From positions 7,648 to 71,647 of the forward strand of contig NZ_JBOEFY010000037.1 in the NCBI RefSeq assembly GCF_050633145.1: a DNA stretch of 64,000 nucleotides, read 5' to 3'. The notes beneath the pieces were generated by a model, which worked only from the letters and a program-made list of their open reading frames with translations, was not told where the DNA came from and searched no databases. Numbering within the stretch: position 1 is the stretch's first letter; every line of letters starts with the position of its first letter. Shown piece by piece: positions 1 to 64,000 of this stretch. The translations under genes were made by a program, and so were the position numbers. The stretch comes from Kordia sp. (GTDB lineage: Bacteria; Bacteroidota; Bacteroidia; Flavobacteriales; Flavobacteriaceae).

Positions 1-1
1 A

Positions 2-1180
2 GAAGCACGTTTATTCAATAACTTACGTGAAGACAAAAAATTCACTTATGGTTCATACTCTAGTATTGGAAACAATAAAAAAACAATTTCTACTTTTAGA
101 GCTACAGCAAGTGTACGTAACGCTGTAACTGATAGCGCAGTTGTAGAAATCTTAAAAGAGATTAAAAGTATTTCTACAGAGTTAGTTTCTGATGAAGAAT
201 TAAAGAATGTAAAAGCTAAATATGTTGGTAGATTTGTAACTGGAATTGAACGTCCTTCAACAATTGCTACCTATGCATTAAGCATTATTACACAAGATCT
301 TCCTAAAGATTTCTACGAAACATACTTAGAAAAAATCGAAGCAGTTACAAAAGAAGATGTATTAAGAGCTGCTAAAAAATATTTCTTAAATGACAAACTA
401 CGTATTGTAGTAACTGGAAAAGGAAGTGAAGTTATTGATGCACTAGAAAATTTATCTTTTGGAGGAAAAAAGATTCCTGTTAAGTTTTACGATCAATACG
501 GAGCACCAACAAAAAAGCCTGTATTCAAAAAACCAATTCCTGCTGGAGTTACTGCACAAACTGTAATTGACAACTATATCAATGCTATTGGTGGAAAAGA
601 TAAATTAATGACTGTAAGCACGCTTGTGCAAGAAATGGGCGCATCTTTCCAAGGAATGGACATGTCTATGGTGATGAAGCAAAAAAATCCAAATATGTTA
701 TCTGTTGATGTTAGCATTGCTGGAATGGGAAGTGTAAACAAACAAGTTTTTGATGGTGAAACAGGATACATGGCGGGTCAAGGTCAAAAAGCCGACATGC
801 CAGCTGAAATGTTAGCTGATATGAAATCTAGAAAAGGATTGTTTGCAGAATTATATTATGATAGTAGCAAACTTACTTTAAAAGGAATTGAATCTGTTGA
901 TGGAAAAGATGCATATGCTGTTGTTATTGAAAAAGCAACTGGAGAAAAAACAACAAACTTTTATGATGTAAAAACTGGACTTAAAGTCAAAGAAACTAGC
1001 ATGGTAAAAGGACAAGGAGGACAAGAAGTTCCTCAAGATCGTTTCTTTAGTGATTACACAGAAGTAGATGGAATAAAAATTCCTCATGGAATGGTTGTTC
1101 CTGCTGGAGGACAAAAAATAGAATTCTCTGTAATTTCAGTTAAGGTAAATGCGCCTTTAACAAAAGCTGATTTTCAATAG
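2..1180 (+). CDS. M16 (insulinase-like) zinc peptidase family protein, 5'-truncated by window
   Basis: Frame of ORF 608..1180 is open from base 2 and reads EARLFNNLREDKKFTYGSYS, the RLFxxLRExKGxTYG-type motif of M16 C-terminal domains. Confidence 0.8.
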   Translation, partial: EARLFNNLREDKKFTYGSYSSIGNNKKTISTFRATASVRNAVTDSAVVEILKEIKSISTELVSDEELKNVKAKYVGRFVTGIERPSTIATYALSIITQDLPKDFYETYLEKIEAVTKEDVLRAAKKYFLNDKLRIVVTGKGSEVIDALENLSFGGKKIPVKFYDQYGAPTKKPVFKKPIPAGVTAQTVIDNYINAIGGKDKLMTVSTLVQEMGASFQGMDMSMVMKQKNPNMLSVDVSIAGMGSVNKQVFDGETGYMAGQGQKADMPAEMLADMKSRKGLFAELYYDSSKLTLKGIESVDGKDAYAVVIEKATGEKTTNFYDVKTGLKVKETSMVKGQGGQEVPQDRFFSDYTEVDGIKIPHGMVVPAGGQKIEFSVISVKVNAPLTKADFQ

Positions 1181-1204
1181 ATAGAATCAAATAGTATATT
1201 AAAG

Positions 1205-1235
1205 AAGCCGGAAGTAATTCACTTTCGGCTTTTTT
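1205..1235. terminator. Bidirectional intrinsic terminator
   Basis: aagccggaagt-aattc-actttcggctt followed by T-run, between convergent genes. Confidence 0.75.
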
Positions 1236-1242
1236 ATGAGAA

Positions 1243-2130
1243 TTAATCTTCGGTTTTCTTTGCTTTCTTATTCACTAAATACACACCTAGCAGAATAATA
1301 AATCCACCTAAGAATTGATATATACTAAATTTCTCACCTGCAAAAACGCCCCAAAATATTGCAATAATTGGCATTGTATATGTCACTGAAGAAGCAAAAA
1401 CTGGACTCGAAATTTGAACCAATCTGCTATAAATAACTTTCGCAATAGCGGTTCCGAATAAAGATAAAATAACTACATAACCCAAAGCAATTTGCATGGC
1501 TTCATTATCTAGGATTTGATTAAAAAAACCTGTAAATATCAAAATCAATATCGCTGGAATGATGATGATGACAAAGTTCCCTGTCACTATTGCCAACGCG
1601 TTTACATCATTCAAATACTTTTTAATCATATTCACATTCAAACCATAACCAATAGTTGCCAATAGTACAAAAGCGCTGTACCAATAATTTTGACTCTCAT
1701 GAAAAGTTGCACCCGCAAAAATCAGTACCAATGCACCAACCAAACCGATCAACACACCTAAAATTTGTCTTTTAGAAACTGCTACTCCAAAAAATAATAT
1801 TCCGAAAACAATTGTATGTAAAGGCACCAGCGAATTTAGCATACTTGTTACAGCACTATCTAACTGTTCTTGTGCTAATGCAAATAAAAACACAGGAAAT
1901 AATGATCCAGCCATCGCTGTCCAAAAAATCCATTTCCACTGTGGACGCTTAATGAGTTTTACTTTATTCAATCCAACAGAAAACAAAAAAATAGCTGTAA
2001 CAGTTATTCGCAACGCACCTACTTGCACAAAGCCCAATCCTTCTACAGCTTTATCTATGAGAATAAAAGAACTTCCCCAAATTAATGACAGTAAGGCAAG
2101 ATAAATCCACTTTAATTTTGCATTATCCAT
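1243..2130 (-). CDS. EamA/DMT family transporter
   Basis: LALLSLIWGSSF N-terminus, about 10 hydrophobic segments, two EamA-like halves; start moved to MDNAKLKW (2130). Confidence 0.85.
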   Translation of the reverse strand: MDNAKLKWIYLALLSLIWGSSFILIDKAVEGLGFVQVGALRITVTAIFLFSVGLNKVKLIKRPQWKWIFWTAMAGSLFPVFLFALAQEQLDSAVTSMLNSLVPLHTIVFGILFFGVAVSKRQILGVLIGLVGALVLIFAGATFHESQNYWYSAFVLLATIGYGLNVNMIKKYLNDVNALAIVTGNFVIIIIPAILILIFTGFFNQILDNEAMQIALGYVVILSLFGTAIAKVIYSRLVQISSPVFASSVTYTMPIIAIFWGVFAGEKFSIYQFLGGFIILLGVYLVNKKAKKTED

Positions 2131-2263
2131 AGTTGTATTTCCTAAGACCACACAAAAGTCTGACAATTATTTCTAATATTTCATTCATATTTCCTTAATT
2201 TTGTAATGAACTCATAAGCAAAAATTATATTGACATTCAATATAGTTACTAAATAAAATAAGA

Positions 2264-2809
2264 ATGAAAAAAATAGTATTTGTATGCGCAATGGCATTAG
2301 CTATTGTAAGTTGTAAAAACAACACTACACCCGAAACAATATCAGTTGACACACAAACGAAAACTGTAAAAAAAGAAACTAGCAAATCAGATCTTGCTGC
2401 AAACTACAACAAAGCCGAATTAAAAATTGAAGGAATGAGTTGTGCAATGAGTTGTGCAAAGCGTATCGAAGGCAAATTAGCGGCCATGGAAGGTGTAAAA
2501 TCTGCTAAGGTAGATTTCGATCAGAAATTAGCAATGGTTGAATACAACGACGAGAAAGTTAATTTAGATGCATTGACAAACACCGTAACTAAAGTTGCTG
2601 GCGATTATAAAGTATCGGATATTAAAAACGTAGAAGCATTTTCTAAAAAATGTGGAGCAGATTGTAAAAAAGAATGCTGCACTAAAAAAGGCGAAACAAA
2701 AGAAGCTTGTAAAGCCGATTGCAAGAAAAAATGTTGTACAGAGAAAGATGCTAAAAAAGTAGCCTGTGCAGAAGATTGCAAAAAAGAATGCTGCGTTAAA
2801 AAAGCGTAA
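2264..2809 (+). CDS. Heavy-metal-associated (HMA) lipoprotein with Cys-rich C-terminal tail
   Basis: Lipobox AIVSC, LKIEGMSCAMSC metal motif, AKVDF HMA strand, three CxxxCKKxCC repeats. Confidence 0.85.
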   Translation: MKKIVFVCAMALAIVSCKNNTTPETISVDTQTKTVKKETSKSDLAANYNKAELKIEGMSCAMSCAKRIEGKLAAMEGVKSAKVDFDQKLAMVEYNDEKVNLDALTNTVTKVAGDYKVSDIKNVEAFSKKCGADCKKECCTKKGETKEACKADCKKKCCTEKDAKKVACAEDCKKECCVKKA

Positions 2810-2832
2810 ATACCACAAAACATATCACTTAC

Positions 2833-2862
2833 AAAAAGTCGTCACAATTGGCGACTTTTTTT
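2833..2862 (+). terminator. Intrinsic terminator
   Basis: aaaaagtcgtca-caat-tggcgactttttt. Confidence 0.75.
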
Positions 2863-2900
2863 GTGTTTTTACTTGAATATGATTCACTCCTAAACTACCT

Positions 2901-3296
2901 TTGCAACGTATTATTCTACACGTGAAAACTATTTGGGCACATATCTTTATTTTACTCTACGTAACTGCCATGTTACGCCCTGTAATGCCTTTAGCAAACT
3001 ATCTGATCAATCAAGATTATATTGCTGAATTTTTATGTATTAATAAAGATAAACCTGAGCTTGAATGTAATGGTAAATGTTATTTGGCAGAACAGTTAAA
3101 AAAAGCTTCCGAAGAAAAGGAAAAAAATCTACCTGCTATTGTCATGGAAGAATATCCTATCGGACTTGTATCTTTCATTTCGTTTCAAACTTCAACTAGT
3201 ACAAAAATAATTACACAAGCAAACTTTAGATACACCAATAACTATGCATTTGCGTATCTAAATTCGGTTTTTCATCCACCAACCTTTAATTCATAA
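2901..3296 (+). CDS. Conserved Bacteroidota membrane protein with CINKDKPELECNGKC motif and C-terminal FHPP; candidate regulatory uORF
   Basis: N-terminal hydrophobic helix, three Cys, ends SVFHPPTFNS, lies upstream of a metal-type outer-membrane transporter; TTG start uncertain. Confidence 0.7.
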   Translation: MQRIILHVKTIWAHIFILLYVTAMLRPVMPLANYLINQDYIAEFLCINKDKPELECNGKCYLAEQLKKASEEKEKNLPAIVMEEYPIGLVSFISFQTSTSTKIITQANFRYTNNYAFAYLNSVFHPPTFNS

Positions 3297-3321
3297 CATT
3301 AATACTTTTTTTAAACCTTAG

Positions 3322-3365
3322 CGTCACTTCGAGTGAAATTTCATAGAGATTTTGTATCGAGAAGT
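3322..3365 (+). repeat. CGTC-tagged REP-like palindromic element
   Basis: cgtcacttcgagtg...ttgtatcgagaagt, imperfect inverted repeat in intergenic space. Confidence 0.55.
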
Positions 3366-3600
3366 ACTTCACAGCTAGTATTCTAGCATTTTAGACACTT
3401 CTTTACAGCTGTGAGTCATTTCTTTGATTGACGAAACTTGGTATAAATTATTAATGTTTACATAGTACTTTTTCTGCTTTTTTAGATGGTTTCTAAACGA
3501 TCTGAAAGCACCTATTATGAATTAAAATCAAAACAATTTCGTTGCACATTTTAATACAAAGAATACTGTGTGCAACACTTTTACACCTAACAATACACAG

Positions 3601-4623
3601 ATGAAAAATATACTATCTGCTATCATATTCATAGCAGCAACATTCGCATACGCACAAGAAACGCAAGACACAACTACAAAATGGACTGGAAGCAGACCAG
3701 ACGGACACGCGCCAATCTCAGTAATGGGCGATCATACACACGGAAAAGGAGAAATTATGTTTAGTTATCGCTATATGTACATGAATATGGAAGACCTGAA
3801 TCGCGGAAGTGAAAACACAACTTTTGCCGACGCTTTATCAAACTATATGGTAACACCAACAAAAATGCCAATGCAAATGCACATGTTGGGCGCAATGTAC
3901 GCACCAAGCGACAAAGTAACTTTAATGGTCATGGCAAATTACCTAACAAGTGAAATGGATCATATAACTCGCATGGGCGGAATGTTTACTACGGAAGCTT
4001 CTGGTTTGGGAGATACTAAAGTCGCAGCTCTTTACAAGTTCTTCAACAAAGACAGACAGCAATTACACGCACAAATTGGAGTTTCATTGCCAACAGGAAG
4101 CATTGATGAGCAAGATGCAACACCAGCTTCTGAGCCAAACCAAGTGCTTCTTCCTTATCCAATGCAAATTGGTAGCGGAACGTTTGATGGTGAATTAGCC
4201 GTAACCTATTTAAAACAATGGAATAAATTTTCGTTTGGAACACAAGCAAGAACAACGCTTCGCTTCGGAAAAAACGACAATGACTATCGTTTAGGAAATC
4301 GCTACAGCTTGAACAATTGGGCAGCTTTTACAGCAACAAAATGGATCAGTTTTTCTGGAAGAGTTGAAATTGGTGCAATTGACAGAATTGAAGGTGCAAA
4401 TTCTGTGTTGAATCCTATGATGGTGATTACAGCTGATACACAAAACTCAGGAATGACCTATGCAAATGCAGGACTTGGCTTCAATTTATATGCCTTTAAA
4501 GGTTCGTTGAAAAATGTACGTTTCGGATTTGAAGCCTCGTTACCAATTTTTCAAAACATGAACGGAATTCAATTGCGCAACAAAGAAACTTTAACATTTG
4601 GATTGCAATATGCGTTCAAATAG
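3601..4623 (+). CDS. Outer-membrane beta-barrel transporter (MetA-phenol-pathway-like), Met/His-rich, probable metal uptake
   Basis: Signal peptide MKNILSAIIFIAATFAYAQ, GHAPISVMGDHTH, MPMQMHMLGAMY, C-terminal FGLQYAF beta-signal. Confidence 0.7.
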   Translation: MKNILSAIIFIAATFAYAQETQDTTTKWTGSRPDGHAPISVMGDHTHGKGEIMFSYRYMYMNMEDLNRGSENTTFADALSNYMVTPTKMPMQMHMLGAMYAPSDKVTLMVMANYLTSEMDHITRMGGMFTTEASGLGDTKVAALYKFFNKDRQQLHAQIGVSLPTGSIDEQDATPASEPNQVLLPYPMQIGSGTFDGELAVTYLKQWNKFSFGTQARTTLRFGKNDNDYRLGNRYSLNNWAAFTATKWISFSGRVEIGAIDRIEGANSVLNPMMVITADTQNSGMTYANAGLGFNLYAFKGSLKNVRFGFEASLPIFQNMNGIQLRNKETLTFGLQYAFK

Positions 4624-4643
4624 TATTCTCTAAGCTTCTTGAT

Positions 4644-4678
4644 AAAAGTCCTCAATCGATTATGATTGAGGGCTTTTT
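4644..4678. terminator. Bidirectional intrinsic terminator
   Basis: aaaagtcctcaatc-gattat-gattgagggcttttt between convergent genes. Confidence 0.8.
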
Positions 4679-4688
4679 ATTTATACGA

Positions 4689-4838
4689 TTAATAACAGTA
4701 AACCCCAGGAGGACAAATTGAATGAGATGGACAGAAGCATGAATGGTTTGGATCTATACCGCCCTTTGTTTCCAAAGAATTAAAATCTGTAATCGTTTTT
4801 TTAGTAAAAGCAAGGTTTTTGATTCGTGATTTTTTCAT
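4689..4838 (-). CDS. Double-glycine-leader peptide P1 (49 aa; core IDPNHSCFCPSHSICPPGVYCY)
   Basis: MKKSRIKNLAFTKKTITDFNSLETKGG leader resembling seven other peptides in the window; 4-Cys core. Confidence 0.7.
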   Translation of the reverse strand: MKKSRIKNLAFTKKTITDFNSLETKGGIDPNHSCFCPSHSICPPGVYCY

Positions 4839-4933
4839 GATACTATATTTTTGGTTAATAATGGTAAGAAGGTATGACAACAAATTACGAACCCACTACG
4901 GGAACACCGTAATTAACATCTATAAACCAAAAA

Positions 4934-4980
4934 CGCTCGCACCGAGCTTGCCGAAGTGAACAATCCACGAGCAAAGCGAG
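4934..4980. repeat. Degenerate REP-like element
   Basis: accgagcttgccgaagtg flanked by ctcgc/gcgag; resembles flavobacterial intergenic palindromes. Confidence 0.3.
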
Positions 4981-4981
4981 T

Positions 4982-5545
4982 TCACTCCTTCCACTCCAAC
5001 GATTCAATCAACTTTCGAATATCTTTTTTAATATACATAACGGCAGGATAAATAGAATCGTAATTTGGTCGTGCATTAAAGTATAGTGAACCTGTTAAGA
5101 AGTGACTTGTACTATCTGTTACATAAAATTGTGCTTGCGAAGCGGCATTTCCTTCCACTTCATACACCATTCCGTATACGCCTTGTTCTTTATTATCATA
5201 AATTGTAGGCTCAATATTATCAGCTTTTACAGCATGTTCATACGTTAACTTTTGTACATCTTCAAGCAATTGATTTAAGTTTCCGTTTACTGGTACATAC
5301 GATAAGTGTAGTGTTCCGTTTAAAGCTGGATATTCTAAGTTAATCCAACAATTTTTCTTCGGATCAATCAGTGCAAGTTCGTTTTTATCAAACGTATACG
5401 GACAATCCGATTGCACTTTTGCATACTTTGGTGTTGGATATTGCAAGCGTAGAAAAGCATTTGGTTTTGGCAATACTTCGCCTTCACACGAACTAAAAAG
5501 AATACTTACTAATAAAAAGATGCTTGTGTATTTTATAATGTTCAT
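4982..5545 (-). CDS. gldD: Gliding motility lipoprotein GldD
   Basis: Lipobox FSSC, PKPNAFLRLQYP, GNAASQAQFYVTDST..HFLTGSLYF, PNYDSIYPA; downstream of gldE. Confidence 0.92.
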   Translation of the reverse strand: MNIIKYTSIFLLVSILFSSCEGEVLPKPNAFLRLQYPTPKYAKVQSDCPYTFDKNELALIDPKKNCWINLEYPALNGTLHLSYVPVNGNLNQLLEDVQKLTYEHAVKADNIEPTIYDNKEQGVYGMVYEVEGNAASQAQFYVTDSTSHFLTGSLYFNARPNYDSIYPAVMYIKKDIRKLIESLEWKE

Positions 5546-6849
5546 TCTTTCAGAGTTACTTTTACTTGTTTCAATCGTTTATTATCAATTACTTCCACAG
5601 TAAACGTATAATTACCAAAGTTTATTTTATCTCGCACTTTTGGAAAACCTCTAAAAATCTCCAACACAAAACCTGCCACCGTTTCCGATTCACCTTTATG
5701 TGATTCAAATTCTGAATTGTCTTCCAATCCGATAATCTTATAGAAATCTTTTAAATTGGTTTTTCCTTCAAAGACATAGTTTTTATCGTCTATTTTGGAA
5801 TAGTGTACATCTTCATCGTCAAACTCGTCACTAATATCACCTACAATTTCTTCAATAACATCTTCCAAAGACACCAAACCTGAAGTTCCTCCATATTCAT
5901 CAACCACAATTGCCAAATGAATTTTCTTCTCTTGAAATTCGCGTAATAAATCATCTAACTTTTTATTCTCAGGTACAAAATACGCATCGCGCAAAAGCGT
6001 TGTCCATTTATAATTTTTCGCATCAATATGTGGAATTAAATCTTTTACATATAAAATTCCCAAAATATCATCCAAACTATCTTTATACACAGGAATTCGT
6101 GAGTACCCTTTTTTAGTAATTTCACTCAAAACGGCTTCAAACGTCATGCTTTCTTTCAAGGCAAAAACATCCATTCGTGGCTGCATCACTTGTTTGGTAT
6201 CTGTATTTCCAAAGGACACAATTCCTTGTAAAATTTTCTGTTCTTCTTTCGTTGTTTCGTCTTCTGAAGTCAATTCTAATGCTTGCGACAACTGATCTAC
6301 TGAAAGATTGGAACGACGTTTTCCAAGTTTTTTCTGAATTAATCCGGAAACAAAACTCATTGGCATACTAATAGGCGCAAACAATTTATCCAATACATTC
6401 AGTGGATATGCCATCATTGCTGAAAACTTATGTTTATTACGACTTGCATATACTTTGGGAAGAATTTCACCAAAAAGTAAAATTAAAAAAGTAACGACTC
6501 CAATTTTTATTACCCAACGAAACCATTCTGGAGAGATTTCTGCAAAAAACTTATCACTAAGAGAAGCAAATAATAAAACGGTAGCAATATTAATAAAGTT
6601 ATTAGCGACTAAAATGGTTCCTAACAACCTTCTTGGTTTTCGAAGTAATTTTGCTGCAAGTCGTAAACTTGCCGAATCAGATTCCTCAGCTTCATTTATT
6701 TCGGTTTGTGATAACGAAAACAGTGCTACTTCTGCACCAGAAATTAAGGCAGAGCAAAACAGTAAGACACCAAAAAAAACAATCTTGAAAATATCGAGTC
6801 CTTCAATGGACGCTAAAAAGATTAGTAAACTGGGTTCTGGATCCAACAT
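5542..6849 (-). CDS. gldE: Gliding motility-associated hemolysin/CNNM-CBS protein GldE
   Basis: DUF21 TM region, CBS pair (GYSRIPVY, AIVVDEYGGTSGLVSLED), CorC domain; overlaps gldD by 4 nt. Confidence 0.9.
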   Translation of the reverse strand: MLDPEPSLLIFLASIEGLDIFKIVFFGVLLFCSALISGAEVALFSLSQTEINEAEESDSASLRLAAKLLRKPRRLLGTILVANNFINIATVLLFASLSDKFFAEISPEWFRWVIKIGVVTFLILLFGEILPKVYASRNKHKFSAMMAYPLNVLDKLFAPISMPMSFVSGLIQKKLGKRRSNLSVDQLSQALELTSEDETTKEEQKILQGIVSFGNTDTKQVMQPRMDVFALKESMTFEAVLSEITKKGYSRIPVYKDSLDDILGILYVKDLIPHIDAKNYKWTTLLRDAYFVPENKKLDDLLREFQEKKIHLAIVVDEYGGTSGLVSLEDVIEEIVGDISDEFDDEDVHYSKIDDKNYVFEGKTNLKDFYKIIGLEDNSEFESHKGESETVAGFVLEIFRGFPKVRDKINFGNYTFTVEVIDNKRLKQVKVTLKE

Positions 6850-6872
6850 CTAAATGATTAATTATACTTCGA

Positions 6873-7352
6873 TTAAAATGGTAGATCATCATTATCATCA
6901 ACAGGTGTAGCTTGTGGCGTATGCTGTTGTGGTTGTTGAGCTGGTTGTGCAGCTTGATGATTCGTAGTTGTATTTGCAGAAGGTTTTGTTGCCGCTGCAT
7001 TGGATTGCGATTCTTGTTTGGTAGACAAAAATGTAAAATCGGTTACTTGAATTTCTGTAGTATAGCGTGTGTTTCCATCTTCGCCTTGCCATTGTCTATT
7101 TTTCAAACGACCTTCTACATATATTTTATCTCCTTTACTTAGGTATTTTTCACAAATTTCTGCGGCTTTATTTCGCACAACAACATTGTGCCAATCTGTA
7201 TTTACAACGCGTTCACCAGTTTGCTTATTTGTGTACGAATCGTTGGTTGCTATCGGAAAACGCCCAATACAACCGCCACCTTCAAAGTAATGCATTTTTA
7301 CTTCATCGCCCAAGTGCCCTATCAACATTACTTTATTTAGTGTTCCGCTCAT
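6873..7352 (-). CDS. ssb: Single-stranded DNA-binding protein
   Basis: LNKVMLIGHLG, WHNVV, YVEGRL, acidic DDLPF tail. Confidence 0.97.
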   Translation of the reverse strand: MSGTLNKVMLIGHLGDEVKMHYFEGGGCIGRFPIATNDSYTNKQTGERVVNTDWHNVVVRNKAAEICEKYLSKGDKIYVEGRLKNRQWQGEDGNTRYTTEIQVTDFTFLSTKQESQSNAAATKPSANTTTNHQAAQPAQQPQQHTPQATPVDDNDDLPF

Positions 7353-7394
7353 TGTTTTAAATTTATGTGTATAATCAAATGTACTAAAAAACCT

Positions 7395-8435
7395 TTAAAA
7401 ATTGAATTCTTCAATGAAGTTTCCAATTAGGATTGGTACAGGATATTTTCTAATTTCCTGCAAAAGTATTCCTTTTTTTAAAGTATCAGTAGTTTCTACA
7501 ATCCAAAATGTAGTATGTAAATGCTGATGTGATAGTTTATGAATCTTTTCCTTCTTATTAAATTGTGTAATAGAATAGTCGTTAATATTTATTAATTTTT
7601 CTATTTCGGATTGATACAACTCAATGTTTTCAATTGACTTTTCTGTTTCTAGTAGTGGGAACTGATACAATCCTTGCCAAATTCCTTTTCCTTTGCGTTC
7701 CTCCAGAAGCGTCTCTGTTTCGTTTGAAATTACTACAATATAATTGAACCAACGATGTTTTATCTTTGTTTTTTTCAGCTTTACAGGCAACATACCAACA
7801 CGCTGATTCTTTAAACCTTCGCAACTTTCATTCAATGGACATATAATACAATATGGACTTTGCGGTTTGCATTGCACAGCGCCAAACTCCATAATTGCCT
7901 GATTAAAATTTGCAGGATCGTCATGATCTACCACTTCAAAAGCCAATTCTTTAAACTTTTTTACGCCTTCAGTACTATTAATAGGTGTATCAACATCAAA
8001 ATAGCGAGACAAAACACGGTACACATTTCCATCAACTACGGGCGCAACTTCGTCAAAACAGATAGAAGCAATAGCACTTGCGGTATAATCGCCAACACCT
8101 TTTAGCTTTAAAAGTTCCTTATAACTACATGGAAACTGTCCATTATAATTATCTACAATATCTTTTGCAGTGTAATGCAAGTTGCGTGCGCGCGAATAAT
8201 AACCGAGTCCTTGCCACAACTTTAACACTTGTGATTCTTCGGCTTTCGCCAGATCGTACACTGTTGGAAATGCTTCTGTAAACTTCTCATAATAAGGAAG
8301 TCCCTGCGCTACGCGGGTTTGTTGTAACATAATTTCAGACAGCCAAATTCGGTACGGATCTTTGGTTTTTCGCCATGGTAAATCGCGCTTATTTTGGAAA
8401 TACCAATGTATAATTTCTTTAGAAAAGTTCATCAA
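7395..8435 (-). CDS. mutY: A/G-specific adenine glycosylase
   Basis: RDLPWR, WLSEIMLQQT, GLGYYSRARN, HhH LKGVGDYTA, VDGNVYRV, Fe-S CxxxxxxCxxCxxxxxC. Confidence 0.97.
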   Translation of the reverse strand: MMNFSKEIIHWYFQNKRDLPWRKTKDPYRIWLSEIMLQQTRVAQGLPYYEKFTEAFPTVYDLAKAEESQVLKLWQGLGYYSRARNLHYTAKDIVDNYNGQFPCSYKELLKLKGVGDYTASAIASICFDEVAPVVDGNVYRVLSRYFDVDTPINSTEGVKKFKELAFEVVDHDDPANFNQAIMEFGAVQCKPQSPYCIICPLNESCEGLKNQRVGMLPVKLKKTKIKHRWFNYIVVISNETETLLEERKGKGIWQGLYQFPLLETEKSIENIELYQSEIEKLININDYSITQFNKKEKIHKLSHQHLHTTFWIVETTDTLKKGILLQEIRKYPVPILIGNFIEEFNF

Positions 8436-8563
8436 ATCAAAATAATACGCAAAAATAAATGTTTATATCGTTAAATTTTAATCAATTAGAACATAAATAT
8501 TATCTAATTAATTATATATTTGCATCCCTTAATTTTATAAAAAATAAATAAAAATATATTAAA

Positions 8564-8854
8564 ATGACGAAAGCGGACATCGTAGCAAAGATTTCAGAAA
8601 AACTAGGAATGGAGAAGAGTGAAGTACAGGCAACTGTTGAAACTTTTATGGAAGAAGTGAAGAACTCTTTAGAAGGTGGAGACAATGTTTACTTAAGAGG
8701 TTTTGGTAGCTTTATTATCAAAACAAGAGCTGAAAAAACTGGAAGAAACATCTCTAAAAATACAACAATCAAAATTCCTGCACACAACATCCCTGCATTC
8801 AAGCCTGCAAAAATCTTTGTTGAAGGAGTAAAAGACAACGTTAAAGTAAAGTAA
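8564..8854 (+). CDS. HU/IHF family DNA-binding protein
   Basis: MTKADIV, LRGFGSF, RAEKTGRN, IPAFKPAK. Confidence 0.95.
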   Translation: MTKADIVAKISEKLGMEKSEVQATVETFMEEVKNSLEGGDNVYLRGFGSFIIKTRAEKTGRNISKNTTIKIPAHNIPAFKPAKIFVEGVKDNVKVK

Positions 8855-8892
8855 TTAAAAGAATAATTTATTAATTAAAAACATAGAGCATT

Positions 8893-8982
8893 ATGCCAAG
8901 TGGTAAAAAAAGAAAAAGACACAAGGTGGCTACGCATAAGCGTAAAAAGAGAAGAAGAGCTAACCGCCACAAGAAGAAGTAG
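8893..8982 (+). CDS. 30S ribosomal protein bS22 (mS38/AURKAIP1-COX24-like), 29 aa, not in ORF track
   Basis: Manual translation MPSGKKRKRHKVATHKRKKRRRANRHKKK* matches the basic Bacteroidota bS22 pattern. Confidence 0.85.
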   Translation: MPSGKKRKRHKVATHKRKKRRRANRHKKK

Positions 8983-9174
8983 TTTATAATAAACTACTTC
9001 TTTGTTTTATAGCTAAAACAAAAAACGTTCTTTGAAAAAAAATTACATATTGAGGTAAGCACTACTGTCTTGTGCTTGCATTCTCTTTGTGTACATTTTA
9101 TTAGGTAAAAACAATACCTGTGAAAATTGTTTAATCCATCTGTACATTTATGTATGGATAAAAATTAAATCAGA

Positions 9175-10722
9175 GTGAATAAAGAATTAATAATTAGATC
9201 CAATTCCTCTGAAGTTGATTTTGCCTTGCTAAAGGATGGAAAACTTATTGAATTACATAAGGAAGCAGATAATAATGACTTTGCAGTTGGAGACGTATTT
9301 CTTGCTAAAATAAGAAAACCCGTTTCAGGACTTAATGCAGCTTTTGTAAACGTAGGCTACGAAAAAGATGCCTTTTTACATTATCATGATTTAGGACCAC
9401 AACTTCTTTCCTTATTAAAATTTATAAAACGTGTAAGCACAGGTAAATTAAAAGATTATACATTAAAAAACTTTCCGTTTGAAACCAATATTGACAAAAA
9501 TGGTAGCATCATGGATGCTGTAAAAGCCAATCAATCAATATTAGTTCAAATTGTGAAAGAGCCAATTTCAACCAAAGGTCCTAGAATTAGTTCTGAACTT
9601 TCTATTGCTGGTCGATATATTGTACTTGTTCCATTTTCGGAACGTGTTTCCATATCGCAAAAAATAGAAAGCAAGGAAGAAAAGGATCGATTAAAACGTT
9701 TGGTACTCAGTATCAAGCCTAAAGGTTTTGGCGTTATTGTACGTACAGTAGCTGAAGGTAAAAAAGTAGCTGAATTGGACCAAGATTTACAAAATTTGTT
9801 GACCAAATGGTCTACAATGTGTAAAAAATTGTATAAAGCTGAGCATCCTTCGAAAGTATTAAGTGAAATGAACAAAGCCTCTTCTATTTTAAGAGACATA
9901 TTTAATGAGTCATTCACAGGAATTCAAGTCGATGATGAAGATCTTTATTACGAGATTAAAGAATACGTGCAGAAGATTGCACCAAAAAAAGAGTCTATTG
10001 TAAAATTGTACCAATCTAAAGTTCCACCCTTTGAAAAATATGGTGTAGAACGACAAATTAAAACCTCTTTTGGAAAAACAGTTTCCATGAGTAAAGGCGC
10101 TTATTTAGTAATAGAACACACTGAAGCATTACATGTTATTGATGTAAACAGTGGAAACCGTTCTAACAAAGCCAAAACACAAGAGGACACTGCATTAGAA
10201 GTCAACATGATTGCCGCAAAAGAAATTGCTAGGCAACTCCGTTTACGAGATATGGGAGGAATCATCGTAATCGACTTTATCGATATGACCAATGCAGATC
10301 ACCGCAGAACTCTATTTGATCATTTGAAGACAGAAATGAAAGATGATAGAGCGAAACATAAAATATTACCTCCAAGTAAATTTGGTTTGGTACAAATTAC
10401 GCGACAAAGAGTACGACCAGAAGTAAATATTAAGACACGAGAAGTAAATCCGAATGGAAGTGGTAGCGAAGTGGAAGCTCCAATACTTATCGTTGATAAA
10501 ATTACAACTGATCTAGAAAGAATTTTAGCCAATAAAGATGGCTATAACGGAGTTACGTTAAACACGCATCCTTTTATTGCGGCGTATCTCACAAAAGGAT
10601 TTCCATCCATCCGTTTTAAGTGGTATATGAATCATAAAAAATGGGTAAAAATATTACCAAGAGATGCTTACACGTATCTAGAATATCGTTTTAAAGATAA
10701 AAACGATGAAGTTTATAAATAA
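9175..10722 (+). CDS. rng: Ribonuclease E/G family
   Basis: S1 region (GLNAAFVNVG..KDAFLH), IEHTEALHVIDVNSG, LRLRDMGGIIVIDFIDM. Confidence 0.93.
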   Translation: MNKELIIRSNSSEVDFALLKDGKLIELHKEADNNDFAVGDVFLAKIRKPVSGLNAAFVNVGYEKDAFLHYHDLGPQLLSLLKFIKRVSTGKLKDYTLKNFPFETNIDKNGSIMDAVKANQSILVQIVKEPISTKGPRISSELSIAGRYIVLVPFSERVSISQKIESKEEKDRLKRLVLSIKPKGFGVIVRTVAEGKKVAELDQDLQNLLTKWSTMCKKLYKAEHPSKVLSEMNKASSILRDIFNESFTGIQVDDEDLYYEIKEYVQKIAPKKESIVKLYQSKVPPFEKYGVERQIKTSFGKTVSMSKGAYLVIEHTEALHVIDVNSGNRSNKAKTQEDTALEVNMIAAKEIARQLRLRDMGGIIVIDFIDMTNADHRRTLFDHLKTEMKDDRAKHKILPPSKFGLVQITRQRVRPEVNIKTREVNPNGSGSEVEAPILIVDKITTDLERILANKDGYNGVTLNTHPFIAAYLTKGFPSIRFKWYMNHKKWVKILPRDAYTYLEYRFKDKNDEVYK

Positions 10723-10756
10723 CAAAAAGCGACCATCACTGGTCGCTTTTTTTGTT
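10643..10756 (+). repeat. Left direct repeat (att-like): last 80 nt of rng plus terminator
   Basis: 76/80 identical to 15486..15564, with a 44-nt perfect core (10648..10691 = 15491..15534). Confidence 0.85.
10724..10753 (+). terminator. rng intrinsic terminator
   Basis: aaaaagcgacca-tcac-tggtcgcttttttt. Confidence 0.85.
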
Positions 10757-10979
10757 TGTGGTTGTTATTTACCTTTATAACATATTATGAATATATTTTA
10801 ATATCTTATTAGAAATTTTACTTGTAATCTATTATTAATGTAATGAGTTAGATTAGAATTAGAAATTTTGAACCTATACGCAAAGGCTTGGAGGAAAATG
10901 TAGATTGAAAAAAATCTAACCTACCGAAAATCTAGTGAAATCAAGGGTTATAGAAAACGTTACTCAGAATTAAAAGCGA

Positions 10980-12560
10980 ATGCAAAATAATTTTAAATCA
11001 TATCGAATTTGTCAAATAGCCGTTTCCTTATTTACCGAAGTTGGGTTTGACGAAACATCAATGATTGATATTGCAGAAAAAGCTGCAATACCAGAAGTCG
11101 AATTGTATTCCTACTTTGGTCACAAAAACGATATCATTTTATTCTTTTTTCAAAGCATTAATTCAGACTGGCAGATAGCAGTTGATAATATTTCTTCAAA
11201 AAAAATAGCAAATCGATTTGAGGAGGCACTGATGCTAAAGGTTAAACTTATAACACCTTACGTTGGTTTTTTAAATCAAATATTAGGATTGCTAATCCAA
11301 AGTTCAAAAATTGGTGTAAAAGCTTCAAGAACTTCACACATTCGAGCTATCGGAATGCAAACGATGCAATCTATAATAGATGGATCAACCAACGGAAAGA
11401 AAACACAAAAAAAGGTTCCCCAACTTCCATCAATGATGTATTTCGCGCATTGGGCGGTTTTATTCACTCACATGCAAACAGAAGATAACGAAAAGGTTAC
11501 TACCTTAATAAAATTGTTATCCAAATCACTAAAACATTCTAAGAACTTTGCTCTAATTAAAAAGCTATTTCCAGTGTTCGATGAATTAGGGAAAATTACT
11601 GAGGATTTACTTAATGTGAATACTAAGTCGAAGCATACATTAGATAAGGAAATTTTAAAAGTAATCTTCAACAATCGGAAAGCAACCAATCTCGAAAAAC
11701 AATGTGAATTAAACCAATGCCCTACTTGTTTTGAGGTACATGAACATGCTGTGAATTTCTTTACCAGTCAAAACAAACCCATTCATTTTATTCTGCCTGC
11801 ATTCCCAGCGAAGTCACCAAACCGATCAAAAACAATCGGAAAAACACCAGATCTTGGAGAAGAAATAGCATTAAAAACGTTGGCGTCAATGTGTGCCGAG
11901 ATTGAAAGCATTTATGATCCTGGTGCTCAAATAACAATCTGTTCGGATGGTCGAATTTTTTCTGAACTCGTTGGAGTTTCTGACCACGATGTTACGGAAT
12001 ATGTTCAGGCTGTTTCTGATATGATTGCCCAACATGGAATAAAAAACATCAATGTTTTAAATCTCGAAGATTTCTGTGAAGGCGAAGACTTTGAAGAAAT
12101 GAGAAAGAACTTACTGACTGAATACGCTGAAGATATAGAAAATTTAAAATCTAAGATTAAAACTAAGCCAGATGCATTAAGTTTGTTTAATGGGATGCAT
12201 CGATTTATAACAGAAGATCGTCTTGGAATTGACAAAGACAAATCAAAAACGCGCGTAAAAGAAGAATCAAAACTAATCGCAATTAAAGTCATTCAACACA
12301 GCAATGCTTGGACTCGATTCTTGGCGAATGTTTATCCCGAAGCTATTCGGTTGTCTATTCATCCGTATCCTGCACATCACAAAAAAATAGGGATTCAACT
12401 AACGAAAGCTGAAGACAATTGGTTAACTCCTTGGCATGGAGTTATTACATTACAAAAAAATGACTACTTGTTGATGAAAAAAAGCAAAGCCGAAGAAATT
12501 GGAGCAACGCTAATTTACAATAATGATATTCCGTATTATTATTCCCTAAACGAAGACTAA
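10980..12560 (+). CDS. TetR-family regulator fused to PvcA/IsnA-type isocyanide synthase
   Basis: N-term A..LF..VGFDETSMIDIA..A.....LYSYF..K HTH; C-term ILPAFPAKSPN, PDLGE, ICSDGRIF, SNAW, IRLSIHP, WLTPWHG motifs. Confidence 0.88.
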   Translation: MQNNFKSYRICQIAVSLFTEVGFDETSMIDIAEKAAIPEVELYSYFGHKNDIILFFFQSINSDWQIAVDNISSKKIANRFEEALMLKVKLITPYVGFLNQILGLLIQSSKIGVKASRTSHIRAIGMQTMQSIIDGSTNGKKTQKKVPQLPSMMYFAHWAVLFTHMQTEDNEKVTTLIKLLSKSLKHSKNFALIKKLFPVFDELGKITEDLLNVNTKSKHTLDKEILKVIFNNRKATNLEKQCELNQCPTCFEVHEHAVNFFTSQNKPIHFILPAFPAKSPNRSKTIGKTPDLGEEIALKTLASMCAEIESIYDPGAQITICSDGRIFSELVGVSDHDVTEYVQAVSDMIAQHGIKNINVLNLEDFCEGEDFEEMRKNLLTEYAEDIENLKSKIKTKPDALSLFNGMHRFITEDRLGIDKDKSKTRVKEESKLIAIKVIQHSNAWTRFLANVYPEAIRLSIHPYPAHHKKIGIQLTKAEDNWLTPWHGVITLQKNDYLLMKKSKAEEIGATLIYNNDIPYYYSLNED

Positions 12561-14299
12561 TGGAGTATTCAATTGAAAAAATCGTTCCATTTGGTGTGCT
12601 TATCACCAATACCAAAAACACAGGTTCTATTGAACAATTTGACAAAGAACAACTTTACCGTTGGATTTCCGAATACAAGGTAGTTCTCTTTCGTGGCTAC
12701 ACACAACTACCCAAACAAAAATTGGCTTTATTTGGACAACGATTGGGAAAACCATTGCAATGGCCATTCGGATCGATTAACGAGTTAAAATTTAAACCAG
12801 ATACTAAGAATTATATTTTCACAAATCACAAGGTTCCTGTTCATTGGGATGGTGCATTTAGAGGTACCATTCCGCATATTATACTTTTTCAATGCATCAC
12901 AGCTCCAAAAAAGGAAGATTTTGGAGGAACAACATTTGTAAATACAGAAAAGATATTAGCGAATGCTAGTCAGGCGCAACTCGACGAATGGGAAAAGATT
13001 TCGATAACTTATACCACTGAAAAATTGGCGCATTATGGAGGTGAAATCACGCAGAAATTCATTGCCAAACATGAGGTTGAAGGTCAAAAGGTAATCAGGT
13101 ATGCAGAAGTTGTTGATGACATTAACCCTGTGCAATTGTCTGTTCATGGCCTTGATACTAAAACGTTCGATACATTTGAATCTGAGATTGAACACCTTTT
13201 GTATAGTCCTGAAAACTTATACACGCACAGATGGGAAGATGGAGATCTCGTTTTAGCTGATAATCATGCTCTTTTGCACGGACGAGAAGCTTATAAAAAG
13301 CAGAACGAACGTCATATTCAGCGAATCAACATCTTACACAGACCAAAAAATTCATTAAAAAGAATCATAGAAAACAGCCTAACAATAAGAAGAAAAGAAT
13401 TCTTTGTTGCGGAACTCCCTATATTTATTATTCCTTTATTATTGAGTATTACAGCTTGGAATGACTTCCTTAAACCCAGTTTATATTTAGGAATGATTGC
13501 CATATTTATGTTATTCAATATTGGTGATATGATTAATTGTTATGCTGATTACAAATTAGACTCAATCTACAAGAGCCATCTATCGAATGCAGTATATGAG
13601 CTTGGAAAAAAAAATGTGAAATGGCAAATTATTGTATCTGGAATAGTAGCGTTGGTGCTCACAACTATAATCGCGATTTCTACAAACCAATTGTATTTAA
13701 TACCCTTTACACTTTTTGGAACTTTTATGGGGCTTCAATATTCGATCAAACCATTTAAATTTAAATCCAGCGGAATGTTCCAGTTCTTCTGTCTTTGGGC
13801 AATTATTTTTTCTGGTCCAATGGTATATATTGCGATTATTACATCTGGACTTCCTAGTCTGGTTTACTTTCTAATATTTACCTTTTATGGTTTTCATCAA
13901 ATGGGGATTATTTTATTAAATACTGCAGAAGATTATCCAGAAGATTTGAGCGATAACCTCAATACAGTTATCGTCAGATTAGGTCTGCATCGATCTATGA
14001 AAATCGCTTTTAATATTGTTTTGTTCTCTGGAATTATTCTTAAAGCTTGTATGATTTATTTATTCTACGAACTCTCTGTGCCAATTTACATATATGTATC
14101 TATTCTGATTTTTAGTGTTGGATGGTTAAAAATCGTCACAGAATATAAAACTATTGTCACTAAGTTAACTACGCTTTCTGTGGATGATGCCGTTAAGGAA
14201 ATTAAGAAAAATGGTATGAAAGTTCCTGAATGGCTCAAATTAGGAGCCTATACATTTCTAGTTCCAATTATCACTTATTTTTTATGGAAAATACTCTAG
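12560..14299 (+). CDS. PvcB/IsnB-like Fe(II)/2OG dioxygenase (TauD fold) fused to UbiA-family prenyltransferase
   Basis: VVLFRG, HWD (HxD), GGTTF, HRWEDGDLVLADNHALLHGR..RHIQR; then multi-TM domain with NIGDMINCYADYKLD and NTAEDYPEDLSD Asp-rich motifs. Confidence 0.85.
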   Translation: MEYSIEKIVPFGVLITNTKNTGSIEQFDKEQLYRWISEYKVVLFRGYTQLPKQKLALFGQRLGKPLQWPFGSINELKFKPDTKNYIFTNHKVPVHWDGAFRGTIPHIILFQCITAPKKEDFGGTTFVNTEKILANASQAQLDEWEKISITYTTEKLAHYGGEITQKFIAKHEVEGQKVIRYAEVVDDINPVQLSVHGLDTKTFDTFESEIEHLLYSPENLYTHRWEDGDLVLADNHALLHGREAYKKQNERHIQRINILHRPKNSLKRIIENSLTIRRKEFFVAELPIFIIPLLLSITAWNDFLKPSLYLGMIAIFMLFNIGDMINCYADYKLDSIYKSHLSNAVYELGKKNVKWQIIVSGIVALVLTTIIAISTNQLYLIPFTLFGTFMGLQYSIKPFKFKSSGMFQFFCLWAIIFSGPMVYIAIITSGLPSLVYFLIFTFYGFHQMGIILLNTAEDYPEDLSDNLNTVIVRLGLHRSMKIAFNIVLFSGIILKACMIYLFYELSVPIYIYVSILIFSVGWLKIVTEYKTIVTKLTTLSVDDAVKEIKKNGMKVPEWLKLGAYTFLVPIITYFLWKIL

Positions 14300-15420
14300 A
14301 CACATATGATTGCATAATTATTGGTGGAGGTATCGCAGGCTTATCGCTATCAATACAACTATCTATAAAACAGCGAAATGTGTTATTAATTGAGAAAGGA
14401 AATTATCCGTCTCATAAAGTTTGTGGAGAATATATTTCGAATGAAAGTATTTCTTTTTTAAATGGATTGGGTTTAGAGGAAGTCCTTGCTGATTCTCCTA
14501 AAATAGATCGTTTATTCTTAAGTTCTCCATCCGGAATTAGCGTACGAAGAAAATTGGATATTGGCGGAATAGGAATATCTAGATATAAGCTAGATTATGA
14601 ACTTTATCTACAAGCGAAAAAAACCGGAGTGGATATCAAGACCGATACAAAAGTGACTAATATAACACGAGAAGGACATGGTGCATATAGTGTTGAAACA
14701 TCAAAGCAATCTTATCAGACATCGATTGTGATTGGCGCATTCGGAAAAAACTCTTCTATTGATAAGGTTCTTGGTCTTAATTATAAAGCGAAAAACAAGA
14801 AAAACCTATATGTTGCGGTCAAATATCATATCAAAGCAGATTTTGATACGTCTGTAGTAGAAATGCATAATTTCGAAGGAGGTTATTGTGGAATTTCATC
14901 TATTGAAGACGACAAGATTAATTTGAGTTACATAACTAAGGCTTCAGCGATTAAAAAATTTGGAAGTATTGAAAAAATGGAAAAGCATGTTTTATCAAAA
15001 AACCCACATCTAAGAAAATATTTTGAAGATGCAACGTTTCTTTTTAAATCTCCTTTAACCATATCGCATCTACATTTTGGCACAAAAAAAACAGTTGTAA
15101 ACGATATTATTATGATTGGCGATTCTGCTGGAAATATTGCACCACTTAGCGGGAACGGAATGAGTATAGCTTTGAAAAGTTCGCAGTTAGCTTTCAATGA
15201 AATTGAGCGCTATTTTAATTCTAAAATCTCGTATAAAAAAATGACTGATTCATATAATGAGCAGTATAACATTTTTTTTAAGAACAGAATCAGTCATGCT
15301 AAGTTTATTAATTTATTTTTCTTAAGCCCTTTCTTTTCGAATATAGCTTTCGCGTTCTTGAAAATTTTCCCAAAGCCTATTGATTGGATGAGCAAAAAAA
15401 TACGAGGAGATCATTTTTAA
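14284..15420 (+). CDS. FAD-dependent oxidoreductase (geranylgeranyl reductase / flavin monooxygenase-like)
   Basis: IIGGGIAG, HKVCGEYIS, IGDSAGNIAPLSGNGM; start moved to MENTLD (14284), overlapping the upstream gene's stop. Confidence 0.82.
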   Translation: MENTLDTYDCIIIGGGIAGLSLSIQLSIKQRNVLLIEKGNYPSHKVCGEYISNESISFLNGLGLEEVLADSPKIDRLFLSSPSGISVRRKLDIGGIGISRYKLDYELYLQAKKTGVDIKTDTKVTNITREGHGAYSVETSKQSYQTSIVIGAFGKNSSIDKVLGLNYKAKNKKNLYVAVKYHIKADFDTSVVEMHNFEGGYCGISSIEDDKINLSYITKASAIKKFGSIEKMEKHVLSKNPHLRKYFEDATFLFKSPLTISHLHFGTKKTVVNDIIMIGDSAGNIAPLSGNGMSIALKSSQLAFNEIERYFNSKISYKKMTDSYNEQYNIFFKNRISHAKFINLFFLSPFFSNIAFAFLKIFPKPIDWMSKKIRGDHF

Positions 15421-15485
15421 TTGTAATTATAATCTGCTGCTATTTTTACTACTATTATTAAAATAACATATCCCATTCAAGAAAC

Positions 15486-15597
15486 GGGTTAAAATATTAC
15501 CAAGAGATGCTTACACGTATCTAGAATATCGTTTAAAGATAAAGACGATAAAGTTTATAAATAATAAAAGCGACCAGTGATGGTCGATTTTTTTGTT
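15486..15597 (+). repeat. Right direct repeat: degenerate copy of rng 3' end plus terminator
   Basis: Three substitutions and a 1-nt deletion relative to the rng end; terminator loop gtga instead of tcac. Confidence 0.85.
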
Positions 15598-15707
15598 CCT
15601 AACGTGAATTTCAAACTCGTATTAACTTTTCTGTTTCTATTTTTTCACCACGAATTCACGAATATTTTTCGGTTTGTTTCAAAGCAAAATTATTACTACT
15701 TAGAAAC

Positions 15708-15739
15708 AGATCACTTCGTCATGCTTCCTCGTAATGACG
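15708..15739 (-). repeat. CGTC-tagged REP-like element
   Basis: Minus strand reads cgtcattacgaggaagcatgacgaagtgatct. Confidence 0.55.
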
Positions 15740-15791
15740 TTTCAAAAAATCTCAATTCTCATATCTCAATACTAACAGCTATCTTTACACC

Positions 15792-16481
15792 ATGAAACAA
15801 CAAAACCTACTATTACTACACGGCGCTTTAGGAAGTGAAGCCCAACTCAAACCATTACAAGAACTCTTATCTAACGACTTTAATGTACATACTGTAAACT
15901 TTGAAGGTCACGGCGGACGCACTTCAGATGATGAATTTGATATGGAACGATTTGCCGAAAATGTTGTTGAGGAGCTTCAAACACTAGGAATTTCCCAAAC
16001 ACATATTTTTGGGTATAGCATGGGCGGTTATGTTGCGTTAACTCTTGCTAAGAAATATCCAGAAATGGTAGAAAGCATTGTAACGCTTGGCACAAAGTTT
16101 AATTGGAATTTAGAAAGCGCACAAAAAGAAGTCAAAATGTTGAATCCAGAGAAAATTGAAGAAAAAGTGCCTGCGTTTGCAAAACGTCTTCATGAATTGC
16201 ATCAACCAAATGACTGGAAAAAAGTGATGCAAAAAACAGCCGAAATGATGCTATCCTTAGCGAATGGCAAAAGATTAACTGATTCAGATTTACAACACAT
16301 TCAACATAAAGTACTGATCGGAATTGGATCTCTAGACACTATGGTTACGATTGAAGAATCTGAAAATGCAGCAGCTCAATTACCAAACGGAATTATACAA
16401 ATTATTGAAGCTGTAAAACATCCGATTGAAAAAGTAGATACAAATGTGTTGACAACTGTTATTCGAAAATTTATTGCTTAA
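15792..16481 (+). CDS. Alpha/beta hydrolase
   Basis: LLLHGALG, GHGG, GYSMGG nucleophile elbow. Confidence 0.88.
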   Translation: MKQQNLLLLHGALGSEAQLKPLQELLSNDFNVHTVNFEGHGGRTSDDEFDMERFAENVVEELQTLGISQTHIFGYSMGGYVALTLAKKYPEMVESIVTLGTKFNWNLESAQKEVKMLNPEKIEEKVPAFAKRLHELHQPNDWKKVMQKTAEMMLSLANGKRLTDSDLQHIQHKVLIGIGSLDTMVTIEESENAAAQLPNGIIQIIEAVKHPIEKVDTNVLTTVIRKFIA

Positions 16482-16490
16482 TTCTAACCT

Positions 16491-17060
16491 GTGAAATCAC
16501 AATTATTTACATATTTAAATCGTTACGTATCTTTTGAATCTGAAGAAATTGACTTGATATTCAATTCACTTTCACAAAAAACATTTCACAAAAAAGAATT
16601 CTTATTAGCCCAATATCAGGTTTGTAAACATCGCTTTTTTATTCTTGAAGGTTTGGTTCGTTACTATAAAACCGACAGCGATGGCAATGAAAATATAAGT
16701 CTCTTCGGAATTGAAAATTGGTGGATTACAAATTTAGATAGTTTTATAAACGAAGTTCCTTCACACAATGCAATTCAGGCAGTTGAGAACACAACTGTGT
16801 TATATATTTCAAAGAGCGATCTAGAGTTGTTGTATGAAAAAGTTCCAAAACTCGAACGCGCGTTTCGAATCATCACAGAAAAAACACTGATTGCTATTCA
16901 ACGAAAAGATGAGATTTACATGAAACAAAATAGCAAAGAACGTTATTACAGTCTTGTAGATACGATTCCAAATTTTGCCCAACGCGTTCCGCAATATATG
17001 ATTGCTTCCTATTTAGATATTACGCCCGAATATTTAAGTGAAATCCGAAAAAACAGGTAA
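16491..17060 (+). CDS. Crp/Fnr family transcriptional regulator
   Basis: cNMP-binding fold (FILEGLVR), C-terminal VPQYMIASYLDITPEYLSEIR HTH. Confidence 0.9.
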   Translation: MKSQLFTYLNRYVSFESEEIDLIFNSLSQKTFHKKEFLLAQYQVCKHRFFILEGLVRYYKTDSDGNENISLFGIENWWITNLDSFINEVPSHNAIQAVENTTVLYISKSDLELLYEKVPKLERAFRIITEKTLIAIQRKDEIYMKQNSKERYYSLVDTIPNFAQRVPQYMIASYLDITPEYLSEIRKNR

Positions 17061-17140
17061 ATTCATGACTTTCTTAAGATACCTTAAGAAGTTTCAAGCG
17101 TGTTCCAAGGTAGTTTTGTAGAAACTATAAATCATACAAC

Positions 17141-17590
17141 ATGGAACGAATTTCATACGGAGATATTCCCAAAGGAATGTTTGAACATTTACAAAAGATA
17201 GAAGTATATATTAAAGAATCTTCTATAGACAATCAGCTTTTAGAACTTATTAAATTACGTGTTTCACAAAAAAATGGTTGTGCCTATTGCGTAGATATGC
17301 ATCACAAAGAATTAAAGAAAACTGGAGAAACAGAATTGCGACTTTCTTCTTTGTGTGTTTGGGAAGAAACACCTTATTTTTCTGAAAAAGAACGCACAGT
17401 ATTAACTTTTGCTGATACGCTAACAAAACTACAACGAACTCCTATTCCGGATGCAGTATACAATTCGTTATTACAGTTTTTTGATAAGAAAGAGATTTGC
17501 ATACTTACACTCGCCATCACACAAATAAATACTTGGAATCGATTGATGAAAACATTTTTATTTACGCCAGGGAATTATGTAGCAACTTAA
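17141..17590 (+). CDS. Carboxymuconolactone decarboxylase/AhpD-like protein
   Basis: ELIKLRVSQKNGCAYCVDMH, FSEKER, INTWNR. Confidence 0.9.
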   Translation: MERISYGDIPKGMFEHLQKIEVYIKESSIDNQLLELIKLRVSQKNGCAYCVDMHHKELKKTGETELRLSSLCVWEETPYFSEKERTVLTFADTLTKLQRTPIPDAVYNSLLQFFDKKEICILTLAITQINTWNRLMKTFLFTPGNYVAT

Positions 17591-17596
17591 TAGAAG

Positions 17597-17622
17597 AACG
17601 ACCAAATTTGGTCGTTTTTTTT
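17597..17622 (+). terminator. Intrinsic terminator
   Basis: aacgacca-aatt-tggtcgtttttttt. Confidence 0.8.
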
Positions 17623-17853
17623 AGTAGTATTGATGAATAAACTTTTTATCAAGTTGAATATGACGAAATCAGGAATACATATCACAGATTCCGAATTAAT
17701 TTTTACCGCTTTTCCTTCTAAGGGAATTGGACTAGCAAACATATTATATAAAAGTCTACTCACTAATAGAAAGCCATCGTTTACTCATTAGCATTTTTCT
17801 AAAGAATTAAATTGAGCTATTTTTAAGCATAAAAGTTACCAAAACCAATACTC

Positions 17854-18720
17854 ATGAAAAATACCATTACATTTTTATGCGCACTATTCATCCTCAATAT
17901 TAGTTTCGCGCAAAGCGACACAAAAGCAGCTTTTACCTTTGACAAAAAGTATTTCGAAGCAGTTGATACATGGGCAGTTTTTCCTAAAAAAGAAAAAGAT
18001 ACTACCTATATCATGGCATTCATCTATATAGATGAAGAAGCAGGTTTTACCATGAAGTATCAAAGTAATATTTTAATAACTCCTGAAGGGTTAAAAAATA
18101 AACCTGTACTCGATGACAATACAAATATGATAGCCAGATTAACACCAAATACAATTGATGTTGCCATTTTAACACCTCAGCAAGTGACAGCGCTTGGCTT
18201 ACCCGAACAACCTGATTGGCTAAAAATATATAAACAAGACGCTGAAAAAGTCTCCTATCTAAAAAATATAGGATATCACTACAATCATGTGGGCGCAAGT
18301 AAATTGGCATTAATTCCTTTACTAAAAGCCTATGAGAAAGAACCGCATTACAATGGTTTGGAATTTGAATTGTCATACGCATACAATGCAATTGGGCAGT
18401 TTGAAAAGGCAATTACAATCTTAGAAAAAGCAATTCACAACAATCCTAATAATTACTATTTCTTCCGCGAATTAGGTTTTTCTTATAAAAATTTAAATCG
18501 TGTTGAAGATGCAGAACGTATTTATAAAAAAGGAATTTCTATTTCGGATAATGATTTTGAAAAAAGTGAAATGGCAGTAAATATGGCGCAAACATATTTC
18601 CAACTTCGCAACAAAACTAAGTTTGACGAATGGGCAAAATTAACTCGAAAGTATGCTGAAAAAGATTCTCGGTACGCGAAGTTTATTGATTCTTTTGAAA
18701 GTAATTGGGATAAGAAGTAA
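17854..18720 (+). CDS. Secreted TPR-repeat protein
   Basis: Signal peptide ending SFAQ; TPR pattern ELSYAYNAIGQFEKAI..LEKAI...P, ELGFSYKNL. Confidence 0.78.
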   Translation: MKNTITFLCALFILNISFAQSDTKAAFTFDKKYFEAVDTWAVFPKKEKDTTYIMAFIYIDEEAGFTMKYQSNILITPEGLKNKPVLDDNTNMIARLTPNTIDVAILTPQQVTALGLPEQPDWLKIYKQDAEKVSYLKNIGYHYNHVGASKLALIPLLKAYEKEPHYNGLEFELSYAYNAIGQFEKAITILEKAIHNNPNNYYFFRELGFSYKNLNRVEDAERIYKKGISISDNDFEKSEMAVNMAQTYFQLRNKTKFDEWAKLTRKYAEKDSRYAKFIDSFESNWDKK

Positions 18721-18872
18721 CTTCACGCAAAAAATACAGTACATGCTTTTTTTAGTCCAATCGAATATTTATTTTGACCCAGATCATGAGCGTGTATGTG
18801 TTTGAGAAATTTCAAACTACTTACTAAAAACAAGCGAGTTCTTAGTATTTTTACACGAATTAAAAATTACTC

Positions 18873-19517
18873 ATGAAATTACTTTGTTCTTGGTCTGGCG
18901 GAAAAGATTCTTGTTACGCACTCATGCAAATGCAACAGCAACCAATTGTATTGTTGAACGCTTTGAATGAAAACGGTGAAATTAGTCGATCGCACGGACT
19001 TTCAAAAGCATTGCTACACGCGCAAGCTGATGCTTTAGGAACTTCTATTGACTTTATCTCCGCTACTTGGAGTGATTACACAAACAAATTTATTGGCAAG
19101 CTTAAAACGCTTGCAAATCAATATGAATTAACCGATGCTGTTTTTGGTGATATTGATATAGAATCGCATCGTGAATGGGAAGAAAAAGTCTGCAAAGCCG
19201 CAAATATTACCTGTAATTTACCGCTCTGGCAACAAGATCGAAAAACACTTGTTATAGAAATGATTGACGCAGGAATTGTTGCCATGATTGTTTCCTGTAA
19301 TGACGATTTAGGACCGGAGTTTTTAGGTAGAATTATCAATCATGAAACACTGGAATTACTAGAAGAAAAAGGCGTAGATGTTTGTGGCGAGAATGGCGAA
19401 TTTCACACCGTTGTTTTAGATTGTCCATTGTTCAATAAACCTATAGAAGTTATTCAAGGCGAAAAGCTTCATAATGGAACTGGTTATCATTTTTTAGAAT
19501 TATCGCTTAAAAATTAA
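18873..19517 (+). CDS. Diphthine-ammonia-ligase-like ATP pyrophosphatase (DUF71/MJ0570 family)
   Basis: SWSGGKDSC PP-loop, VFGDI, DVCGENGEFHT. Confidence 0.88.
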   Translation: MKLLCSWSGGKDSCYALMQMQQQPIVLLNALNENGEISRSHGLSKALLHAQADALGTSIDFISATWSDYTNKFIGKLKTLANQYELTDAVFGDIDIESHREWEEKVCKAANITCNLPLWQQDRKTLVIEMIDAGIVAMIVSCNDDLGPEFLGRIINHETLELLEEKGVDVCGENGEFHTVVLDCPLFNKPIEVIQGEKLHNGTGYHFLELSLKN

Positions 19518-19520
19518 TAG

Positions 19521-20072
19521 ATGAAAGATTGTATACAACTCAAAGATGTTACCTTAGAAAACTTACAAAAAGTAGTAACATATCTTGTCAATGAAATGAA
19601 GATTGAAGCTGCTGAAATATACAAAAGCAATAACAATTCAGACTTTATCATAACTTTCCCAAATGGCATTTCTAATGAGTTATTTATCTTTTTTTATTGT
19701 GCGCTTATGGCACACGATTTAGCAAATTCAAGAGATCTTTTAGGATGGTTTTTTGCGAATGATGATTTGACAAAACCGAATGCAAAAGGAAATGATTTTG
19801 GTAAATTTAAAAGCAGTTTTTTCTCAAAACGCATCATGATGACGCCAAATGGAGATGAAAAAGGAAATTTTCACCAACATGGAATCATTGAAACTGGCGT
19901 AGAAATTCATTTTGGAATGGATGGAACATATAAGGTTCAAAAAGAAACTCAATTAATCTATATGCAACCTATTAATAACCTAGATACTTATACTAAAATT
20001 GATACTATTGAAAAAACAGTTGTAGAAGCAAAAGGTTTTTTTGCTTCTTTAAAAAGTTTGTTTGGGTTCTAA
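19521..20072 (+). CDS. Hypothetical protein
   Basis: 183-aa ORF 3 nt after the upstream stop; no recognisable motif. Confidence 0.6.
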   Translation: MKDCIQLKDVTLENLQKVVTYLVNEMKIEAAEIYKSNNNSDFIITFPNGISNELFIFFYCALMAHDLANSRDLLGWFFANDDLTKPNAKGNDFGKFKSSFFSKRIMMTPNGDEKGNFHQHGIIETGVEIHFGMDGTYKVQKETQLIYMQPINNLDTYTKIDTIEKTVVEAKGFFASLKSLFGF

Positions 20073-20085
20073 ATTCCTATGTCAC

Positions 20086-23000
20086 CTAACGCGTAATTTT
20101 CTTCGTCAACGAACCTTTTTCTGTATCAATAATTACTAAATACATACCTGAGGCTTGTTCTCGTAAAGAAATTTTTTGATTCATATCTGTGATTGCTCCA
20201 ACCAATTGTCCTAGCATCGAATATACTTTTACACTATTGATAACCGTTCGCGTACGTTGTTTGATTTCTATTTCTTTATTGTTGTTTAAATATACCGCAA
20301 GCGCATCTTCTGCAATAACTTCTTCTTCTACACTTAAAATTGTATTGATAAATTGCAACTGAAATCTATCTGCAAAAATACCATCTGTCGTTTCAAATGT
20401 ATAAGGAGCTAATTTTAAATTGTGTGTAATGTTTAATTCTAAATCTTTCAGATACACCTCAACAACACTTGTGTTTAAGATTCCTTCTATTTGATCGATA
20501 CTAATAGTAATATCGCCCAATACAGCCGAATCATATCCTAAAGGAACAACGTCAGTATCTACAAATGCTGGTCGTCCTTGAATTCCGTATTGATGCGCAT
20601 CATCTTTTGAATAGAATCGCAAATAGTTTGAACCATTCAATCGAATTCCATCATACAATCGATCTTTTTGTAATGTAGCATCATCAAAGAAACCGATTAA
20701 CAATTGACTAAACGCGCCATCTGCATTTGTGAGATTCAACCAAATCCGATCACGTTCTTCGATAGATTCGGTTGTACTTTCAGCATTGCTTGGTCTGTAA
20801 AAATTTGTATTATCATGTGTATTGCTTCGCATGCTATTGTTAAATGTAACCGTTCCAGCAGTAATTGCTTCTATAAAGAAACCTTGCCCAGAAGCAACAA
20901 ACCCTGTTGGTGCTGTACTTCCACTTGTGGAACCTGTACCAACACCGCCAGAAGCATTATACATTGCATAATCGTCTGTACTGAAATTATATAAATCGGG
21001 CCCAGGATTTGACATGGAAGCATCATCAACATGCGTCCAGAAGTATAAGGTTCCTGTAATATTCGTATTTAATGTCACAAAATCGTCTGCGCTTATCGCT
21101 GATGGATATGGATTTCCGACAAAGTTCCAATCATCGTCCGTATCCGAAGCATCGGCACTTAAACTAATAGGCGAAGTAACAACACCATTATTTATAGCGC
21201 CACTAAATGTAACATTTTCTGTTCTTGGAAAACTTCCTGTAGTTGGTCCCATTGCAGCATACGCAACACCTGGCGTCATTGTATCTCCAGATAAAATATG
21301 CGCCCAAACATCATCATTGTCATCAAATTCATCATCGTCTAAATCTTCAAAATTAGCTGCTACATAGCTAAATGTTCTATCTAAACGCCAAGTTCCTAAT
21401 GCTGTTCCAAAAGTTGTGCTTGCAACTGGCGAAGACCAATAGGTATAATCATACTGCTCAAAAGAAGTTGTAGTTTTTTCAACATTTACAATTCCTGTTC
21501 CGTTTAGCGTGACTGTTCCTGAATCGTCTACCATCACTAGTGAACCTTGATGATTTATATTAAGAATTCCTGTATTGTTTACAGTTAAATCGTTTTCGAT
21601 ATCGATATATGTTCCTGCTGGAATTGTAGCAGTAACTCCACTATCAACTGTTAACGAACACACCGTTAAATTACCATGCGTTGTTGTATTATAGGTTCCT
21701 GCCAACGTAACTATTCTTGACCTATCGGGAGTTCCATTACTCCAAGTTGAACCATTCCAAGAAGTGACTCCTTCTTCATGTTCTCCTAGATATGGATTTG
21801 TGCCCGACACTGGACTTTCTACTTCTGCATCTGTAAATTCAACCCAATCATTAATATCCCATGTTGTAGATGGTCCAGTAGAAACACAAGAATTTCTCAC
21901 AAAGCATCTGCGATCTCCCCAAGTAGTTCCATCTCCAATAACATCTACTCTATTTGCCCAAGTATTGCTGTCAATACTTGTGGAAATTATCACCAAATCA
22001 TCTCCACTAAACAGACTTGCTGTAGATGGAAACTCAAACGTAGGATTCCCGTCATACCCAACTTCTCCTGGCGAAGCATAGGCTGGCAATACAGCTGTAT
22101 CATGCTTGTAACGGCGTACTTCTCCAATTGCCATATCTGTGGATATCAATATATTATTATTGATTGATGGTGAACCTGAATCTGAAGGATCTGCCGAAGC
22201 CGGATTGTCTGCATCTAAATTATTTAAAACTACAATATAATACGTATTGGCTGGGATTATAGCTCCGCTTACGTTTTTTACTTCAATCCATTTATCTGTA
22301 GAAGCGCCTTCATAATATTGTGTAATCATGATATCACTAGAACCAGCACCATCATTGTCTGTAATTGTTAGTGTATGCGTCGAATTTGTTCCTATAGAAG
22401 GCGTAGTTCCTCCAGAAACATTTTGTAAGTTTAAAATAACCGTTTCACTAGGTTCTGTTACCGCATCATCATTTGAGATAAAGATAGACACACATTGGTT
22501 TGTTGATGATCCTGCTGGAAATGTTAGCGTTACTGGAAACGAGATTGCAGCTGGCGATCCTGCACCATCATCGTAATCTGTTCCATTGGTTGCAGTACTT
22601 GCGCCATCAAGTGCAACTTCAACCGTTGTTGCTGTAGAACCACTAGGATTCGTAATTGCAACACATACATCGATGGTAACTCCATCTTCCGCTAGTGTTG
22701 AGGTAGTACTTACAAATTCTACCTGCGTGCTTGCACATGGAGATAGTAATGAGTTTGTTCCTGGCGATCCACCAATAGTGACTTCTTGCCAATTGGTTCC
22801 TGTATCAGAATTGTCCATTGAAACATCAACTACATGTAGAGAAGCATCATTTCCATTTCCTCCGTCGCCACTTGCATAGGTTACTACATCGGCAACTGTA
22901 GTTCCGTCTGCGGCAAATAGTGTAATTGTATCTGTTGAGTTTACTAAATTGTTTGTGCTATTTGTACTAGCATCTTCTCCTTCATCTGGCGTAAAATTAC

Positions 23001-24189
23001 ATCCATTATTGTAGGTTCCGTCACCATTACTTCCAAGCGATATTGTGATACAAGCGCCATCTGCTAGTGTTGTGCTTCCTCCAAATGTGTGTTCGGTAAC
23101 ACCACCAACATCAATAATATAAGAGCTTAAGTCTTGTGTGCTTCCAGAAACATTACATATTTCTATCCATTCGTCATCAGTACTCGTAGTATTGTACATG
23201 ATTTCTGTGATGACCACATCTGCTGTTGGAGGTGCATTTACGTCCAATTGTACAGAATCATTACTCCAAACACCACCAGTTCCTCCATAGGTAAAATTAC
23301 AACTATTGAGTCGAAAGCGAGAAGCATAGTAATACGTTCCTATTGCCAACCCTGAACCAATTTCTGCTATAAATTCGTCATTATTTCCCGATTGTGTATT
23401 AAACGTTGCTACAACCCATGTCCAACCAGCTCCAACACTAGGATCATTATTTGTTGTATTGTAACCAATCCATGCTTCAATTCCTGCACCTGCGCCTGCT
23501 GCTTCTGTGACTCCTAATTCAAATGTTTGTGCTGTTACATTAAAAGTATCGCCCACTGTTATTGTTTGTGGTGAAGATGTTGGCGATTGAATATTTGCCG
23601 TATCAACAGCATCTGTACATGAAGAAACTACTGTTCCATTTACGATAATATCATTTCCTGAACCTTCAAATCCTCCTGAACCGCCTGTAGATTCTGAAAA
23701 ACCATATATTCTATATGTAACTGCTGCTGAATTTCCTGTTTGACTTACTGTAAATGTAATTACTTGTGTACTTGTATTATCGACGATAGCCATTTCTGCA
23801 TCAATATTTGCCGCATAACTATCTAATGAACTTCGCAAAGAAATAGCACTTAGTCCAGTTCCCGAACGTTGTACATTGAAGACCATCGTTGTTACATTGA
23901 AATCAAAACCACTGTTAGGTGTGATTGTGAATTCCATATAATCATTTCCTGAGACAGCATTTGCTATACTTGTTGTTGCCCAAGAAGTGGCATTAAATCT
24001 ATTTCCGTTGTTAGATGCAGTAAGTCCGCTACCTCTAGTTATGGTTGAAGTAGATAGGTTTGCATCGTTTGTATTTGATACCGCTGAAGCTTCGTTTCCT
24101 GCTAATCCATTGAAATCAAAGGTTAAAATTTGACCATGACCAATAAAACACATTAGAAAAAAGAAAACGGGGGCTATTTTTTTTTTCAT
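20086..24189 (-). CDS. T9SS-secreted multidomain surface protein (lamin-tail and Calx-beta-like domains, type A CTD)
   Basis: Signal peptide; VVITEIMYN..DEWIEICN (LTD); EFVSTTSTLAED (Calx-beta-like); C-terminal VKVYSMLGQLV..SGMYLVII..GSLTKKI. Confidence 0.82.
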   Translation of the reverse strand: MKKKIAPVFFFLMCFIGHGQILTFDFNGLAGNEASAVSNTNDANLSTSTITRGSGLTASNNGNRFNATSWATTSIANAVSGNDYMEFTITPNSGFDFNVTTMVFNVQRSGTGLSAISLRSSLDSYAANIDAEMAIVDNTSTQVITFTVSQTGNSAAVTYRIYGFSESTGGSGGFEGSGNDIIVNGTVVSSCTDAVDTANIQSPTSSPQTITVGDTFNVTAQTFELGVTEAAGAGAGIEAWIGYNTTNNDPSVGAGWTWVVATFNTQSGNNDEFIAEIGSGLAIGTYYYASRFRLNSCNFTYGGTGGVWSNDSVQLDVNAPPTADVVITEIMYNTTSTDDEWIEICNVSGSTQDLSSYIIDVGGVTEHTFGGSTTLADGACITISLGSNGDGTYNNGCNFTPDEGEDASTNSTNNLVNSTDTITLFAADGTTVADVVTYASGDGGNGNDASLHVVDVSMDNSDTGTNWQEVTIGGSPGTNSLLSPCASTQVEFVSTTSTLAEDGVTIDVCVAITNPSGSTATTVEVALDGASTATNGTDYDDGAGSPAAISFPVTLTFPAGSSTNQCVSIFISNDDAVTEPSETVILNLQNVSGGTTPSIGTNSTHTLTITDNDGAGSSDIMITQYYEGASTDKWIEVKNVSGAIIPANTYYIVVLNNLDADNPASADPSDSGSPSINNNILISTDMAIGEVRRYKHDTAVLPAYASPGEVGYDGNPTFEFPSTASLFSGDDLVIISTSIDSNTWANRVDVIGDGTTWGDRRCFVRNSCVSTGPSTTWDINDWVEFTDAEVESPVSGTNPYLGEHEEGVTSWNGSTWSNGTPDRSRIVTLAGTYNTTTHGNLTVCSLTVDSGVTATIPAGTYIDIENDLTVNNTGILNINHQGSLVMVDDSGTVTLNGTGIVNVEKTTTSFEQYDYTYWSSPVASTTFGTALGTWRLDRTFSYVAANFEDLDDDEFDDNDDVWAHILSGDTMTPGVAYAAMGPTTGSFPRTENVTFSGAINNGVVTSPISLSADASDTDDDWNFVGNPYPSAISADDFVTLNTNITGTLYFWTHVDDASMSNPGPDLYNFSTDDYAMYNASGGVGTGSTSGSTAPTGFVASGQGFFIEAITAGTVTFNNSMRSNTHDNTNFYRPSNAESTTESIEERDRIWLNLTNADGAFSQLLIGFFDDATLQKDRLYDGIRLNGSNYLRFYSKDDAHQYGIQGRPAFVDTDVVPLGYDSAVLGDITISIDQIEGILNTSVVEVYLKDLELNITHNLKLAPYTFETTDGIFADRFQLQFINTILSVEEEVIAEDALAVYLNNNKEIEIKQRTRTVINSVKVYSMLGQLVGAITDMNQKISLREQASGMYLVIIDTEKGSLTKKITR

Positions 24190-24294
24190 ACCGCTACATT
24201 TTATAACCCTACTAAGATACTGGATTATCAGCTAATTATCAAGAGTCTAAAAACTTGTTTCTGTAAATAAATAGTTATTCTTTTGTAACCTCGT

Positions 24295-24765
24295 ATGGAA
24301 AAAAAGTCTTATTCAATTACCGAAGCCAAAGTAAAACTGCAACAATTTTGCGCTTATCAAGACCGTTGCCATAAAGAAGTTGTTGAAAAATTACAGAAAA
24401 TAAACATGATTCCTGAAGCTATCGATTTGATTGTAACCGAATTGATTCAAGATAATTTTTTAAATGAGGAACGCTTTGCTAGAAGTTTTGCCAGAGGAAA
24501 GTTTAGAATAAAAAAATGGGGGCGTTTACGTATTGTTAGAGAGTTGAAGTTTCGGAATATTTCGAAATATAATATTGATGCAGCGCTGAAAGAAATTGAA
24601 GAAGCTGACTATTTAAACACATTGGATGAATTGGCTAGGAAACGTGCTAATGCTGTAAAAGAGACAAATCCGCTTAAGCGAAAAAAGAAAATTGCTGATT
24701 ATTTATTTTATAGAGGTTGGGAATCGCACTTGGTTTACGAAAAGATCAATGAGTTGGTGAAGTAA
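24295..24765 (+). CDS. recX: Regulatory protein RecX
   Basis: CAYQDRCHKEV, NFLNEERFA, KKWGR..I, YLFYRGWE. Confidence 0.92.
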   Translation: MEKKSYSITEAKVKLQQFCAYQDRCHKEVVEKLQKINMIPEAIDLIVTELIQDNFLNEERFARSFARGKFRIKKWGRLRIVRELKFRNISKYNIDAALKEIEEADYLNTLDELARKRANAVKETNPLKRKKKIADYLFYRGWESHLVYEKINELVK

Positions 24766-24818
24766 GTTTATGAATTAGTGTAATTTTGCACATAACGATC
24801 CAGAAAAGAAGAATTTTT

Positions 24819-25394
24819 ATGGCAACACTTACATCTCATATTTCTTCAAATAGTAGAGCATACATGCGATTTATTTTTGCAGCTTTATTTTTAACTATGA
24901 TTCCTTTAAGATTTTGGAGTATTTATAACCTTGTCTTTTCTAGTCTTATATTTTTTATGCTTGTTTATGATTTATTCAAAAGAAACTATCCTCAAAATCA
25001 ACTTGAAGCATCTTCATACTATCTATTTTGGATTGTAGCATTTTTAACTATTATCACTAATATTAACTTACGTTATAATTACTTTGATTCTGATTTTAGC
25101 TCCTCATTTTTGCATTATCCGATTAAAGAAATTTTAATTATAAAGTCTATAGTTTTTATTATTTCCTTTATTAGATATCGGAGTATTGTAGTCACAAAAA
25201 CCATTTTAAGTAAACTTTGGCTCGTAACCATGTCTTTACATTTCGCTTTTCTTTTATTAAATTCAACTTACAGTTTTCAAATTATATCTTACAACTTAGC
25301 CATTATTTCCGCTATAGAAACTGTACTTATTATTTTTACAGAAAAGGAGTTATTAATATATAAATCGAGTATTTTCGATTTTTTGTGGGATTAA
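24819..25394 (+). CDS. Hypothetical integral membrane protein
   Basis: Multiple hydrophobic segments; C-half weakly resembles flavobacterial CDP-alcohol phosphatidyltransferase-like proteins but has no DGxxAR motif. Confidence 0.5.
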   Translation: MATLTSHISSNSRAYMRFIFAALFLTMIPLRFWSIYNLVFSSLIFFMLVYDLFKRNYPQNQLEASSYYLFWIVAFLTIITNINLRYNYFDSDFSSSFLHYPIKEILIIKSIVFIISFIRYRSIVVTKTILSKLWLVTMSLHFAFLLLNSTYSFQIISYNLAIISAIETVLIIFTEKELLIYKSSIFDFLWD

Positions 25395-25438
25395 AAATTC
25401 TAATAAACAACAAAACAAAGACTTGTGCTTGTCTATCA

Positions 25439-26314
25439 TTAGCGTATTTCTAGATTATTCTTTCGATGCGTTCGTAAAACAGCTTCCTCATTTTTCCAAT
25501 CAATCCATTTTTGCCCCTTTATTTTACGCATGAAATTGTCGTAATGTCTCATGATAAAAAAGTTATACACTGCTCTCCCTAAGTTTTTTGGATTCTTAGC
25601 AAATGAGCGCAAACTCATAGAGAAACCTGGTGTTATGTATTTCATGTAATGCCAATATCCTTCTGGCATATAAAGTATGTTCCCATGTTCTAACTCTGTA
25701 ATATGCCCTTGTGCTTTTTGCAAGGCTGGCCATTTTTCAAAGTCAGGATTTGAGAAGTCAATATCTTCACGAACAATCAGAGAATGTGGAATTTTGTAGA
25801 GGTAATCATTTTGTTTTTGATCGAACAGAATGCATTGTTTTTTTCCTTCAAAATGAAAGTGAAAAATATTAGCTAAGTCAATATCATAATGCATAAACGT
25901 ATGTGAGTTGGTTCCTCCAAAGAATAACATTGGTAAGGATTTCATCAACTTTAATCCAAAATCTGGATAGGTATAGTCATTTTGGAGCGAAGGAATTTCT
26001 TTTAGAATATTCCACAGAAAAATACGATATTTTGTAGGTTCTCGTTTGAGTAAATCTACATATTCCGACATTTTCATTTTTGCATGTGGTTCGTTGAAAC
26101 CATCTTTATAATCTACAGGTCTGTCATCATATAGTGGGACTTCTTTATCGCCCGCTATTTCTTTCATATACTCCAAACTCCATTTGGTATACGCAGGCCA
26201 ATCTTCAATAAAATTTTCTATCACCACAGGTTTCTGTGGCTTAAAGTAATTTTTAATAAAGTCTTCTTTGGTAATTGTTTTAACCCTTGGAATTTCTTGT
26301 AGATTCAATTTCAA
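25439..26314 (-). CDS. JmjC/cupin-8 Fe(II)/2OG oxygenase
   Basis: PQKPVVI..DWPA..KW, FFGG..THMHYD (HxD), LYMPEGYWH. Confidence 0.88.
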   Translation of the reverse strand: MKLNLQEIPRVKTITKEDFIKNYFKPQKPVVIENFIEDWPAYTKWSLEYMKEIAGDKEVPLYDDRPVDYKDGFNEPHAKMKMSEYVDLLKREPTKYRIFLWNILKEIPSLQNDYTYPDFGLKLMKSLPMLFFGGTNSHTFMHYDIDLANIFHFHFEGKKQCILFDQKQNDYLYKIPHSLIVREDIDFSNPDFEKWPALQKAQGHITELEHGNILYMPEGYWHYMKYITPGFSMSLRSFAKNPKNLGRAVYNFFIMRHYDNFMRKIKGQKWIDWKNEEAVLRTHRKNNLEIR

Positions 26315-26374
26315 AATTCTAACGTTTATTCTAGCTAAGTTAATAAATTGTTATGAAAAATATATTTTTTAAAC

Positions 26375-26404
26375 AAAAAAAGAGCTCAATTATGAGCTCT
26401 TTTT
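26375..26404 (-). terminator. Intrinsic terminator after bioB
   Basis: aaaaaagagctc-aattat-gagctctttt. Confidence 0.75.
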
Positions 26405-26427
26405 AGAATATATTTTGATACTCATTA

Positions 26428-27534
26428 CTATTTCTTTTCTAATGCGGCGGCTTTCTTGTTTTCTTTTGCCTGCTCGTTTCGTTCGATTGTATGCCCTGGT
26501 CTTGACCATTTTGGTTTTTCTCCTAGCGCTTGATACTGAGAATCTTCAGCTTCTACAGTTTGTGGTTGCACCTTCTTTGTAAATGGTTTTTGAGGATTTA
26601 ATCCTAACATTTCAAACATTTTCATGTCTTCATTTACATCTGGATTTGGTGTTGTTAGTAATTTATCTCCCGCAAAAATAGAGTTTGCGCCAGCAAAGAA
26701 ACACATTGCTTGTCCTTCTCTACTCATGTTGGTTCTTCCAGCAGATAAACGTACTTGTGTTTCTGGCATTACAATTCTTGTGGTAGCTACCATACGAATC
26801 ATATCCCAAATTTCTACAGGTTTTTCATTTTCTAACGGAGTTCCGTCAACAGCTACTAATGCATTGATTGGTACAGATTCTGGTTGCGGATTTAATGTTG
26901 CCAAAGCGGCTACCATTCCTGCACGATCTTCTACAGATTCTCCCATTCCTATAATTCCACCACTACAAACCGTTACATTGGTTTTACGAACATTATCAAT
27001 CGTTTCCAAACGATCTTCATATCCACGTGTTGAGATGACTTCTTTATAGTATTCTTCCGATGAGTCTAAGTTGTGATTGTAAGCGTACAACCCTGCTTCT
27101 GCTAAACGTTGTGCTTGGTTTTCTGTCACCATTCCTAGCGTACAGCAAACTTCCATATCTAGTTTATTAATGGTACGTACCATTTCTAATACTTGATCGA
27201 ATTCTGGTCCGTCTTTTACATTTCTCCATGCTGCTCCCATACATACTCGCGAGCTTCCCGAAGCTTTGGCACGTAATGCTTGTGCTTTTACATGCGAAAC
27301 GGTCATTAAATCATTTCCTTCAATATCGGTATGGTAACGTGCTGCTTGCGGACAATACCCACAATCTTCAGGACATCCTCCCGTTTTTATAGATAGTAAT
27401 GTAGACACTTGCACGGTATTTGGATCGTGATGAACTCTGTGTACCGTTGCTGCTTCATATAGCAATTCCATCATTGGTTTGTTGTAAATCGCTATGATTT
27501 CTTCTTTAGTCCAATTGTGTCGAATGTTGTTCAT
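26428..27534 (-). CDS. bioB: Biotin synthase
   Basis: SIKTGGCPEDCGYCPQ radical SAM motif, CMGAAWR, YNHNLD, PESVPIN, RLSAGR, AGANSIF. Confidence 0.97.
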   Translation of the reverse strand: MNNIRHNWTKEEIIAIYNKPMMELLYEAATVHRVHHDPNTVQVSTLLSIKTGGCPEDCGYCPQAARYHTDIEGNDLMTVSHVKAQALRAKASGSSRVCMGAAWRNVKDGPEFDQVLEMVRTINKLDMEVCCTLGMVTENQAQRLAEAGLYAYNHNLDSSEEYYKEVISTRGYEDRLETIDNVRKTNVTVCSGGIIGMGESVEDRAGMVAALATLNPQPESVPINALVAVDGTPLENEKPVEIWDMIRMVATTRIVMPETQVRLSAGRTNMSREGQAMCFFAGANSIFAGDKLLTTPNPDVNEDMKMFEMLGLNPQKPFTKKVQPQTVEAEDSQYQALGEKPKWSRPGHTIERNEQAKENKKAAALEKK

Positions 27535-27562
27535 AAAAAAGTAAGTTTGGTGACAAAAATAG

Positions 27563-28045
27563 TTATAACCATTTAGATTCTGCTTCTGTTGCGTCTAAAA
27601 TATCAATTTTTAATATTTCTGCTATTTGTTTTGCTATTTGAAATGCTTTTTCTTTCTTTTTTGCGGTGTATGCTTTGATGCGATGATTTCCATTGTAAAA
27701 TAAATTTACAATAATAACATTACTTCGTACTCTCGCTTCCGCAGAACGAGAACGTACCATGACCGATTCTGTCGTACTAAACACGGAAACATAGTCTATT
27801 TCTGGTAATTCTTTCCATTTTCCATATCGAATTCCAAATACTTCTGTGAAAGTTCGATACTTATTCGCTTCAAAATCAATTTCAGATCCATCTGTATAAA
27901 GATAAAAAAAAGATAACCCGCAAAGAATAAAACCATAGAGAAAGCCTGTAATAAGCAATACAATTCCGCAAGCAAGTGCAACCATTCCTAAAAGTGTTTT
28001 TATGATGAGTACATCTTCTTTAAAGACAATTTTTGTATCACTCAT
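27563..28045 (-). CDS. Hypothetical membrane protein (paralogue of 42560..43063)
   Basis: Two N-terminal TM helices; LPEIDYVSVF, VNLFY, IDILDATE..SKW shared with 42560; start moved to MSDTKIV. Confidence 0.7.
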   Translation of the reverse strand: MSDTKIVFKEDVLIIKTLLGMVALACGIVLLITGFLYGFILCGLSFFYLYTDGSEIDFEANKYRTFTEVFGIRYGKWKELPEIDYVSVFSTTESVMVRSRSAEARVRSNVIIVNLFYNGNHRIKAYTAKKKEKAFQIAKQIAEILKIDILDATEAESKWL

Positions 28046-29003
28046 TGATGAAATCTGTAAATAGTTTATAGAATTTATCTGCTTCTTCCAAGTATGGATT
28101 GTGCCCACTTTGCTCAAACATTACAAATTTGGCTTGTGGCATAAATTGCTTGTATTGCACTGCAAATTCTGGCGTAGAAACACCATCATAACGACCTGCA
28201 ACGATTAAGGTTTTTGCTTTTATATTTTTTAATTCTTTTCGATAATCTTGATAGATCATACTTCCAGAAACATCAAAATCGCCATCTTTTCCAATGATAG
28301 AAACATATACATCATTTGCCCAACCTCTATGTTTTTCTTTTGGCGAATTTTGCTTCAGTTTTGTGTTGTGATAGTATACATATTTGGTTGGAAAACTTCC
28401 GTAGACTTTCATAAATTCAGGATCGCTTGAAACATATCCTAACGCACGTAATGAATCTACTTTTTTCCATTTTTCAGGAAAGTGTGTTTTTGCATAACGA
28501 TTGTAACTATCGCAGTTTGCTTGCCACATAGCACCACTGTGAAAACCATTAATCAACACCATTTTGTCAACATTGTCTTTGTATTTGATGGCGTATGCTT
28601 GCGCAGGAACAGTTCCGTACGAATGTCCTACCAAAGAGATTTTTTTGAATTTTAAGAGTTTGCGAAGTTTTTCAATGAGTTCAACATCATTTTCCACTGA
28701 ATATTCAGATGGGTTTTTAGCATCATCGCTTTTACCTCTTCCCAAGAAATCGAAAAACACAACTGTATTGGTTTTGTAGTATTGTCCAAAATTCCCTTGC
28801 ATGTAATCGTGAGAGTTTCCTGGTCCGCCAGGTAAAAAGAAAATTGGATCTCCAGATCCTTTTACTTCTACATTAATTTTGTAACCATCAATGGTGTAGA
28901 ATTTTGATTCGAATTTATCAAAGATATCTGCTTCTTGTTGTGCAAAAGTTGAAGAAGTTGCACCAAATACAAACACTAGTAAAAGACGTGACAATAATTT
29001 CAT
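28038..29003 (-). CDS. Secreted proline-iminopeptidase-like alpha/beta hydrolase
   Basis: Signal peptide, PGGPG oxyanion motif, GHSYG nucleophile, GRYD, SGHNPY. Confidence 0.8.
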   Translation of the reverse strand: MKLLSRLLLVFVFGATSSTFAQQEADIFDKFESKFYTIDGYKINVEVKGSGDPIFFLPGGPGNSHDYMQGNFGQYYKTNTVVFFDFLGRGKSDDAKNPSEYSVENDVELIEKLRKLLKFKKISLVGHSYGTVPAQAYAIKYKDNVDKMVLINGFHSGAMWQANCDSYNRYAKTHFPEKWKKVDSLRALGYVSSDPEFMKVYGSFPTKYVYYHNTKLKQNSPKEKHRGWANDVYVSIIGKDGDFDVSGSMIYQDYRKELKNIKAKTLIVAGRYDGVSTPEFAVQYKQFMPQAKFVMFEQSGHNPYLEEADKFYKLFTDFINE

Positions 29004-29109
29004 AGCTAACAATTTATTGTAAATATAGCTATTTGACTAGAAAAGATGAATTACGTTACAAAGGAAAAGACATATATTAGACTATCCTTTTATTTTTTAT
29101 TGTAAAAAG

Positions 29110-29143
29110 GAATTCCTCAGAAACAATAACTTCCAAGGAATTC
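29110..29143 (-). terminator. Probable terminator of peptide P2
   Basis: gaattcct...aggaattc inverted repeat followed by a T-run on the minus strand. Confidence 0.5.
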
Positions 29144-29206
29144 TATAAAAATAATCAAATGATCAGAATTTCTTCCGATCAGAATTGATCAAAGTTCACT
29201 TATAAA

Positions 29207-29350
29207 TTAGAACGGAGAGCATGAAACAGCTCTGCTACAACTAGGTCTAAAAGTTCCTCTACCACCTTTTACTTGCTCTAATTCATTAATTTTAAAAACA
29301 GAGATTGCTTTTTTATTAAGGCTCAACGATTTAAGATTCTTTTTCTTCAT
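29207..29350 (-). CDS. Double-glycine-leader peptide P2 (47 aa), not in ORF track
   Basis: Manual translation MKKKNLKSLSLNKKAISVFKINELEQVKGG|RGTFRPSCSRAVSCSPF*. Confidence 0.8.
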   Translation of the reverse strand: MKKKNLKSLSLNKKAISVFKINELEQVKGGRGTFRPSCSRAVSCSPF

Positions 29351-29372
29351 TGTATTGATTGTTTAAATATAA

Positions 29373-29402
29373 CCTACTCTATTAAAGGTTTTCGGTTTTC
29401 CC
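29373..29402 (-). promoter_or_regulatory. Conserved 30-nt element upstream of P2 (shared with P4)
   Basis: 27/30 identical to 31874..31903; 22 nt from the start codon. Confidence 0.65.
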
Positions 29403-29476
29403 TTTTAAAATAAACATGCTAGCAATGCTTAAATTCTGACACTAATATCTATGATTTAGAAATTATAGAAAACAAT

Positions 29477-29503
29477 CATATCGCGAGATTAAATAAAATA
29501 GGG
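29477..29503 (-). promoter_or_regulatory. Conserved 27-nt distal element upstream of P2 (shared with P4)
   Basis: catatcgcgagattaaataaaataggg, 23/27 identical to 31979..32005 at nearly the same spacing. Confidence 0.6.
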
Positions 29504-29511
29504 TATAAAAA

Positions 29512-29535
29512 AAGTCTTGTGTAAAAACAAGACTT
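29512..29535 (-). terminator. Terminator of peptide P3
   Basis: aagtcttgt-gtaaaa-acaagactt with T-run on the minus strand. Confidence 0.7.
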
Positions 29536-29561
29536 AAAAAATGGATTTTTATACGTAATTA

Positions 29562-29714
29562 TTACTTAGAATGAGAAGGACAGCCATCTCGAAATGTGAT
29601 GTTATCAAAATCTGTTGGAAGACTCGATCCTCCTTTTATTTCGTTCGTTTTACTTAGGCTCACCTTAGCTATAGTAGTTTTTTTTAGACTAAATTTTAGT
29701 AATTGGTTTTTCAT
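29562..29714 (-). CDS. Double-glycine-leader peptide P3 (50 aa), not in ORF track
   Basis: Manual translation MKNQLLKFSLKKTTIAKVSLSKTNEIKGG|SSLPTDFDNITFRDGCPSHSK*. Confidence 0.72.
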   Translation of the reverse strand: MKNQLLKFSLKKTTIAKVSLSKTNEIKGGSSLPTDFDNITFRDGCPSHSK

Positions 29715-29817
29715 ATTTAAAAGAGTTTTTGTTTTCACTTACTAAATATAGATGCTCACCGAAAAATAGCGAAATCATTATACCCTATTTTCTTTAAAAT
29801 AGGGTCATTTTTAGCTT

Positions 29818-31434
29818 TTAGAAAATTTCTATTTTATTCAGTTCTTTTATGTAGTAAGATGGATTCAATCCTGTTTTGTTTTTAAAATGTTTTACGAAAG
29901 AATCGTCGGTTTTATATCCTATTTCAGTTGCAATACCTTTTATAGAAAATGATCTGAATTTCTTATCGTTTTTTAATCTTTTTAAAACATATTCAATTCG
30001 TAGCTCATTGATATAATCACTAAAAGTTTTTCCTTTTTCATTATTGATTATCTGTGACAAATAAGTAACATTCGTTTTTGTTTTTTTAGCGACAGAAGTC
30101 AAGTTACAATTCGATTTCAAAAAGTATTCCTGCACTTCCAGTTTGTGTAATCGCCCAATAATTGCTTTGAGAGTAGCATCATCAATTGGAATATTTTTGA
30201 TTTGTTTTTTTGATTTTTTTTGAAATGTTACTTTTTCGTCTTCTTCTAGTGTTGAAATTTTTTCTAGAAGTGTTTTAAATGTTGCTTGATTCGTTTGCTG
30301 CTTTTTAACGTATAAGATGAGCGTTAACAAAAATGCAGAAGTAGCTATTATAATTCCCCATAACATATAATTTATGGTTTGTTTATCTTCTTTTTCTTGA
30401 TTTTGCAATGCAACGATTTGGACTAAAAATTTTTCACTGTCTTTATCATGAAATTTATTCGTTGCGATATCTTTTTTGCGACTTGCCGTATTTTTAATTT
30501 CTATAACTTTATTCAACAAAATAGTAGCTTCCTTATAGTTTCCTTTTTTCGAATAACATTGTGCCAATAGATTGTGCGTGTTTATTACATTATCTTTTTC
30601 TAAATCTTCATCTTTTATATAAGCCATTGAATTCAATAAATACTGAATTGCTTCATCATATTTTTGAAGATCATAAAAGCAAAGCGCTATTGCATAATTT
30701 GTATTTACTGTTGGGAAGAAAGGACTTGCTATGTTGTTTTTTTTTATGATTGTTTCTGCTTTAAATAGACATTCAAATGCTAGTTCCCATTTTTTTTGAT
30801 GTCTATAAAATTTTCCTTTTTTTATGTATAAGTCAACAAGTCCCTCTTGAAAGTGTAGTTTTTTAGCTAGTGCAATTCCTTTTTTTATATGTGGAAACAT
30901 TGCTTCGTAATTCCCTTGCGCCATATAAGCATCACATATAGTTGTCAATACGCGCACATGGTTTTTTTTACCTTTAAAAGTAGCTTTGTCGATTAAGGTT
31001 AATGCATACACGGAAAAATCTACAGCCTTATCTTCTTTATTGATAGAAGGTAAAAAAGCTATTAGACCAGAATATGCAATTAATTCTTGATCTATGTTTT
31101 TATTCTTTTTTGCAATAGTCAAAGCATTGTAGTAAGCTTCTATAGCTTTTTCGTTTTTCCAACTGAAGTAATATGAATTCCCAAGTTTCATGTGGGCTTT
31201 AAACAGTAAGTCTTCATCTTTTATTTCTTCTGCTATCTCGATAGCTTTTACGAAATAGGATATACTGTTTACATAGTTTTCTTTTTTTTGCAATGCATTG
31301 CCTACATCTAGATATTGTTGTACCGTTTGCCCTTTAGTTTCTTTAATAGTATGCGCCTGCTGTGGGAATGAATAATGTCCTACTAAAAAGAAAATAATTC
31401 CTATGAGAATAACTGGTGCTTTTTGTGTATTCAT
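29818..31434 (-). CDS. Membrane-spanning one-component sensor: signal peptide-TPR-TM-AraC HTH
   Basis: Hydrophobic N-terminus, TPR helices, TM YMLWGIIIATSAFLLTLILYV, AraC LTSVAKKTKTNVTYLSQIIN..FSDYINELRI..IATEIGYK. Confidence 0.88.
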   Translation of the reverse strand: MNTQKAPVILIGIIFFLVGHYSFPQQAHTIKETKGQTVQQYLDVGNALQKKENYVNSISYFVKAIEIAEEIKDEDLLFKAHMKLGNSYYFSWKNEKAIEAYYNALTIAKKNKNIDQELIAYSGLIAFLPSINKEDKAVDFSVYALTLIDKATFKGKKNHVRVLTTICDAYMAQGNYEAMFPHIKKGIALAKKLHFQEGLVDLYIKKGKFYRHQKKWELAFECLFKAETIIKKNNIASPFFPTVNTNYAIALCFYDLQKYDEAIQYLLNSMAYIKDEDLEKDNVINTHNLLAQCYSKKGNYKEATILLNKVIEIKNTASRKKDIATNKFHDKDSEKFLVQIVALQNQEKEDKQTINYMLWGIIIATSAFLLTLILYVKKQQTNQATFKTLLEKISTLEEDEKVTFQKKSKKQIKNIPIDDATLKAIIGRLHKLEVQEYFLKSNCNLTSVAKKTKTNVTYLSQIINNEKGKTFSDYINELRIEYVLKRLKNDKKFRSFSIKGIATEIGYKTDDSFVKHFKNKTGLNPSYYIKELNKIEIF

Positions 31435-31610
31435 ATATTAAATGGAAAAAGAAAACTTCATATTTAGTACAAAGTAACTATATTAATTTTAGAACCATTA
31501 ATCGTATAGAATTTCGATTTGATTTTAGCAGCTCCTTGTTTCCTAAAAAATATACTTCAACAAAGCAAAAAATTTCTGGTATACACCATTCCATTCATTA
31601 TTTTTCACAT

Positions 31611-31646
31611 AAAAAAAGAGTTGAAGCAAACACTCCAACTCTTTTT
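31611..31646 (-). terminator. Terminator of peptide P4
   Basis: aaaagagttg...caactctttt with T-run on the minus strand. Confidence 0.7.
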
Positions 31647-31685
31647 CAACAGATAAAAGTCGTAACTCAATATCTGTTTATTTAA

Positions 31686-31850
31686 TTACCCACAAGCTAT
31701 TGCACCTGTTGCGCAAAAAATATCTGTTGGTGGCTCACCATTTCTACATTCAGTAACCGTATTAAATATACTTCCTCCTGTAATTTTATTAGCATGAAAA
31801 TTAGAGATTACTTCTTTGTTGATCTGTAACTTTTTTAATGACTTTTTCAT
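31686..31850 (-). CDS. Double-glycine-leader peptide P4 (54 aa), not in ORF track
   Basis: Manual translation MKKSLKKLQINKEVISNFHANKITGG|SIFNTVTECRNGEPPTDIFCATGAIACG*. Confidence 0.8.
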   Translation of the reverse strand: MKKSLKKLQINKEVISNFHANKITGGSIFNTVTECRNGEPPTDIFCATGAIACG

Positions 31851-31873
31851 CGTTTTATGTTTTAAGAATGTTG

Positions 31874-31903
31874 CCTACTCTAATAAAGGTTTTCGGCTTC
31901 CCC
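31874..31903 (-). promoter_or_regulatory. Conserved 30-nt element upstream of P4
   Basis: cctactctaataaaggttttcggcttcccc, 23 nt from the start codon; second copy of 29373..29402. Confidence 0.65.
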
Positions 31904-31978
31904 GTATTTGAAATTGAAAACAATTGTCCTTTGATTTCGAATACGAATGTCAGTTATTAAAGCATCAAAAAAAAGGAA

Positions 31979-32005
31979 CATATCACGACTTTAAACAAAA
32001 TAGGG
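31979..32005 (-). promoter_or_regulatory. Conserved 27-nt distal element upstream of P4
   Basis: catatcacgactttaaacaaaataggg; second copy of 29477..29503. Confidence 0.6.
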
Positions 32006-32305
32006 CAAGTCATTAATTTAGAGTTTCAAGAATGGTAAAAGCGATCATTCTTAATTAAAAATAAGGTCTTTTTAAAGAAGTTAAAAATAGATTTTTACAT
32101 ACAAAAAATACAGTTAAATGACTGAAAAACAAATATTTACACCTAACAACATAAAAACAATTGCTATTTAAATAATTGCTTTAATTTAAAAAAAATAGGG
32201 TTTATCAGCACACACAAATTTAAATGATTTAGGGTTTGCTTTTTTTACTTTATATGGTACTTTTTAGATAAGAAATGAAATAGCTTTAACGAGATTAAAA
32301 AACAT

Positions 32306-32330
32306 AAAAAAATCCGCTCTAAGGCGGATT
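32306..32330 (-). terminator. Terminator after flotillin gene
   Basis: aatccgc-tctaag-gcggatt with T-run on the minus strand. Confidence 0.75.
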
Positions 32331-32350
32331 CTTCTATATTTTTAGTTTGA

Positions 32351-33808
32351 TTATTTTTCTTCTGAATCATCTGAAGATTCTACTTCAGTTGCAGGAATTT
32401 CTTTTGTTACATCTTTACCTTTTAAATATTCTGGTAATTCCATTCCTGCCATGTTGAACATTTCCTGTAATGGCGGAACTGCTTTGTACATTCCCGAAAT
32501 AAAGTTGGACGTAGATGTTTTACCATCTTTTCCTCCACCATTTTCCCAAACGGTAACTTTATCAATCTTGATGTTTTTAATAGCTTCTGCTTGTGTTTTT
32601 ACCAATTCAGGTAATTTATCAGCAACTAATAACAATACTGCATCTTTTGAGTTGTTTCCAGCTGCTTTTACAATTTGCTCCAAACCAGCCGCTTGTTTCG
32701 TTAATACTTCAAATTGACCTTGTGCTTCTGCTTGTGCTTTAAATAAGATTGCATCAGCTTCACCTTTTGCTTTTCTACGAATACGTTCTGCTTCTGCTTC
32801 TGCGTCAATTTCTACTTTACGTTTGTCAATTTCGGCAGGTACAATAATATCGGCTTGTTGCGATGAACGCTCTCTTTCTGCTCTGGCAACTTCCGCTTCA
32901 CGCTCTGCTGCGTACGATTCTTCTAAGGCTTTTGCTGCTTGTACTTTTTCAGATGCAATTGCCACACGTTCTGCTTCTGCTTCACGCTGTCTACGTAAAG
33001 AATCAGAGTTTGCTACTTCAATTTTCGCGGTATTTTCTCCATCAACTGCTTTTGCATTTGCGGCTGCTACTTGTGTACGTTCATCCTGTAAAGCGTTTGC
33101 CTCACCAATAGAACCATCTCTGTTTTTCTCTGCAACCGATTTACGAGCTGCGTTAATTGCGTGTGCTGCAGCTTCTTTACCAAGTGCTTCAATATATCCC
33201 GATTCGTCAACAATATCGGTAATGTTTACGTTGATCAGTTTTAAACCTACTTTCTTTAATTCTGATTCAACACTTTGAGAAATGTTTGTTAAGAATTTAT
33301 CTCTATCAGAGTTAATTTCTTCGATATCCATTGAAGCTACTACCAAACGTAACTGACCAAAGATAATTTCTTGTGCTAGTTCTTGAATTTCATGTTGTCC
33401 TAATCCAAGTAAACGTTCTGCTGCATTTTGCATTACTCCTGGTTCTGTTGAGATACCAATGGTAAATCGAGAAGGTACATTTACACGAATATTTTGCTTA
33501 CTTAAAGCGTTGACTAGGTTTACTTCTATTGAAATTGGTGTTAAGTCTAAGAATTCGTAATCTTGTATAACTGGCAATATAAATGCTGCACCACCATGAA
33601 TACATTTGGCAGATTCTCCGCCTCCAACTTTTCCGTATACTACTAAGATCCTGTCTGATGGACAACGTTTGTATCTACGAATAAATACAGTGATTAATAA
33701 AAAGATAAAGAGTCCTACAGCGACTAATGTTATTAGTCCAGACATCTCTCCAATAGAACCCCCACTAATATTATTAGGATCCTGCAATAAGAGAAGCGCT
33801 TTTGTCAT
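32351..33808 (-). CDS. Flotillin (SPFH/Band 7) protein
   Basis: RYKRCPSDRILVVYG, GGAAFILPV, AAERLL, Ala/Glu-rich coiled coil. Confidence 0.92.
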   Translation of the reverse strand: MTKALLLLQDPNNISGGSIGEMSGLITLVAVGLFIFLLITVFIRRYKRCPSDRILVVYGKVGGGESAKCIHGGAAFILPVIQDYEFLDLTPISIEVNLVNALSKQNIRVNVPSRFTIGISTEPGVMQNAAERLLGLGQHEIQELAQEIIFGQLRLVVASMDIEEINSDRDKFLTNISQSVESELKKVGLKLINVNITDIVDESGYIEALGKEAAAHAINAARKSVAEKNRDGSIGEANALQDERTQVAAANAKAVDGENTAKIEVANSDSLRRQREAEAERVAIASEKVQAAKALEESYAAEREAEVARAERERSSQQADIIVPAEIDKRKVEIDAEAEAERIRRKAKGEADAILFKAQAEAQGQFEVLTKQAAGLEQIVKAAGNNSKDAVLLLVADKLPELVKTQAEAIKNIKIDKVTVWENGGGKDGKTSTSNFISGMYKAVPPLQEMFNMAGMELPEYLKGKDVTKEIPATEVESSDDSEEK

Positions 33809-34391
33809 AATTTTTTTTGTTTATTGGTTGAACGATTAATATTCCGGTTCCTGTAATTTCCGTTACTTCTACTACAGTTCCTGTTTTGAGTGTTTCTTCA
33901 CTATCTGCAAGTGCATCCAATTCGCGCAAAGCGCCTTGAATATTGACATGAACTTTTCCAATTTTGGAACGATTGGCACCTATGGTTAAGTATACTTCTC
34001 CCACGTTTCCAATAGCGTTTTCAAGCTTGAGTGTTCCACTACTTACTAGTTTGTTAATGTAGTAAATAAGTGTTGCCATCACAACCATCATTGCGAGTCC
34101 AGCTAGTGATGATATTAAAATAGTCACACCTTTTCCGTAACCTGCATTGATAGATGAAATTCCTGCCCAACTAAATATGGTAAAGAAAGCCACTAAATTT
34201 TTGAACGTAAAGAATTGAAACCCAATTCCTGTATCGCTTTCTATATCGGAATCTACGTCGCCATCAGCGCCATCTGCATCACCTATTAAGAATGTAGTGA
34301 TAAGTACAAATACAAAAATCGTTGATGATATTGCAGCGATGACCCAATACGACTTTTCAAAAGTTGTTAATGCTGAAAACCAATCTTCCAT
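33774..34391 (-). CDS. NfeD-like partner of flotillin
   Basis: TM helices then OB-fold GNVGEVYLTIGA..GKVHV..ELDA; directly upstream of flotillin. Confidence 0.85.
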   Translation of the reverse strand: MEDWFSALTTFEKSYWVIAAISSTIFVFVLITTFLIGDADGADGDVDSDIESDTGIGFQFFTFKNLVAFFTIFSWAGISSINAGYGKGVTILISSLAGLAMMVVMATLIYYINKLVSSGTLKLENAIGNVGEVYLTIGANRSKIGKVHVNIQGALRELDALADSEETLKTGTVVEVTEITGTGILIVQPINKKNYDKSASLIAGS

Positions 34392-34434
34392 AGCATACGG
34401 TTTTAATGTGTTATTTTATTTATTTGTTGAATTT

Positions 34435-35601
34435 TTAGTCTTTGGTTAGCAATACTGAAACAGCGTTTCCTCCAAATCCGACCGCATTGACTAAAATTTT
34501 GTTTAGTTGTTTCGGTATTTTTCCTTTTCCAAGATACGGAATTGATATGAATTGTTGTTGCTGTATCATGAGAATTGCTAATTCTACACTTAACATTCCT
34601 GAAGCTCCAAAAGTGTGACCTATTTTCCACTTATTCGTAGTCAGACTTGGCATTTTGTTACAAAATATTTTTTTGATTGCTTGAAATTCTGCTAAATCAC
34701 CTTTAATTGTTCCTGGTGCATGTAGCACAATTGCATCTACTTCTTCGGTTGAATGTCCTTGTAATGCCATACGCATCGATTTTTCAAAACAGATACCTTC
34801 TGCCGAAATGGATGTGTTGTGTTTTAAAATTTCTGTAGCATAACCAATTCCTCTAATTTTTGCCAATGCATTTGGTTTTTCACCTTTTTCCATACAGATT
34901 GAAGCAGCTCCTTCACCCAAAATCATAGTGTTTCGGTTTTTTTCTAAGTCTAACGACAAACAAGGAAAATTTGCTTCTTTTTTTGCATATATATGCAAAG
35001 CTTGCATTTGCGCAATGGTAAATGGTGTTAGTGGCGCTTCACTTCCTCCTACCAAAAATTTCTCTGTCATTCCCGACTGCAGCCAAGCAATTCCGTTTAA
35101 CAACGCATGTAATGCTGTAGAACAAGTAATGGAATGTGATATTTGCGGTCCTGTAGTTTGCAAATCGTGTGCAACCCAAGACGAAATATTTCCTAAAGTA
35201 GTTGTTGGTGAACTTAGCGTTTCTGCATATTTATTTTCTAAGAAATCTTGATGATATTTTTCAAAAAGTGATGTAGCACCTCTAGACGAACCTATGTTTA
35301 TTCCGAAGTTGTTTTCATCATTCCAAGCAGCATTTTTAATAGCAATTCGTGAAGCTACTATTGCGTACAACACACTATTATCAAGGTTTTTATATTTTGA
35401 ATTGGAATTTTTTAATGCTTCAACCCCCGCTTTTGCCGTTGTGGAAAGTCGCGCTGTATTCACATATTCATTTTGAATTGTTTCAGTCTGAAAACAATGA
35501 AAATTAGTTGTATAATGTTCCCAAATTTCGGCTTGTGTACTTCCCAATGGAGATACCGAACCCAAGCCAGTTATTGAAATACAGTCATGCATCATAATCA
35601 T
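34435..35601 (-). CDS. Beta-ketoacyl synthase (FabF/FabB-like)
   Basis: GLGSVSPLG, SITCSTALHA (Cys), VLHAPGT and KIGHTFGASG (His-His), NAVGFGGNA. Confidence 0.85.
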   Translation of the reverse strand: MIMMHDCISITGLGSVSPLGSTQAEIWEHYTTNFHCFQTETIQNEYVNTARLSTTAKAGVEALKNSNSKYKNLDNSVLYAIVASRIAIKNAAWNDENNFGINIGSSRGATSLFEKYHQDFLENKYAETLSSPTTTLGNISSWVAHDLQTTGPQISHSITCSTALHALLNGIAWLQSGMTEKFLVGGSEAPLTPFTIAQMQALHIYAKKEANFPCLSLDLEKNRNTMILGEGAASICMEKGEKPNALAKIRGIGYATEILKHNTSISAEGICFEKSMRMALQGHSTEEVDAIVLHAPGTIKGDLAEFQAIKKIFCNKMPSLTTNKWKIGHTFGASGMLSVELAILMIQQQQFISIPYLGKGKIPKQLNKILVNAVGFGGNAVSVLLTKD

Positions 35602-35749
35602 ATAAATTGAGACTGCTAATATCGTAAGAAATGTGATGATTTGCTAACATTTATAGACTGTAAGTTGGAGAAATTATGATTGTTTTTACACCTATAAAAA
35701 GTTAGATATTATATCTTGTATTTTTTTATGTGAAATTAAATTACCCTTA

Positions 35750-37450
35750 ATGAATATTTCTAAAATTTCTTTGTTACTTATTTTACTTCCTTTTTGGGTT
35801 TTGGCTAATAATCAAGATTCCCTTTCTATTTTTAAAGAGAAAAACCTTTCGCAGCAACATACATATATTAAGGAACGATTAAATTCCGTAAAAAATATAG
35901 ATACTTATATTACTGCTTTTTCAGATAAAGCAAGAGGACAAAAAGACACACTTTATATTGCCAAATCGTATTATTTTAAATATCGCACCTACAGAAAAGC
36001 AAAAGCATATTCAGAAGCACATTCGGCAATTGACAAAGCCATTTTACTTGCAAAGAGCAGCAAGAAAGATTCATTATTAGGTTCTTTTTTTCATGCCAAA
36101 GGCGCTACTTTTTATATGCAGTCTAATTTTAAGGCTGCATTGGATTACTATTTAAAAGCGTATGACATTATGCGTACTAAAAGCTCAATTAGTAAATTAT
36201 TGACACTAAAATTTAATATTGCAGTAATGAAACTAAGAGTAGGAAAAACGCAAGAAGCATCTCTTCAATTTTATAAGATTATCCACTCGTACGATTCGCT
36301 ACTCAGTACAAAACCCAATTCATATGCTTTGAAAAAAAATTTTATTATAATGCTCAATAATACAGCGAAAGCCCGTACTGACTTAGCTATGTACGAGCAC
36401 GCAATTGAGTTGTATTCAAGAAGTCTTTTATTGAACGAAACTATTAATTATCTTCCTGCGAAGTGTATTGCTATTGGCGGGAAAGGAAATGTATATACCG
36501 CAGAAAAAAAATATGAGAAAGCTATTGAAAAACTAAACGAAGCATTAGCAATTTCAACTAAAGACAAAGAATCAGACTTAGTTACTCCTTATTTATTACT
36601 CGATAAAGGAAAATGCCTATTTGGATTAAAAAAATATAAAGAAGCCTTAGAAAATTTCGTAGAAATAGATCGTATCATACAAACTAAAAAACTGAATTTC
36701 CCAAACTTAGACGAAGCATATCAATTTCTTGGAAAAACGTATGTTCAATTGGGAAATCATGAAAAAGCGACGGAGGTCTATGACCAGTATATTAAACGAA
36801 AAAAGCTAAATGATGAAAAACGCTTTGAGTTGTATCAAACTATTTTTGAAGGATATGATTTGAAGAATGTAGAATATCGTGCCGAGAAAGCTGCAAAAGA
36901 GTCCAATTTATTTAAAAGCTACTTTACACAAGCAATTCTAGCAATTATACTTTTAATTATTTCTGCAATTGCCTTCTTTATGTATTATAGAAATAAGCAA
37001 AAACAAAAGTTTACAAAGTTTCATGCACTTATTAAAGAGTTAAAAACGACAGAGGTCAAGGATGTAGAAACCGTTCCTACTGGTTATGTATTATCGGACG
37101 AAAAAGCTTCTAAAATATTGAACAACTTGGAAGTTTTGGAAACGAAGTTATTTTTTCTTGATAAGAAATACAACCTTTCCACCTTGGCAAAAAAGTGTAA
37201 TACTAATTCGAGTTATTTATCTCAAGTGATTAATAAATATAAAGAGAAGACTTTTTCAGAATATATGACTGATATGCGTATTACTTATGTTTTAAATGCG
37301 TTAAAAAATGATAAAAAATTACGCTCGTACACCATTCAATCTATTGCAGAAGAAATTGGTTTTAAGAAATCAGAATCGTTTGCAAAGGCTTTTAAAAAAC
37401 GAACAGGATTTAATCCTTCTTATTATATTAAAAATCTTGACAAGCTTTAG
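35750..37450 (+). CDS. Membrane-spanning one-component sensor: signal peptide-TPR-TM-AraC HTH
   Basis: MNISKISLLLILLPFWVLA signal, TPR repeats, TM AILAIILLIISAIAFFMYY, AraC LSTLAKKCNTNSSYLSQVIN..IAEEIGFK. Confidence 0.88.
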   Translation: MNISKISLLLILLPFWVLANNQDSLSIFKEKNLSQQHTYIKERLNSVKNIDTYITAFSDKARGQKDTLYIAKSYYFKYRTYRKAKAYSEAHSAIDKAILLAKSSKKDSLLGSFFHAKGATFYMQSNFKAALDYYLKAYDIMRTKSSISKLLTLKFNIAVMKLRVGKTQEASLQFYKIIHSYDSLLSTKPNSYALKKNFIIMLNNTAKARTDLAMYEHAIELYSRSLLLNETINYLPAKCIAIGGKGNVYTAEKKYEKAIEKLNEALAISTKDKESDLVTPYLLLDKGKCLFGLKKYKEALENFVEIDRIIQTKKLNFPNLDEAYQFLGKTYVQLGNHEKATEVYDQYIKRKKLNDEKRFELYQTIFEGYDLKNVEYRAEKAAKESNLFKSYFTQAILAIILLIISAIAFFMYYRNKQKQKFTKFHALIKELKTTEVKDVETVPTGYVLSDEKASKILNNLEVLETKLFFLDKKYNLSTLAKKCNTNSSYLSQVINKYKEKTFSEYMTDMRITYVLNALKNDKKLRSYTIQSIAEEIGFKKSESFAKAFKKRTGFNPSYYIKNLDKL

Positions 37451-37459
37451 TTTATTAAT

Positions 37460-37477
37460 CTATTTTCATAAAAATCG
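37460..37477. promoter_or_regulatory. 18-bp palindromic box copy 1 (CGATTTTYATRAAAATCG)
   Basis: ctattttcataaaaatcg, 17/18 match, 70 nt before P5 start. Confidence 0.65.
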
Positions 37478-37547
37478 ATTATAAACACTGGGATTCGGTT
37501 TTAGAATTAACGTACTTTCTACTATCATTAATCTTAAAACTAATAGT

Positions 37548-37739
37548 ATGAAAAGTAGATTTCACAAAAAATTAAACCTTAAAAAAGTTACCATTTCTAA
37601 ATACATTATTCTTGGCGGTTCAGCAACTCCTGATAGTGAATCGGTTCCTACACAATCTAGCGCATATCTTGAACCAACAGAATTACCTGTACTGGATGAG
37701 AATTTGACAATTAGTGGCCATCAACAAACGTGCATGTAA
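37548..37739 (+). CDS. Double-glycine-leader peptide P5 (63 aa, acidic core)
   Basis: MKSRFHKKLNLKKVTISKYIILGG|...SSAYLEPTE...TCM. Confidence 0.8.
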   Translation: MKSRFHKKLNLKKVTISKYIILGGSATPDSESVPTQSSAYLEPTELPVLDENLTISGHQQTCM

Positions 37740-37767
37740 ACACATATATCTTGGTTAAAATCTAGTA

Positions 37768-37785
37768 CGATTTTTATAAAAATCG
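37768..37785. promoter_or_regulatory. 18-bp palindromic box copy 2
   Basis: cgatttttataaaaatcg, 18/18 match, 73 nt before P6 start. Confidence 0.7.
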
Positions 37786-37858
37786 ATTATAAGTATTGGG
37801 AATGTTTAGAGAAATTGAGTTTCTTCACATTATAATAATTAACTCTAAAACTTGTATT

Positions 37859-38041
37859 ATGAAAACTAAGTTTCACAAAAAATTATCCCTCAAAAAAATT
37901 ACAATCTCAACATATAAAATCTATGGAGGTAATGAAGAAGATACCATTAAATCTAGCGCATATCTAGAGCCAACAGAAACTCCAACTCCAATAGATGAAA
38001 GTCCTAGATTGATTAGTGCTAATAATGAAACCTGTGTTTAA
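37859..38041 (+). CDS. Double-glycine-leader peptide P6 (60 aa, paralogue of P5)
   Basis: MKTKFHKKLSLKKITISTYKIYGG|...SSAYLEPTE...TCV; start moved from 37796. Confidence 0.8.
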   Translation: MKTKFHKKLSLKKITISTYKIYGGNEEDTIKSSAYLEPTETPTPIDESPRLISANNETCV

Positions 38042-38060
38042 TACGCTTCGTTAAAAAAAT

Positions 38061-38094
38061 AAAAGCTCTTGAGTTATTCTCAAGAGCTTTTTTT
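38061..38094. terminator. Bidirectional terminator between convergent peptides
   Basis: aaaagctcttgag-ttatt-ctcaagagctttt. Confidence 0.85.
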
Positions 38095-38098
38095 GTTG

Positions 38099-38293
38099 TT
38101 ATACACACGGATGTACTGACAAGCAAGGGTTTGGAATATCTGTATTTCCAGTAAAAGAATTTTCACAAAGTCTGTGTTCTTTAGTTGGCTCAACTGGACA
38201 TAAAATCACTGAGATAATTCCTCCTTTTGCACTTTCTAAATTAGAGATCAATTTCTTGTTTAATTTTAAACTTTTTAAACTTCTTTTCTTCAT
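38099..38293 (-). CDS. Double-glycine-leader peptide P7 (64 aa, 4-Cys core)
   Basis: MKKRSLKSLKLNKKLISNLESAKGG|IISVILCPVEPTKEHRLCENSFTGNTDIPNPCLSVHPCV; start moved from 38365. Confidence 0.8.
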   Translation of the reverse strand: MKKRSLKSLKLNKKLISNLESAKGGIISVILCPVEPTKEHRLCENSFTGNTDIPNPCLSVHPCV

Positions 38294-38368
38294 AATGAAT
38301 ATAATTTTAAGGTTTATGATTTGACTCAAAACTAGATCACATTTTGTGCTAAAACAAAGCAACATTTA

Positions 38369-38408
38369 CGATTTTCATGAAAATCTAATACGTTTTTCAT
38401 AAAAATAG
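38369..38408. promoter_or_regulatory. 18-bp palindromic box copies 3 and 4
   Basis: cgattttcatgaaaatct (38369..38386, 17/18) and cgtttttcataaaaatag (38391..38408, 16/18); first copy 75 nt before P7 start. Confidence 0.65.
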
Positions 38409-38487
38409 ACAGTGTAGAAAATAAACTTATTTAACTGAAATAAAACAAGTTAGGTAATTAAATTTATTGATATAGGTTTTAAGTTTT

Positions 38488-39054
38488 TTACTGAAAGTTT
38501 GTGAGTTGCTTACGAAGATTTTTTCGAACATTTTGCAGGTTAATTCTATTAAAATACATGTCTACATCTTGCATTCCGTCCATTGCAAGTTGAATCCATT
38601 CTACTTTTACTTCTCCTTCACTGAGTAGATATTCTTCAATGATGATTTCTTTTTGTATTCCGATGATTAAAAGTATTGCTGCAATGACAATTCCCGTGCG
38701 ATCTTTTCCAGATAAACAATGTACAAGTACTGGAAATTGTATACCTGGATTCTCAAAAGTTTTTATGATTTGATTGAGCCAAATTTTCACTTCTTTTTGA
38801 CTTGTATTGTATTTTTCAATTTTGTTAGACATGGGAAAGTGAAAATATTCCACATCAAAAGCAGCTTCATCTGCTCCATTTCTCAGGTTTATGATAGATT
38901 TTGCTTGTCCGATTTCATCGAGTGTTTTTACATAATCAATACTTCCGCCTCTTAAAAGTTGGTTTTCGTGTAGTTTTTTTTCGCCAAGTATTAGGTTTAT
39001 ATATCCGCCAACATCTCTAAAATTTACGCAACCATCTGTATAATCTAATCCCAT
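38488..39054 (-). CDS. Protein tyrosine/serine phosphatase (Y_phosphatase3-like)
   Basis: NFRDVGG, INLR, HCLSGKDRTG (CX5R loop). Confidence 0.88.
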   Translation of the reverse strand: MGLDYTDGCVNFRDVGGYINLILGEKKLHENQLLRGGSIDYVKTLDEIGQAKSIINLRNGADEAAFDVEYFHFPMSNKIEKYNTSQKEVKIWLNQIIKTFENPGIQFPVLVHCLSGKDRTGIVIAAILLIIGIQKEIIIEEYLLSEGEVKVEWIQLAMDGMQDVDMYFNRINLQNVRKNLRKQLTNFQ

Positions 39055-39077
39055 AATTATTGTGTTACGAAAGTTAG

Positions 39078-40343
39078 CTATAGTGTATCAAGCGTTTCGC
39101 GAATGGCCTGATATATTTGTTGCAATTGCACATCTGTAGTAATGTACGGCGCTAAAATGTAAATGGTATTTCCTAACGGGCGCAAACAAACACCTTTGCT
39201 CATAAACGAATTGAACAGTTTGTCACGTAAGTTTCCATAACGTTCCATTTCTATGTTTAGATCGAGTGCAAAAATTTGTCCTTGTTGTCGTGTAGACACC
39301 ACTTTTGGATGTTTTTTTATTTCTTGACCAAATGTATTGTGTGAAGCTTCAATGCGTTTTAAATTCGCCTGCATTTCGTTTGATTGCAGGAGTTCAATTC
39401 CCGCAATAGCGGCACTACACGCCACAGGATTTCCCGAATAGGTATGTCCGTGGAAGAAGCCTTTTTTCATATCATCTGCATAAAAAGCATCGTATATTTT
39501 TTGACTACAACTCGTAATTGCCATTGGCACCATTCCCGCAGATAACGCTTTGGATAAACAGATAATGTCTGGCTTGGTTTCTATAAATTCTGATGCAAAG
39601 TTTTTTCCCGTTTTTCCAAAACCAGTCATAATTTCGTCGGCAATGGTAACAACGTTGTGCTCTTGTGCAATTTTTAAGATCTCGTTGATATGCTCTGCTT
39701 TATGCATTTGCATTGCGGCAGCACCTTGCACCAAAGGTTCGTACACAAAAGCAGCTACTTTATGTTCTGTAATTAATTTGGTGAATAATGCTTTTACTGT
39801 TTCCAAATTTTCAGCATTTGGTACAGGAATTCGAGCTACATCAATAAAGAATTCTTCAAACGGTCCGTTATAGACTGAAAGTCCAGAAACTGACATTGCG
39901 CCAAAGGTATCGCCATGAAAACCATTTTCTAAAGCAATAATTCGTCCTCTTTTTTCATCTTGATTGAAATGATATTGCAGTGCCATTTTTATAGCTACAT
40001 CAATAGCAGTAGAACCATTGTCTGAAAAGAATAGCTTTTCTTGATTGCTAGGTAATATTTCAATGAGTTTTTCTGAAAGTTCTACAGCTGGTTTGTGCGT
40101 GAATCCTGTGAAAACCACATGATCTAGACTTTGCATTTGCGCATATACTTTGTCGATAATGTATGGATTGCAATGTCCGTATACACAAGTATACCAAGAC
40201 GCTATTCCGTCTATATATTCATTGCCGTTTTCATCATATAAAACAGCGTCTTTTGCCTTAGTAATCGCAATATGATTTGGATGCGATTTGTGCTGCGTTA
40301 GTGGATGCCAAAGGTGTTTTTTATCTCTTTCTTGTAAGCTCAT
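39078..40343 (-). CDS. bioA: Adenosylmethionine-8-amino-7-oxononanoate aminotransferase
   Basis: LWHPLTQH, SDNGST, FHGDTFGAMSVS, EPLVQGA, IADEIMTGFG, LSKAL, FHGHTYSGNP. Confidence 0.96.
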   Translation of the reverse strand: MSLQERDKKHLWHPLTQHKSHPNHIAITKAKDAVLYDENGNEYIDGIASWYTCVYGHCNPYIIDKVYAQMQSLDHVVFTGFTHKPAVELSEKLIEILPSNQEKLFFSDNGSTAIDVAIKMALQYHFNQDEKRGRIIALENGFHGDTFGAMSVSGLSVYNGPFEEFFIDVARIPVPNAENLETVKALFTKLITEHKVAAFVYEPLVQGAAAMQMHKAEHINEILKIAQEHNVVTIADEIMTGFGKTGKNFASEFIETKPDIICLSKALSAGMVPMAITSCSQKIYDAFYADDMKKGFFHGHTYSGNPVACSAAIAGIELLQSNEMQANLKRIEASHNTFGQEIKKHPKVVSTRQQGQIFALDLNIEMERYGNLRDKLFNSFMSKGVCLRPLGNTIYILAPYITTDVQLQQIYQAIRETLDTL

Positions 40344-40954
40344 TATAGTTTTTCTTTGAATGTTTCCGCGTACTCGCGAATTACATTTTGATCAAAATAC
40401 GGCTCTTCATCAATACGTCCAAGTACAGGAACATTGGTCATTTTTTTGATGATTGTTTCTGTTGTTACGTGTTCCTTCCCACTAAAAATAATAGACACAT
40501 TGAAGCCTTTTTCTTTTAGCAAATTTACCGTTAGTAAGGTATGATTGATACTTCCCAAATAATGACGCGAAACTACCACAACATGATATTCAGGTTTTAT
40601 GACATCTAAAATTGTGTTTTCGTCATTCAACGGCACTAAAATTCCGCCTGCACCTTCAATAACCAAATGATTATCGGTCATTGGTTCTTTAATTTTTGCT
40701 AAATCGATCGTGATATTGTCAATTTCTGCGGAAGCGTGCGGACTCATTGGCGTATTGAGTGCATAACTATTTGGGTGAATTTTTGTTTTTGTGTTTGAAA
40801 TGTATCTTTCTATTTTGTGACTGTCGGAATTGTCTAAATCACCAGCTTGTATTGGTTTCCAATAATCGGCTTGTAAGGCTTCCACTATAATTGCGGAAGC
40901 AACAGTTTTTCCAACTTCAGTTGAGATTCCTGTGATAAATATTTTCTTTTTCAT
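40343..40954 (-). CDS. bioD: Dethiobiotin synthase
   Basis: FITGISTEVGKT, YWKPIQAG, VIEGAGG, LGSINHTLLT. Confidence 0.96.
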   Translation of the reverse strand: MKKKIFITGISTEVGKTVASAIIVEALQADYWKPIQAGDLDNSDSHKIERYISNTKTKIHPNSYALNTPMSPHASAEIDNITIDLAKIKEPMTDNHLVIEGAGGILVPLNDENTILDVIKPEYHVVVVSRHYLGSINHTLLTVNLLKEKGFNVSIIFSGKEHVTTETIIKKMTNVPVLGRIDEEPYFDQNVIREYAETFKEKL

Positions 40955-41343
40955 TGACCTTTTTCGGGTTTAAAAGTTTCTCCGCACATATTACACAAAT
41001 ATATTTTTGGCTCAAAAAACGGGAATAACATGTATAGAAATTTTTTTTTCGGTGGCGCAATTAGCACTTTGTTTTCCTTACAATTAGGACACACGATTCT
41101 ATTTCGCTTTCTGTCTACTTCGTATTCGCGCAATTCATTGTATAACGCAATGGCAGCTTCTTTGTCTTGCAAATGTACTTCTAGTTTTACACCACCAATT
41201 GCATTGCTCACCAACGGATCTACATCAACGGTATATTGATCTCTTAGAAATACTTCGATGCCTTCCGACATGAATTTTCCTTGCATTACGCGCGCTTCTG
41301 CCGTGTATTCAAAAGTAGTTACTGTATAGAACTCGTTTTTCAT
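40951..41343 (-). CDS. DUF2007-like protein with C-terminal Zn ribbon
   Basis: SEGIEVFL.D, SNAIGGVKL, CPNC...CNMC. Confidence 0.75.
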   Translation of the reverse strand: MKNEFYTVTTFEYTAEARVMQGKFMSEGIEVFLRDQYTVDVDPLVSNAIGGVKLEVHLQDKEAAIALYNELREYEVDRKRNRIVCPNCKENKVLIAPPKKKFLYMLFPFFEPKIYLCNMCGETFKPEKGQ

Positions 41344-42506
41344 TTTTGTAGTGTTTGTAAAGTGTTTATAACTGCTTTTATTTCTGTTTCTGTATTGTAT
41401 GAATGTAGACAGAAACGCAAGCGTTCTTTTCCTTTCGGAACTGTTGGTGATACTATTGGTTTTACGTCAAACCCTTTTTCTTGTACTATTTTTGCTGTGC
41501 TTTTTACTATATCATTTCCTGAAAGAATACAACAGTGAATCGCTGCATTTCCTGGAATGAAGTTCAAATTTCTTGTCGCTTCTTGAAAGCTTTGTATGTT
41601 TTTGTGTAACCGTTTTATAGCTGTTGTTTGCGAGAGTTCATCATACGCTATTTTGATCGTAGCTACTGCATGTGGCGATAATCCTGTGGTATAGACGAGA
41701 CTTCTAGCAAAATTGACTAAGTAATTTTTGAGCGTTTCACTTCCCAAAATAACGGCTCCGTGACAACCAAGGGCTTTTCCAAACGTGTAAATTCTGGCAA
41801 AGACTTCATTTTCTAGGTTTAGTTCCTGTAAAAGTCCTTTTCCATATTCGCCAAAAACACCTAAAGCATGTGCTTCATCTACAATGAGATAAACATCTTG
41901 CTCATTGCAAAGTTTCACTAACGCTTTTAAATCAGGTGAATCACCATCCATAGAAAAAACAGATTCTGTCACCACATAAATTTCTTGATCTGTTGTATTT
42001 GATTGTTTTATTTTTTGAATTTTCTGTTGTAAATCAGACAACTCGTTATGCTTGAATTTGTATGATTTTGCATTACTCATTCCAATTCCATCACGAATTG
42101 AAGCATGAATAAATTCATCATACATTATAATATCTCCACGCTGCGGCACAGATGAAAAGAAACCAATATTGGCATCATATCCTGAGTTGAATAACAAAGC
42201 AGCTTCACTGTTGTGAAATGTACAAAGTTGTGCTTCTACTTCTTGATATAGTTTGTGATTTCCCGAAAGCAATCGCGAACCTGTAGCGCCATTTTGTTGT
42301 ATGTTTCTATCTAGTAAAAACTGATGTGTTTTTTTAAAAATGGTTTCAGAAGTAGCAAATCCCAAATAATCATTCGAAGAAAAATCAACATTCCCTTTGG
42401 TTATAGGAAGCGTTCGCAGTGCATTATTTTGCACACGACCTTGAAGTTTTGCTTGTATTTTTTTGGGTGTTTTCACGTGTTTATATGTATTCTTTTTATT
42501 GATCAC
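41340..42506 (-). CDS. bioF: 8-amino-7-oxononanoate synthase
   Basis: DFSSNDYLG, GATGSRLLSGN, FNSGYDAN, HASIRDG, ESVFSMDGD, VDEAHA, TFGKALG. Confidence 0.95.
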   Translation of the reverse strand: MINKKNTYKHVKTPKKIQAKLQGRVQNNALRTLPITKGNVDFSSNDYLGFATSETIFKKTHQFLLDRNIQQNGATGSRLLSGNHKLYQEVEAQLCTFHNSEAALLFNSGYDANIGFFSSVPQRGDIIMYDEFIHASIRDGIGMSNAKSYKFKHNELSDLQQKIQKIKQSNTTDQEIYVVTESVFSMDGDSPDLKALVKLCNEQDVYLIVDEAHALGVFGEYGKGLLQELNLENEVFARIYTFGKALGCHGAVILGSETLKNYLVNFARSLVYTTGLSPHAVATIKIAYDELSQTTAIKRLHKNIQSFQEATRNLNFIPGNAAIHCCILSGNDIVKSTAKIVQEKGFDVKPIVSPTVPKGKERLRFCLHSYNTETEIKAVINTLQTLQK

Positions 42507-42559
42507 TGTTGTTTACTATTCATCATTCCTTGGATGAGAAACTTTGTAACATGCTCGTT

Positions 42560-43063
42560 TCATAATTCAATCCACTTTGAATCGTTTGCAACTGTTGCAT
42601 CTAGTAAATCTATTTGTAATGTGATTGCTAATTTTTTTCCAACTTTTAGTGCTTCTTCTTCATCGGACAGTTGGTATATTTTAAAATGTTTATTGCCTAC
42701 ATACCATAAATTCACTTCATAAAAGTGCTGATCTTTTTTGAATACAGAAATGTATTCTAGTGCTGGCAACGATTTCCACTTTCCTTTTTTGAATATCAAA
42801 AATGCGTGTTCATGTTTGTACCGATGGTTTTTGAAATCAAAATAGTACGTTTGTATCACAGAATAGTAAAAAGCCAGCATAAGCGCTATTGCTGCCAATT
42901 GCAAAGTATGCATTTCTCTTTTTACTTGGTCTGTTTTAAAAGAAAATTCGAACTCATAAAAGAAAAAAACAACAAGTACAACTACCGTTGCATATAGTAA
43001 CGCAGCTAAGATATTTTGCCACAATGGCCTGTTTCCTTGAGAGATTATCACTTCTTCTTTCAT
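42560..43063 (-). CDS. Hypothetical membrane protein (paralogue of 27563..28045)
   Basis: Two TM helices; LPALEYISVF, VNLWY, IDLLDATV..SKW. Confidence 0.7.
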   Translation of the reverse strand: MKEEVIISQGNRPLWQNILAALLYATVVVLVVFFFYEFEFSFKTDQVKREMHTLQLAAIALMLAFYYSVIQTYYFDFKNHRYKHEHAFLIFKKGKWKSLPALEYISVFKKDQHFYEVNLWYVGNKHFKIYQLSDEEEALKVGKKLAITLQIDLLDATVANDSKWIEL

Positions 43064-43121
43064 CTGGTAAAAATACTGATTATTCTACGGAAAGTGATGA
43101 AGAAGTTATGGAGAAATACAA

Positions 43122-43754
43122 TTATTGAATGGCTATTTTTTCTCCTAAGAATTTTGGTTGTTTGCCAATGACTAAGTCCATACACATGGCGACACGCGCA
43201 AATATTTCGCGCACTTCTACTTTGAAACCATATCGTCCACTTACATCTTTTGCATTGAAACCAACAGCATTGACTCCTTTGGCATTTGCGATAGCAATAG
43301 CACGCTCGTTATGAAATTGTTGCGAGATTATTGTAATACTTTCTTGTTGGAATATTTCTTTGCTACGCACAACAGAATCAAGTGTTCTAAAACCAGCATA
43401 GTCTAAAATAATTTTATCTTCAGGAACGCCTGCTGCGATTAAGTCTTCTTTAAAAGTTGTAGGCTCATCGTAGTATTTACTTCCATTATCGCCACTTACC
43501 AATATATATTCTATTTTTCCCGCTTTGTAAAGCTTTACGGCAGCATTGATTCTGTATTGGTAAAATAAGTTAATCGTTCCGCCTTTAAGATATTTTGCGG
43601 TACCGAGCAATAATCCAACTTTGTTTTTGGGTATTTCGGTAGTGTTGTTGAATGTTTTTCCTTTGCTGCTAAATTCAACGTAAACATTACATATAACAAT
43701 TCCGACAACTAATAATACAAGCATCCAACCAGCTCGTTTTGACCATTTTTTCAT
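43122..43754 (-). CDS. sanA: SanA/YdcF (DUF218) family protein
   Basis: GLLLGT, LVSGDNG, LDYAGFRTLDSVVR, ISQQFHNERA, REIFARV. Confidence 0.85.
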   Translation of the reverse strand: MKKWSKRAGWMLVLLVVGIVICNVYVEFSSKGKTFNNTTEIPKNKVGLLLGTAKYLKGGTINLFYQYRINAAVKLYKAGKIEYILVSGDNGSKYYDEPTTFKEDLIAAGVPEDKIILDYAGFRTLDSVVRSKEIFQQESITIISQQFHNERAIAIANAKGVNAVGFNAKDVSGRYGFKVEVREIFARVAMCMDLVIGKQPKFLGEKIAIQ

Positions 43755-43779
43755 GTAGAATATTTCTATTTTTGATATT

Positions 43780-43810
43780 AAAAAAACCCTTCCAAATTGA
43801 AAGGGTTTTT
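43780..43810 (-). terminator. Intrinsic terminator
   Basis: aaaaaccctt-ccaaattga-aagggttttt. Confidence 0.75.
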
Positions 43811-43831
43811 CAGCTTGTTAGTTCTTTATTT

Positions 43832-44611
43832 TTAAATAGTATTGATGTACTTAATTAATTTTTTCAAACTCTCTTCTTTGTTCAGTTTGATACGATTCTT
43901 TTTAATGAATGTATTGATTAAATCTGCTTTGTCAGGAAAGAGTGCTAACAATGCTTTTTTCTTTTTTGGAAGTTTAATTGCATGTCCGTTATGTGCTTTT
44001 TCGATATAGAATTCGCAACGCATATCTTTGAACTCTGTTGTAACTGATGAAGCAGAATTTCCGTAAGTAGCTTTTTTACGCTTTACTAATTTTTTACATT
44101 CTTTTCTATACAGAGAAATGTTATCATCATCTTCAAGGCTGATGTAATACCCTAAATCATTTTCTTTTTCACTATCAATTTTCTCTAAAACTCTATAGGT
44201 AACATTGTTAGAATGCTGATTGATTACATAACTTCTTTTTTTAGAAATTATTAATACATCATCTTTTTCAGCACCTTTTACTTCCATTTCGTCCATTAAT
44301 GCATTGTAACGAACTAAATATACTTTCCCAACAGGAGCAATCTTTGCTGTAGCAAACGATTCTTGCTTGTACGGCGACCCAATAGTGTTAGCTCCATACA
44401 CAATTCCTTGATTTCGTACGACAACAGAATTTAAATCATTATCGAAATCCATGGAAGCTCTTAATGCAAGATCTATACCATCTGCAGGTGGTTTGAGTCC
44501 GTAGCTTCCGCCCTTGCATTGTTGGGCAAATCCTTCCAGACTTAGTAATAGACAAAATACTATAAAGTATTTAAAATGTTTGAAGGTGGTTTTGGTGTGA
44601 ATTGTTTTCAT
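43832..44611 (-). CDS. Secreted hypothetical protein, tandem paralogue 1 of 4
   Basis: Signal peptide; RYNALMDEME, LYRK..KK, KLPKKKK..LF..FIKKN.IK...L.KLI.Y.N shared with the next three ORFs. Confidence 0.78.
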   Translation of the reverse strand: MKTIHTKTTFKHFKYFIVFCLLLSLEGFAQQCKGGSYGLKPPADGIDLALRASMDFDNDLNSVVVRNQGIVYGANTIGSPYKQESFATAKIAPVGKVYLVRYNALMDEMEVKGAEKDDVLIISKKRSYVINQHSNNVTYRVLEKIDSEKENDLGYYISLEDDDNISLYRKECKKLVKRKKATYGNSASSVTTEFKDMRCEFYIEKAHNGHAIKLPKKKKALLALFPDKADLINTFIKKNRIKLNKEESLKKLIKYINTI

Positions 44612-44785
44612 AATAAATCTTTTTTTGGTTTTAATGTAGATATCAAGTTACGAAAAATTATACGCAAGTGAAACTATTAAGACATTTTTCACCAATAAGT
44701 GTTTGATTTTATTCAGTTTACATATAAAAAAAGCACCAAGCTTTATTGCCTGATGCTTTACTTAAATTATTTACAAAGTATATAC

Positions 44786-45517
44786 TTACAATGAATTTAC
44801 ATACGTAATGATCGTTATTAAATCTTGATCGTTTGTTACTTTTAATTTGTTTTCTTTGATATATGCTTTTACTATATTTTTTTTATCTTCAAATAATCTA
44901 GAAACGCCTCTTCGAGTTCTTGAAAGCTTTTTAACATTACCATTGTTATGGAATTCAACATAGTAATCAGCCTTTAAATCTTGAAACTCTGTAGTTATTT
45001 TTGGCGGTGGTGTCATATAATGTGATTGCTCCATACCTACCGCTAATTTTTTTGCTTTTTTCTTATAAAGAGACACATAATCATTCTCTAATAAAACTTC
45101 GTAGTAACCTAATGCTTTTTTGGCGTCACTATCGTCTGCATCTAAAATTTTATAAGCTACATTGTCTTCTGCAAATATAATTTTACTTCTGTATTTGTTT
45201 TTATTGATCCATCCGCTTGTATTTTCTCCTTGAATTTCCATCTCGTCTAAGAACGCGTTGTAACGAGCTTTAAATTGCTCCGATTCTACTTCTTTGAACT
45301 CTTCGTTATGGAATTGAGAACCTTCAGCAATTTGAAGTAAGCTTTTCTCTGGATTTACATATCCTAATCCAAATAATGGATTGTGATGTGGCACTAGAAA
45401 AAATGTGATTGTTGGTGAGTTATCCTGTTGTAAAGTTACGCTCTGTTGTGAATGAGCTGAATTAAAGAATAACATAGCGAGTGCACATAGGCAACTTGTG
45501 GTAAAAAGTGATCTCAT
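44786..45517 (-). CDS. Secreted hypothetical protein, tandem paralogue 2 of 4
   Basis: Signal peptide; RYNAFLDEME, LGYY, LYKK, YVNSL. Confidence 0.78.
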   Translation of the reverse strand: MRSLFTTSCLCALAMLFFNSAHSQQSVTLQQDNSPTITFFLVPHHNPLFGLGYVNPEKSLLQIAEGSQFHNEEFKEVESEQFKARYNAFLDEMEIQGENTSGWINKNKYRSKIIFAEDNVAYKILDADDSDAKKALGYYEVLLENDYVSLYKKKAKKLAVGMEQSHYMTPPPKITTEFQDLKADYYVEFHNNGNVKKLSRTRRGVSRLFEDKKNIVKAYIKENKLKVTNDQDLITIITYVNSL

Positions 45518-45627
45518 GGCTTTTGTTTGGTTTTAATTGTTATTTGTAAACTATTTACTATTAATTTACAGCAAAAACCTTACCAATTCAACTTTTTTGA
45601 AAACTTTTTTTTCGCTAAAACAATCTT

Positions 45628-46350
45628 TTACAACGAGTTAACGTAATTAATCAACTTCTCTAAATCTCTTTCTTTGGTAACTTTGATTTTATTTTTTTTG
45701 ATAAACGCTTTTACCTCTTTTTCTTTACTAGCGAATAATTTGATAACTGCTTTTTTATTTCTTGGAAGTTTCACTGCAGATCCACTATCACCATATTCTA
45801 TATAATATTCGCTTTTTTGTTCTTTATATTTTGCTGAACTTGCATTGATGCTGCCATAAGCTGCTCGTTTTACTTTTACAAACTTTTTTCTATCTTTTCT
45901 ATATAGCTTTACATTTTTCCCATTAGTCAACTGAATATAATATCCTAGTTTATCTTCTTTTTCACTTTCAATATTCTGTAAAATTTTATAAACAAGGTTC
46001 CCTTTATTTTGCTTAATAATGTAATTCCTGTTAGCTTTATTCATAACCACAGTATCTGATTGCTGAATAACTTCCATCACATCTAGAGCTACATTATAAC
46101 GCACCATAAACACTTTATTTATAGGAGCTATATTTGCTGAATTGAAACCTTCGTCATAATAAGGAGTTCCTTCTATATTTGCTTTCAAGACCCTTGCCAT
46201 ATTTTTTTGCAATATTGCTTGTGACGAAATATCGTTGTGAAACATAGATGCTTGAAATGCTTGTTTTGCAGCACTTTGAGAAAACCCGAAAGCAGTTACT
46301 AATAGAAGACTGCTAAGAGCTATAAATTTTTTATTGATTGGTAATTTCAT
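45628..46350 (-). CDS. Secreted hypothetical protein, tandem paralogue 3 of 4
   Basis: Signal peptide; GTPYYDE, RYNVALDVME, LGYY, YVNSL. Confidence 0.8.
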   Translation of the reverse strand: MKLPINKKFIALSSLLLVTAFGFSQSAAKQAFQASMFHNDISSQAILQKNMARVLKANIEGTPYYDEGFNSANIAPINKVFMVRYNVALDVMEVIQQSDTVVMNKANRNYIIKQNKGNLVYKILQNIESEKEDKLGYYIQLTNGKNVKLYRKDRKKFVKVKRAAYGSINASSAKYKEQKSEYYIEYGDSGSAVKLPRNKKAVIKLFASKEKEVKAFIKKNKIKVTKERDLEKLINYVNSL

Positions 46351-46592
46351 AACATTTTGGTTTTAATATAGTTAGTAATTTACGAATTGAATCGTGTTTG
46401 TTCCAAATAATTTCTTTTTTTTAAGACTAGCATCAAATATCAGTCCATTTTTTTCAAATAGTCTGCTTTTAGTTTTTTTAGCATAAAAAAAGCACCAAAC
46501 AATAAAGTTTGATGCTTTTATATATTTTATTTATAAAGTATACTTACAATACTTTTTCGTACGTAATAATGGTTTTCTTTATGACTATGTTC

Positions 46593-47300
46593 TTATAAAG
46601 AATTAGCATAGTTAATCAACTTAATCAAGTCTTTTTCTTTGGTAACTTTGATTTTATTCTCTTTGATGAATGCTTTAATTTCTTTTTGCTTGCTTGCAAA
46701 TAATTTAATGATTGCCTTTTTCTTTCTTGGCAGTTTTACCGCAGTTCCATTATCACCATATTCTATATAGAATTCACTTTTTTGCTCTTTATATTTTGCA
46801 GAACTTCCGTTGATACTACCATAAGCCGTACGTTTTACCTCCACAAACTTCTTTCTATCTTTTCTATATAATTTTATTTTTTTCCCAGTGGTCAACTGAA
46901 TATAATATCCTAATTTATCTTCATTTTCACTTTCTACATATTCAAGAATTTTATATGTAACGTTTCCTTTATTTAACTTTATAATATAACTTCTATTATT
47001 CTTATTCATGAACAACGTATCCGTATCTTGAATAACTTCCATTACATCTAAGGCTACATTAAAACGAACCATAAACACTTTATTTATTGGAGTAATCGTT
47101 GCAGAGTTAAAACTTTCATCATAGTAAGGCGTACCGTCAACATTGTTTTTATAAGTCTTTGCCATGTTTTTTTGCAATATTGCCTGCGTCGAAATGTCGT
47201 TGTGAAACATAGATGCTCTTCCTGCTTGAGAAAATACCGCTGTGCTTACTAAAATGATCCCACAAAGGGCTATAAACTTTTTTCTGATGAGTAACTTCAT
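46593..47300 (-). CDS. Secreted hypothetical protein, tandem paralogue 4 of 4
   Basis: Highly similar to 45628..46350 (SMFHNDIS.QAILQKNMA, GTPYYDE, EDKLGYYIQLT). Confidence 0.8.
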   Translation of the reverse strand: MKLLIRKKFIALCGIILVSTAVFSQAGRASMFHNDISTQAILQKNMAKTYKNNVDGTPYYDESFNSATITPINKVFMVRFNVALDVMEVIQDTDTLFMNKNNRSYIIKLNKGNVTYKILEYVESENEDKLGYYIQLTTGKKIKLYRKDRKKFVEVKRTAYGSINGSSAKYKEQKSEFYIEYGDNGTAVKLPRKKKAIIKLFASKQKEIKAFIKENKIKVTKEKDLIKLINYANSL

Positions 47301-47436
47301 AACATTTTGATTTTATATGAGTGAGTTTACGAATTGAATCGTATTTATTTCTAATGATTTATTCTATTTTTTTAACAGTAATATCAAATATCAGTCCAAT
47401 TTTTTTCAAATATCGTGTTTTTTTATTTTTCAGCAT

Positions 47437-47475
47437 AAAAAAAGCATCAAACAGTAAAGTTTGATGCTTTTTTTT
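47437..47475 (-). terminator. atpDC terminator
   Basis: aaaaaaagcatcaaac-agtaaa-gtttgatgcttttttt. Confidence 0.85.
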
Positions 47476-47495
47476 ATTTTGATTGTATTTGCTAA

Positions 47496-47789
47496 TTAAT
47501 CTGCTAATACAATAACTTTATTATCTTTCATTTCAATAGTACCAGAATTGATAGTCAAGGTCAATATTTTATCGTCATCATTGTGAGGAACTATTGATCC
47601 ATGCAAATCATCAAATACTAAGTGTGACTGTGTATGTGTATGAATCTTCACCATTCCATCTTTTAAAAGCGATACAATTGGCGCGTGATTATTTAACATT
47701 TGAAAGTCACCATTAATTCCTGGTACAGTTACAGAATCTACTTCTGAACTGAATAAAGTTGCTTCTGGTGTAACAATTTCTAAATACAT
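47496..47789 (-). CDS. atpC: ATP synthase F1 epsilon subunit
   Basis: MYLEIVTPE, VPGINGDFQMLNNHAPIVS, SGTIEM..NKVIVLAD; start moved from 47837. Confidence 0.95.
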   Translation of the reverse strand: MYLEIVTPEATLFSSEVDSVTVPGINGDFQMLNNHAPIVSLLKDGMVKIHTHTQSHLVFDDLHGSIVPHNDDDKILTLTINSGTIEMKDNKVIVLAD

Positions 47790-47864
47790 ATGTTGTTGTT
47801 GTTGGTTGTTGGTTGCTCGTTGTTGGTTGACTAACAACTAAAAACTAGCAACTAGCAACAATAA
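47790..47864. repeat. Heptamer-periodic intergenic hairpin between atpD and atpC
   Basis: ttgttgg/ttggttg repeats followed by caactaa/caactag repeats. Confidence 0.6.
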
Positions 47865-49376
<1,512 letters not shown>

Positions 49377-49710
49377 TTAAGTGTTTAATGTTTAGGTTAT
49401 TAAATACCGAAAAACGAATTTCATATTTTATGCTAAAACATGACCTTTTTTCGCGGTGCAAAGATATATTTTATTAATTAAAATAAGTAGTGTTTTGTGA
49501 TGATTTTTAAAAATTCTCAAAAAACCCTTGATTATACATAGATTTCCTACGGTTCATATAATTCCATAAATAAATAAAACCATCTTTTTTGGCTTTTTAC
49601 TAACGATAAGTCTCTAAATTTATTTCTATATTTCCAGCATTATTTTTCTAGTTTTTAAGATTAAACTGATTGGATTATGCATTCATAATGATTAATAGCA
49701 TATTGATAGT

Positions 49711-50277
49711 ATGGCAGATAAATTAAGTAACTTTCTAAACACACTTTCCGAAGGAAATGAAGAAGATATTATTTCTCTTTATAAAGAAGTGTTTCCAAAA
49801 GTGTCGCATTTTATTGTTAGCAATAATGGTCGTATTGATGATGCCGAAGATATTTTTCAGAAAGCCTTGCTACAAATTATAGTTCGATATAGAAATGAAC
49901 CTTTTGAAATTAAAACTTCTTTTGAGAATTATTTTTTTACTGTTTGCCGAAATTTATGGAGACGCGAGTTGAATGTATCAAAATTTAAAGCAAAGCATGT
50001 TGACCATTTGGAAAATATTAGTGCTGTAGATGATGCTGCATTTTCTATTGTAGAACAAGAACGCTACGAACTTTTTTCCGAGAAATTAGCACTATTATCA
50101 GAAAATTGCAAAAGTATCCTGAAACTGTTTTTTGCTAAAACATCATACGAAAGTATTATGCAAACACTACAGTATAATTCTGAAAACGTTGTACGACAAC
50201 GAATTTTTAAATGCAAAAAACGATTGATTGAATTGATAAAGAAAGATCATAGATACGATGATTTAAAAGATATATGA
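49711..50277 (+). CDS. ECF-type RNA polymerase sigma factor
   Basis: DDAEDIFQ region 2, FENYFFTVCRNLW, region 4 LSENCKSIL.LF..I...L.YNSENVVRQRIFKCKKRL. Confidence 0.9.
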   Translation: MADKLSNFLNTLSEGNEEDIISLYKEVFPKVSHFIVSNNGRIDDAEDIFQKALLQIIVRYRNEPFEIKTSFENYFFTVCRNLWRRELNVSKFKAKHVDHLENISAVDDAAFSIVEQERYELFSEKLALLSENCKSILKLFFAKTSYESIMQTLQYNSENVVRQRIFKCKKRLIELIKKDHRYDDLKDI

Positions 50278-51074
50278 TGATGGAAGACGACATATTAATA
50301 GCACGGTTTTTAAGAAATGAACTTTCTGACGAAGAGCAAGCTGCTTTTTTGAAACGACTAGAAAGCGATGACCTTTTTAAAGAACAAGTAAAGTTAGAGC
50401 AACAATTACTAAACCTTCTTGGTGAAACATATTGGAGTTATGCTATAAACGATACTAATAAAAGAATAGAAGCGTATAAAAACATTCTTAAGTCGGACGA
50501 CACTCAAGAATTGAAAATTACTATTTCAAAAGCAATTGAAAGCTATAAGAGAAAGCAGTTAAAAGATGATAGAAAAGAAGCTTCTCCTCGTAAAGGCAAT
50601 TTTCAACTTGCTATCCGCATTGCAGCCATATTTGTTATTCTTTGCTCACTTTTTTGGTACTTCTCAAACAATAGCATAGATCATAAAGCACTTACTGATG
50701 CAGCTTGGCAAAAAAATATTGGTTTAGATTTTACAGTAAGAAACGGTTCATCAGACAGCACTAAAGCCACTTTAGCTAAAGCCTTACACCTTTATACAAA
50801 CAAAGAGTATAATCAGGCTTTAAGCACATTAAAAGCTTACAGCGCTTCTTCTAATCATTATAAAGATATTTTATTAGTCCGCGCTTTGTCTTATCACCAA
50901 TTAAACAAAACAACAATTGCGTTTCAAACATTGGATAGTTTGGCAATATATGCTCCAGATATTTCCAAATGGTACAAAGGTCTTATTCACTTAGAAAATG
51001 ACGAATTAAAGAAAGCCGCTCAGTATTTAGAAATTCCCTCAACATCGAATCAAGAAATTAAACTAAAGAAGTAA
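50274..51074 (+). CDS. Putative membrane anti-sigma factor with periplasmic TPR-like domain
   Basis: ARFLRNELSDEE..F..RL anti-sigma-like N-terminus, TM IRIAAIFVILCSLFWYF, TPR-like C-terminus; ATGA overlap with sigma gene. Confidence 0.7.
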   Translation: MMMEDDILIARFLRNELSDEEQAAFLKRLESDDLFKEQVKLEQQLLNLLGETYWSYAINDTNKRIEAYKNILKSDDTQELKITISKAIESYKRKQLKDDRKEASPRKGNFQLAIRIAAIFVILCSLFWYFSNNSIDHKALTDAAWQKNIGLDFTVRNGSSDSTKATLAKALHLYTNKEYNQALSTLKAYSASSNHYKDILLVRALSYHQLNKTTIAFQTLDSLAIYAPDISKWYKGLIHLENDELKKAAQYLEIPSTSNQEIKLKK

Positions 51075-54000
51075 ATGAGAAAAATTGTTTGTTTTATCTA
51101 CATATTCATTTTAACAACAGCATGTTTCCAGCTTCATGCACAACAGAGCAATACAAGTTTAGATACTGATTTAACTAAAGGTAAAGAATTGCTGTTTTAT
51201 GGAAAATATAAAGACGCAATTTTAGTATTTAATAAAGCACTGAAACAGGCTGAAAGCCTAGAAGATTCTATAAGCATTGCAGGCTGTTACAACGCACTTT
51301 CAAAAGCATATAACTATACTTCACAATTGAAAGAGTCTATGCTGTATGCAGAAAAAGCAATGCAATACAGTCAAGGAGAACATATTACTCAGAAAAAAGA
51401 AGAAGCAGATGCACTTTTTAACTTAGGAATTGTACAAGGGCAAAAACGTTTCTCAAAAGAGTCGCTTGAAAATCATACAGCAGCATTAGAGATTAGGCAG
51501 ACTTTTTTTAAAGATGATCTTTTTCAAATTGCCAACTCACATTTTAATGTTGGTGTTGCGTTACACCGACAAAGGCGCTTAGCGGAAGCAATGAAAAAAT
51601 TTGAGACTACTTTGACTATAGAATTAAAAGACACGCCACAACGCAGCATATTACACGCTGATATTTACGAAGCTATTGGATATATTAATTATGATCTTGG
51701 AAAGTTTGACAAAGCTCTTACTTTTTTTAAAAAGACATTGCATTTAGCACAACAAACTTACGAGGACAATCACCCTTATTTCGGAAAGGTATATAATGAA
51801 TTAGGAATGATTTATTCTATGAAGAATGAATTCAACAAAAGTTTAAAGTATTACAATAAATCATTAAGCGTAAGCATTGCGAACCATGGCATAGATATGA
51901 GTGCCGATCAAGTACGTGTACATTTTAATATTGGCACGATATACGAAAAACTTGACATACAAGAGAAAGCAATATTTCACACAAAAAAATCACTTGCGAT
52001 TGGCACTAAAATTTTAGGCGCAACACACCCGCAAATGTTTTATCCGTATAGTCAACTTGGGACTATATATGGTGACGAACGTGGAATTCCGTATGTAGAA
52101 AAAGCGCTTGCTATTCTCTTGGGTTCTGATCCTGTGAACTTTGTTATTGTTTCTTTTCAATACGAATATTTAGCTAACATTTATTCTAAGGTTGAGAATT
52201 ATCCTGAATCGCTAAAGTATATGGAAAAGACATTAGAACTTCGCTTGCAAATTTTTGGAGAACGAAATATAAATACGATTCGCAGCTACAACAATTTAGC
52301 TAAAACATATGCGCAACTCAAGGAATTTGACAAGGCGTTATTGTATTGCGAAAAATCGATCGCTGCTAACACATTAAATATTGCAAGTCAACAGAATTTG
52401 ACAGATTCTTTTACTTCTGTAAATTATGTAGATCAAAACTTTTTAGTTGAATCTGTAAAAACAAAAGCAGATATTCTCGTTCTTTTGTATCAAGAACGTA
52501 AAGAAAAAAAACACCTTCTTGAAAGCATTAAATTGTATGATGAAGCTGATGCTTTGGCAAGTTTGACACGAAAGTCAAAACAAAATCATGATGACAGAAT
52601 ACAATTTTCCGAAACGGTAAAAGCTATTTATGCAAAAAATATACAAACGAAGCTTTTGCTAAGTGAAATTGAAAATAATACTTCTTCATTAGTTGAAACT
52701 TTTTATGCTTCTGAAAAAAGTAGATCGCATACATTGCGAGAACTACTAAAACAATCCGAAGTGAAACGAACTGTAAATATTCATACAGATATTATTTCGC
52801 TTGAAAAAACAATTAATATACAACTAGCAAAATTGCAGTCAGAAATTGTAAAAGAAGCTACAGCGCTTAAAAGTGACTCCGTAAAAATATATCAGCTTGA
52901 AGGAAAAGTTTTTGATTTGACTAAACGAAAAGATTCACTTGAAAAACGTATTGAGATTGATTTCCCAAAGTATTACAAACTAAAATATGAAGACACTGTT
53001 ATTGAAATTTCAACCTTACAAGAAAAACTAAACGACAGCACAACACTTATTGAGTTTTTTAAGAATAAGAATGCAGTCTATACTTTTATCATTACAAAAA
53101 AATCGTTCCATGTAAAAAGAGTAGAGGTTGATGATTTAGATTCGAAAATTGAAGCATTAAATAAAGCAATTACTGACAAGAATACTATTCAGTTTACAAA
53201 GTATGCTTCCAACTTATACACAGAATTACTCTCACCAATAAAGTCACATTTTGTAGGCAATGAACTTATTATTATTCCTGATGAATCTTTATGGCATATA
53301 CAGTTTGATTTGCTGTTGACAGAAGCAACTAAAGCGAACCAAAAGCCTGCATATTTACTATATAACTATGCAATAAGCTATGCAAATTCAGCTAGTTTAT
53401 TATTTGATGAAACTGCAAAAAGCACAACTCATTTTTCAAATGAATGTGTTGCGTTTTCATATACAAGCAAAGACACTATTCTAAAAAATAACAATACAAT
53501 TGCTTTATCAAAATTGCGAAATACGCAGGTTGATTTACCTGGAACACGCAAAGAGATTCAGGAAATATCTAACATTTTAGAAGGCACTTATTTTTATGGC
53601 AACGCTGCAAATGAAATGAATTTTAAAAAGTATGCAGGTAATTCTAACATTCTACATTTAGCATTGCATGGTGATATTGATAATAACAACTCAAACAATT
53701 TGAAAATTTACTTTTCGGAAGGCAGCCCTAATGATGATGATAAGTTATTTGGTCATGAGTTATATTCTTTACATATTCCGGCAAATTTAGTTGTGCTAAG
53801 TGCTTGCAATACTGGAAATGGTCAGATTAACAAAGTTGAAGGAATTCAAAGTTTAGGAAATGCATTTCAATATGCAGGCGCAAAAAGTCTTTTGTTAAGT
53901 AGTTGGGAAATTTCAGATAAAACTACACCTGAAATTATGCGATATTTTTATGAACACATAAAAGGCGGAATGCCAAAACACAAAGCGCTACAACAGGCAA

Positions 54001-54197
54001 AAATTGACTTTTTACAAAATGCAGACACTTTTAATGCAGCGCCTTTTTATTGGGGAAGTTTTTATTTACTTGGAGACACAGCTCCAATTCCTTTTTCAAC
54101 GTTCAATTACACTGTTTGGATCATTGGTATTGTTAGTAGCATTGTACTTTTTTTAATTGCGAGATCGTTTCTTAGAAGAAAAAATAATACCATTTAA
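51075..54197 (+). CDS. TPR-CHAT (caspase-like) protease with signal peptide and C-terminal TM anchor
   Basis: Signal peptide, about 9 TPRs, IIIPDESL, ILHLALHG (His), LVVLSACNTG (Cys), PFYWGSF, C-terminal WIIGIVSSIVLFLIA-RRK. Confidence 0.92.
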   Translation: MRKIVCFIYIFILTTACFQLHAQQSNTSLDTDLTKGKELLFYGKYKDAILVFNKALKQAESLEDSISIAGCYNALSKAYNYTSQLKESMLYAEKAMQYSQGEHITQKKEEADALFNLGIVQGQKRFSKESLENHTAALEIRQTFFKDDLFQIANSHFNVGVALHRQRRLAEAMKKFETTLTIELKDTPQRSILHADIYEAIGYINYDLGKFDKALTFFKKTLHLAQQTYEDNHPYFGKVYNELGMIYSMKNEFNKSLKYYNKSLSVSIANHGIDMSADQVRVHFNIGTIYEKLDIQEKAIFHTKKSLAIGTKILGATHPQMFYPYSQLGTIYGDERGIPYVEKALAILLGSDPVNFVIVSFQYEYLANIYSKVENYPESLKYMEKTLELRLQIFGERNINTIRSYNNLAKTYAQLKEFDKALLYCEKSIAANTLNIASQQNLTDSFTSVNYVDQNFLVESVKTKADILVLLYQERKEKKHLLESIKLYDEADALASLTRKSKQNHDDRIQFSETVKAIYAKNIQTKLLLSEIENNTSSLVETFYASEKSRSHTLRELLKQSEVKRTVNIHTDIISLEKTINIQLAKLQSEIVKEATALKSDSVKIYQLEGKVFDLTKRKDSLEKRIEIDFPKYYKLKYEDTVIEISTLQEKLNDSTTLIEFFKNKNAVYTFIITKKSFHVKRVEVDDLDSKIEALNKAITDKNTIQFTKYASNLYTELLSPIKSHFVGNELIIIPDESLWHIQFDLLLTEATKANQKPAYLLYNYAISYANSASLLFDETAKSTTHFSNECVAFSYTSKDTILKNNNTIALSKLRNTQVDLPGTRKEIQEISNILEGTYFYGNAANEMNFKKYAGNSNILHLALHGDIDNNNSNNLKIYFSEGSPNDDDKLFGHELYSLHIPANLVVLSACNTGNGQINKVEGIQSLGNAFQYAGAKSLLLSSWEISDKTTPEIMRYFYEHIKGGMPKHKALQQAKIDFLQNADTFNAAPFYWGSFYLLGDTAPIPFSTFNYTVWIIGIVSSIVLFLIARSFLRRKNNTI

Positions 54198-54580
54198 CAT
54201 ATTAAAAATCAATATTTTATGATTTTATTTCGTTTTTATTCAAAAAAAAGTGAAAAATACTGGGTAACAAATTCCATTTTTTGGAACTATAAGTTATGAG
54301 GGATAACTGTTTTAAAATTAAAAACACATTTATTTATACCATATACTTACTTTCAAACAAGTATTCACAAATTATTTATTCTTACCATAAAGCAGGCGGT
54401 TTTTATCGTTTCAACCTTGAAGCAAACACTGCAACTCTCTCTATTTTCAACCAAAAAGATAAAAAGAGTATTCGCGCAAAGCGAATTACTACTATTCAAA
54501 AATATTTTTTCGCGAAGAATAGACACAACTGTGAGTGTCTTTAAATGTTCACTTTAAGAATTAACTATACAATTTAAATT

Positions 54581-54769
54581 ATGAAAAAAAGAGATTTAAA
54601 ATCATTAAGCCTTAACAAGAAATCAATTTCAAATTTTGATAACAGCGAATTAGTTGGAGGAACAGGTGTAACTAACATTTTTGATTGTCCTTCAGTAAGA
54701 GTGAAGCCACATTGTATTTCTTATGAGTCATTCATTACAATATGTCAGTGTCCTTCAAACGTATGCTAA
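54581..54769 (+). CDS. Double-glycine-leader peptide P8 (62 aa, 5-Cys core)
   Basis: MKKRDLKSLSLNKKSISNFDNSELVGG|TGVTNIFDCPSVRVKPHCISYESFITICQCPSNVC. Confidence 0.8.
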   Translation: MKKRDLKSLSLNKKSISNFDNSELVGGTGVTNIFDCPSVRVKPHCISYESFITICQCPSNVC

Positions 54770-54815
54770 TTAAATATGTTTATAATTAAAGTGAATTGAA
54801 TTCATTTTCTATAAA

Positions 54816-54845
54816 AAAATAGGCTGCCAATTGGCAGCCTATTTT
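54816..54845. terminator. Bidirectional terminator (perfect 30-bp palindrome)
   Basis: aaaataggctgccaattggcagcctatttt. Confidence 0.85.
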
Positions 54846-54882
54846 ATTTTATATGTTTTCGAAATATTTCTATTTGATTTTC

Positions 54883-57726
54883 TTAGTTAATTACCCAAGA
54901 AATATAGTATTGCGATCCAATAGTACCAACTCCTGGCGCACTAACATATTCATGTCCAAAAATGTTAGCTGCTCCTAATTTGAAAGTTGATTTCTTGTAA
55001 CGATAGTTTATCTGGAAGTCAACTAATGAACGAGCCGATACAGTACCATCTGCAAAAGATGATTCCCAAAGGAAAGAGTCATTCCATCTCCAGTTGATAT
55101 TAAATCCGAAGTTATCGAAAAGATTTCTGTTTCCAAAAGACGCCTTTACTTTATGCTCTGGCGTGTTAAAGTTTGTTTCAAAATCTGGATCACTAGCCTG
55201 ATCGAAGTCAAGTTTAGCATACGTATAGTTCACTCCAAAGTCATAATCTCCAAATACTTTTGTGTTTGCTCCAATAGCAACTCCATACGAACTAATATCT
55301 GCAGTAGAGTTAGCATATAATTGGAAAGGTGTAAAGTCACCGTTAGCAGCTGCAATTAATGCATTTGGCGTAGGCGCTCCACCAACAGGAGTTAAATCTG
55401 TAATATCAGATAAATTCACATTACCGTAGTTAGGAACAATTACTGTTTTAGTTGCAATGAAATCTTTGTATTTATTATAATATGCACTTACATCTACAGA
55501 AATACCTTCATATACAATTCCACGATATCCAACTTCAAAAGCAGACACTTTTTCTGGACTTACAAAATCTACATTTGCTTGTTGTAGTAGCGCAGGGTTT
55601 GGTGCTCCAGCAGCTGCACTAGCTCCAAATGCTTGAAAAGATGATAATGTAAAAGAATTGTTGTAAGCATCATTACCAGAAAGCGTTACTACTCTGTCTA
55701 AACCAAAAGCTTCTAATCCAGCTGGGAAACTATTTGTAATAGGTCTAGTTGTATAACGATCTAAGTTATCAGGCGCACCACCAACTAAAACTGCATTTCC
55801 AACATCTAAACCAATATATTGATCTTGTGTACTTGGGTTACGGAAACCTGTTTGGAAAGAAGCTCTAAAATTGTGTTTTTTATCCTCGTCTGGAGAATAT
55901 ACTAAAGAAACTCTTGGAGAAACGTTTCCGTCAAAGTTTTGCGCTTTGTCATAACGAATAGAACCTGTGAATTTCATTTTATCTTCCATAAACTTTTTCT
56001 GAACTTGTACATACGCGCCATATTCATCATATTTAATTGGACCATCAGTATCTGTAAAGATTGTTCCTTGAGAATCTAATACATATTGACGGTACGAACC
56101 ACCAACCTGAATATCGGCAACATCAATTAAATGTGAAAGGTTATAGTTTACATCAGAATGATATAATTTTGTGTTATCAATAAACTTTGCTCCAGTTAGT
56201 AAATCTCCATCTGCAGTAACTACATTTAAAGCATTATTGAAACCTGTAGTTCCTGGCTGAAGACGACCTGTATCAGCCAAACCTCTAGCAAATGCGTGTG
56301 CTACATTAGCATCACCTGGTGTAACTCCTGGAATTGCTCCTGTGATTGCTCCTAAATATCCTGTAGCATACTCAGTAAACCATTGTTGATCTGATTTCCA
56401 TCTTCTGTTTACATTGATCGCAGCAAAACGCGTATCATACGAATCGTTTGCTTTTTCTGCAGTAACATATCCTCTAATGAAGAAGTTTTTATTTCTAACT
56501 TCTAATTTATGCTGTTGCATAAAGAAGTTTTTAATAGAATATCTATTTGCTCCTTGATAAATTGTATTTCCTCTACCAATTTTAGAATTCCAAATTACAG
56601 TAAAGTCATTTGCCCAAGGCTTGTAATGTAAAGCAAAATCAGCTTTTACACTTTCTGCATCATAGTCCATTAAGTCGCGCTCTTCATAACCAGTTCTTGA
56701 TACTGCTGAAGAACCAAATGTTCCTGCTGGCGCTCCTGATAAGGCATCAAAATTTAATGTTGTAGAAACCTCATCTCCATAAATATTTAATCCATTATAG
56801 TTTGGATCGCTCGCTCTAGTTCCAGCAATAGCATCACCACTAGCACCATCATAGTTGGTATAATCTGTAGCAAACCATTCTGTTCCATTTAAGAAAGAGA
56901 AAGAAGCTTTTATTGCTAATTTATCACTAAATGCATGTGCAGCTCTAAATCCAAAATCAACAAAATTATTGTCGCCAGCATTTTCAGATGACGTCATTCC
57001 TGTTTTCGCATAAAAGCTAATTCCTTGCTCTTCGTAAGGATCTTTACTACGCATAAACATAATTCCATTGAAGGCATTTGCTCCATATAATGCTGAAGAT
57101 GCTCCTGGTAATAATTCTACCGTTGCCACATCTAATTCAGACATTCCTAATAAGTTTCCTAGTGCAAAGTTTAAGGCTGGTGAAGAGTTATCCATTCCAT
57201 CTACCAATTGCATAAATCGCGTATTAGCAAACGTAGCGAAACCTCTTGTGTTTACAGATTTGAATGTTAAACTGTTTGTATTGACATCAACACCTTTTAA
57301 GTTTTCCAACGAATCATAGTACGTAGGTGAAGTTGAGTTTCTAATTGCTCTTGCATCCATACGTTCAACAGTTACGGGCGATTCTCGTATTCTTTCTGGT
57401 GTTCTTGAGGCTGAAAGAACGATTTCGTCTAGCTCTGTTCCTTCTTTTAGGACAATAGTAACGTCTTCGTTGTTTTTTGTAATTTCTACAGTAGCAGAAT
57501 CAAATCCAATACTACTTGCAGTAATTTTAAAAGGCGGTTGTTGATCTACTACTAATTTGAATTTTCCGTCAAAATCAGTACTTGTTCCAGTAGAAGATCC
57601 TACTACAACAATGTTAACACCTGGGATTGGCATGTTATCGCCATCAACAACTTTTCCACTAACATTGGTTTGTGCAAATAGTCCCGCACAAACCAACATA
57701 GCTAAAATTGATAGGTATGCTCTCAT
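54883..57726 (-). CDS. TonB-dependent receptor
   Basis: Signal peptide, CarboxypepD-like N-domain (GTSTDFDGKF), plug LDEIVLSASR..PVTV, ELLPGASSALYG, C-terminal YYISWVIN. Confidence 0.92.
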   Translation of the reverse strand: MRAYLSILAMLVCAGLFAQTNVSGKVVDGDNMPIPGVNIVVVGSSTGTSTDFDGKFKLVVDQQPPFKITASSIGFDSATVEITKNNEDVTIVLKEGTELDEIVLSASRTPERIRESPVTVERMDARAIRNSTSPTYYDSLENLKGVDVNTNSLTFKSVNTRGFATFANTRFMQLVDGMDNSSPALNFALGNLLGMSELDVATVELLPGASSALYGANAFNGIMFMRSKDPYEEQGISFYAKTGMTSSENAGDNNFVDFGFRAAHAFSDKLAIKASFSFLNGTEWFATDYTNYDGASGDAIAGTRASDPNYNGLNIYGDEVSTTLNFDALSGAPAGTFGSSAVSRTGYEERDLMDYDAESVKADFALHYKPWANDFTVIWNSKIGRGNTIYQGANRYSIKNFFMQQHKLEVRNKNFFIRGYVTAEKANDSYDTRFAAINVNRRWKSDQQWFTEYATGYLGAITGAIPGVTPGDANVAHAFARGLADTGRLQPGTTGFNNALNVVTADGDLLTGAKFIDNTKLYHSDVNYNLSHLIDVADIQVGGSYRQYVLDSQGTIFTDTDGPIKYDEYGAYVQVQKKFMEDKMKFTGSIRYDKAQNFDGNVSPRVSLVYSPDEDKKHNFRASFQTGFRNPSTQDQYIGLDVGNAVLVGGAPDNLDRYTTRPITNSFPAGLEAFGLDRVVTLSGNDAYNNSFTLSSFQAFGASAAAGAPNPALLQQANVDFVSPEKVSAFEVGYRGIVYEGISVDVSAYYNKYKDFIATKTVIVPNYGNVNLSDITDLTPVGGAPTPNALIAAANGDFTPFQLYANSTADISSYGVAIGANTKVFGDYDFGVNYTYAKLDFDQASDPDFETNFNTPEHKVKASFGNRNLFDNFGFNINWRWNDSFLWESSFADGTVSARSLVDFQINYRYKKSTFKLGAANIFGHEYVSAPGVGTIGSQYYISWVIN

Positions 57727-57805
57727 AAGTCTTTTGGTTTAGTTATTATGAGAACAATATACGCTTTTTTAGGAAATCCCTAAAGAAAGTGTTAATTTTT
57801 TAGAG

Positions 57806-59653
57806 TTATTCTACGGTTACGGATTTTGCCAAGTTTCTAGGTTGGTCTACATTACAATCGCGCATAACAGCAATATAATACGACAATAACTGTAAAGGAA
57901 TTGTTGTTAAAAGCGGTGTAAGCAACTCTAATGTTTCAGGAATTTCAATTACATAATCAGCAATTTTCTTAATGCTCTTATCTCCTTGCATTACCACTGC
58001 TATGATTTTTCCTTTCCTAGATTTTATCTCTTGAATGTTACTTACTACCTTTTCGTAGTGTCCTTTTCTTGTTGCAATTACCACAACTGGCATTTGCTCA
58101 TCAATTAATGCAATAGGTCCATGCTTCATTTCTGCTGCTGGATATCCTTCTGCATGGATATACGAAATTTCTTTTAGTTTTAATGCTCCTTCTAATGCTA
58201 CTGGGAAGTTATAACCTCTACCAAGGTACAAGAAGTTCGTTGCATCTTTGTATATATCGGCAATCGTTTTTACATGATTGTCTGATTGCAATGTTTTTTC
58301 AACTTTAGCAGGAATAGCATCCATTTCTGATAAATACGTATGGAATTCAGATTTAGAAATTGTTCCTTTTTTCTGTGCTAAGTTTAAAGCAATCAAGGTC
58401 AATACTGTAATTTGCGTTGTGAATGCTTTTGTTGAAGCAACTCCTATTTCTGGACCAGCATGCGTGTATGCACCAGCATCTGTTTCTCTTGATATTGAAG
58501 AACCTACTACATTACATACTCCAAATACAAATGCTCCTTTACTTTTTGCAAGTTTGATAGCCGCCATTGTATCTGCTGTTTCTCCCGATTGAGAAATTGC
58601 AATAACTACATCTTTCTCTGTAATAATTGGATTTCTGTATCTAAATTCGGAAGCATATTCTACCTCAACAGGTATTCTTGTTAAGTTTTCAAATACATAC
58701 TCCGCTACCAATCCTGCATGCCAAGATGTTCCGCAAGCAACGATTAAAATTCTGTTTGCATTTAAAAACTTTTCAATGTTATCATCAATTCCAGCCATTC
58801 TAATGATGCCTTCATTTGCTAACATTCTTCCTCTGAACGTATCCAAAATTGCTCTTGGTTGTTCATATATTTCTTTCAACATAAAGTGATCGTAACCACC
58901 TTTTTCAATCTGTTCTAAGTTTAATTGTAATTCTTGTACGTACGGATCAACTAAAGAATCGTCTTTTATTTTACGAACTTTTACTTTTTTACCTCTGCGC
59001 ACAATTGCCATTTCTTCATCTTCAAGGTAAATAGCATTATTTGTATACTCAATAAAAGGAGAGGCATCAGAAGCAATAAAAAATTCTTCTTCTCCAACAC
59101 CAATTACTAATGGGCTTCCTAAACGCGCTACAACAATTTCGTCTGGTTTATTTTTATCAAACACAGCAATTGCATACGCTCCTACCACTTGATTTAAAGC
59201 AATTTGAACTGCTTTTCCAAGTTTCACATTTTCGTTTTTCTTTACATCTTCAATAAGATTTACCAATACTTCAGTATCCGTATCTGATTTAAATGTAAAA
59301 CCTCTGTTGATTAATTCTTGTTTTAATGGCTCATAGTTTTCAATGATTCCATTATGAATAATTACCAACTCACCTGAGTTTGAATAATGAGGATGCGAAT
59401 TAACATCGTTTGGCTCTCCATGAGTTGCCCAACGTGTATGACCGATTGCTAAAGATCCATCGATTGAGATTTCTTCCTTTACACGTTTTTCTAAATCGAC
59501 AACCTTTCCTTTGGTTTTAGATAACTTGATGTTTTTGCCATCATATATAGCAACACCTGCACTATCATACCCTCGATATTCAAGTCTTTTTAAACCTTTT
59601 AACACCACAGGATATGCCTCTCTGTGACCTATATAACCTACGATTCCGCACAT
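57806..59653 (-). CDS. glmS: Glutamine-fructose-6-phosphate aminotransferase
   Basis: MCGIVGY, LEYRGYDSAG, GHTRWATHG, SQSGETADT, NVDQPRNLAKSVTVE. Confidence 0.98.
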   Translation of the reverse strand: MCGIVGYIGHREAYPVVLKGLKRLEYRGYDSAGVAIYDGKNIKLSKTKGKVVDLEKRVKEEISIDGSLAIGHTRWATHGEPNDVNSHPHYSNSGELVIIHNGIIENYEPLKQELINRGFTFKSDTDTEVLVNLIEDVKKNENVKLGKAVQIALNQVVGAYAIAVFDKNKPDEIVVARLGSPLVIGVGEEEFFIASDASPFIEYTNNAIYLEDEEMAIVRRGKKVKVRKIKDDSLVDPYVQELQLNLEQIEKGGYDHFMLKEIYEQPRAILDTFRGRMLANEGIIRMAGIDDNIEKFLNANRILIVACGTSWHAGLVAEYVFENLTRIPVEVEYASEFRYRNPIITEKDVVIAISQSGETADTMAAIKLAKSKGAFVFGVCNVVGSSISRETDAGAYTHAGPEIGVASTKAFTTQITVLTLIALNLAQKKGTISKSEFHTYLSEMDAIPAKVEKTLQSDNHVKTIADIYKDATNFLYLGRGYNFPVALEGALKLKEISYIHAEGYPAAEMKHGPIALIDEQMPVVVIATRKGHYEKVVSNIQEIKSRKGKIIAVVMQGDKSIKKIADYVIEIPETLELLTPLLTTIPLQLLSYYIAVMRDCNVDQPRNLAKSVTVE

Positions 59654-59673
59654 AATTTTTTAATTATTGATAT

Positions 59674-61314
59674 TTAATTGGTTTCTGGGATTGTGTAAAA
59701 TATTTCGAGCTTCAATCTTTTGTCTTCTGGTGAAGCTATTGTAGTTCCATACAATACAGTTCCGAACGGATTCATTATAGAAATAGTAGGAACAAATTCA
59801 TCATCTGTAGTTCCTGTTTCTACTTGTCCACTACCGATAACACGTATGTCGGAAGAGGCTACTAATCCTAGTTTTACGTTGGTTGAATCTAGACGTATTA
59901 CATTATTTAAGTGTTCTGTTAATCTAATTTTGTATCGCAATGGCTTATCATCTTCATCCAATTCTAAAATTCCTCCATGCACACCTTTTGATAGTGCTGG
60001 CGACGTTGCGTTGACTGTTTGATCTATAATATAATCATCTAATGGAATATTATTATCAAAGTTATACAAGTAAATACGTTGTGGATCTTCTGCTGCATCA
60101 ACTTGAACATCTCTATTCACATAGAAAACTAAGTTTGCATCATTAATAAGCCATCCGTTTTCTCTAATTTCTTCTAATTGATCTGCTACACCATTATTAT
60201 CTGTATCAGGTCCAAAAAGTTCAATAGTAGTCATAGCTCCTTCTCCTCCTTTTAAGTACAAATTATTATTGTTTGCCGTAACATCTTGTGTAAATGTAGG
60301 CGTACTAAATGTATTTACAATGTTCGCCGTTGATAAGCTTAGGTTAAATGATGCTTTTTCCAACTCTACTGTATCATCAGAGTCATCTGTATTTCCTTGC
60401 GTATTTACTTTTTGATATACATAATTGATTTCAATATTTGCGTTTTGAAGATCTAATAACATTAATGCCTCTGTATTATCTGCTGTAATATGCAGACCTC
60501 TAAATACATCTTCTGCTCTAAATACGTTATTATTTGATAACTTAATACTTCCTTCGTTGTCAATAATTCTTTCTTGGAAGAAATCAGCATCTAATTTCAC
60601 ACGAATTCGAGGAGATAATGTAGCTTCTATAACTGGATCTCCGTTTTCATCAAGTACAGCTGCTCCATTTGCATCTTTTTCCTCAACTTCTATCTGCTCC
60701 TGATTTATCATATAAGCAGTATCTTGATAAAGTGTTTGCCCTACTTCTGTTGAAAAATCTTGATCAGAAAAATAGATTTGTGGATCTCCGTTTTCATCAG
60801 TCGCTCTTAAAAAATAAGTAAGTTCCTGCACATGTAAATTAAATGTTTGATTTACATTTCCGTACAAAGAATCTACTTCTACTTCTGTTTCTCCATCATC
60901 ATTAACTGTAGCTGAACTAAAGTAAGGAATGTTTAACCATACTTCTGTAACAGTTTCCATTTCTTCAAAATCTGTCAAATCTTCATCTTCTTCCGCTTGA
61001 CTCTTGTCTCCGAACTCAGGATCTTCTGTTCCTGCAATTAAACTTGCTTGTACTGTAAGACTTGAATACGTAGTTCCGTATACAGGATCTACATTTTTAC
61101 CAAGTTGATATACTGGCAATCCATTTGCTTGTACTGGATTTAAGCGTATGTTAGACGTAACTATTTGAGAATCTGCAAACAACTGAGTAGTGAAGTTATT
61201 GTTTTCAATAATTTCATCACCAACCGTACTAAATTCGTCATCACAAGCTACAAAGCCTAGTATCATTAAAAGCACTACTAAGCCACCCGTGAGTGTCTTT
61301 TTAAATTTGTTCAT
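59674..61314 (-). CDS. DUF4270-like lipoprotein
   Basis: Lipobox FVAC-DD, YLKGGEG, LINDANL.FYV, KRLKLEIFYT; usual glmS neighbourhood. Confidence 0.75.
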   Translation of the reverse strand: MNKFKKTLTGGLVVLLMILGFVACDDEFSTVGDEIIENNNFTTQLFADSQIVTSNIRLNPVQANGLPVYQLGKNVDPVYGTTYSSLTVQASLIAGTEDPEFGDKSQAEEDEDLTDFEEMETVTEVWLNIPYFSSATVNDDGETEVEVDSLYGNVNQTFNLHVQELTYFLRATDENGDPQIYFSDQDFSTEVGQTLYQDTAYMINQEQIEVEEKDANGAAVLDENGDPVIEATLSPRIRVKLDADFFQERIIDNEGSIKLSNNNVFRAEDVFRGLHITADNTEALMLLDLQNANIEINYVYQKVNTQGNTDDSDDTVELEKASFNLSLSTANIVNTFSTPTFTQDVTANNNNLYLKGGEGAMTTIELFGPDTDNNGVADQLEEIRENGWLINDANLVFYVNRDVQVDAAEDPQRIYLYNFDNNIPLDDYIIDQTVNATSPALSKGVHGGILELDEDDKPLRYKIRLTEHLNNVIRLDSTNVKLGLVASSDIRVIGSGQVETGTTDDEFVPTISIMNPFGTVLYGTTIASPEDKRLKLEIFYTIPETN

Positions 61315-61332
61315 AAGTGTAATCTGTTAACC

Positions 61333-62142
61333 TTAATTTAAAACTTTTGTATTATAAAAATCTGTGTATGCATCGGCAAATTCTTCACTGTTTTTATATT
61401 CAAGAACAGGTTTTTCAAGACCGGTGAGATATTCTTGAACATCAGCAGGAATTTCCTCAGATGCTATTACCACGGCATCCGAATGATCCACAGCAACTTT
61501 TAGAAGGTTAGAGTAGTTTGGTTCAGCAAGTATTTCTACATTACCATCACCAATATTATCAAATTTGATTTTACTTAGCATTTCTTTATCTAAAGTTCCA
61601 TCAAATTCTTGTTTATATACAGAAGTAACAATTTTACTATCTGTAAACAATGGTTCATCTTTGTAATATTTACGTAAGTATAGAGGCAATAAAGAAGCCA
61701 TCCATCCATGAACGTGAATGATGTCTGGTGCCCAGTTTAGTTTCTTTACAGTTTCTATAACACCTTTTGCAAAGAAAATAGCGCGCTCATCATTGTCTGG
61801 AAAAAGATTTCCTTCTTCATCAGTAAATGTAGCTTTACGCTTAAAGTATTCTTCGTTATCAATAAAATATACTTGTATTCTTTCTTTAGGTATTGAAGCT
61901 ACTTTAATAATTAATGGCATATCCATATCATTAATTACCAAATTCATTCCTGATAAACGAATTACTTCGTGTAATTGATGTCTTCTCTCATTGATATTTC
62001 CAAAACGTGGCATAAATATCCTAATTTGTCCACCTTTACTGTTTACCATTTTTGGAGCTTCAAATGACATTGATGAAATTTCAGTTTCTGGTAAATAGGG
62101 TACTACTTCAGATGAAACGTATAAGACTCTTTTATTATTCAT
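61333..62142 (-). CDS. Glycogen/starch synthase catalytic-domain protein (Glyco_transf_5)
   Basis: VLYVSSEVVPY, IRIFMPRFG, DNDERAIFF, PDIIHVHGW. Confidence 0.85.
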   Translation of the reverse strand: MNNKRVLYVSSEVVPYLPETEISSMSFEAPKMVNSKGGQIRIFMPRFGNINERRHQLHEVIRLSGMNLVINDMDMPLIIKVASIPKERIQVYFIDNEEYFKRKATFTDEEGNLFPDNDERAIFFAKGVIETVKKLNWAPDIIHVHGWMASLLPLYLRKYYKDEPLFTDSKIVTSVYKQEFDGTLDKEMLSKIKFDNIGDGNVEILAEPNYSNLLKVAVDHSDAVVIASEEIPADVQEYLTGLEKPVLEYKNSEEFADAYTDFYNTKVLN

Positions 62143-62247
62143 AAAAATACTTTTCCTTTAATAATTCAGCGTAAAACATGCAAAATTACAAAAATTATGT
62201 AGATTAACAGTAATATATTAAATTTGCACGCTGTTAATTTTTTCTAA

Positions 62248-63096
62248 ATGACTCTATTTTACACACAAAATACGCTGAAAACCTTTATTGAATCTCAAAA
62301 ATCTGAAGGAAAAACAATTGGCTTTGTCCCTACAATGGGCGCTTTACACAAAGGGCACTTATCGCTGGTAAAGAACGCTATGACTGACAATGATATTGTA
62401 TTTGTAAGTGTTTTTGTAAATCCCACACAGTTTGACAATGCCACAGATTTAGAGAAATATCCTCGCACGTTGGATGCAGATGTTTCTTTACTAAAAACTT
62501 TAGGAAAAAATATTTTTGTGTACGCTCCAAGTGTGAAAGATATCTACAATTCTGGCATAAATGCAGAAAAATTCAGTTTTGACGGACTCGAATTTGAAAT
62601 GGAAGGAAAATTTAGAACTGGACATTTTGATGGTGTTGGCACAATAGTAAAACGTCTTTTTGAAATTGTAACACCAACCAATGCTTATTTTGGAGAAAAA
62701 GACTTTCAACAATTAATGATTATCAAAAAGCTAGTTTCTAAATATAAAATTCCTGTCAATGTAATTGGCTGTGAAATATTCAGAGAAGTTTCGGGCTTAG
62801 CAATGAGTTCTCGAAATGAACGTTTATCTACAGAAGCAAGAAAAGAAAGTGCATTTATACACAAAACACTTATAGAAGCAAAGAATAAATTTGGCACAAA
62901 AAGTGCTACGCAAGTAAAAGAATGGGTTCAAAAGCAGTTTGACAAACATTCGCTACTTACATTAGAATATGTTGAAATTGCCAACATTAAAAATCTAAAA
63001 ACTGTAAAGCGAAAATCTAAAAACGAAACATATCGCATTTTCATTGCTGCTTTTATTGAAAACATTCGTCTAATTGACAATTTAGCACTGAATTAA
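62248..63096 (+). CDS. panC: Pantoate-beta-alanine ligase
   Basis: [51 protein letters not shown]. Confidence 0.97.
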
Positions 63097-63124
63097 GAAC
63101 TTTAAAATCATTAACTTTGTCCCT

Positions 63125-63475
63125 ATGCAAGTAAACGTAGTAAAATCAAAAATACACAGAGTAAAAGTTACTGGAGCCGACTTGAATTATATTGGAAGTA
63201 TTACCATTGATGAAGACCTAATGGATGCTGCAAATATTGTTCAAGGAGAAAAAGTACAAATTGTAAATAACAATAATGGAGAACGTCTTGAAACCTATGC
63301 TATTCCCGGACCAAGAGGCAGTGGTGAAATTACCTTAAATGGTGCTGCAGCTAGAAGAGTAGCAAAAGGCGACACCCTTATATTAATTACATATACTTGG
63401 ATGAATATTGAAGAAGCAAAACAATTTAAACCTTCTTTAGTTTTCCCTAACGAAGCCGATAACACACTTACTTAG
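63125..63475 (+). CDS. panD: Aspartate 1-decarboxylase
   Basis: [14 protein letters not shown] autocleavage site, [14 protein letters not shown]. Confidence 0.97.
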
Positions 63476-64000
63476 TTGAAAATAAAAACATCGAAAATAC
63501 TTAAAATAGTACTCCCACTTTGCTTGGGAGTTTTTTTAGTTTGGTATTCCTTATCCAAAACACCTTTAGATGAGCTGATTGCTCATTTTAAAAAAGCGAA
63601 CTATTATTGGGTAGGCTTAGGTGTATTTTTTGGACTTTTAAGTCACTTATCCAGAGCGTATCGCTGGCAATACATGTTAGAACCTTTGGGTTACAAGCCA
63701 AAATATTCAAATAGCATCATGGCCGTTTTTGTAGCGTATTTGGCAAATTTAGGAATTCCACGATCAGGAGAAGCACTTAGAGCCTTGACATTAACCAATT
63801 ACGAAAATGTTCCTTTCGAAAAAGGATTTGGAACTATTGTTGCCGAACGTGTTGCCGATTTAATCGTCATGCTTTTCGTAATCGCGATAACCCTTTTTAT
63901 GCAGTTTGATTTTATTTGGGAGTTACTCATGACAAAGCTCGATCCTACAAAAGTAATCCTACTACTTTCTGCGATGATTATTGGCGGAATTACACTCATC
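63476..64000 (+). CDS. Lysylphosphatidylglycerol synthase TM-region (flippase-like) protein, 3'-truncated; not in ORF track
   Basis: TTG start right after panD stop: MKIKTSKILKIVLPLCLGVFLVWYSL...SHLSRAYRW..ML...ANLGIPRSGE. Confidence 0.8.
   Translation, partial: MKIKTSKILKIVLPLCLGVFLVWYSLSKTPLDELIAHFKKANYYWVGLGVFFGLLSHLSRAYRWQYMLEPLGYKPKYSNSIMAVFVAYLANLGIPRSGEALRALTLTNYENVPFEKGFGTIVAERVADLIVMLFVIAITLFMQFDFIWELLMTKLDPTKVILLLSAMIIGGITLI

Follow-up and report, generated by a model that had tools for sequence, protein, structure and literature searches.

The window, the whole 64,000-nucleotide stretch of Kordia sp. DNA that was analysed, carries at 10980-15420 three intact, overlapping genes, all on the forward strand, whose features and surroundings are as follows.

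10636..10756, + strand: left direct repeat copy, comprising the RNase G gene 3' end, in frame, and a terminator hairpin
10757..10979, + strand: presumed promoter and leader of ORF1, island-borne
10980-12560, + strand: ORF1, TetR-fold domain plus isonitrile synthase, 526 aa
10980..11621, + strand: ORF1 N-terminal TetR-fold domain, approximately residues 1-214 (Pfam TetR_N, PDB 3c07, Foldseek)
11622..12560, + strand: ORF1 C-terminal isonitrile synthase (PvcA/IsnA/DIT1) domain (Pfam, PDB profiles, Foldseek, alignment)
12560-14299, + strand: ORF2, IsnB-like dioxygenase plus UbiA, 579 aa
12560..13360, + strand: ORF2 N-terminal IsnB/PvcB-like Fe(II)/2OG dioxygenase domain (Pfam, PDB profiles, motifs, Foldseek)
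13361..14299, + strand: ORF2 C-terminal UbiA-superfamily prenyltransferase domain (Pfam, motifs, transmembrane prediction)
14230-15420, + strand: ORF3, FAD oxidoreductase, 396 aa when read from the upstream ATG
14284..15420, + strand: ORF3 from its likely start, an FAD-dependent oxidoreductase of the geranylgeranyl (GG)-reductase/halogenase-like group (Pfam, NCBIfam, motifs)
15479..15597, + strand: right direct repeat copy, a degenerate second copy of the RNase G 3' end with its terminator

ORF1 and ORF2 share a single base at a TAATG junction (12558-12562), and homologue alignment places the likely true start of ORF3 at the ATG at 14284, with an alternative ATG upstream at 14230; the overlap with the end of ORF2 is 16 nt from the former and 70 nt from the latter. 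The preliminary description had proposed three coupled genes with four activities, namely an isonitrile synthase (ICS), an Fe/2OG dioxygenase, a UbiA prenyltransferase and an FAD oxidoreductase, and these are borne out by the open reading frames and by Pfam and NCBIfam, although its domain list had left out the ∼210-residue TetR-fold domain at the ORF1 N-terminus. The arrangement lies far beyond chance, because dozens of unrelated genomes have these genes in the identical order.

The cassette forms an insertion of 4.84 kb that follows the RNase G gene and is bracketed by imperfect direct repeats of ∼120 bp. The left copy, which contains the RNase G stop codon (10720-10722) and the terminator hairpin (10724-10751), is 90-97% identical to the matching stretch in five congeners, and the right copy, out of frame via a 1-nt deletion, matches the left one at 84-93% identity (with 110 of 118 aligned bases the same). 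The cassette was not found in 18 congeners, nor behind the RNase G gene in 14 Kordia loci, and congeners have an empty site where the island sits. Judged from sequence alone, the cassette is a self-contained, horizontally acquired three-gene operon on an island of this marine Kordia.

The C-terminal domain of ORF1 matches Pfam DIT1_PvcA (E 2.7e-79), scores 222 bits against PvcA (3e59) and 201 bits against PIsnA (9dh4), and superposes on them in Foldseek with TMt of 0.93 and 0.91, respectively. The motifs LPAFPAKSPN, CSDGR, SIHP and TPWHG are invariant in the homologue alignment, and the AF2 model of ORF1 is confident (pLDDT 84.3, pTM 0.78). The N-terminal domain of ORF2 matches Pfam TauD (E 8.6e-35) and the structures 7tcl (E 2.8e-58) and 3eat (E 4.2e-38), and is closer to PIsnB than to PvcB (201 vs 134 bits; TMt 0.87 vs 0.80); the confident AF2 model of ORF2 (pLDDT 90.2, pTM 0.82) likewise matches PIsnB. 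Its Fe triad (H95/D97/H240), R255 and W68 are invariant across 21 homologues, and its pocket carries the motif HWDG-A99-F100-R101, with A182 in the position of PIsnB N188.

The C-terminal domain of ORF2 matches Pfam UbiA (E 1.3e-15) and is predicted to form nine transmembrane helices. The two Asp-rich motifs (N326xxxD330xxxD334 and D458xxxD462) and Y394-S-x-x-P-x-x-x-K402 are invariant in the same 21 homologues, so that the earlier statement that the catalytic motifs are intact holds, and a C-terminal segment, IKKNGMKVPxWLKxGAY, is conserved. The nearest characterised families are ChlG/BchG, homogentisate phytyltransferase and phylloquinone-type MenA, and the sole PDB match is to chlorophyll synthases. 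The domain scores only 33-52 bits against curated family cut-offs of 212-313, far below all of them, and acceptor, regiochemistry and donor length are extrapolations. The subfamily is small, with 270 representatives among 1.84 billion, and of 10 checked by Pfam, 4 were TauD-linked and 6 had the UbiA domain alone. The host Kordia genome contains three trans-prenyl diphosphate synthases.

A search for the ICS, TauD and UbiA architecture, suggested in the preliminary description, showed that it recurs widely. The TauD-UbiA fusion was found in at least 120 protein clusters at 90% identity and the TetR-ICS fusion likewise in at least 120, several members of the two sets lying on contigs of equal size (e.g. 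257,687; 879,760; 3,548,995 nt), and the two genes are adjacent in every locus examined. The fused pair occurs in Bacteroidota and Acidobacteriota, where gene order is conserved and the flanks differ in every genome. An unfused version, consisting of a TetR-like-ICS gene, often a Coq4-like gene, an IsnB-like gene and UbiA, occurs in about eight phyla. Related standalone dioxygenases led to 80 loci. In 67 of these, the ICS and TauD genes are immediately followed by a UbiA gene of that same subfamily (30-44% identity), and the other 13 have ICS and TauD but no UbiA. Neighbour clustering of the 80 loci placed a Coq4-like protein with an HDxxH...E motif in 46-48 of them and found no other conserved gene. 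The Kordia cluster is the compact, fused variant of a large family rather than unique to the window. No ICS-plus-UbiA pathway was found in the literature searched, in keeping with the earlier suggestion of an undescribed pathway; isonitrile-plus-UbiA clusters are a widespread, so far uncharacterised family.

The favoured reading, which we consider moderately probable, is that the cassette makes a membrane-embedded prenylated aromatic isonitrile, of vinyl type and then reduced or hydroxylated; the product is inferred and the chemistry untested. A prenylated isonitrile had been predicted in the preliminary description, and comparative genomics strengthens that inference, the gene-level premises having been verified, because the functions ICS, IsnB-like and UbiA invariably lie side by side or fused (the 13 loci without UbiA excepted) and are the only conserved genes besides the Coq4-like gene or flavoprotein. 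By homology, the ORF1 ICS would take an aromatic L-amino acid, Tyr or Trp, and turn its amino group into an isonitrile, with ribulose-5-phosphate as the carbon donor. The Fe(II)/2OG domain of ORF2 would then hold the α-isocyano acid by its carboxylate via R255 and W68 and desaturate it oxidatively; the result would be a vinyl isonitrile, decarboxylation most likely taking place as well. The UbiA domain, covalently tethered at the cytoplasmic membrane face, would prenylate the aromatic ring with a chain taken from a prenyl diphosphate, a step proposed because the domains are fused and the order of the genes is conserved; the nearest characterised UbiA relatives take C20 geranylgeranyl or phytyl donors, and these two steps may occur in reverse order. 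In the least certain step, ORF3 may act like geranylgeranyl reductases and saturate double bonds in the prenyl tail, or it may hydroxylate the ring. Both alternatives of the preliminary description, Tyr or Trp as substrate and reduction or hydroxylation by the flavoprotein, remain open. If this proposal is true, the product would lie in the membrane, its isonitrile head group able to bind metals, and a role in metal handling, defence or antibiosis is speculation; the copper-chelating or algicidal role suggested earlier finds no support in the sequence.

The final step allows the best-surviving alternative, in which ORF3 is a ring hydroxylase or other head-group oxidase, the counterpart of the Coq4-like protein, and the product a hydroxylated, possibly quinone-like, prenylated isonitrile; this is quite possible, though short of probable. 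ORF3 matches FAD_binding_3 and related Pfam families and carries the motifs GGGxAG, HKVCGEYIS, GGYCG and GDxAGNIAPLSGNGMS. Its strongest family match is to GG-reductases (E 2.2e-35), which speaks against hydroxylation, but it scores 122.8 bits against NCBIfam TIGR02032 (GG-reductase family), under the cut-off of 158.8. Halogenase and monooxygenase structures fit the ORF3 profile better than GG reductase (halogenases 75 bits vs 47 bits), and there are matches to the Trp-hydroxylating maturases LodB/GoxB/QhpG and to UbiH-type hydroxylases. The invariant Cys of the GG-reductase 'CGE/CGG' motif is nevertheless present in HKVCGEYIS, where aligned halogenases have V-G-E-S or I-G-E-S, and the nearest relatives of the UbiA domain belong to pathways in which a GG reductase takes part. 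In eukaryotes, COQ4 works on CoQ precursors at their prenylated ring, and the equivalent hydroxylations in bacteria are performed by class A flavoprotein monooxygenases. A Coq4-like gene is present in 46 of the 80 unfused-type loci and in no fused locus, the flavoprotein is confined to fused-type loci, and Kordia itself lacks a Coq4 family member in its genome, though this anticorrelation is also compatible with alternative tailoring rather than equivalence. L001 and L006 have no flavoprotein beside the core genes, and in Myroides odoratus it is split, so the core pathway can do without it.

Across the whole cluster family the synthase carries the TetR-fold domain as a hallmark; the domain is either an in-cis regulator or else a lipid-binding or docking module. 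It consists of an HTH (residues 14-53) followed by a helical, ligand-domain-like portion. That ORF1 is a true bifunctional repressor-enzyme (cf. PutA, BirA), with an operator within 10757-10979 from which it would be released as the lipid product or an intermediate accumulates, can be entertained only tentatively. The TetR_N match (32.8 bits, cut-off 24) and the complete predicted fold (residues 10-213 match PDB 3c07, E 8.7e-8; Foldseek TMt 0.75-0.78) favour it, as does the canonical HTH of some unfused members, e.g. at the N-terminus of the Polyangiaceae protein of L083. In the Bacteroidota/Acidobacteriota subfamily, however, acidic residues are conserved in the recognition helix (IPEVELYSYFG in ORF1) and the net charge over the first 60 residues is negative to neutral (-4 to +1). 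The N-terminal domain of L030, with a more basic recognition helix, speaks for a repressor in aligning with that of ORF1 over ∼206 residues, but shows a detectable match to TetR_C only. No operator-like palindrome common to homologous loci was found upstream of ORF1 (10757..10979), and the Pyrinomonadaceae gene begins 7 nt past the preceding gene, which leaves no space for an operator.

Selectivity signatures have been described for the dioxygenases, with K/R107 and N/H188 in the PIsnB type and L107 and C188 in the PvcB type (PMC9467999). The ORF2 dioxygenase family, with A-F-x at 105-107 and Ala at 188, fits neither, and decarboxylation is therefore not assured. A PvcB-like enzyme would keep the CO2 and give an isocyanoacrylate, and a ChlG-like UbiA could esterify the carboxylate or O-alkylate the phenol with a C20 prenyl group, yielding an ester or ether instead of a C-prenylated ring. 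Two observations lend this some weight: the nearest UbiA by HMM, as well as the sole PDB match, are chlorophyll synthases, which esterify a carboxylate, and the residue equivalent to K107 is hydrophobic (V/A/I) in most family members, nearer to the Leu of PvcB than to the Lys of PIsnB. It is nonetheless improbable, as the similarity to ChlG is weak (27-52 bits), ORF2 itself has a PIsnB-like Arg at 107, the Ala at 188 differs from the Cys of PvcB, PIsnB is the better overall match, and hapalindole-type I3 enzymes have the same AF/A signature. Their AmbI3/WelI3 orthologues decarboxylate to vinyl isonitriles. Least tenable of all is the notion that UbiA does not act on the isonitrile but anchors the dioxygenase or serves an unrelated acceptor, leaving as product an ordinary, soluble vinyl isonitrile (rhabduscin-aglycone or indolyl-vinyl-isonitrile type): no evidence bears directly on the acceptor, IsnA/IsnB pairs by themselves are known to yield bioactive vinyl isonitriles and the 13 loci without UbiA exist, but the Asp-rich and diphosphate-binding YSxxPxxxK motifs are invariant across 37-72% identity divergence, which argues for a catalytically active transferase in the absence of activity data, many phyla show the same linkage between adjacent, unfused genes, a setting in which an anchor makes no sense, and a Coq4-like protein of polyprenyl-binding type co-occurs.

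The favoured prenylated isonitrile pathway resembles several known systems in part. The rhabduscin/byelyankacin IsnA-IsnB pairs of Photorhabdus and Xenorhabdus (PIsnA, 9DH4; PIsnB, 7TCL) likewise combine an ICS and an Fe/2OG dioxygenase acting on an aromatic α-isocyano acid, agree in fold and in every metal and carboxylate ligand, and are followed by tailoring that puts the vinyl isonitrile at the cell envelope. In rhabduscin that tailoring is glycosylation by a glycosyltransferase, whereas Kordia has a fused membrane UbiA and a flavoprotein; identity is only 36-38%, the Kordia enzymes fall in a separate clade (support 100/100), the pocket motif is AF-x/A rather than MYK/N, and only the Kordia ICS bears a TetR-fold domain. 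In paerucumarin biosynthesis (PvcA-D, Pseudomonas aeruginosa), PvcA and PvcB are homologous to ORF1 and ORF2 and a flavin-dependent enzyme also comes after the ICS/dioxygenase pair. That pathway, however, has no prenyltransferase, and its dioxygenase selectivity residues differ; PvcB leaves the carboxylate in place, and PvcC/D belong to the HpaB/C-type two-component hydroxylases.

The known prenylated isonitriles, the hapalindoles, ambiguines and welwitindolinones (AmbI1-3, WelI1-3, ABBA prenyltransferases), are likewise built from an amino-acid-derived vinyl isonitrile and a prenyl diphosphate, and their I3 dioxygenases share the HWDGAF...R[FY]AEP signature and a large clade with the ORF2 domain, though the cyanobacterial clade is not the sister group of the TauD-UbiA fusion family. 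They use two ICS genes (I1, I2) in place of one TetR-fused ICS, and soluble ABBA-type prenyltransferases and cyclases in place of an integral-membrane UbiA-type enzyme fused to the dioxygenase. Ubiquinone, tocopherol and phylloquinone prenylation (UbiA, homogentisate phytyltransferase, MenA) lacks such a fusion, and the Kordia acceptor would differ in being an isonitrile-bearing phenol or indole; the Kordia UbiA also falls far below all curated cut-offs for these subfamilies. These pathways nevertheless also employ a UbiA-superfamily enzyme with both Asp-rich motifs, and their partner repertoire (ChlP-type GG reductase, COQ4) is echoed by the GG-reductase-family flavoprotein in Kordia and the Coq4-like protein in its unfused relatives.

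ORF calling places three co-directional open reading frames at 10980-15420 on the + strand, which encode the following proteins.

10980-12560, + strand: ORF1, 526 aa, TetR-fold domain and PvcA/IsnA-type isonitrile synthase (ICS) (TetR_N at residues 14-53; DIT1_PvcA at residues 258-506, E 2.7e-79)
12560-14299, + strand: ORF2, 579 aa, IsnB-like Fe(II)/2OG dioxygenase and UbiA prenyltransferase (TauD at residues 26-256; UbiA at residues 291-525)
From 14284 (homologue-supported ATG; upstream ATG at 14230), + strand: ORF3, FAD protein, best family TIGR02032

The TAA stop of ORF1 overlaps the ATG of ORF2 in the sequence TAATG, and ORF3 overlaps ORF2 by 16 nt if it begins at ATG 14284, the start that matches its homologues. 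The four activities attributed to this segment in the preliminary description (ICS, Fe/2OG dioxygenase, UbiA, and FAD oxidoreductase) were all recovered in ORF1-ORF3 with Pfam and NCBIfam profiles, but that list passes over a fifth element, the TetR-fold domain carried by the synthase.

The ICS domain matches PF05141 at 266.9 bits (cut-off 26.4) over profile positions 1-267 of 273, and aligns with both PvcA of the paerucumarin pair (222 bits) and PIsnA of the rhabduscin-type pair (201 bits). Its AF2 model superposes on PvcA (PDB 3e59; Foldseek TMt 0.93) and PIsnA (PDB 9dh4; 0.91), and the ICS motifs LPAFPAKSPN, CSDGR, SIHP, and TPWHG are unvarying in the homologue alignment. No paper on the PIsnA structures was found in the searchable full-text literature, which leaves out subscription journals. 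The amino acid specificity of the domain is left unassigned, since it falls below the cut-off of NF045653, the equivalog of the L-tyrosine isonitrile synthase PvcA (237.9 vs. 600 bits), and phylogeny places it in a clade apart from PvcA and PIsnA.

The dioxygenase domain of ORF2 is nearer to PIsnB (PDB 7TCL, E 2.8e-58; TMt 0.87) than to PvcB (E 4.2e-38; TMt 0.80). Its metal triad, H95/D97/H240, corresponds to H101/D103/H250 of PIsnB, and its carboxylate anchor, R255 and W68, to the R265 and W74 described for that enzyme; all of these residues are unvarying in 21 homologues. A selectivity signature distinguishes the PIsnB type (K/R107 with N/H188) from the PvcB type (L107 with C188), and the aromatic pocket of PIsnB is formed by M105-Y106-K107 plus N188 (PMC9467999). 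At signature positions 107 and 188 the window dioxygenase has R101 and A182, while the fused family, in which TetR-ICS and TauD-UbiA fusions occur together, has V/A/I/T at the former and an unvarying Ala at the latter. The window protein and all 120 fused homologues compared carry A-F-x plus Ala instead of M105-Y106-K107 plus N188. Of the 120 standalone homologues that are nearest, 114 share this third signature and all 120 carry HWDGAF; it also occurs in cyanobacterial I3 enzymes, which read HWDGAFA...RFAEP in the I1-I2-I3 loci of Fischerella PCC 9431 (L099), Westiellopsis (L103), Fischerella CENA71 (L106), and Pelatocladus (L096). The signature belongs to neither the PIsnB nor the PvcB type, and because hapalindole-type I3 enzymes share it, the rule that opposes K107/N188 to L107/C188 does not cover this large group. 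A prediction of decarboxylation from the K107/N188 rule was dropped, as the family is in neither class. By inference, the smaller Ala would widen the pocket, so as to admit either an indole or a phenol that has been prenylated beforehand.

The UbiA domain scores 57.8 bits against PF01040 (Pfam cut-off 34.2), and N326xxxD330xxxD334, D458xxxD462, and a YSxxPxxxK segment are all unvarying in the homologue alignment. The AF2 model of ORF2 contains nine long helices (pLDDT 90.2, pTM 0.82); if its topology is the one usual for UbiA enzymes, the Asp-rich loops and the dioxygenase at the N-terminus are inferred to lie on the cytoplasmic side. The nearest relatives of the domain are ChlG/BchG, homogentisate phytyltransferase, and phylloquinone MenA. 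The match to ChlG in the PDB reaches only E 2.7e-5, and no curated subfamily cut-off for chlorophyll synthase, homogentisate phytyltransferase, MenA, or UbiA was attained (best scores 33.8-51.6 vs. 212-313 bits). The window UbiA belongs to a distinct, small subfamily, with 270 representatives among 1.84 billion proteins; Pfam analysis of 10 of these found a TauD domain in four and UbiA alone in six. Distant members of the subfamily (proteins P0405, P0446, P0466, P0484, and P0423; 490-580 aa) have an N-terminal UbiA domain followed by a C-terminal extension of ~250 aa without a Pfam match.

At 90% identity, at least 120 clusters carry the TauD-UbiA fusion and at least 120 the TetR-ICS fusion; Myroides odoratus, many Hymenobacter species, Taibaiella, Fluviicola, Pedobacter, Flavobacterium, Pyrinomonadaceae, and Blastocatellaceae are among the sources. 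For several members, contig sizes agree between the two fusions (e.g., 257,687, 879,760, and 3,548,995 nt), which suggests that both share contigs, and the order TetR-ICS, TauD-UbiA, flavoprotein is retained in ten loci with different flanks each time. The cassette of Hymenobacter swuensis (L012, CP007144.1; ~43% identical) is located on a 299-kb replicon amid KAP NTPase and CdiI-like genes and is possibly plasmid-borne.

The same components are also encoded as separate genes. A scan of species-representative genomes with standalone dioxygenase relatives gave 335 relatives, of which the best 80 loci (L029-L108) were analysed, and in 67 of these 80 a UbiA of the same subfamily lies immediately 3' of ICS and TauD. 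Unfused loci come from Acidobacteriota, Planctomycetota, Myxococcota, Abditibacteriota, Armatimonadota, Actinomycetota, Dormibacterota, Pseudomonadota, and Bacteroidota, and their ICS genes likewise encode ~530 aa. A Coq4-like protein (~150 aa, HDxxH...E; LHDLHHVxTGxxTxxxGEAEIS) is encoded inside the cluster in 46 of the 80 loci, as in the following examples.

5504-5956 of L030: Coq4-like gene
5543-5989 of L041: Coq4-like gene

All-against-all clustering of the 80 loci yielded no other conserved neighbour, such as a transporter, methyltransferase, or prenyl-PP synthase. The Coq4-like gene and the flavoprotein gene did not co-occur in any of the loci examined, and no member of the Coq4 family was found in the Kordia genome. 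The 1044-aa protein P0383 joins in a single frame the C-terminal part of a TetR-like domain, an ICS, TauD, and UbiA, but with its N-terminus cut and the last third of the ICS missing it carries little weight as a triple-fusion "Rosetta stone" and may either be a real triple fusion or owe its form to a deletion or an assembly artefact.

Isonitrile natural products are rare and potent metal ligands with known roles as chalkophores, phenoloxidase inhibitors, and antibiotics, and the known ones derived from amino acids are soluble, carry a sugar, or receive their prenyl group from a soluble ABBA enzyme. Clusters of the hapalindole type contain a tandem I1-I2 pair of ICS genes, I3, and an ABBA prenyltransferase, whereas the window has a single ICS and a UbiA-type transferase; among the loci examined, the I1-I2-I3 layout was seen only in Fischerella, Westiellopsis, and Pelatocladus. 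The cassette belongs to none of the Pvc, rhabduscin, and hapalindole cluster types, as tests of defining features failed. Outside the ICS-UbiA family, the only prenyltransferase found beside a related dioxygenase is a soluble ABBA enzyme of Streptomyces, which agrees with the earlier remark that known prenylated isonitriles depend on soluble prenyltransferases. In that locus (L028 9001-10863, Streptomyces sp. AC563) an AF-type IsnB-like dioxygenase adjoins the ABBA enzyme (PTase_Orf2, E 9.6e-50), with a 292-aa ORF without a Pfam match upstream. This locus may be the basis of prenylated isonitrile synthesis in an actinomycete. In Scytonematopsis contorta (L027 7731-11085), genes for an ICS (413 aa), an IsnB-like dioxygenase, and a cytochrome P450 stand in a row, a layout that by analogy recalls xanthocillin-type dimerising pathways.

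The Kordia cassette appears to work like an IsnA/IsnB pathway whose tailoring follows a new, membrane-bound scheme, although its chemistry is wholly untested. No ICS plus UbiA pathway was found described in the searchable full-text literature, which does not hold most subscription journals, and a prior description is not excluded. If the vinyl isonitrile passes directly to an integral-membrane UbiA, this would establish a new class of lipid-anchored products and give the UbiA superfamily a new type of acceptor. In a more far-reaching model, ICS-IsnB-UbiA clusters with a Coq4-like protein or flavoprotein would produce unrecognised isonitrile-headed isoprenoid membrane lipids in at least 70 bacterial species of ~8 phyla, with a physiological role in the membrane (e.g., capture and delivery of Cu or Fe, or protection of metallo-enzymes) and not as a secreted antibiotic, and the TetR-fold domain would sense lipid or act as a docking module, linking synthesis with the membrane enzyme; this model is offered tentatively and seems rather unlikely as it stands. 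Conservation is limited to three or four genes, found again and again across many phyla of soil and sea, so the chemistry of several hundred orphan clusters could be assigned from one 4.4-kb operon. Two further, testable oddities are the TetR-fold domain, obligatory on the synthase, and what looks like an exchange between Coq4-like protein and flavoprotein.

Assignment of the precursor as Tyr or Trp from phylogeny remains unresolved. PvcA/B and PIsnA/B, the Tyr systems with structures, form their own clade (100/100 support), and the fusion family falls in the other, together with I1/I2/I3 of Fischerella PCC 9431, Westiellopsis, Pelatocladus, and Fischerella CENA71, whose tandem layout we take to mark hapalindole-type synthesis of a Trp-derived indolyl vinyl isonitrile. 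Use of Trp in place of Tyr is supported by the large clade and the pocket signature that these Trp-type enzymes share with the fusion family, but the sister group of the fusion family (91/87 support) consists of enzymes whose specificity is unknown and is not the cyanobacterial clade, and UbiA and Coq4-like partners normally act on para-substituted phenols. The choice between the two amino acids is close to evenly balanced.

The best family of ORF3, TIGR02032 (geranylgeranyl reductase, GGR), is matched at E 2.2e-35 and 122.8 bits, under the cut-off of 158.8. Searched against structures, an ORF3 profile scored pyrrolyl/phenol halogenases at 75 and 58 bits and an archaeal GGR at 47 bits, with Mpy16, PltA, and CmlS as best PDB matches. 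A halogenase is nevertheless ruled out, as the WxWxIP motif and the catalytic Lys are missing: GGYCGxS of ORF3 aligns with WVWQIP of Mpy16, and the corresponding segment lacks a conserved Lys. GGRs are characterised by a conserved Cys close to the flavin (CGG/CGE motif) and by a GD motif, and the segment HKVCGEYIS, which like GDxAGNIAPLSGNGMS is unvarying in nine ORF3 homologues, presumably contains the counterpart of that Cys. Saturation of the isoprenoid tail is favoured because ChlG/BchG, homogentisate phytyltransferase, and phylloquinone MenA, to which the UbiA domain is most closely related, all take C20 donors and act in pathways that include a GG reductase, and a head-group reaction is favoured because ORF3 alternates exclusively with the Coq4-like gene; of the two, reduction is placed slightly ahead. 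The flavoprotein gene is missing beside the core pair in two loci and is split in Myroides odoratus (L011 9751-10883) into ORFs of 209 and 166 aa, a probable frameshift, with both fused core genes intact. The M. odoratus locus also has an ISL3 transposase 7 kb upstream.

The N-terminal domain of ORF1 exceeds the Pfam cut-off for TetR_N (32.8 bits vs. 24), and PDB 3c07 aligns to residues 10-213 (TMt 0.75-0.78); as modelled, the domain is predicted to have a genuine TetR fold, including the all-helical ligand domain. The N-terminal extension of an unfused ICS (L030) aligns with it over ~206 residues (26% identity, E 2e-15). ORF1 may be a repressor-enzyme, or the domain may be an exapted lipid-binding or docking module. 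A canonical HTH is retained in some distant members; the recognition helix is acidic in the window subfamily, where the net charge of the first 60 residues ranges from -4 to +1. No operator or palindrome upstream of ORF1 is shared across 11 loci, and one acidobacterial TetR-ICS gene begins 7 nt past the preceding gene.

Upstream of the cassette, the RNase G is 94-98% identical to Kordia proteins, which identifies the host as a Kordia species, within the marine Flavobacteriaceae. In congeners its gene is followed directly by an alpha/beta-hydrolase gene, which in the window lies at 15792, and the DNA between is bounded by direct repeats of ~120 bp.

10636-10756: left direct repeat, in-frame copy of the RNase G 3' end (last ~85 bases) with terminator hairpin
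15479-15597: right direct repeat, imperfect duplicate of the left copy with a 1-nt deletion

The repeats agree at 110 of 118 aligned bases overall (pieces 84-93% identical), and the left copy is 90-97% identical to congeners vs. 89-92% for the right. Searches of 18 genomes of the same genus and of 22 further relatives did not recover the dioxygenase-UbiA protein, and the island DNA was not found 3' of RNase G in 14 Kordia loci, K. algicida OT-1 included. Because of the repeats, the empty site in congeners, and the absence from relatives, the three genes together with 223 bp on their 5' side are identified as a 4.84-kb insertion. The island carries no integrase, transposase, or other mobility gene, and this arrangement would fit the integration, by a single crossover, of a circular molecule bearing a homologous RNase G fragment, a mechanism that is inferred. 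The native flank 3' of the island, outside it, encodes a Crp/cNMP-binding regulator and a carboxymuconolactone-decarboxylase-family (AhpD-like) protein at 16491-17590.

Follow-up and report, generated by a model that had tools for sequence, protein, structure and literature searches.

A TetR-type module fused to a PvcA/IsnA-type isonitrile synthase at the head of a prenyltransferase cassette in Kordia and other bacteria

Isonitrile natural products serve as metal-binding antibiotics and as virulence or competition factors. To our knowledge, all bacterial isonitrile synthases studied to date are single-domain enzymes, the characterised proteins PvcA, IsnA and PIsnA measuring ~315 to 330 aa. In trigger enzymes such as PutA and BirA, the enzyme is itself the sensor of the metabolic state, and DNA binding by these proteins has been demonstrated. 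A trigger enzyme built on a TetR module is not known to us, and a literature search found no such case. Multidomain isocyanide synthases (ICS) are described from fungi, either as ICS-TauD proteins such as XanB or as the ICS-NRPS-like protein CrmA (PMC5974471, PMC10153163, PMC9381783). A TetR fold placed in a metabolic rather than a regulatory setting is found in COQ9, a prenyl-lipid binder of the coenzyme Q metabolon for whose helix-turn-helix (HTH) DNA binding is not predicted (PMC9774615; bioRxiv 10.1101/2021.11.15.468694).

The window analysed here, a 64-kb stretch of DNA from Kordia sp., carries on its forward strand a gene (10980..12560, +) that joins a TetR_C_23-type TetR module to a PvcA/IsnA-type isonitrile synthase. 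The preliminary description had proposed a single continuous polypeptide in which a full-length TetR protein (HTH plus ligand domain) runs into a complete PvcA-type domain, and this is what the gene encodes: a 526-aa open reading frame with an ATG start and no internal stop, both halves of which are recovered by Pfam, by an AlphaFold2 model and by Foldseek. The motif quoted there, KEILKVIFNNRK..C..CPTC, lies at aa 223 to 250. Public annotation names homologues of the fusion only "Dit1/AcrR" or "isonitrile synthase family protein", and a literature search found no paper on this architecture.

The TetR module spans aa 1 to 215 (10980..11624, +), as delimited by Pfam TetR_N, a family profile compared with PDB 3c07, AlphaFold2 secondary structure and conservation. 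TetR_N matches aa 14 to 53 with 32.8 to 34.4 bits (Pfam cut-off 24), the family profile matches 3c07 across the whole module (profile positions 2 to 213, E 1.6e-33), and Foldseek aligns the module with 3c07 at a TM score of 0.73 to 0.78; Pfam finds TetR_C_23 in 11 of 29 fused members. The predicted structure is a nine-helix fold with helices over aa 6 to 185, followed by the PvcA fold. Its HTH helices occupy aa 6 to 21, 28 to 34 and 39 to 45 (recognition helix IPEVELY), all three with pLDDT >90, while the ligand and dimerisation helices cover aa 49 to 211, carry the conserved residues R79, K87, T118, R122, Y154 and H157, and include the dimer-forming helices (aa 149 to 185), which are kept in the model. 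The whole fusion was modelled with a pLDDT of 88.4 and a pTM of 0.85, the latter pointing to a fixed arrangement of the two domains. The idea that aa 187 to 217 form a membrane-binding linker was rejected: in alignment this segment matches the last helix of 3c07 and so belongs to the TetR_C_23 domain.

The isonitrile synthase domain (aa 220 to 521; 11637..12542, +) is defined by Pfam, PDB profile matches, TM scores and invariant columns. DIT1_PvcA (PF05141) matches aa 258 to 506 with 266.9 bits (cut-off 26.4), the NCBIfam PvcA model aligns to aa 220 to 521, and profile matches extend to PDB 3e59 (E 1e-96) and 9dh4/9dhm (E 4e-91), the same PIsnA/PvcA structures (9dhm, 9dh4, 3e59) that Foldseek superposes on this half at TM 0.92 to 0.94. 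Its motifs LPAFPAKSPN, CSDGR, HRF and WLTPWHG are invariant, and the synthase half is predicted to be catalytically intact. Its score against the equivalog model for the L-tyrosine isonitrile synthase PvcA (NCBIfam NF045653) is 237.9 bits against a cut-off of 600, so that it is placed in the PvcA/IsnA family, with no substrate assigned by the model. At the start of the domain lies a C242-x4-C247-x2-C250-x3-H254 (CCCH) motif (11703..11741, +), recognised by its conservation across fused proteins: it is kept in 61 to 65 of 73, and 10 Hymenobacter loci have lost the four residues as a set. The profile alignment shows no such motif in PvcA or PIsnA; it is specific to the fused family, and its residues probably form a metal (Zn) site.

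The stop codon of the fusion gene overlaps the start of the next gene (TAATG), which encodes a PvcB-type Fe/2-oxoglutarate dioxygenase fused to a UbiA membrane prenyltransferase (12560..14299, +; Pfam TauD 8.6e-35, UbiA 1.3e-15). It is followed by a geranylgeranyl-reductase-family flavoprotein (14230..15420, +; NCBIfam GG-red-SF, 122.8 bits, under the model cut-off), the third cassette gene in Bacteroidota, which is present in 26 loci. Each evaluable fusion locus pairs the fusion with PvcB and an aromatic prenyltransferase, the latter being found in 68 of 68 such loci, as a conserved UbiA partner in 65 and as an unrelated ABBA type in 3. A Coq4-like gene stands between the fusion and PvcB in 31 loci (Acidobacteriota-type cassettes), and no other regulator was seen in the cassettes of the loci inspected. 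The fusion is the first gene of a compact, horizontally mobile cassette, in which PvcB is either joined to the prenyltransferase in one protein or has it as the next gene, and whose product is most likely a prenylated aryl (vinyl) isonitrile.

Homologues of the protein are fused rather than split. The fusion architecture is shared by more than 115 protein clusters (37 to 68% identity) and by about 70 genome loci, which represent at least six phyla (Bacteroidota, Acidobacteriota, Planctomycetota, Abditibacteriota, Armatimonadota, Dormiibacterota and Bdellovibrionota), and identity falls as low as ~31%; the fusion is ancient and conserved. A split pair of TetR and PvcA genes was not found among the loci compared. 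Standalone relatives of the N-domain (L119 to L129) had no PvcA neighbour at the six that were checked, their contexts being unrelated, and four unfused PvcA loci (L074, L076, L079 and L080) had no related TetR nearby. These relatives were found only by profile search, a word-based search with the N-domain alone giving no match. In the N-domain tree the backbone is without resolution, and the tree neither demonstrates nor rules out that the fusion arose only once.

The TetR half was compared with these standalone relatives, which make up ~87 of the top 150 profile hits and are proteins of 205 to 260 aa with TetR_N, TetR_C_23 and a canonical HTH. In the standalone proteins the HTH is far better conserved than the ligand domain (51% vs 29% pairwise identity, ratio 1.76), whereas in the fused proteins this excess is gone (35% vs 32.5%, ratio 1.07; 1.10 in the clade of the window), and 10 of 29 fused N-domains have no Pfam TetR_N match at E<=0.1, while 19 match. 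The recognition helix has changed from the canonical S-x-G-[TSAL]-[LIVA]-Y, seen as CSLGLAY in the standalone relatives, to P-E-V-E-L-Y, and IPEVELY departs from the pattern [VIL][STANK][KRE][GAK][TSAL][LIV][YF] of this genome's TetRs. E39 does not vary, and 8 of 9 members of the window clade have an acidic residue at position 41; the conserved glutamates occupy positions at which TetR (Q38/T40) and QacR (K36/N38) contact DNA (complexes 1QPI and 1JT0). The net charge of aa 9 to 58 is -5 here, outside the range of the genome's own TetRs, and averages -2.25 over the fused family, compared with +1.1 for 35 ordinary TetRs (this genome's and relatives), but it was set aside as a decisive test and is suggestive only, since the standalone relatives (mean 0.0) overlap with a range of -6 to +6. 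The polar residues of the N-terminal half that are invariant or nearly so (R79, K87, T118, R122, Y154 and H157) are confined to the ligand domain, and the HTH has none. In the fused lineage, constraint on the HTH is relaxed and its recognition helix altered.

We give a probability of roughly one half to the reading that the TetR module has been exapted for ligand binding and controls or serves the synthase rather than mainly repressing an operator. An ordinary TetR_C_23 regulator would have become fused to the N-terminus of a PvcA/IsnA isonitrile synthase, and the TetR half of the fused lineage would most likely have stopped, for the most part, acting as an operator-binding repressor, while retaining its ligand pocket and dimer helices and packing against the synthase. 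It may bind a hydrophobic or anionic molecule of the pathway, for example its prenylated product, one of its intermediates or the donor of the prenyl group, and could then work in one of two ways: (i) the ligand-bound TetR half throttles the synthase allosterically or (ii) it delivers its ligand to the prenylation step, in the way that TetR-fold COQ9 serves the coenzyme Q enzymes. Ligand sensing by this domain is plausible because the pocket residues R79, R122, Y154 and H157 vary little or not at all. There are also points against exaptation: the window protein still passes the TetR_N cut-off, the relatives L030 and L010, with canonical HTHs, have good upstream palindromes, and the net charge of the HTH overlaps that of genuine TetRs.

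The foremost alternative, possible though on balance doubtful, is that the fusion is a trigger enzyme, an isonitrile synthase that would also repress its own operon, sitting as a TetR dimer on the TAGATT/AATCTA repeats that separate promoter and start codon and being released once product or precursor occupies the ligand domain. Such a design had been put forward in the preliminary description; an enzyme and a DNA-binding-type domain do share one polypeptide, but binding to an operator of its own finds no support in the comparative evidence. The TetR fold is complete, TetR_N scores above its cut-off, and in a mobile, self-contained cassette of two or three genes without another regulator a built-in repressor would be sensible. 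The upstream spacer likewise contains the repeats claimed for it, at 10825..10855 and 10901..10918. Five TAGATT/AATCTA hexamers lie within 10826..10934 (no strand assigned) as a candidate operator: an AATCTA-N17-TAGATT pair (10826-10831 and 10849-10854, 17-nt gap), a TAGATT-N6-AATCTA pair (10901-10906 and 10913-10918, 6-nt gap) and one extra AATCTA (10929-10934). The second pair lies at -79 and has a 12-bp centre-to-centre spacing that would suit a TetR dimer. The 109 nt hold five copies, as against 59 in the whole 64 kb, and among 200 dinucleotide shuffles of the 200 nt upstream not one had as many as five hexamers (p ~0.01); since 68 loci were tested, one locus at p 0.01 is expected by chance across the family. 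A 6+6 palindrome with a 6-nt gap is itself ordinary for this AT-rich spacer (p 0.63).

Comparison with other loci speaks against this trigger-enzyme reading. The repeats are absent upstream of the two nearest orthologues, L130 and L131 (68% and 64% identical), despite near-identical recognition helices (ITEAELY and ISEAELY vs IPEVELY), and these upstream regions have no 12-mer in common with that of the window gene; among window-clade loci, pairwise sharing of upstream 12-mers was at chance level. Visual and MAFFT comparison of upstream regions revealed no conserved operator, and tests for palindromes, repeated hexamers and 14-mer pairs over 38 to 68 related loci remained at chance level, the few significant palindrome or repeat cases being long hairpins. 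Palindromes do occur upstream of canonical-HTH relatives (L030, 11 pairs), which is in favour of a repressor. The genome as a whole has only 7 TAGATT-N4-8-AATCTA sites, without an evident regulon. Moreover, the loss of extra HTH conservation, the failure of about a third of the members (10 of 29) to match TetR_N and the conserved glutamates at positions where TetR and QacR touch DNA are not what a working repressor would be expected to show.

Other features of the spacer can be given briefly. The upstream RNase G/E-family gene (9175..10722) is followed by its intrinsic terminator hairpin at 10724..10751 (+; 12-bp perfect stem, 4-nt loop, T-run), which marks the upstream edge of the control region of the cassette. 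A candidate Bacteroidota-type promoter follows at 10751..10777 (+), with TTTG at 10751/10755 and TACCTTTA at 10770; it is a weak call from a pattern search, matched to what we take to be the consensus of Bacteroidetes promoters, and its TACCTTT box recurs upstream of Hymenobacter orthologues. If this promoter is real, the TAGATT repeats would sit within the transcribed leader or a short way downstream of the promoter. The ~200-nt leader gave no near-threshold Rfam match to an RNA element, and its fold had a z-score of -0.10.

A distinctly improbable alternative is that the TetR module has neither DNA nor ligand function and is a structural scaffold, kept for dimerisation or folding so that the synthase is an obligate dimer. 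Retention of the dimer-forming helices (aa 149 to 185) and the relaxed constraint on the HTH would agree with this, but polar pocket residues (R79, K87, R122, Y154 and H157) that stay invariant or nearly so across phyla at 20 to 30% overall identity would be superfluous in a mere scaffold, and the HTH helices have long been retained with residues conserved in a clade-specific way, such as E39. Finally, the chance that the fusion is an artefact or recent accident, with two genes joined by sequencing error or by strain-specific loss of a stop codon, is negligible and is ruled out by the same continuous frame across clusters, loci and independent assemblies, the sole interrupted copy (L059) being damaged or badly assembled, as it also has a frameshifted PvcB gene.

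This cassette of two or three genes occurs widely among soil, freshwater and marine bacteria; the product predicted from it is an isonitrile that is prenylated and probably bound to the membrane. Whether its first enzyme is a TetR-type trigger enzyme or carries an exapted ligand-handling domain in parallel to eukaryotic COQ9, either would be new for the TetR family, and either outcome would be useful for engineering self-regulated or feedback-controlled pathways.

Among known systems, the C-terminal 300 aa of the fusion share with PvcA, IsnA and PIsnA (PF05141; PDB 3E59, 9DH4, 9DHM) the fold, the invariant motifs and an adjacent PvcB/IsnB-type Fe/2-oxoglutarate partner. To this the fusion adds an N-terminal 215-aa TetR module and the CCCH motif, and its dioxygenase partner is fused to a prenyltransferase, unlike the partners of the characterised enzymes. 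In the fungal multidomain isocyanide synthases the ICS domain is likewise fused to another module of its own pathway; however, the fungal fusions join catalytic domains, whereas here the added module is of a regulator type and the dioxygenase is instead joined to the prenyltransferase. With the TetR_C_23 regulators (PF00440 + PF17931; PDB 3C07, Streptomyces coelicolor) the whole N-module aligns and the signature R79, R122, Y154 and H157 is common to both, but the standalone members keep a canonical HTH (..AGCSLGLAYRYF.SKE..), conserved well above the ligand domain, and the fused copies have diverged and become acidic. PutA and BirA, too, are single polypeptides in which a DNA-binding-type domain accompanies a metabolic enzyme; their DNA binding is established by experiment, whereas for the fusion the comparative proxies are negative.

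The comparison with COQ9 is of another kind. Human COQ9 (6awl) is among the Foldseek matches of the TetR half, a likeness of fold only, with TMt of 0.58 to 0.70 that does not rise above many other TetRs, and the Pfam COQ9 model had no match among 29 fused N-domains at E<=0.1. The fusion module descends from bacterial TetR_C_23 regulators, and its likeness to COQ9 would be one of possible working mode, not of family membership. A speculative extension of the exaptation reading, which we hold to be unlikely, is that the TetR half is an independently evolved bacterial counterpart of COQ9, having abandoned DNA and binding prenylated aromatic intermediates or the prenyl donor within a membrane-associated metabolon that makes a lipid-anchored isonitrile; its partners there would be the UbiA/COQ2-type prenyltransferase, the Coq4-like protein (in Acidobacteriota-type cassettes) and the flavoenzyme. 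If true, this COQ9-like reading would mean that a cassette found in at least six phyla makes prenylated isonitrile lipids of a class not described before. COQ9 serves enzymes acting on prenylated aromatics that come from a UbiA/COQ2-type prenyltransferase, and the fusion cassettes, too, have a prenyltransferase and, in 31 loci, a Coq4-like gene.

The fusion gene (window 10980..12560, forward strand) is one open frame of 526 codons with an ATG start. The preliminary description of its product, about 210 aa of complete TetR regulator joined to a complete isonitrile synthase, is accurate, because the single frame is accompanied by matching domain, model, fold, and profile results. Pfam assigns aa 14-53 to TetR_N (32.8 bits against a cut-off of 24) and aa 258-506 to DIT1_PvcA (266.9 bits). 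Against the NCBIfam model of the tyrosine isonitrile synthase PvcA, aa 220-521 align at 238 bits, below the 600-bit equivalog cut-off. An AlphaFold2 model built from a 37-sequence alignment has high confidence (pLDDT 88.4, pTM 0.85), with TetR helices from aa 6 to ~211 followed by the PvcA fold. By Foldseek, the C-terminal half matches PIsnA and PvcA (9dhm, 9dh4, 3e59) at TM 0.92-0.94 and the N-terminal half matches the TetR protein 3c07 at TM 0.73-0.78; a profile of the N-terminal half only also matches 3c07 end to end (E 1.6e-33). The synthase domain is intact and has at its start a C-x4-C-x2-C-x3-H motif (aa 242-254, window 11703-11741), probably a metal site, which is kept in 61-65 of 73 fused proteins and, compared with this fused family, is absent from PvcA and PIsnA. 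All four of its residues are gone together in ten Hymenobacter loci.

The TetR-isonitrile synthase fusion is an old, mobile architecture. Homologues are fused rather than split: a whole-protein search returned >115 clusters with both Pfam domains (500-580 aa, 37-68% identity), under the names Myroides, Fluviicola, Flavobacterium, Pedobacter, Taibaiella, and Hymenobacter. Scanning one genome per species gave 483 PvcA relatives, and ~70 of the best 80 are full-length fusions, with identity reaching down to ~31%, from Bacteroidota, Acidobacteriota (mostly Pyrinomonadaceae), Planctomycetota, Abditibacteriota, Armatimonadota, Dormiibacterota, and Bdellovibrionota. A recent stop-codon loss is ruled out by these >115 clusters and ~70 multi-phylum loci. 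The sole interrupted copy lies in a locus (L059) whose PvcB gene is frameshifted too. The fusion is also rare and patchy: of 201 Flavobacteriaceae genomes sampled, one has it, the Kordia sp. studied here, and a fused-size TetR match occurs in none of five congeneric genomes. Cassette neighborhoods are unrelated between loci, and the patchiness is consistent with horizontal acquisition beside an RNase G/E-family gene. Database labels for the protein read "Dit1/AcrR" or "isonitrile synthase family protein," and no description of the fusion or its cassette was found in the literature.

The fusion stop codon is overlapped (TAATG) by a gene for a 579-aa protein (window 12560..14299) in which a PvcB-type dioxygenase and a UbiA prenyltransferase are joined. 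A geranylgeranyl-reductase-family flavoprotein gene comes next. PvcB and UbiA occur together in 65 loci, in one frame in 31 and separately in 34. UbiA is replaced in the three other evaluable loci by a soluble aromatic prenyltransferase of the ABBA type, PTase_Orf2 (L045:9500-10453 and L075:9528-10469, E 1e-50 to 1e-52; L069:3625-4554, 2e-60 by tblastn). An aromatic prenyltransferase is therefore always coupled to the fusion in evaluable loci, the remaining loci stopping at contig edges. In L075, a P450 adjoins the ABBA-type gene. Between the fusion and PvcB, 31 Acidobacteriota-type loci carry a conserved ORF of ~150 aa (L039:8502-8993, L056:8551-9006, and 29 further loci among L034-L078) with an HDxxH...E motif (HDLHH..x11..E). 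By sequence comparison it is a short Coq4-like protein: Pfam Coq4 was matched by 10/10 tested members (best E 5e-6), and its profile matches the Coq4-like structure PDB 3msq (1e-6). The Kordia genome has no such Coq4-like ORF. Downstream of the Kordia cassette lie genes for a Crp/Fnr-type cNMP-binding protein (window 16491-17060) and for a member of the carboxymuconolactone-decarboxylase family (window 17141-17590), neighbors not conserved with the cassette in other loci.

Sequence relationships indicate that the N-terminal module descends from an ordinary TetR subfamily (TetR_C_23). When a profile of 29 such modules was run against 1.84 billion representatives, 253 matches fell below 1e-30, and ~87 of the top 150 were standalone proteins of 205-260 aa matched end to end. 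These relatives have TetR_N plus TetR_C_23, with a canonical helix-turn-helix (HTH; ..TTMRDIA..AGCSLGLAYRYF.SKEDL..), and the pocket residues R79, R122, Y154, and H157 are common to them and the fused proteins, which is why we assign the module to this subfamily. Given the poor resolution of the N-domain tree, the fusion may have arisen once or several times. None of six standalone neighborhoods read contains a PvcA gene. Same-direction small genes without a Pfam family follow standalone relatives at L119:5660-7920, L124:1620-2672, and L126:941-2428; these may be what the standalone regulators actually control and could give a clue to the subfamily ligand.

By several independent proxies, the fused module looks less like a DNA binder than its standalone relatives. 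DNA binders are expected to conserve the HTH above the ligand domain, and the standalone relatives do so (mean pairwise identity 51% vs 29%, ratio 1.76), whereas the ratio is 1.07 in fused proteins (35% vs 32.5%) and 1.10 in the window clade (48% vs 44%). TetR_N is no longer matched at E<=0.1 in 10 of 29 fused modules. The recognition helix reads IPEVELY in the Kordia fusion, compared with CSLGLAY in standalone relatives and [VIL][STANK][KRE][GAK][TSAL][LIV][YF] in the genome's own TetRs. Position 38 has changed from Ser to Pro in most fused-family lineages (Hymenobacter, Acidobacteriota, and the branch to which the Kordia protein belongs). E39 does not vary, and 8/9 window-clade members have an acidic residue at position 41; we take the altered positions to be equivalent to Q38/T40 of TetR and K36/N38 of QacR, which touch DNA in the TetR-tetO and QacR-DNA complexes. 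Net charge over aa 9-58 is -5 in the Kordia protein. Its mean is -2.25 for 73 fused proteins and +1.1 for 35 ordinary TetRs (Kordia genome and relatives), although charge by itself is only suggestive, since the standalone relatives have a mean of 0.0 and spread widely. The polar N-terminal residues conserved across phyla belong without exception to the ligand domain, not to the HTH. Overall, the ligand domain is conserved, and the HTH is without its usual extra constraint and now acidic. One fused member from an actinomycete MAG (L030) has a canonical HTH (CSLGLAYRYF), and its start is preceded at ~60 nt by an 11-pair palindrome within TGTAAAAATGAACACGTTCACTTTTACG. DNA binding may persist in some early-branching fusions.

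We consider it about an even chance (0.5) that the main action of the N-terminal module is now on the enzyme. The first proposal, a trigger enzyme that represses its own operon, appears less likely, although the HTH of the Kordia protein still exceeds the Pfam cut-off, the cassette has no other regulator, and the upstream hexamer cluster lacks an explanation. That cluster is real, with five TAGATT/AATCTA copies in window 10826-10934 (59 in the whole 64 kb), a number reached by 0/200 dinucleotide shuffles of the upstream 200 nt (p about 0.01). Three results speak against an operator role: an AT-rich spacer of this kind would ordinarily contain a 6+6 palindrome with a 6-nt gap (p 0.63), p about 0.01 in one locus of 68 is the chance expectation, and TAGATT is absent upstream of the nearest orthologues, L130 (68%) and L131 (64%), whose recognition helices are ITEAELY and ISEAELY. 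Their spacers and the Kordia spacer share no 12-mers beyond chance. Across 38-68 loci, the region preceding the fusion gene shows no enrichment of palindromes, repeated hexamers, or repeated 14-mers, the few significant cases being long hairpins. No Rfam family matches the leader, and its predicted folding does not surpass that of shuffled sequences. These comparisons point to no conserved operator, which, with the relaxed, acidic HTH, counts against autorepression. A purely structural role for the module is improbable.

If the module does act on the enzyme, it would exert ligand-dependent control over the synthase, or it might instead, at the prenylation step, handle a pathway molecule that is hydrophobic or anionic. 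The closest functional analogy would be COQ9, a TetR-fold protein for which no DNA binding is predicted and which binds prenyl lipids on behalf of coenzyme Q enzymes (PMC9774615; bioRxiv 10.1101/2021.11.15.468694), although the module lies outside the COQ9 family. The multidomain isocyanide synthases known so far come from fungi and combine catalytic domains (PMC5974471, PMC10153163), whereas the Kordia fusion joins a TetR module to a synthase.

Follow-up and report, generated by a model that had tools for sequence, protein, structure and literature searches.

Within the biotin pathway only the pimelate arm varies, and it has sprung surprises more than once; four routes through it are understood biochemically, and a fifth, that of Desulfovibrio, is known from genetics alone. 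Desulfovibrio vulgaris possesses an extended biotin cluster (DVU2558-DVU2565, including the FabF-like DVU2563), which has been proposed to make pimeloyl-ACP without a methyl ester and is genetically required when biotin is not supplied (PMC545781, PMC10102598). In alpha-proteobacteria BioZ, a KAS III (FabH-like) enzyme, joins an omega-carboxylated C5 primer to malonyl-ACP and leaves the completion of the chain to FAS II, with lysine catabolism as the supplier of glutaryl-CoA (PMC7645780, PMC8024396, PMC12625853). The BioE-BioL system of Weeksellaceae solves the same problem within the order Flavobacteriales, from a slot beside bioF and in genomes without BioC/H, by means of BioE, a diiron oxygenase of the ferritin-like kind, which cuts long acyl chains and has no homology to the enzyme described below (PMC12704756, PMC12915131). 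A genomic survey of marine bacteria found bioFADB in most Flavobacteriia (PMC9561691).

Here we analyse a 64,000-nucleotide stretch of a Kordia sp. genome (NZ_JBOEFY010000037.1:7648-71647; hereafter the window) that encodes a FabF-like ketosynthase (KAS), and we suggest that this KAS probably makes biotin's seven-carbon precursor in Kordia. It resembles the Desulfovibrio case in that a FabF-type (KAS I/II) gene lies inside a biotin cluster of genomes devoid of bioC and bioH; the two are likened by gene context. In Desulfovibrio, however, an ACP, a FabG-like reductase, FabZ-like dehydratases and a nitroreductase-like protein are also set aside for the task, whereas the KAS is the sole dedicated component here: neither the window nor the KAS neighbourhoods examined showed a dedicated ACP, FabG-like or FabZ-like gene. 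All reports of the Desulfovibrio cluster, moreover, concern anaerobes (Desulfobacterota, Chrysiogenetes), while the KAS hosts are Bacteroidota, mainly Flavobacteriales, which are largely aerobic. With BioZ our KAS shares the principle of a single recruited condensing enzyme encoded in the bio cluster where other pimelate genes are missing, but BioZ belongs to another ketosynthase family with a Cys-His-Asn site and an acyl-CoA primer, unlike the Cys-His-His KAS I/II enzyme of flavobacteria, and where two serines hold the carboxylate in BioZ, the KAS has an invariant Arg at the back-gate position. Our literature search found no published description of this KAS in Flavobacteria or Bacteroidota. 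The original prediction of an uncharacterised flavobacterial route was a fair one, although the FabF-like gene of the bioC/bioH-less Desulfovibrio cluster is a genetic precedent for it (PMC10102598, PMC545781).

The biotin locus of Kordia and its ketosynthase

All four bio genes named in the original prediction (bioF, bioD, bioA and bioB) are present, each with a match to its family, and together with the KAS and JmjC genes they are intact and lie on one strand (Table 1). The bioF match is below the strict TIGR00858 cut-off of 426 bits; translation of the gene is coupled to that of bioD and bioA, and its product is 78% identical to BioF of Kordia algicida. A small gene between bioF and bioD, orf130, overlaps its neighbours by 4 nt at either end (bioF stop, bioD start) and occupies this position in 28 of 80 loci. 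The small membrane proteins heading the bioF and bioB units, smp1 and smp2, are paralogues (33% identity), and smp1 is a possible member of the biotin system. Neither orf130 nor this pair had been mentioned in the original prediction. No operator motif common to the bio units was obvious by eye in the short intergenic regions. A scan for sigma-70 promoters gave 66 sites against 77 expected.

Table 1. Genes and transcription signals of the biotin region in the window
Feature	Position	Strand	Evidence or remark
smp1, small membrane protein	42560-43063	minus	directly upstream of bioF, heads bioF unit
bioF, 8-amino-7-oxononanoate synthase	41340-42506	minus	TIGR00858 best NCBIfam match, 332 bits
orf130 (130 aa)	40951-41343	minus	DUF2007-like N-terminal domain, then CxxC...hydrophobic hairpin...CxxC (zinc ribbon)
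bioD, dethiobiotin synthase	40343-40954	minus	TIGR00347, 118.7 bits (cut-off 83.3)
bioA, KAPA aminotransferase	39078-40343	minus	TIGR00508, 542.7 bits (cut-off 405)
KAS, FabF-like, 388 aa	34435-35601	minus	PF00109 and PF02801
NfeD-like gene	33774-34391	minus	downstream of KAS, conserved neighbour
flotillin gene	32351-33808	minus	downstream of KAS, conserved neighbour
terminator-like hairpin	32311-32330	-	end of NfeD-flotillin pair
alpha/beta hydrolase, proline-iminopeptidase family	28038-29012	minus	TIGR01250, 141 bits; lineage-specific insertion
smp2, small membrane protein	27563-28045	minus	directly upstream of bioB, heads bioB unit
bioB, biotin synthase	26428-27534	minus	TIGR00433, 403.3 bits (cut-off 225)
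intrinsic terminator	26404-26377	minus	between bioB and JmjC gene; 12-bp stem, then T run
JMJD5-like JmjC/Cupin_8 oxygenase	25439-26314	minus	Cupin_8, E 6e-31

The co-oriented KAS was found between bioA and bioB, as predicted, though 3.5 kb from bioA, the gap being filled by a tyrosine-phosphatase gene and an opposite-strand TPR-AraC gene. On the other side the NfeD-flotillin pair, a second TPR-AraC module and the alpha/beta hydrolase stand between it and bioB. The KAS gene appears to be co-transcribed with NfeD-flotillin, and this, like the inserted genes that part it from bioA and bioB, counts against its role in biotin synthesis.

By its domains (PF00109, E 7e-20; PF02801, E 4.5e-16) the protein belongs to the KAS I/II (FabF/FabB) type, and alignment to solved FabF structures gives the predicted intact Cys-His-His site, the decarboxylating machinery, as Cys160, His294 and His329, along with Lys324 and the gate Phe376. 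At least 97% of 77 locus orthologues keep these five residues, as do 145-149 of 150 cluster representatives, in which an alignment gap accounts for each exception. While both domains, the Cys-His-His site, the catalytic Lys and the gate Phe are common to FabF/FabB and the KAS, the latter is about 25-30% identical to them, has two deletions and a polar distal pocket, and is not FabF proper, scoring 144.6 bits with the FabF equivalog TIGR03150 (cut-off 493.75); a separate housekeeping FabF is kept in the genome (C20:7937-9193).

In FabF the residues I108 and F202 form a back gate at about C7-C8 of the bound chain (PMC9006962). The KAS does not have this hydrophobic gate, as Ile108 is replaced by Arg107 and Phe202 by Met199, and Arg107 is found in at least 97% of the locus orthologues and in 148 of 148 informative cluster representatives. 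Gly201 is further changed to Gln198 and Leu111 to Thr110, 4 residues are deleted, and Thr-Thr 134-135 is near-invariant (144 of 150 representatives). Since the invariant Arg/Met and a polar pocket take the place of the hydrophobic gate, the remodelled, cationic pocket appears to suit an omega-carboxylated acyl chain.

Putative mechanism of pimeloyl-chain synthesis

We consider it likely that the KAS is the dedicated condensing enzyme for the pimeloyl chain across most biotin-making Flavobacteriales, Kordia included, and we infer for it a glutaryl-primer mechanism, whose substrate is read from one alignment position and by analogy. The enzyme would supply the pimeloyl chain for BioF in place of BioC/BioH(G), BioE, BioI/W or BioZ. 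An omega-carboxylated primer, likeliest glutaryl (C5) from glutaryl-CoA or glutaryl-ACP, would be loaded on Cys160 and its free carboxylate would pair with Arg107; condensation of the glutaryl thioester with malonyl-ACP would yield 3-oxopimeloyl-ACP, which the housekeeping FabG, FabZ and FabI may then turn into pimeloyl-ACP with neither a methyl ester nor an esterase. Overall a KAS I/II scaffold would here follow the logic of BioZ, and work on BioZ shows that FAS II accepts 3-oxopimeloyl-ACP whose carboxylate is free (PMC7645780).

The Kordia genome encodes a glutaryl-CoA dehydrogenase (GCDH; E 3e-127 to solved GCDHs), which was singled out by comparison with solved structures, as NCBIfam could not do it; glutaryl-CoA is therefore a resident metabolite. 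GCDH is present in 48 of the 52 KAS-bearing genomes. Against the glutaryl version stand the genomes of family f11, in which KAS is present and GCDH absent, and the preference of KAS I/II enzymes, whose primers are normally acyl-ACP, while no source of glutaryl-ACP was found.

The same observations fit another chemistry for the same role, in which the KAS would elongate malonyl-ACP twice with a free omega-carboxylate, from malonyl through 3-oxoglutaryl and glutaryl to 3-oxopimeloyl, with the help of housekeeping reductases and dehydratase. This is a Desulfovibrio-type scheme of which only the condensing enzyme would be dedicated here, and D. vulgaris, which has no bioC/bioH, needs the FabF-like DVU2563 for biotin-free growth (PMC10102598, PMC545781). 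In favour of two rounds, a glutaryl-activating gene was linked to KAS in no locus examined. The absence of linked genes of the kind that Desulfovibrio dedicates (ACP, FabG-like, FabZ-like) speaks against them, so housekeeping FabG/Z/I would need to accept C5 dicarboxylate intermediates, and the Arg, lying where the gate meets C7-C8, suits a C5 carboxylate better than a C3 one. We regard the double elongation as a possible but rather unlikely variant.

Phyletic pattern and other candidates

The glutaryl-primed reading and its two-round variant both suppose that the KAS belongs to biotin synthesis, and this link is strongly supported by gene linkage, co-occurrence with BioF, exclusion of BioE and BioC/BioG and the cationic pocket. 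KAS follows bioA in 71 of the 80 Flavobacteriaceae bioF loci (58-85% identity), and in other families it adjoins bioB or lies between bioD and bioB. Outside Flavobacteriales it adjoins bioA in one genome of another order, and a genome from a different class has a bioB..bioFDA..KAS arrangement. A conserved partner of the KAS (ACP, reductase or CoA ligase) was sought in the neighbourhoods examined and none was found. With an orthologue threshold of E <= 1e-65, which leaves a clear gap to FabF, KAS was found in 52 of 151 Flavobacteriales genomes, and 51 of these 52 have BioF; among about 82 genomes without BioF it occurs in one, an 86%-complete assembly, and this near-confinement to BioF-bearing genomes sets it apart from FabF/FabB. 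The original prediction had proposed to compare co-occurrence of KAS and JmjC with the bio genes and with bioC/H, and for the KAS the comparison bears it out, KAS never being met together with BioC/BioG. The most distant members of the KAS family come, by their source names, from Bacteroidota MAGs.

In families f3, f16, f9 and f15 BioF and KAS are present or absent together with one exception, G117 (f15, 72% complete), where BioF is present and KAS was undetected. KAS was not found in families f8 (14 genomes), f12 (7) and f7 (14). BioE occurs, among the 151 genomes, only in genus g12 of family f7 (7 of 7), and BioG with BioC beside a divergent BioF only in family f10 (7 genomes) and in G063, and KAS is present in none of them; BioE and KAS co-occur in 0 of the 151. 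The one complete genome with BioF and without KAS, G051, was rejected as a counter-example, because it has no BioA and its bioF is thus an orphan.

These data also bear on the suggestion that the KAS is a syntenic passenger with, for instance, a specialised lipid or polyketide role, pimelate being obtained through an unrecognised enzyme or from the environment. Its position in the window with NfeD-flotillin, which are membrane microdomain genes, and not directly with bio genes would agree with it, as would family f5, where KAS is next to no bio gene. However, a passenger should not be so rare in BioF-less genomes and so regularly missing from the three families named above, nor have bio-gene neighbours that vary from family to family and are found even outside the order, nor exclude BioE and BioC/G, and we find this explanation improbable.

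Even less probable is that a known route is hidden in Kordia, whether as a divergent BioC with some alpha/beta hydrolase, as a P450 acting as BioI or as a FabH paralogue acting as BioZ. The prediction that no bioC, bioH, bioW, bioI or bioE is recognisable in the window agrees with our search of the whole 6.26 Mb assembly (100% complete), where BioG and BioW were not found, BioI was not recognisable, neither BioC nor BioH exceeded its cut-off, and a profile built from six BioE sequences, recovered from Weeksellaceae loci as a reference, had zero matches; the bioC/bioH elsewhere in the genome that could have helped to overturn the prediction was thus looked for and none was over cut-off. The best BioC-like methyltransferase (80.9 bits against a cut-off of 184.95, in a non-bio context) overlaps the gene of a 394-aa P450 on contig C38. 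True BioC genes of the same order score 127-205 bits and adjoin BioG and BioF, whereas the C38 pair lies behind an RHS-repeat ORF of >2200 aa and its P450, the one of the pair that was searched for, is present in 1 of 18 other Kordia genomes; because of this context and rarity both candidates were rejected. The genome also has 15 weak BioH-like hydrolases, and an alpha/beta hydrolase gene is located just upstream of smp2-bioB (28038-29012); as a BioH the latter was discarded, being a proline-iminopeptidase relative in a genome without BioC, matched by the BioH model over its last 68 residues only (44 bits, cut-off 207) and having one homologue, of 25% identity, in the 80 related loci. The ORFs upstream of bioF were likewise rejected as BioE, as they encode small membrane proteins without ExxH motifs. 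All three FabH paralogues are off the bio contig, although a BioZ-like activity of one is conceivable in principle and would speak against the KAS role.

The original prediction held that the KAS and/or the JmjC Fe/2OG oxygenase form the route to pimeloyl-ACP; the KAS part is upheld by the evidence above and the JmjC part is not. Its gene does follow bioB, as had been noted, and does so in 26 of 80 loci, the metal-binding HxD...H site is intact, and pimelate can be made by oxidative cleavage (BioI, BioE), but an intrinsic terminator parts it from bioB, in several Flavobacteriaceae genomes it is unlinked to bio genes, and its closest solved relatives (human JMJD5, TYW5 and FIH) hydroxylate proteins or tRNA. 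Its family ignores BioF and KAS, being present in f7 (14 of 14) and f12 (7 of 7), which are mostly or wholly without BioF, and in 12 of 14 f16 genomes regardless of BioF, and absent from f9, f15, f5 and f13, all with KAS and BioF. A role of the oxygenase in pimelate synthesis, alone or with the KAS, for example by oxidative chain cleavage, is largely refuted by this distribution and is the least credible of the explanations considered; we judge the gene, which is neither co-transcribed nor co-occurring with bio genes, to lie outside the biotin system.

Meaning for biotin synthesis in Flavobacteriales

If the KAS indeed condenses the pimeloyl chain, it would represent a fifth route, single-gene and methyl-ester-free, and the dominant start of biotin synthesis in marine Flavobacteriales. 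It may tentatively be suggested that one FabF-derived, arginine-gated KAS is the sole addition that these bacteria make to fatty-acid synthesis in order to obtain pimeloyl-ACP with a free omega-carboxylate. In the boldest form, with both rounds starting from malonyl-ACP carried out by the KAS, the BioC/BioH "disguise" would be dispensable once the condensing step is adapted. It would also be a natural case of a hydrophobic ketosynthase pocket re-tuned for a dicarboxylate.

Flavobacteriales are major marine and freshwater heterotrophs, and their biotin pathway is currently annotated without a start, which affects how auxotrophy for vitamins and cross-feeding are predicted. If true, a solution with a single gene and no esterase would fill this gap and provide a compact part for engineered biotin production.

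Distribution of the bio-linked ketosynthase

The FabF-like ketosynthase (KAS) encoded in the biotin region of Kordia is probably the pimeloyl-chain enzyme of biotin synthesis. The original prediction offered it and/or the JmjC protein as an uncharacterised flavobacterial route to pimeloyl-ACP; its KAS half is supported by linkage to the bio genes, co-occurrence with BioF and an arginine-bearing pocket, and its JmjC half is not supported. A KAS orthologue (58-85% identity) follows bioA in 71 of 80 bioF loci of named Flavobacteriaceae (Kordia, Aquimarina, Tenacibaculum, Flavobacterium, Polaribacter, Arenibacter and others), and in other families it lies beside bioB or between bioD and bioB, standing alone in one family. 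Among 301 genomes sampled from the phylum, one of another order has it directly after bioA, and one of another class has the order bioB..bioF-bioD-bioA..KAS. Sources annotate the family only generically ('beta-ketoacyl synthase N-terminal-like domain-containing protein').

We surveyed 18 families of Flavobacteriales, sampled evenly to a total of 151 genomes, calling KAS orthologues at E <= 1e-65, with FabF and FabB beyond 1e-50; since the sampled genomes are kin to one another, counts are given instead of a test statistic. When KAS is set against BioF and the other pimelate routes, as was originally proposed, it occurs in 52 genomes, 51 of them with a true BioF (the remaining assembly is 86% complete), and never with BioE, which is confined to one genus (7 of 7 genomes), or with BioG plus BioC, found beside a divergent BioF only in another lineage (seven genomes plus one). 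KAS, BioE and BioC/BioG are thus mutually exclusive within one order. BioF and KAS are present in 2/14 genomes of family f3, 3/14 of f16, 11/14 of f9 and 12-13/14 of f15, essentially the same genomes for both (the sole mismatch is G117, in f15), and therefore the pair was gained or lost jointly several times. Three genomes have BioF without any of the three routes: G051, also without BioA, G117 (72% complete) and G058 (83% complete, no BioA seen either).

Gene order and neighbours

The source is a Kordia species with a 6.26 Mb genome, 100% complete by marker genes, whose BioF shares 78% identity with the K. algicida OT-1 protein. Gene calls confirm the order first described, with KAS between bioA and bioB and JmjC after bioB.

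Genes of the biotin region (window coordinates)
Feature	Position	Strand
smp1, small membrane protein	42560-43063	minus
bioF	41340-42506	minus
orf130, 130 aa; 4-nt overlap each with bioF and bioD	40951-41343	minus
bioD	40343-40954	minus
bioA	39078-40343	minus
tyrosine-phosphatase-family gene	38488-39054	minus
TPR-AraC gene, between phosphatase gene and KAS	35750-37450	plus
KAS	34435-35601	minus
NfeD-like gene	33774-34391	minus
flotillin	32351-33808	minus
second TPR-AraC module	29818-31434	minus
alpha/beta hydrolase, proline-iminopeptidase family	28038-29012	minus
smp2, smp1 paralogue	27563-28045	minus
bioB	26428-27534	minus
JmjC/Cupin_8 gene	25439-26314	minus

KAS adjoins neither bioA nor bioB directly, because lineage-specific genes are inserted on both sides; the order in K. 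algicida is tighter (bioF-orf130-bioD-bioA-KAS-NfeD-flotillin-smp2-bioB-JmjC). Two modules of TPR-AraC regulators and small peptide-like ORFs (35750-38408 and 29207-31850) interrupt a bio operon that is contiguous in relatives, the one between bioA and KAS being common to K. aestuariivivens (68% identity). The NfeD-like and flotillin genes 3' of KAS, which end at a terminator-like hairpin (32311-32330), lie between KAS and bioB in several genera (12-13 loci), an odd conserved passenger of a vitamin operon.

Heading the bioF and bioB units respectively, smp1 and smp2 are 33% identical and share two N-terminal TM helices and a C-terminal domain ending ..LDAT..SKW. This family matches no Pfam family. 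Of 85 Flavobacteriaceae loci, six have a member immediately 5' of bioF and three more have one no further than 2 kb away; its Atlas model resembles Ycf4 (TM 0.62), which may serve as a lead only. The orf130 gene is translationally coupled between bioF and bioD and occupies this slot in 28 of 80 loci. Its product combines a DUF2007-like N-terminal domain, a CxxC, a hydrophobic hairpin and another CxxC, all four cysteines invariant, and may have a regulatory or metal-binding role as an accessory to the pathway.

The JmjC gene product is a Cupin_8 protein that resembles JMJD5, TYW5 and FIH and retains the HxD...H motif. We rejected it as a partner in pimelate supply: a terminator (12-bp stem and T run) separates it from bioB, its family is present in f7 (14/14), f12 (7/7, without BioF) and f16 (12/14, only three with BioF), and within the survey it is absent from f9, f15, f5 and f13, all having BioF and KAS. 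Inside Flavobacteriaceae it is often unlinked to bio genes, following bioB in 26 of 80 loci, and this position is synteny, not shared function.

The active-site pocket and the possible reaction

KAS carries both KAS I/II domains and scores far below all curated FabF and FabB models; the single FabF of the Kordia genome is only distantly related to it (E 7e-22). Apart from gaps, every cluster representative keeps Cys160, His294, His329, Lys324 and Phe376, as do at least 97% of the locus orthologues. In alignment to solved FabF structures the FabF motif G-S-G-I-G-G, whose Ile we take to be Ile108 of E. coli FabF, reads G-S-S-R-G-A in KAS. All 148 informative representatives of 50%-identity clusters have this Arg, as do at least 97% of the 77 orthologues from the loci and the distant members belonging to other families, to another order and to another class. 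Phe202, the partner of Ile108, is replaced by Met, Gly201 by an invariant Gln and Leu111 by Thr, and the loop equivalent to the FabF Phe133' loop, which the other subunit contributes, lacks four residues and carries a near-invariant Thr-Thr. In elongating ketosynthases, I108 and F202 make up the 'back gate', at about C7-C8 of the bound acyl chain, and glutaryl-ACP methyl ester reaches about this depth (PMC9006962, review). Given these similar depths, the alignment suggests that a C5 dicarboxylic acyl group bound to the active-site Cys would have its carboxylate in a favourable position for pairing with the Arg side chain pointing back.

KAS may accordingly resemble BioZ in condensing a glutaryl thioester with malonyl-ACP to 3-oxopimeloyl-ACP, which FabG, FabZ and FabI would then reduce; that FAS II accepts free-carboxylate 3-oxopimeloyl-ACP was shown by BioZ (PMC7645780). 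Glutaryl-CoA would be available in Kordia, because the genome encodes glutaryl-CoA dehydrogenase (GCDH; G000:C12:15637-16833, E 3e-127 to solved GCDHs). Orthologues of GCDH occur in 48 of 52 KAS genomes and 0/9 of the BioC/BioG lineage f10, a weakly informative pattern, since BioC/BioG amounts to little more than a single lineage and KAS occurs without GCDH in family f11. The enzyme is unusually conserved, being found in 119/151 Flavobacteriales, streamlined 1-2 Mb genomes included, mostly at 70-90% identity (four matches at 61-69%).

Alternatively, KAS might elongate malonyl-ACP twice with no methyl ester involved, a scheme put forward for Desulfovibrio vulgaris, where the FabF-like DVU2563 of an extended bio cluster is required for biotin-free growth (PMC10102598; predicted in PMC545781). 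KAS would be a recruited ketosynthase, as in BioZ and that cluster; the Desulfovibrio cluster also has its own ACP, reductase and dehydratases, whereas none are linked to the flavobacterial KAS, and we consider the glutaryl-primed condensation the likelier of the two. A full-text literature search, covering a minority of subscription journals, found no paper describing a KAS I/II enzyme for biotin synthesis in flavobacteria or Bacteroidota.

Other pimelate routes and BioF divergence

The absence of known pimelate genes, originally noted for the window, extends to the whole Kordia genome in profile and cut-off searches: the top BioC match reaches 80.9 bits against a cut-off of 184.95, no BioH exceeds its cut-off, no BioG or BioW was found, and a profile of six sister-family BioE sequences has no match. 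Three FabH paralogues are encoded, none on the bio contig. The top BioC-like gene, on another contig, overlaps a P450 gene behind an RHS-repeat ORF. In this locus (G000:C38:9887-20000; L001, L095), a gene for a >2200-aa RHS-repeat protein precedes mutually overlapping genes for a 394-aa P450 and a 246-aa SAM-methyltransferase, an arrangement suggestive of an accessory locus for a polymorphic toxin or for tailoring; its P450, searched for by itself, was recovered from just one of 18 other Kordia genomes.

Recent papers show that BioE, a ferritin-like diiron oxygenase, initiates biotin synthesis in Weeksellaceae, and they report it from Flavobacteriaceae too (PMC12704756, PMC12915131); our profile found none in 14 Flavobacteriaceae genomes. 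It was recovered in six genomes of the sister family f7, as an ORF of 207-217 aa that carries the ligand pattern described in those papers and lies directly upstream of bioF, opposite a ~500-aa ORF that matches, by position alone, the MocR-type regulator bioL. These loci (L089-L094) have the Weeksellaceae-type order, the divergent ~500-aa ORF and then bioE-bioF-bioD-bioB-bioA. Since BioF of f7 is ~40% and that of the BioC/BioG lineage 33% identical to the Kordia protein, sequence comparison suggests that BioF has diverged together with its pimeloyl supplier.

Follow-up and report, generated by a model that had tools for sequence, protein, structure and literature searches.

A putative membrane-tethered TPR-AraC regulator and its neighboring lanthipeptide-type peptide genes in Kordia

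Results

Module 1 consists of four genes, all on the minus strand and arranged in the order P4, sensor, P3, P2, within the window, the 64-kb stretch of Kordia DNA that we analyzed. This order and the gene coordinates agree with an earlier reading made from the letters of the DNA (the sequence-only reading). P4 (31686..31850, minus strand) encodes a 54-amino-acid GG-leader peptide with the core SIFNTVTECRNGEPPTDIFCATGAIACG and has orthologues in five Kordia loci. The next gene (29818..31434, minus strand) encodes a 538-amino-acid sensor-regulator with a predicted signal peptide, TPR domain, stalk helix, TM segment, linker, and AraC-type HTH. It is followed by two further GG-leader peptide genes: P3 (29562..29714, minus strand), with the core SSLPTDFDNITFRDGCPSHSK and a length of 50 amino acids counted from the ATG (GTG at 29738 is an alternative open start), and P2 (29207..29350, minus strand), whose 47-amino-acid product has a core, RGTFRPSCSRAVSCSPF, that is identical in two further Kordia genomes. 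As had been claimed, these are three different peptide genes; the leaders are K-rich and end in GG, and the cores are unrelated. A paralogue of this locus, Module 2 (35750..38408, both strands), has its sensor at 35750-37450 (plus strand), peptides at 37548-37739 (plus strand) and 38099-38293 (minus strand), and its own palindrome type, CGATTTTYATRAAAATCG.

The four genes had also been described as separated by terminators. This holds for P3, P2, and P4, each of which is followed by at least one terminator-like hairpin, but the element between the sensor and P3 is a palindrome. An intrinsic terminator with a T-run lies after P3 (29512..29535, minus strand; -9.6 kcal/mol, z = -4.8), and a terminator scan placed two terminator-like hairpins after P2 (29110..29181, minus strand). 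The terminator-like hairpin and T-run after P4 (31611..31647, minus strand; AAAAAGAGTTG...CAACTCTTTTTTT) were read from the sequence, as the scan did not flag a stem with so few G-C pairs.

A Pfam search with the peptides gave zero matches. All three leaders display the LxLxKx5L...GG-type pattern of Bacteroidota class I lanthipeptides (Walker et al., 2020; PMC7268733), and we assign them provisionally to that type. Scores against the class I lanthipeptide leader model NF038153 were 29.9 bits for P2, 21.0 for P4, and 16.7 for P3, with only P2 above the cut-off of 22. The GG falls at leader positions 25-30 in each peptide, as predicted for double-glycine peptides exported by a C39-peptidase ABC exporter (PCAT). 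The cores contain both Ser/Thr and Cys, from which (methyl)lanthionine rings could form: two Cys and six Ser/Thr in P2, one Cys and six Ser/Thr in P3, and three Cys and six Ser/Thr in P4.

No LanB dehydratase or LanC cyclase gene was found within the 64-kb window. The whole genome encodes one split LanB, two LanC, and two full PCATs, the latter on contigs C49 and C58. The sole LanB and one of the two LanC are on C58, in the order LanC, LanB(N), LanB(C), sensor paralogue, and peptides, with a PCAT and HlyD alongside. Modification of P2, P3, and P4 probably occurs in trans, through the split LanB, LanC, and PCAT encoded elsewhere, and the products are probably exported across both membranes. An HlyD-type adaptor adjoins both PCATs, and a TolC-like protein (OEP) also adjoins one. 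With such partners, export probably leads past the periplasm, so that a peptide of 20-40 residues could reach the TPR domain only if it re-entered the periplasm across the outer membrane.

The sensor matches TPR_12 (2.1e-24), TPR_1 (5.4e-18), and TPR_2 in Pfam, as well as HTH_18 (8.9e-13; 48.8 bits, with a cut-off of 33.6; residues 449-530), and it carries the C-terminal double HTH of AraC/XylS regulators. Pfam gave no match to HisKA, HATPase, or Response_reg in this protein, and PF18768 (RNPP_C) is absent from its matches. A hydrophobic segment resembling a signal sequence (mean KD 3.23) lies at the N terminus, and the central TM (residues 358-376) is directly followed by KKQQ. The N-terminal segment is found in 42 of the 45 sensor paralogues of the genome, and the central TM with K/R after it in all 45. 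As the TM separates the TPR from the HTH, these features predict a periplasmic TPR and a cytoplasmic HTH; the topology proposed in the sequence-only reading, with one TM between a periplasmic TPR and a cytoplasmic AraC HTH, agrees with this prediction and with the paralogues.

An AF2 model of the sensor (pLDDT 85.7) comprises a TPR superhelix (residues ~30-296), one long helix (300-403), and the HTH region (419-537), which is a helical bundle with a pLDDT of ~88. The modeled superhelix is of the peptide-groove type, and its PDB matches include LGN-peptide complexes, NprR-NprX, and Rap-Phr. TM-scores were 0.60-0.62 for NprR and 0.57 for Rap, and consensus TPR and LGN ranked higher. The matches are generic, and the PDB fold search was rejected as a way to discriminate between kinds of TPR.

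TPR grooves bind extended peptides, and Module 1 contains no obvious immunity genes. The periplasmic TPR might accordingly bind peptide mainly to protect the producer, by sequestration or immunity, or to act as a chaperone, with transcription control secondary. However, all 45 paralogues retain the DNA-binding output domain. This domain is the best-conserved part of the protein (76-80% identity, versus 59-66% for the faster-evolving TPR, in a diverged subtype). A single-copy membrane protein would also be a poor sink for a secreted peptide. We consider a mainly protective or chaperoning role very improbable.

To place the module in its genomic context, we used an iterated HMM, which detected ~278 GG-leader, Cys-rich peptides in the Kordia genome (NF038153 detects >150). 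An HMM peptide lies within 1 kb of 30 of the 45 sensors, compared to 41 of 614 control ORFs (Fisher p = 1.7e-21). Likewise, a downstream peptide-like ORF (60-150 nt, same strand; K/R-start, containing GG and Cys) accompanies 34/45 sensors and 9/614 control ORFs (p = 5e-39). These comparisons reject a chance association of sensor and peptide. Only 55 of the 278 peptides are within 3 kb of any sensor. Those adjacent to a sensor form a distinct class: the leader subtype ...K(I/V)(A/V)xx(I/L/M/V/F)... is found in 24/35 sensor-adjacent peptides versus 26/270 peptides (p = 7e-14), and the sensor-adjacent cores contain more Thr, Asn, and Asp and have a net charge of -3.7 versus -1.6. Module 1 is one of ~45 paralogous units in the genome, each composed of a sensor, a box, and a peptide.

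The element between the sensor and P3 is a 24-bp palindrome, ACCCTATTTTAAAGAAAATAGGGT (29782..29805), which lies 12 nt after the sensor stop codon and ~85 nt before the P3 ATG. It is kept in the 11 Kordia loci examined (Module 1 and ten orthologous loci), and its sequence is conserved while the flanking intergenic DNA diverges. The palindrome is AT-rich and lacks a T-tract on the sensor strand. In its pattern of conservation it behaves like an operator and not like a terminator, and we regard it as a candidate operator, although AraC-type domains do not usually target palindromes.

A half-site of this palindrome is also present upstream of P2 and P4, whose upstream regions have in common a box of the type CCCTATTTT...TCGYGATA. 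The distal box of P4 (CCCTATTTTGTTTAAAGTCGTGATA; 31981..32005, minus strand) is ~155 nt before the ATG and is kept in 5/5 P4 orthologues; that of P2 (CCCTATTTTATTTAATCTCGCGATA; 29479..29503, minus strand) is ~153 nt before the ATG. An extra CCCTATTTT half-site (32192..32200, minus strand) lies ~195 nt upstream of the P4 distal box. The CCCTATTTT 9-mer has 69 copies genome-wide, where 80 are expected, and is therefore not a genome-wide repeat. Five copies fall in the 2.7 kb of Module 1, and since the 9-mer is not enriched in the genome as a whole, this clustering is local.

At the same position as in Module 1, the sensor paralogues have their own, differing palindromes of 18-24 bp. For one paralogue, sensor C12, the adjacent box is found again before four peptide genes, each on a different one of four contigs, at an upstream distance of 75-81 nt. 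In a nearest-neighbor test, the sensors with the most similar HTH domains had the more similar boxes (0.614, compared to 0.496 +/- 0.025 in permutations, of which 0/10,000 reached the observed value); this test is confounded by co-duplication, and the similarity could partly reflect co-duplication and not recognition. When all pairs were taken, HTH identity and box similarity showed no significant rank correlation (rho 0.07, p 0.39).

P2 and P4 also share a 23-nt proximal motif, which we rejected as a promoter or operator, as it corresponds to the DUF805b RNA motif of Rfam (RF02914). The copy in the P4 leader (31872..31906, minus strand; 40.0 bits, E = 3.8e-9) ends 21 nt before the ATG and the copy in the P2 leader (29371..29405, minus strand; 44.6 bits, E = 1e-10) ends 20 nt before it, and both exceed the gathering score of 35.6. 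DUF805b, a candidate cis-regulatory RNA, is named after DUF805 genes, whereas here it stands in front of peptide genes. Of its 49 genomic copies, ~14 are found upstream of GG-leader peptides, in every case at a distance of 13-30 nt (18-26 nt in most) from the ATG, and the stem covaries among the genomic copies. Because DUF805b precedes many unrelated genes, it is not specific to the Module 1 sensor.

We examined conservation of the module in other genomes. Other Kordia genomes contributed ten orthologous loci, whose sensors are 60-83% identical. The sensor is followed by a P3-type peptide with the core SS[LIV]PTD...C in 10/10 of these loci, while P2, P4, and PX vary. Paralogous loci in other Kordia species have a downstream peptide in 14 of 18 cases, and each orthologous group keeps its own triad of sensor, box, and peptide. 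Aquimarina retains the sensor and peptides together. In Dokdonia, the sensor, an SSDPTD... peptide, and a split LanB are side by side; in Chryseobacterium, the sensor is surrounded by genes for LanB, an S9 peptidase, and a SPASM radical-SAM protein.

One explanation for this adjacency is that it is a relic of a duplicated lanthipeptide cluster fragment containing a sensor and LanA. The palindromes would then be mere hairpins or terminators, and the sensor would regulate genes elsewhere or nothing nearby. The order of the C58 cluster, in which the sensor paralogue lies between LanB and the peptides, is consistent with such an origin. The palindrome between the sensor and P3 also folds as an RNA hairpin (-11.5 kcal/mol, z = -2.6), and the scan flagged its plus strand as terminator-like. 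However, the sensor strand has no T-tract at this site, half-sites also occur ahead of P2 and P4, at places that are not gene ends, and boxes of the C12 type occupy positions -75 to -81 relative to peptide genes of other contigs. The orthologues conserve sequence and not the pairing alone, and the sensor-peptide pair persists across genera at 38-46% protein identity. A relic of this kind is thus quite improbable. The claim that the sensor and peptide genes form one functional module is strongly supported by replication among the paralogues of this genome, between species, and between genera, and so are a TPR that faces the periplasm and module-specific boxes in the peptide promoters.

The three peptides, which the sequence-only reading had treated alike, are not equivalent. 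P3, which is directly downstream of the sensor, has the special leader subtype, and is preceded by the full palindrome, appears to be the conserved cognate partner. P2 and P4, which vary and have the half-site and the DUF805b 5' element, appear to be "cargo" peptides.

Discussion

Our analysis suggests that the Module 1 sensor is a membrane-tethered regulator of the neighboring peptide genes that is plausibly autoinduced by a mature peptide. We assign this reading a probability of roughly 0.5. In the mechanism we propose, the 538-amino-acid protein would cross the inner membrane and act as a one-component regulator, with the TPR superhelix in the periplasm. The signal would pass through the single TM helix and the long stalk, and the C-terminal AraC-type HTH would bind DNA at the cytoplasmic face while tethered to the membrane. 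It would act on the neighboring peptide genes, on P3 through the full palindrome (ACCCTATTTT-N4-AAAATAGGGT) that precedes it and on P2 and P4 through their upstream CCCTATTTT...TCGYGATA boxes. The precursors would most likely be dehydrated and cyclized in trans by the single split LanB and a LanC of the genome, after which a PCAT would cut behind the GG and export the peptides. The most likely signal for the TPR would be the mature cognate peptide of the P3 type, giving positive feedback of the nisin/NisRK and PlcR/PapR kind, with P2 and P4 as co-regulated cargo.

The steps of this mechanism differ in strength. It is likely that the sensor HTH binds the boxes, and we infer that it activates rather than represses. 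That a mature peptide is the ligand of the TPR is a closer call, to which we give slightly less than even odds. The sensor might also control the adjacent peptide genes while its periplasmic TPR senses another cue, such as stress on the envelope, a peptide from a competitor, a cue from algae or a host, or the condition of the export machinery, and the peptides would then be plain effectors (bacteriocin-like lanthipeptides). Such a sensor would fit the identical coupling and box evidence, and export by a tripartite PCAT-HlyD-OEP system would bypass the periplasm. Periplasmic TPR sensor domains occur in Bacteroidota kinases, and residues 25-193 of the sensor have a weak FimS-like match (NF053520). 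However, generic cues would hardly explain 45 sensors with private, co-conserved peptides of a special subclass. The modifying and export enzymes are shared, whereas the modules differ in peptide, TPR, and box, and, with a full palindrome before the gene of the cognate peptide, the arrangement is that of a feedback loop. We consider sensing of another cue rather unlikely and favor autoinduction by the mature peptide.

A broader and more tentative possibility is that Kordia and related Flavobacteriaceae possess dozens of orthogonal lanthipeptide-type pheromone channels, each with a private TPR-AraC receptor and a palindromic operator. To our knowledge, no peptide quorum sensing is established in Bacteroidota, whose cell-cell signals are largely unknown, and our literature search found no description of a link between a TPR-TM-AraC protein and a peptide. 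If they exist, these channels would constitute the first case of autoinduction or peptide quorum sensing to be described from this phylum. They would also be a candidate for the non-AHL cell-density signal of Kordia algicida, in which protease release is density-dependent and induced by cell-free filtrate, with no AHL found (PMC3117869).

The proposed triad of receptor, ligand, and operator is testable, and its ~45 natural variants in one genome are ready-made specificity pairs. Such pairs could show in what way peptides are read by a periplasmic TPR and DNA by a membrane-tethered AraC domain, and how channels stay mutually insulated. The ~280 precursors, one split LanB, two LanC, and two exporters suggest a prochlorosin-like economy in a Gram-negative bacterium. 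The sensor is also likely to be the pathway regulator of class I lanthipeptide clusters in Bacteroidota and, as such, could aid in activating silent clusters and in natural-product discovery.

The sequence-only reading had proposed a Gram-negative, transmembrane counterpart of the RRNPP quorum sensors. The TPR domain on which it was based is present, but the sensor is not a member of the RRNPP family. Nisin/NisRK is the closer analogue, as the peptides have leaders of the class I lanthipeptide type and probably depend on a split LanB, a LanC, and a PCAT whose genes lie elsewhere. Like RRNPP systems (PlcR-PapR, NprR-NprX, Rap-Phr, Rgg-SHP, and ComR-ComS), Module 1 combines a TPR superhelix as presumed peptide receptor, a pro-peptide gene directly downstream of the receptor gene, and a palindromic box before the peptide gene and regulon genes (cf. 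the PlcR box). RRNPP receptors, however, reside in the cytoplasm with either an XRE-type HTH at the N terminus or a phosphatase domain, and they respond to Sec-exported peptides re-imported by Opp. In the Kordia sensor the TPR is predicted to be periplasmic, the HTH is AraC-type and C-terminal with a TM between the two, and the peptides have GG leaders.

In nisin and subtilin systems (NisK-NisR and SpaK-SpaR), as proposed here, a class I lanthipeptide-type precursor adjoins a membrane sensor that controls the precursor promoter, and in our model the peptide, once mature and exported, is taken to be the signal from outside the cell. On C58 and in Dokdonia, the sensor gene is embedded in a LanB/LanC cluster. 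Those systems use a kinase and a response regulator, whereas the Kordia protein combines TPR and AraC HTH without a phosphorelay, occurs in ~45 putatively orthogonal copies per genome, and lies behind the outer membrane of a Gram-negative host. ComC/ComDE, PlnA/PlnBCD, and BlpC/BlpRH are similar in that a GG-leader inducer stands beside GG-leader bacteriocin "cargo," with shared promoter boxes and PCAT export, but differ in relying on a histidine kinase, a LytTR regulator, and direct-repeat boxes instead of a single TPR-TM-AraC protein and palindromes.

ToxR, TcpP, and CadC also anchor a DNA-binding domain in the inner membrane and carry a periplasmic sensor domain, but proteins of the ToxR type have an OmpR-type winged helix at the N terminus. 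Bacteroidota already have membrane sensors with an AraC HTH as output; the hybrid two-component systems of Bacteroides differ in having kinase, receiver, and Y_Y_Y domains, none of which matched in the sensor with Pfam. Finally, the prochlorosins, with one ProcM and ~30 scattered ProcA, resemble the Kordia peptides in their many scattered precursors, conserved leader, hypervariable Cys-rich cores, and few enzymes. Prochlorosins are class II products of cyanobacteria, whereas the Kordia system would be class I (split LanB and LanC), belongs to Bacteroidota, and has many private membrane regulators.

Architecture of Module 1

Module 1 comprises four genes on the minus strand: P4 (31686-31850, 54 aa), the sensor (29818-31434, 538 aa), P3 (29562-29714, 50 aa counted from the ATG), and P2 (29207-29350, 47 aa). 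The window is AT-rich (G+C ~33%), and the genome measures 6.26 Mb in 122 contigs.

Several TPR families match the sensor, with TPR_12 at 2.1e-24, and the AraC-type HTH_18 matches residues 449-530 (8.9e-13). Hydropathy analysis revealed a signal-like N-terminal segment and a single central TM helix (358-376) with KKQQ after it. The genome encodes 45 full-length sensor paralogues; a signal-like N terminus is present in 42, and a central TM with a K/R cluster behind it in every one. The HTH has to lie in the cytoplasm, which by prediction puts the TPR domain in the periplasm. In an AlphaFold2 model built from 48 homologues (mean pLDDT 85.7), a TPR superhelix spans residues ~30-296 (pLDDT >90), the stalk and TM lie within one long helix (300-403), and a helical DNA-binding domain occupies residues 419-537. 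Domain matches, hydropathy, and model confirmed the sequence-only reading, which had placed P4, sensor, P3, and P2 on the minus strand and assigned the sensor a TPR, a TM, and an AraC HTH.

The three peptides have K-rich leaders ending in Gly-Gly and unrelated cores, all containing Cys and Ser/Thr. With NF038153, the NCBIfam class I lanthipeptide leader model (cut-off 22 bits), P2 scores 29.9, P4 21.0, and P3 16.7 bits. This leader type, LxLxKx5L...GG, is known from Bacteroidetes class I precursors, which often occur with a C39 protease (Walker et al., 2020; PMC7268733).

A P3-type peptide follows the sensor

All 18 other Kordia genomes searched contain sensor matches (6-30 per genome). At ten orthologous loci, where the sensor is 60-83% identical to that of Module 1, a P3-type peptide (core SS[LIV]PTD...C) always directly follows the sensor, while P2, P4, and a fourth type, PX (core ...MCNSVPRHLGGIGCH..), are variably present around the sensor-P3 pair. 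Two Kordia genomes carry a tandem duplication of this pair, and the duplicate has a diverged sensor and a diverged P3 core; this long subtype is 59-66% identical to the Module 1 sensor in the TPR and 76-80% in the HTH. One orthologous sensor (L034, G001:C8:89107-90693) has an in-frame TAA, which could mean a pseudogene or an error in sequencing; its genome holds an intact second tandem copy with a diverged P3.

Paralogous sensors of other Kordia species are followed by a GG peptide at 14 of 18 loci, and the triad of sensor, palindrome, and peptide is retained within orthologous groups. In Aquimarina, the sensor precedes peptides with SSYPP.../SSVPP... cores; in Dokdonia, the order is sensor, SSDPTD...C peptide, LanB-N, LanB-C; and in Chryseobacterium, the sensor has a LanB/S9-peptidase block on one side and a small peptide and a SPASM radical-SAM gene on the other.

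Within the genome under study, we compared the 45 sensors with 614 control ORFs of 450-650 aa (Fisher test). An HMM-detected peptide lies within 1 kb of 30 sensors and 41 controls (p=1.7e-21). A same-strand small ORF with a K/R start, GG, and Cys, beginning 60-150 nt past the stop codon, accompanies 34 sensors and nine controls (p=5e-39). These comparisons rule out chance association. The leader pattern ...K(I/V)(A/V)xx(I/L/M/V/F)... occurs in 24 of 35 sensor-adjacent peptides versus 26 of 270 others (p=7e-14), and sensor-adjacent cores contain more Thr, Asn, and Asp, fewer Cys, and a more negative net charge (-3.7 vs -1.6). Sensor-adjacent peptides are thus a distinct subclass that includes P3 and excludes P2 and P4.

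Module-specific boxes

A perfect palindrome, ACCCTATTTTAAAGAAAATAGGGT, lies at 29782-29805, 12 nt past the sensor stop codon and ~85 nt before the P3 start. It is conserved in orthologues in which the flanking intergenic DNA has diverged. Its stem is AT-rich, the sensor strand has no T-tract, and it is a poor terminator. The half-site CCCTATTTT, extended as CCCTATTTTnTTTAAnnTCGYGATA, recurs in front of P2 and of P4, ~155 nt upstream in each case. Genome-wide, this 9-mer is not enriched (69 found versus ~80 expected); five copies fall within the 2.7-kb Module 1. The fifth (32192-32200) lies ~195 nt farther upstream than the P4 box, and no peptide gene follows it in this genome; since relatives carry an additional PX gene close to P4, it may be what is left of a cargo-peptide promoter.

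Other sensors have their own 18-24-bp palindromes in the same position, such as TCGTATTTATATAAATACGA, ACCTTAAATTAGATGATTTAAGGT, and AGCACATATTCATGAATATGTGCT. In Module 2, the paralogous unit at 35750-38408, the palindrome ATCTATTTTCATAAAAATCGAT (type CGATTTTYATRAAAATCG) follows the sensor stop codon, and more copies precede other Module 2 peptides. The TCGTATTTATATAAATACGA palindrome adjoins sensor C12_19853 and recurs with at most two mismatches in front of four GG-peptide genes, each on a different contig, at a distance of 75-81 nt (G000 C3:64125, C4:103594, C12:19832, and C39:36723). This recurrence rules out a mere terminator and suggests that one sensor controls a dispersed regulon. Sensors with the closest HTH domains have more similar boxes than expected (0.614 vs 0.496+/-0.025; 0.614 was attained in 0 of 10,000 permutations), to which co-duplication could contribute; the rank correlation of HTH and box similarity over all pairs was not significant.

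P2 and P4 also share a 35-nt RNA motif, DUF805b (Rfam RF02914), ending ~21 nt before each ATG (29371-29405 for P2, 44.6 bits; 31872-31906 for P4, 40.0 bits; gathering score 35.6). The genome contains 49 matches, 47 besides these two, and each stops 13-30 nt (mostly 18-26) short of a start codon. GG-leader peptides follow about 14 of the 49; downstream of the rest are lipoproteins, a cystatin-like protein, proteins without a signal peptide, and other proteins. The stem covaries (GGC/GCC, AGC/GCT, GGT/ACC, AGG/CCT), and the distance to the start codon is fixed while that from the hairpin to GAGTAGG varies. P3-type genes lack the motif in Kordia; the Dokdonia P3-type gene is preceded by it. DUF805b is a general 5′ element outside the sensor's specificity.

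Proposed circuit and peptide export

We propose, with a probability of roughly three in four, that the sensor is a membrane-tethered one-component regulator whose cytoplasmic AraC domain would act on module-specific boxes and thereby control the neighboring peptide genes. As the signal read by the periplasmic TPR, our tentative candidate is the mature cognate peptide, at somewhat less than even odds. It is favored because the modification and export machinery is common to all 45 modules, which differ only in TPR, box, and peptide; because the cognate peptides, encoded directly downstream as in PlcR-PapR and ComR-ComS, are co-conserved and form a special subclass; and because a full box before that peptide gene is the arrangement of a loop with positive feedback. 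In the main rival, a less probable reading, the TPR would respond to a different cue and the peptides would serve simply as effectors.

The main difficulty for the peptide as ligand is the export route. No LanB, LanC, or PCAT was found within the 64-kb window; the genome's only LanB, which is split, lies elsewhere, as do its two LanC and two full C39-ABC exporters. Locus L072 (G000:C58:3763-17840) is a complete class I lanthipeptide cluster with an AAA_21 protein, a PCAT, and an HlyD-type adaptor on one strand and LanC, LanB-N, LanB-C, a TPR-TM-AraC sensor paralogue, and GG-leader peptides on the other, one of them 88 nt beyond the sensor paralogue; its far end holds genes for a TPR protein and an ECF sigma factor as well as a DUF805b copy. 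The operon of the second PCAT (L073, G000:C49:21576-30820) also encodes an HlyD adaptor, a TolC-like OEP, a 970-aa second ABC protein, a DUF7005 protein, and a cNMP-binding protein, and is a full tripartite exporter. Since both PCATs have an HlyD partner and one a TolC-like protein beside it, the peptides are probably exported past the periplasm, in which case one of 2-4 kDa would need an uptake route across the outer membrane.

These few enzymes face more than 150 GG-leader, Cys-rich peptides by NF038153 and 278 by an iterated leader HMM, a ratio of precursors to enzymes reminiscent of the prochlorosins. Many of the ~278 genes form tandem arrays of 6-15 (e.g., C2:60273-61937, C40:147907-151224, and C47:27977-29622).

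Comparison with known systems

Databases name the sensor family only "tetratricopeptide repeat protein," "AraC family transcriptional regulator," or "helix-turn-helix domain-containing protein," and we found no description of the TPR-TM-AraC sensor/peptide pairing in the literature searched; a survey of Bacteroidales RiPPs mentions TPR and HTH genes in clusters in passing (PMC10352776). In Kordia algicida, protease release is density dependent and inducible by filtrate freed of high-molecular-weight material, with no AHL detected (PMC3117869), and a later study still treats its regulation as open (PMC10565126). The Kordia modules are concrete candidates for density signaling of this type.

The sequence-only reading had proposed a Gram-negative, trans-membrane counterpart of RRNPP sensors, in which exported cores would bind the periplasmic TPR and induce peptide genes. 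This proposal has partial support: module and topology hold, binding of cores to the TPR is hypothetical, and nisin-type autoinduction is the closer analogue. RRNPP receptors lie in the cytoplasm and carry an XRE-type HTH at the N terminus, whereas the Kordia sensor has a predicted periplasmic TPR and a C-terminal AraC-type HTH. A domain search of the sensor found no RNPP_C signature, and its fold matches NprR and Rap (TM-score ~0.6) below generic TPRs such as LGN and designed consensus TPRs. Unlike the hybrid two-component systems of Bacteroides, it has neither kinase nor receiver domains by the same type of search. The closest functional precedent is the sensing of nisin and subtilin by NisK and SpaK; a single Kordia protein would combine the two components of such systems. 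The proposed circuit would work like RRNPP, NisRK, and ComCDE, yet it belongs to none of them.
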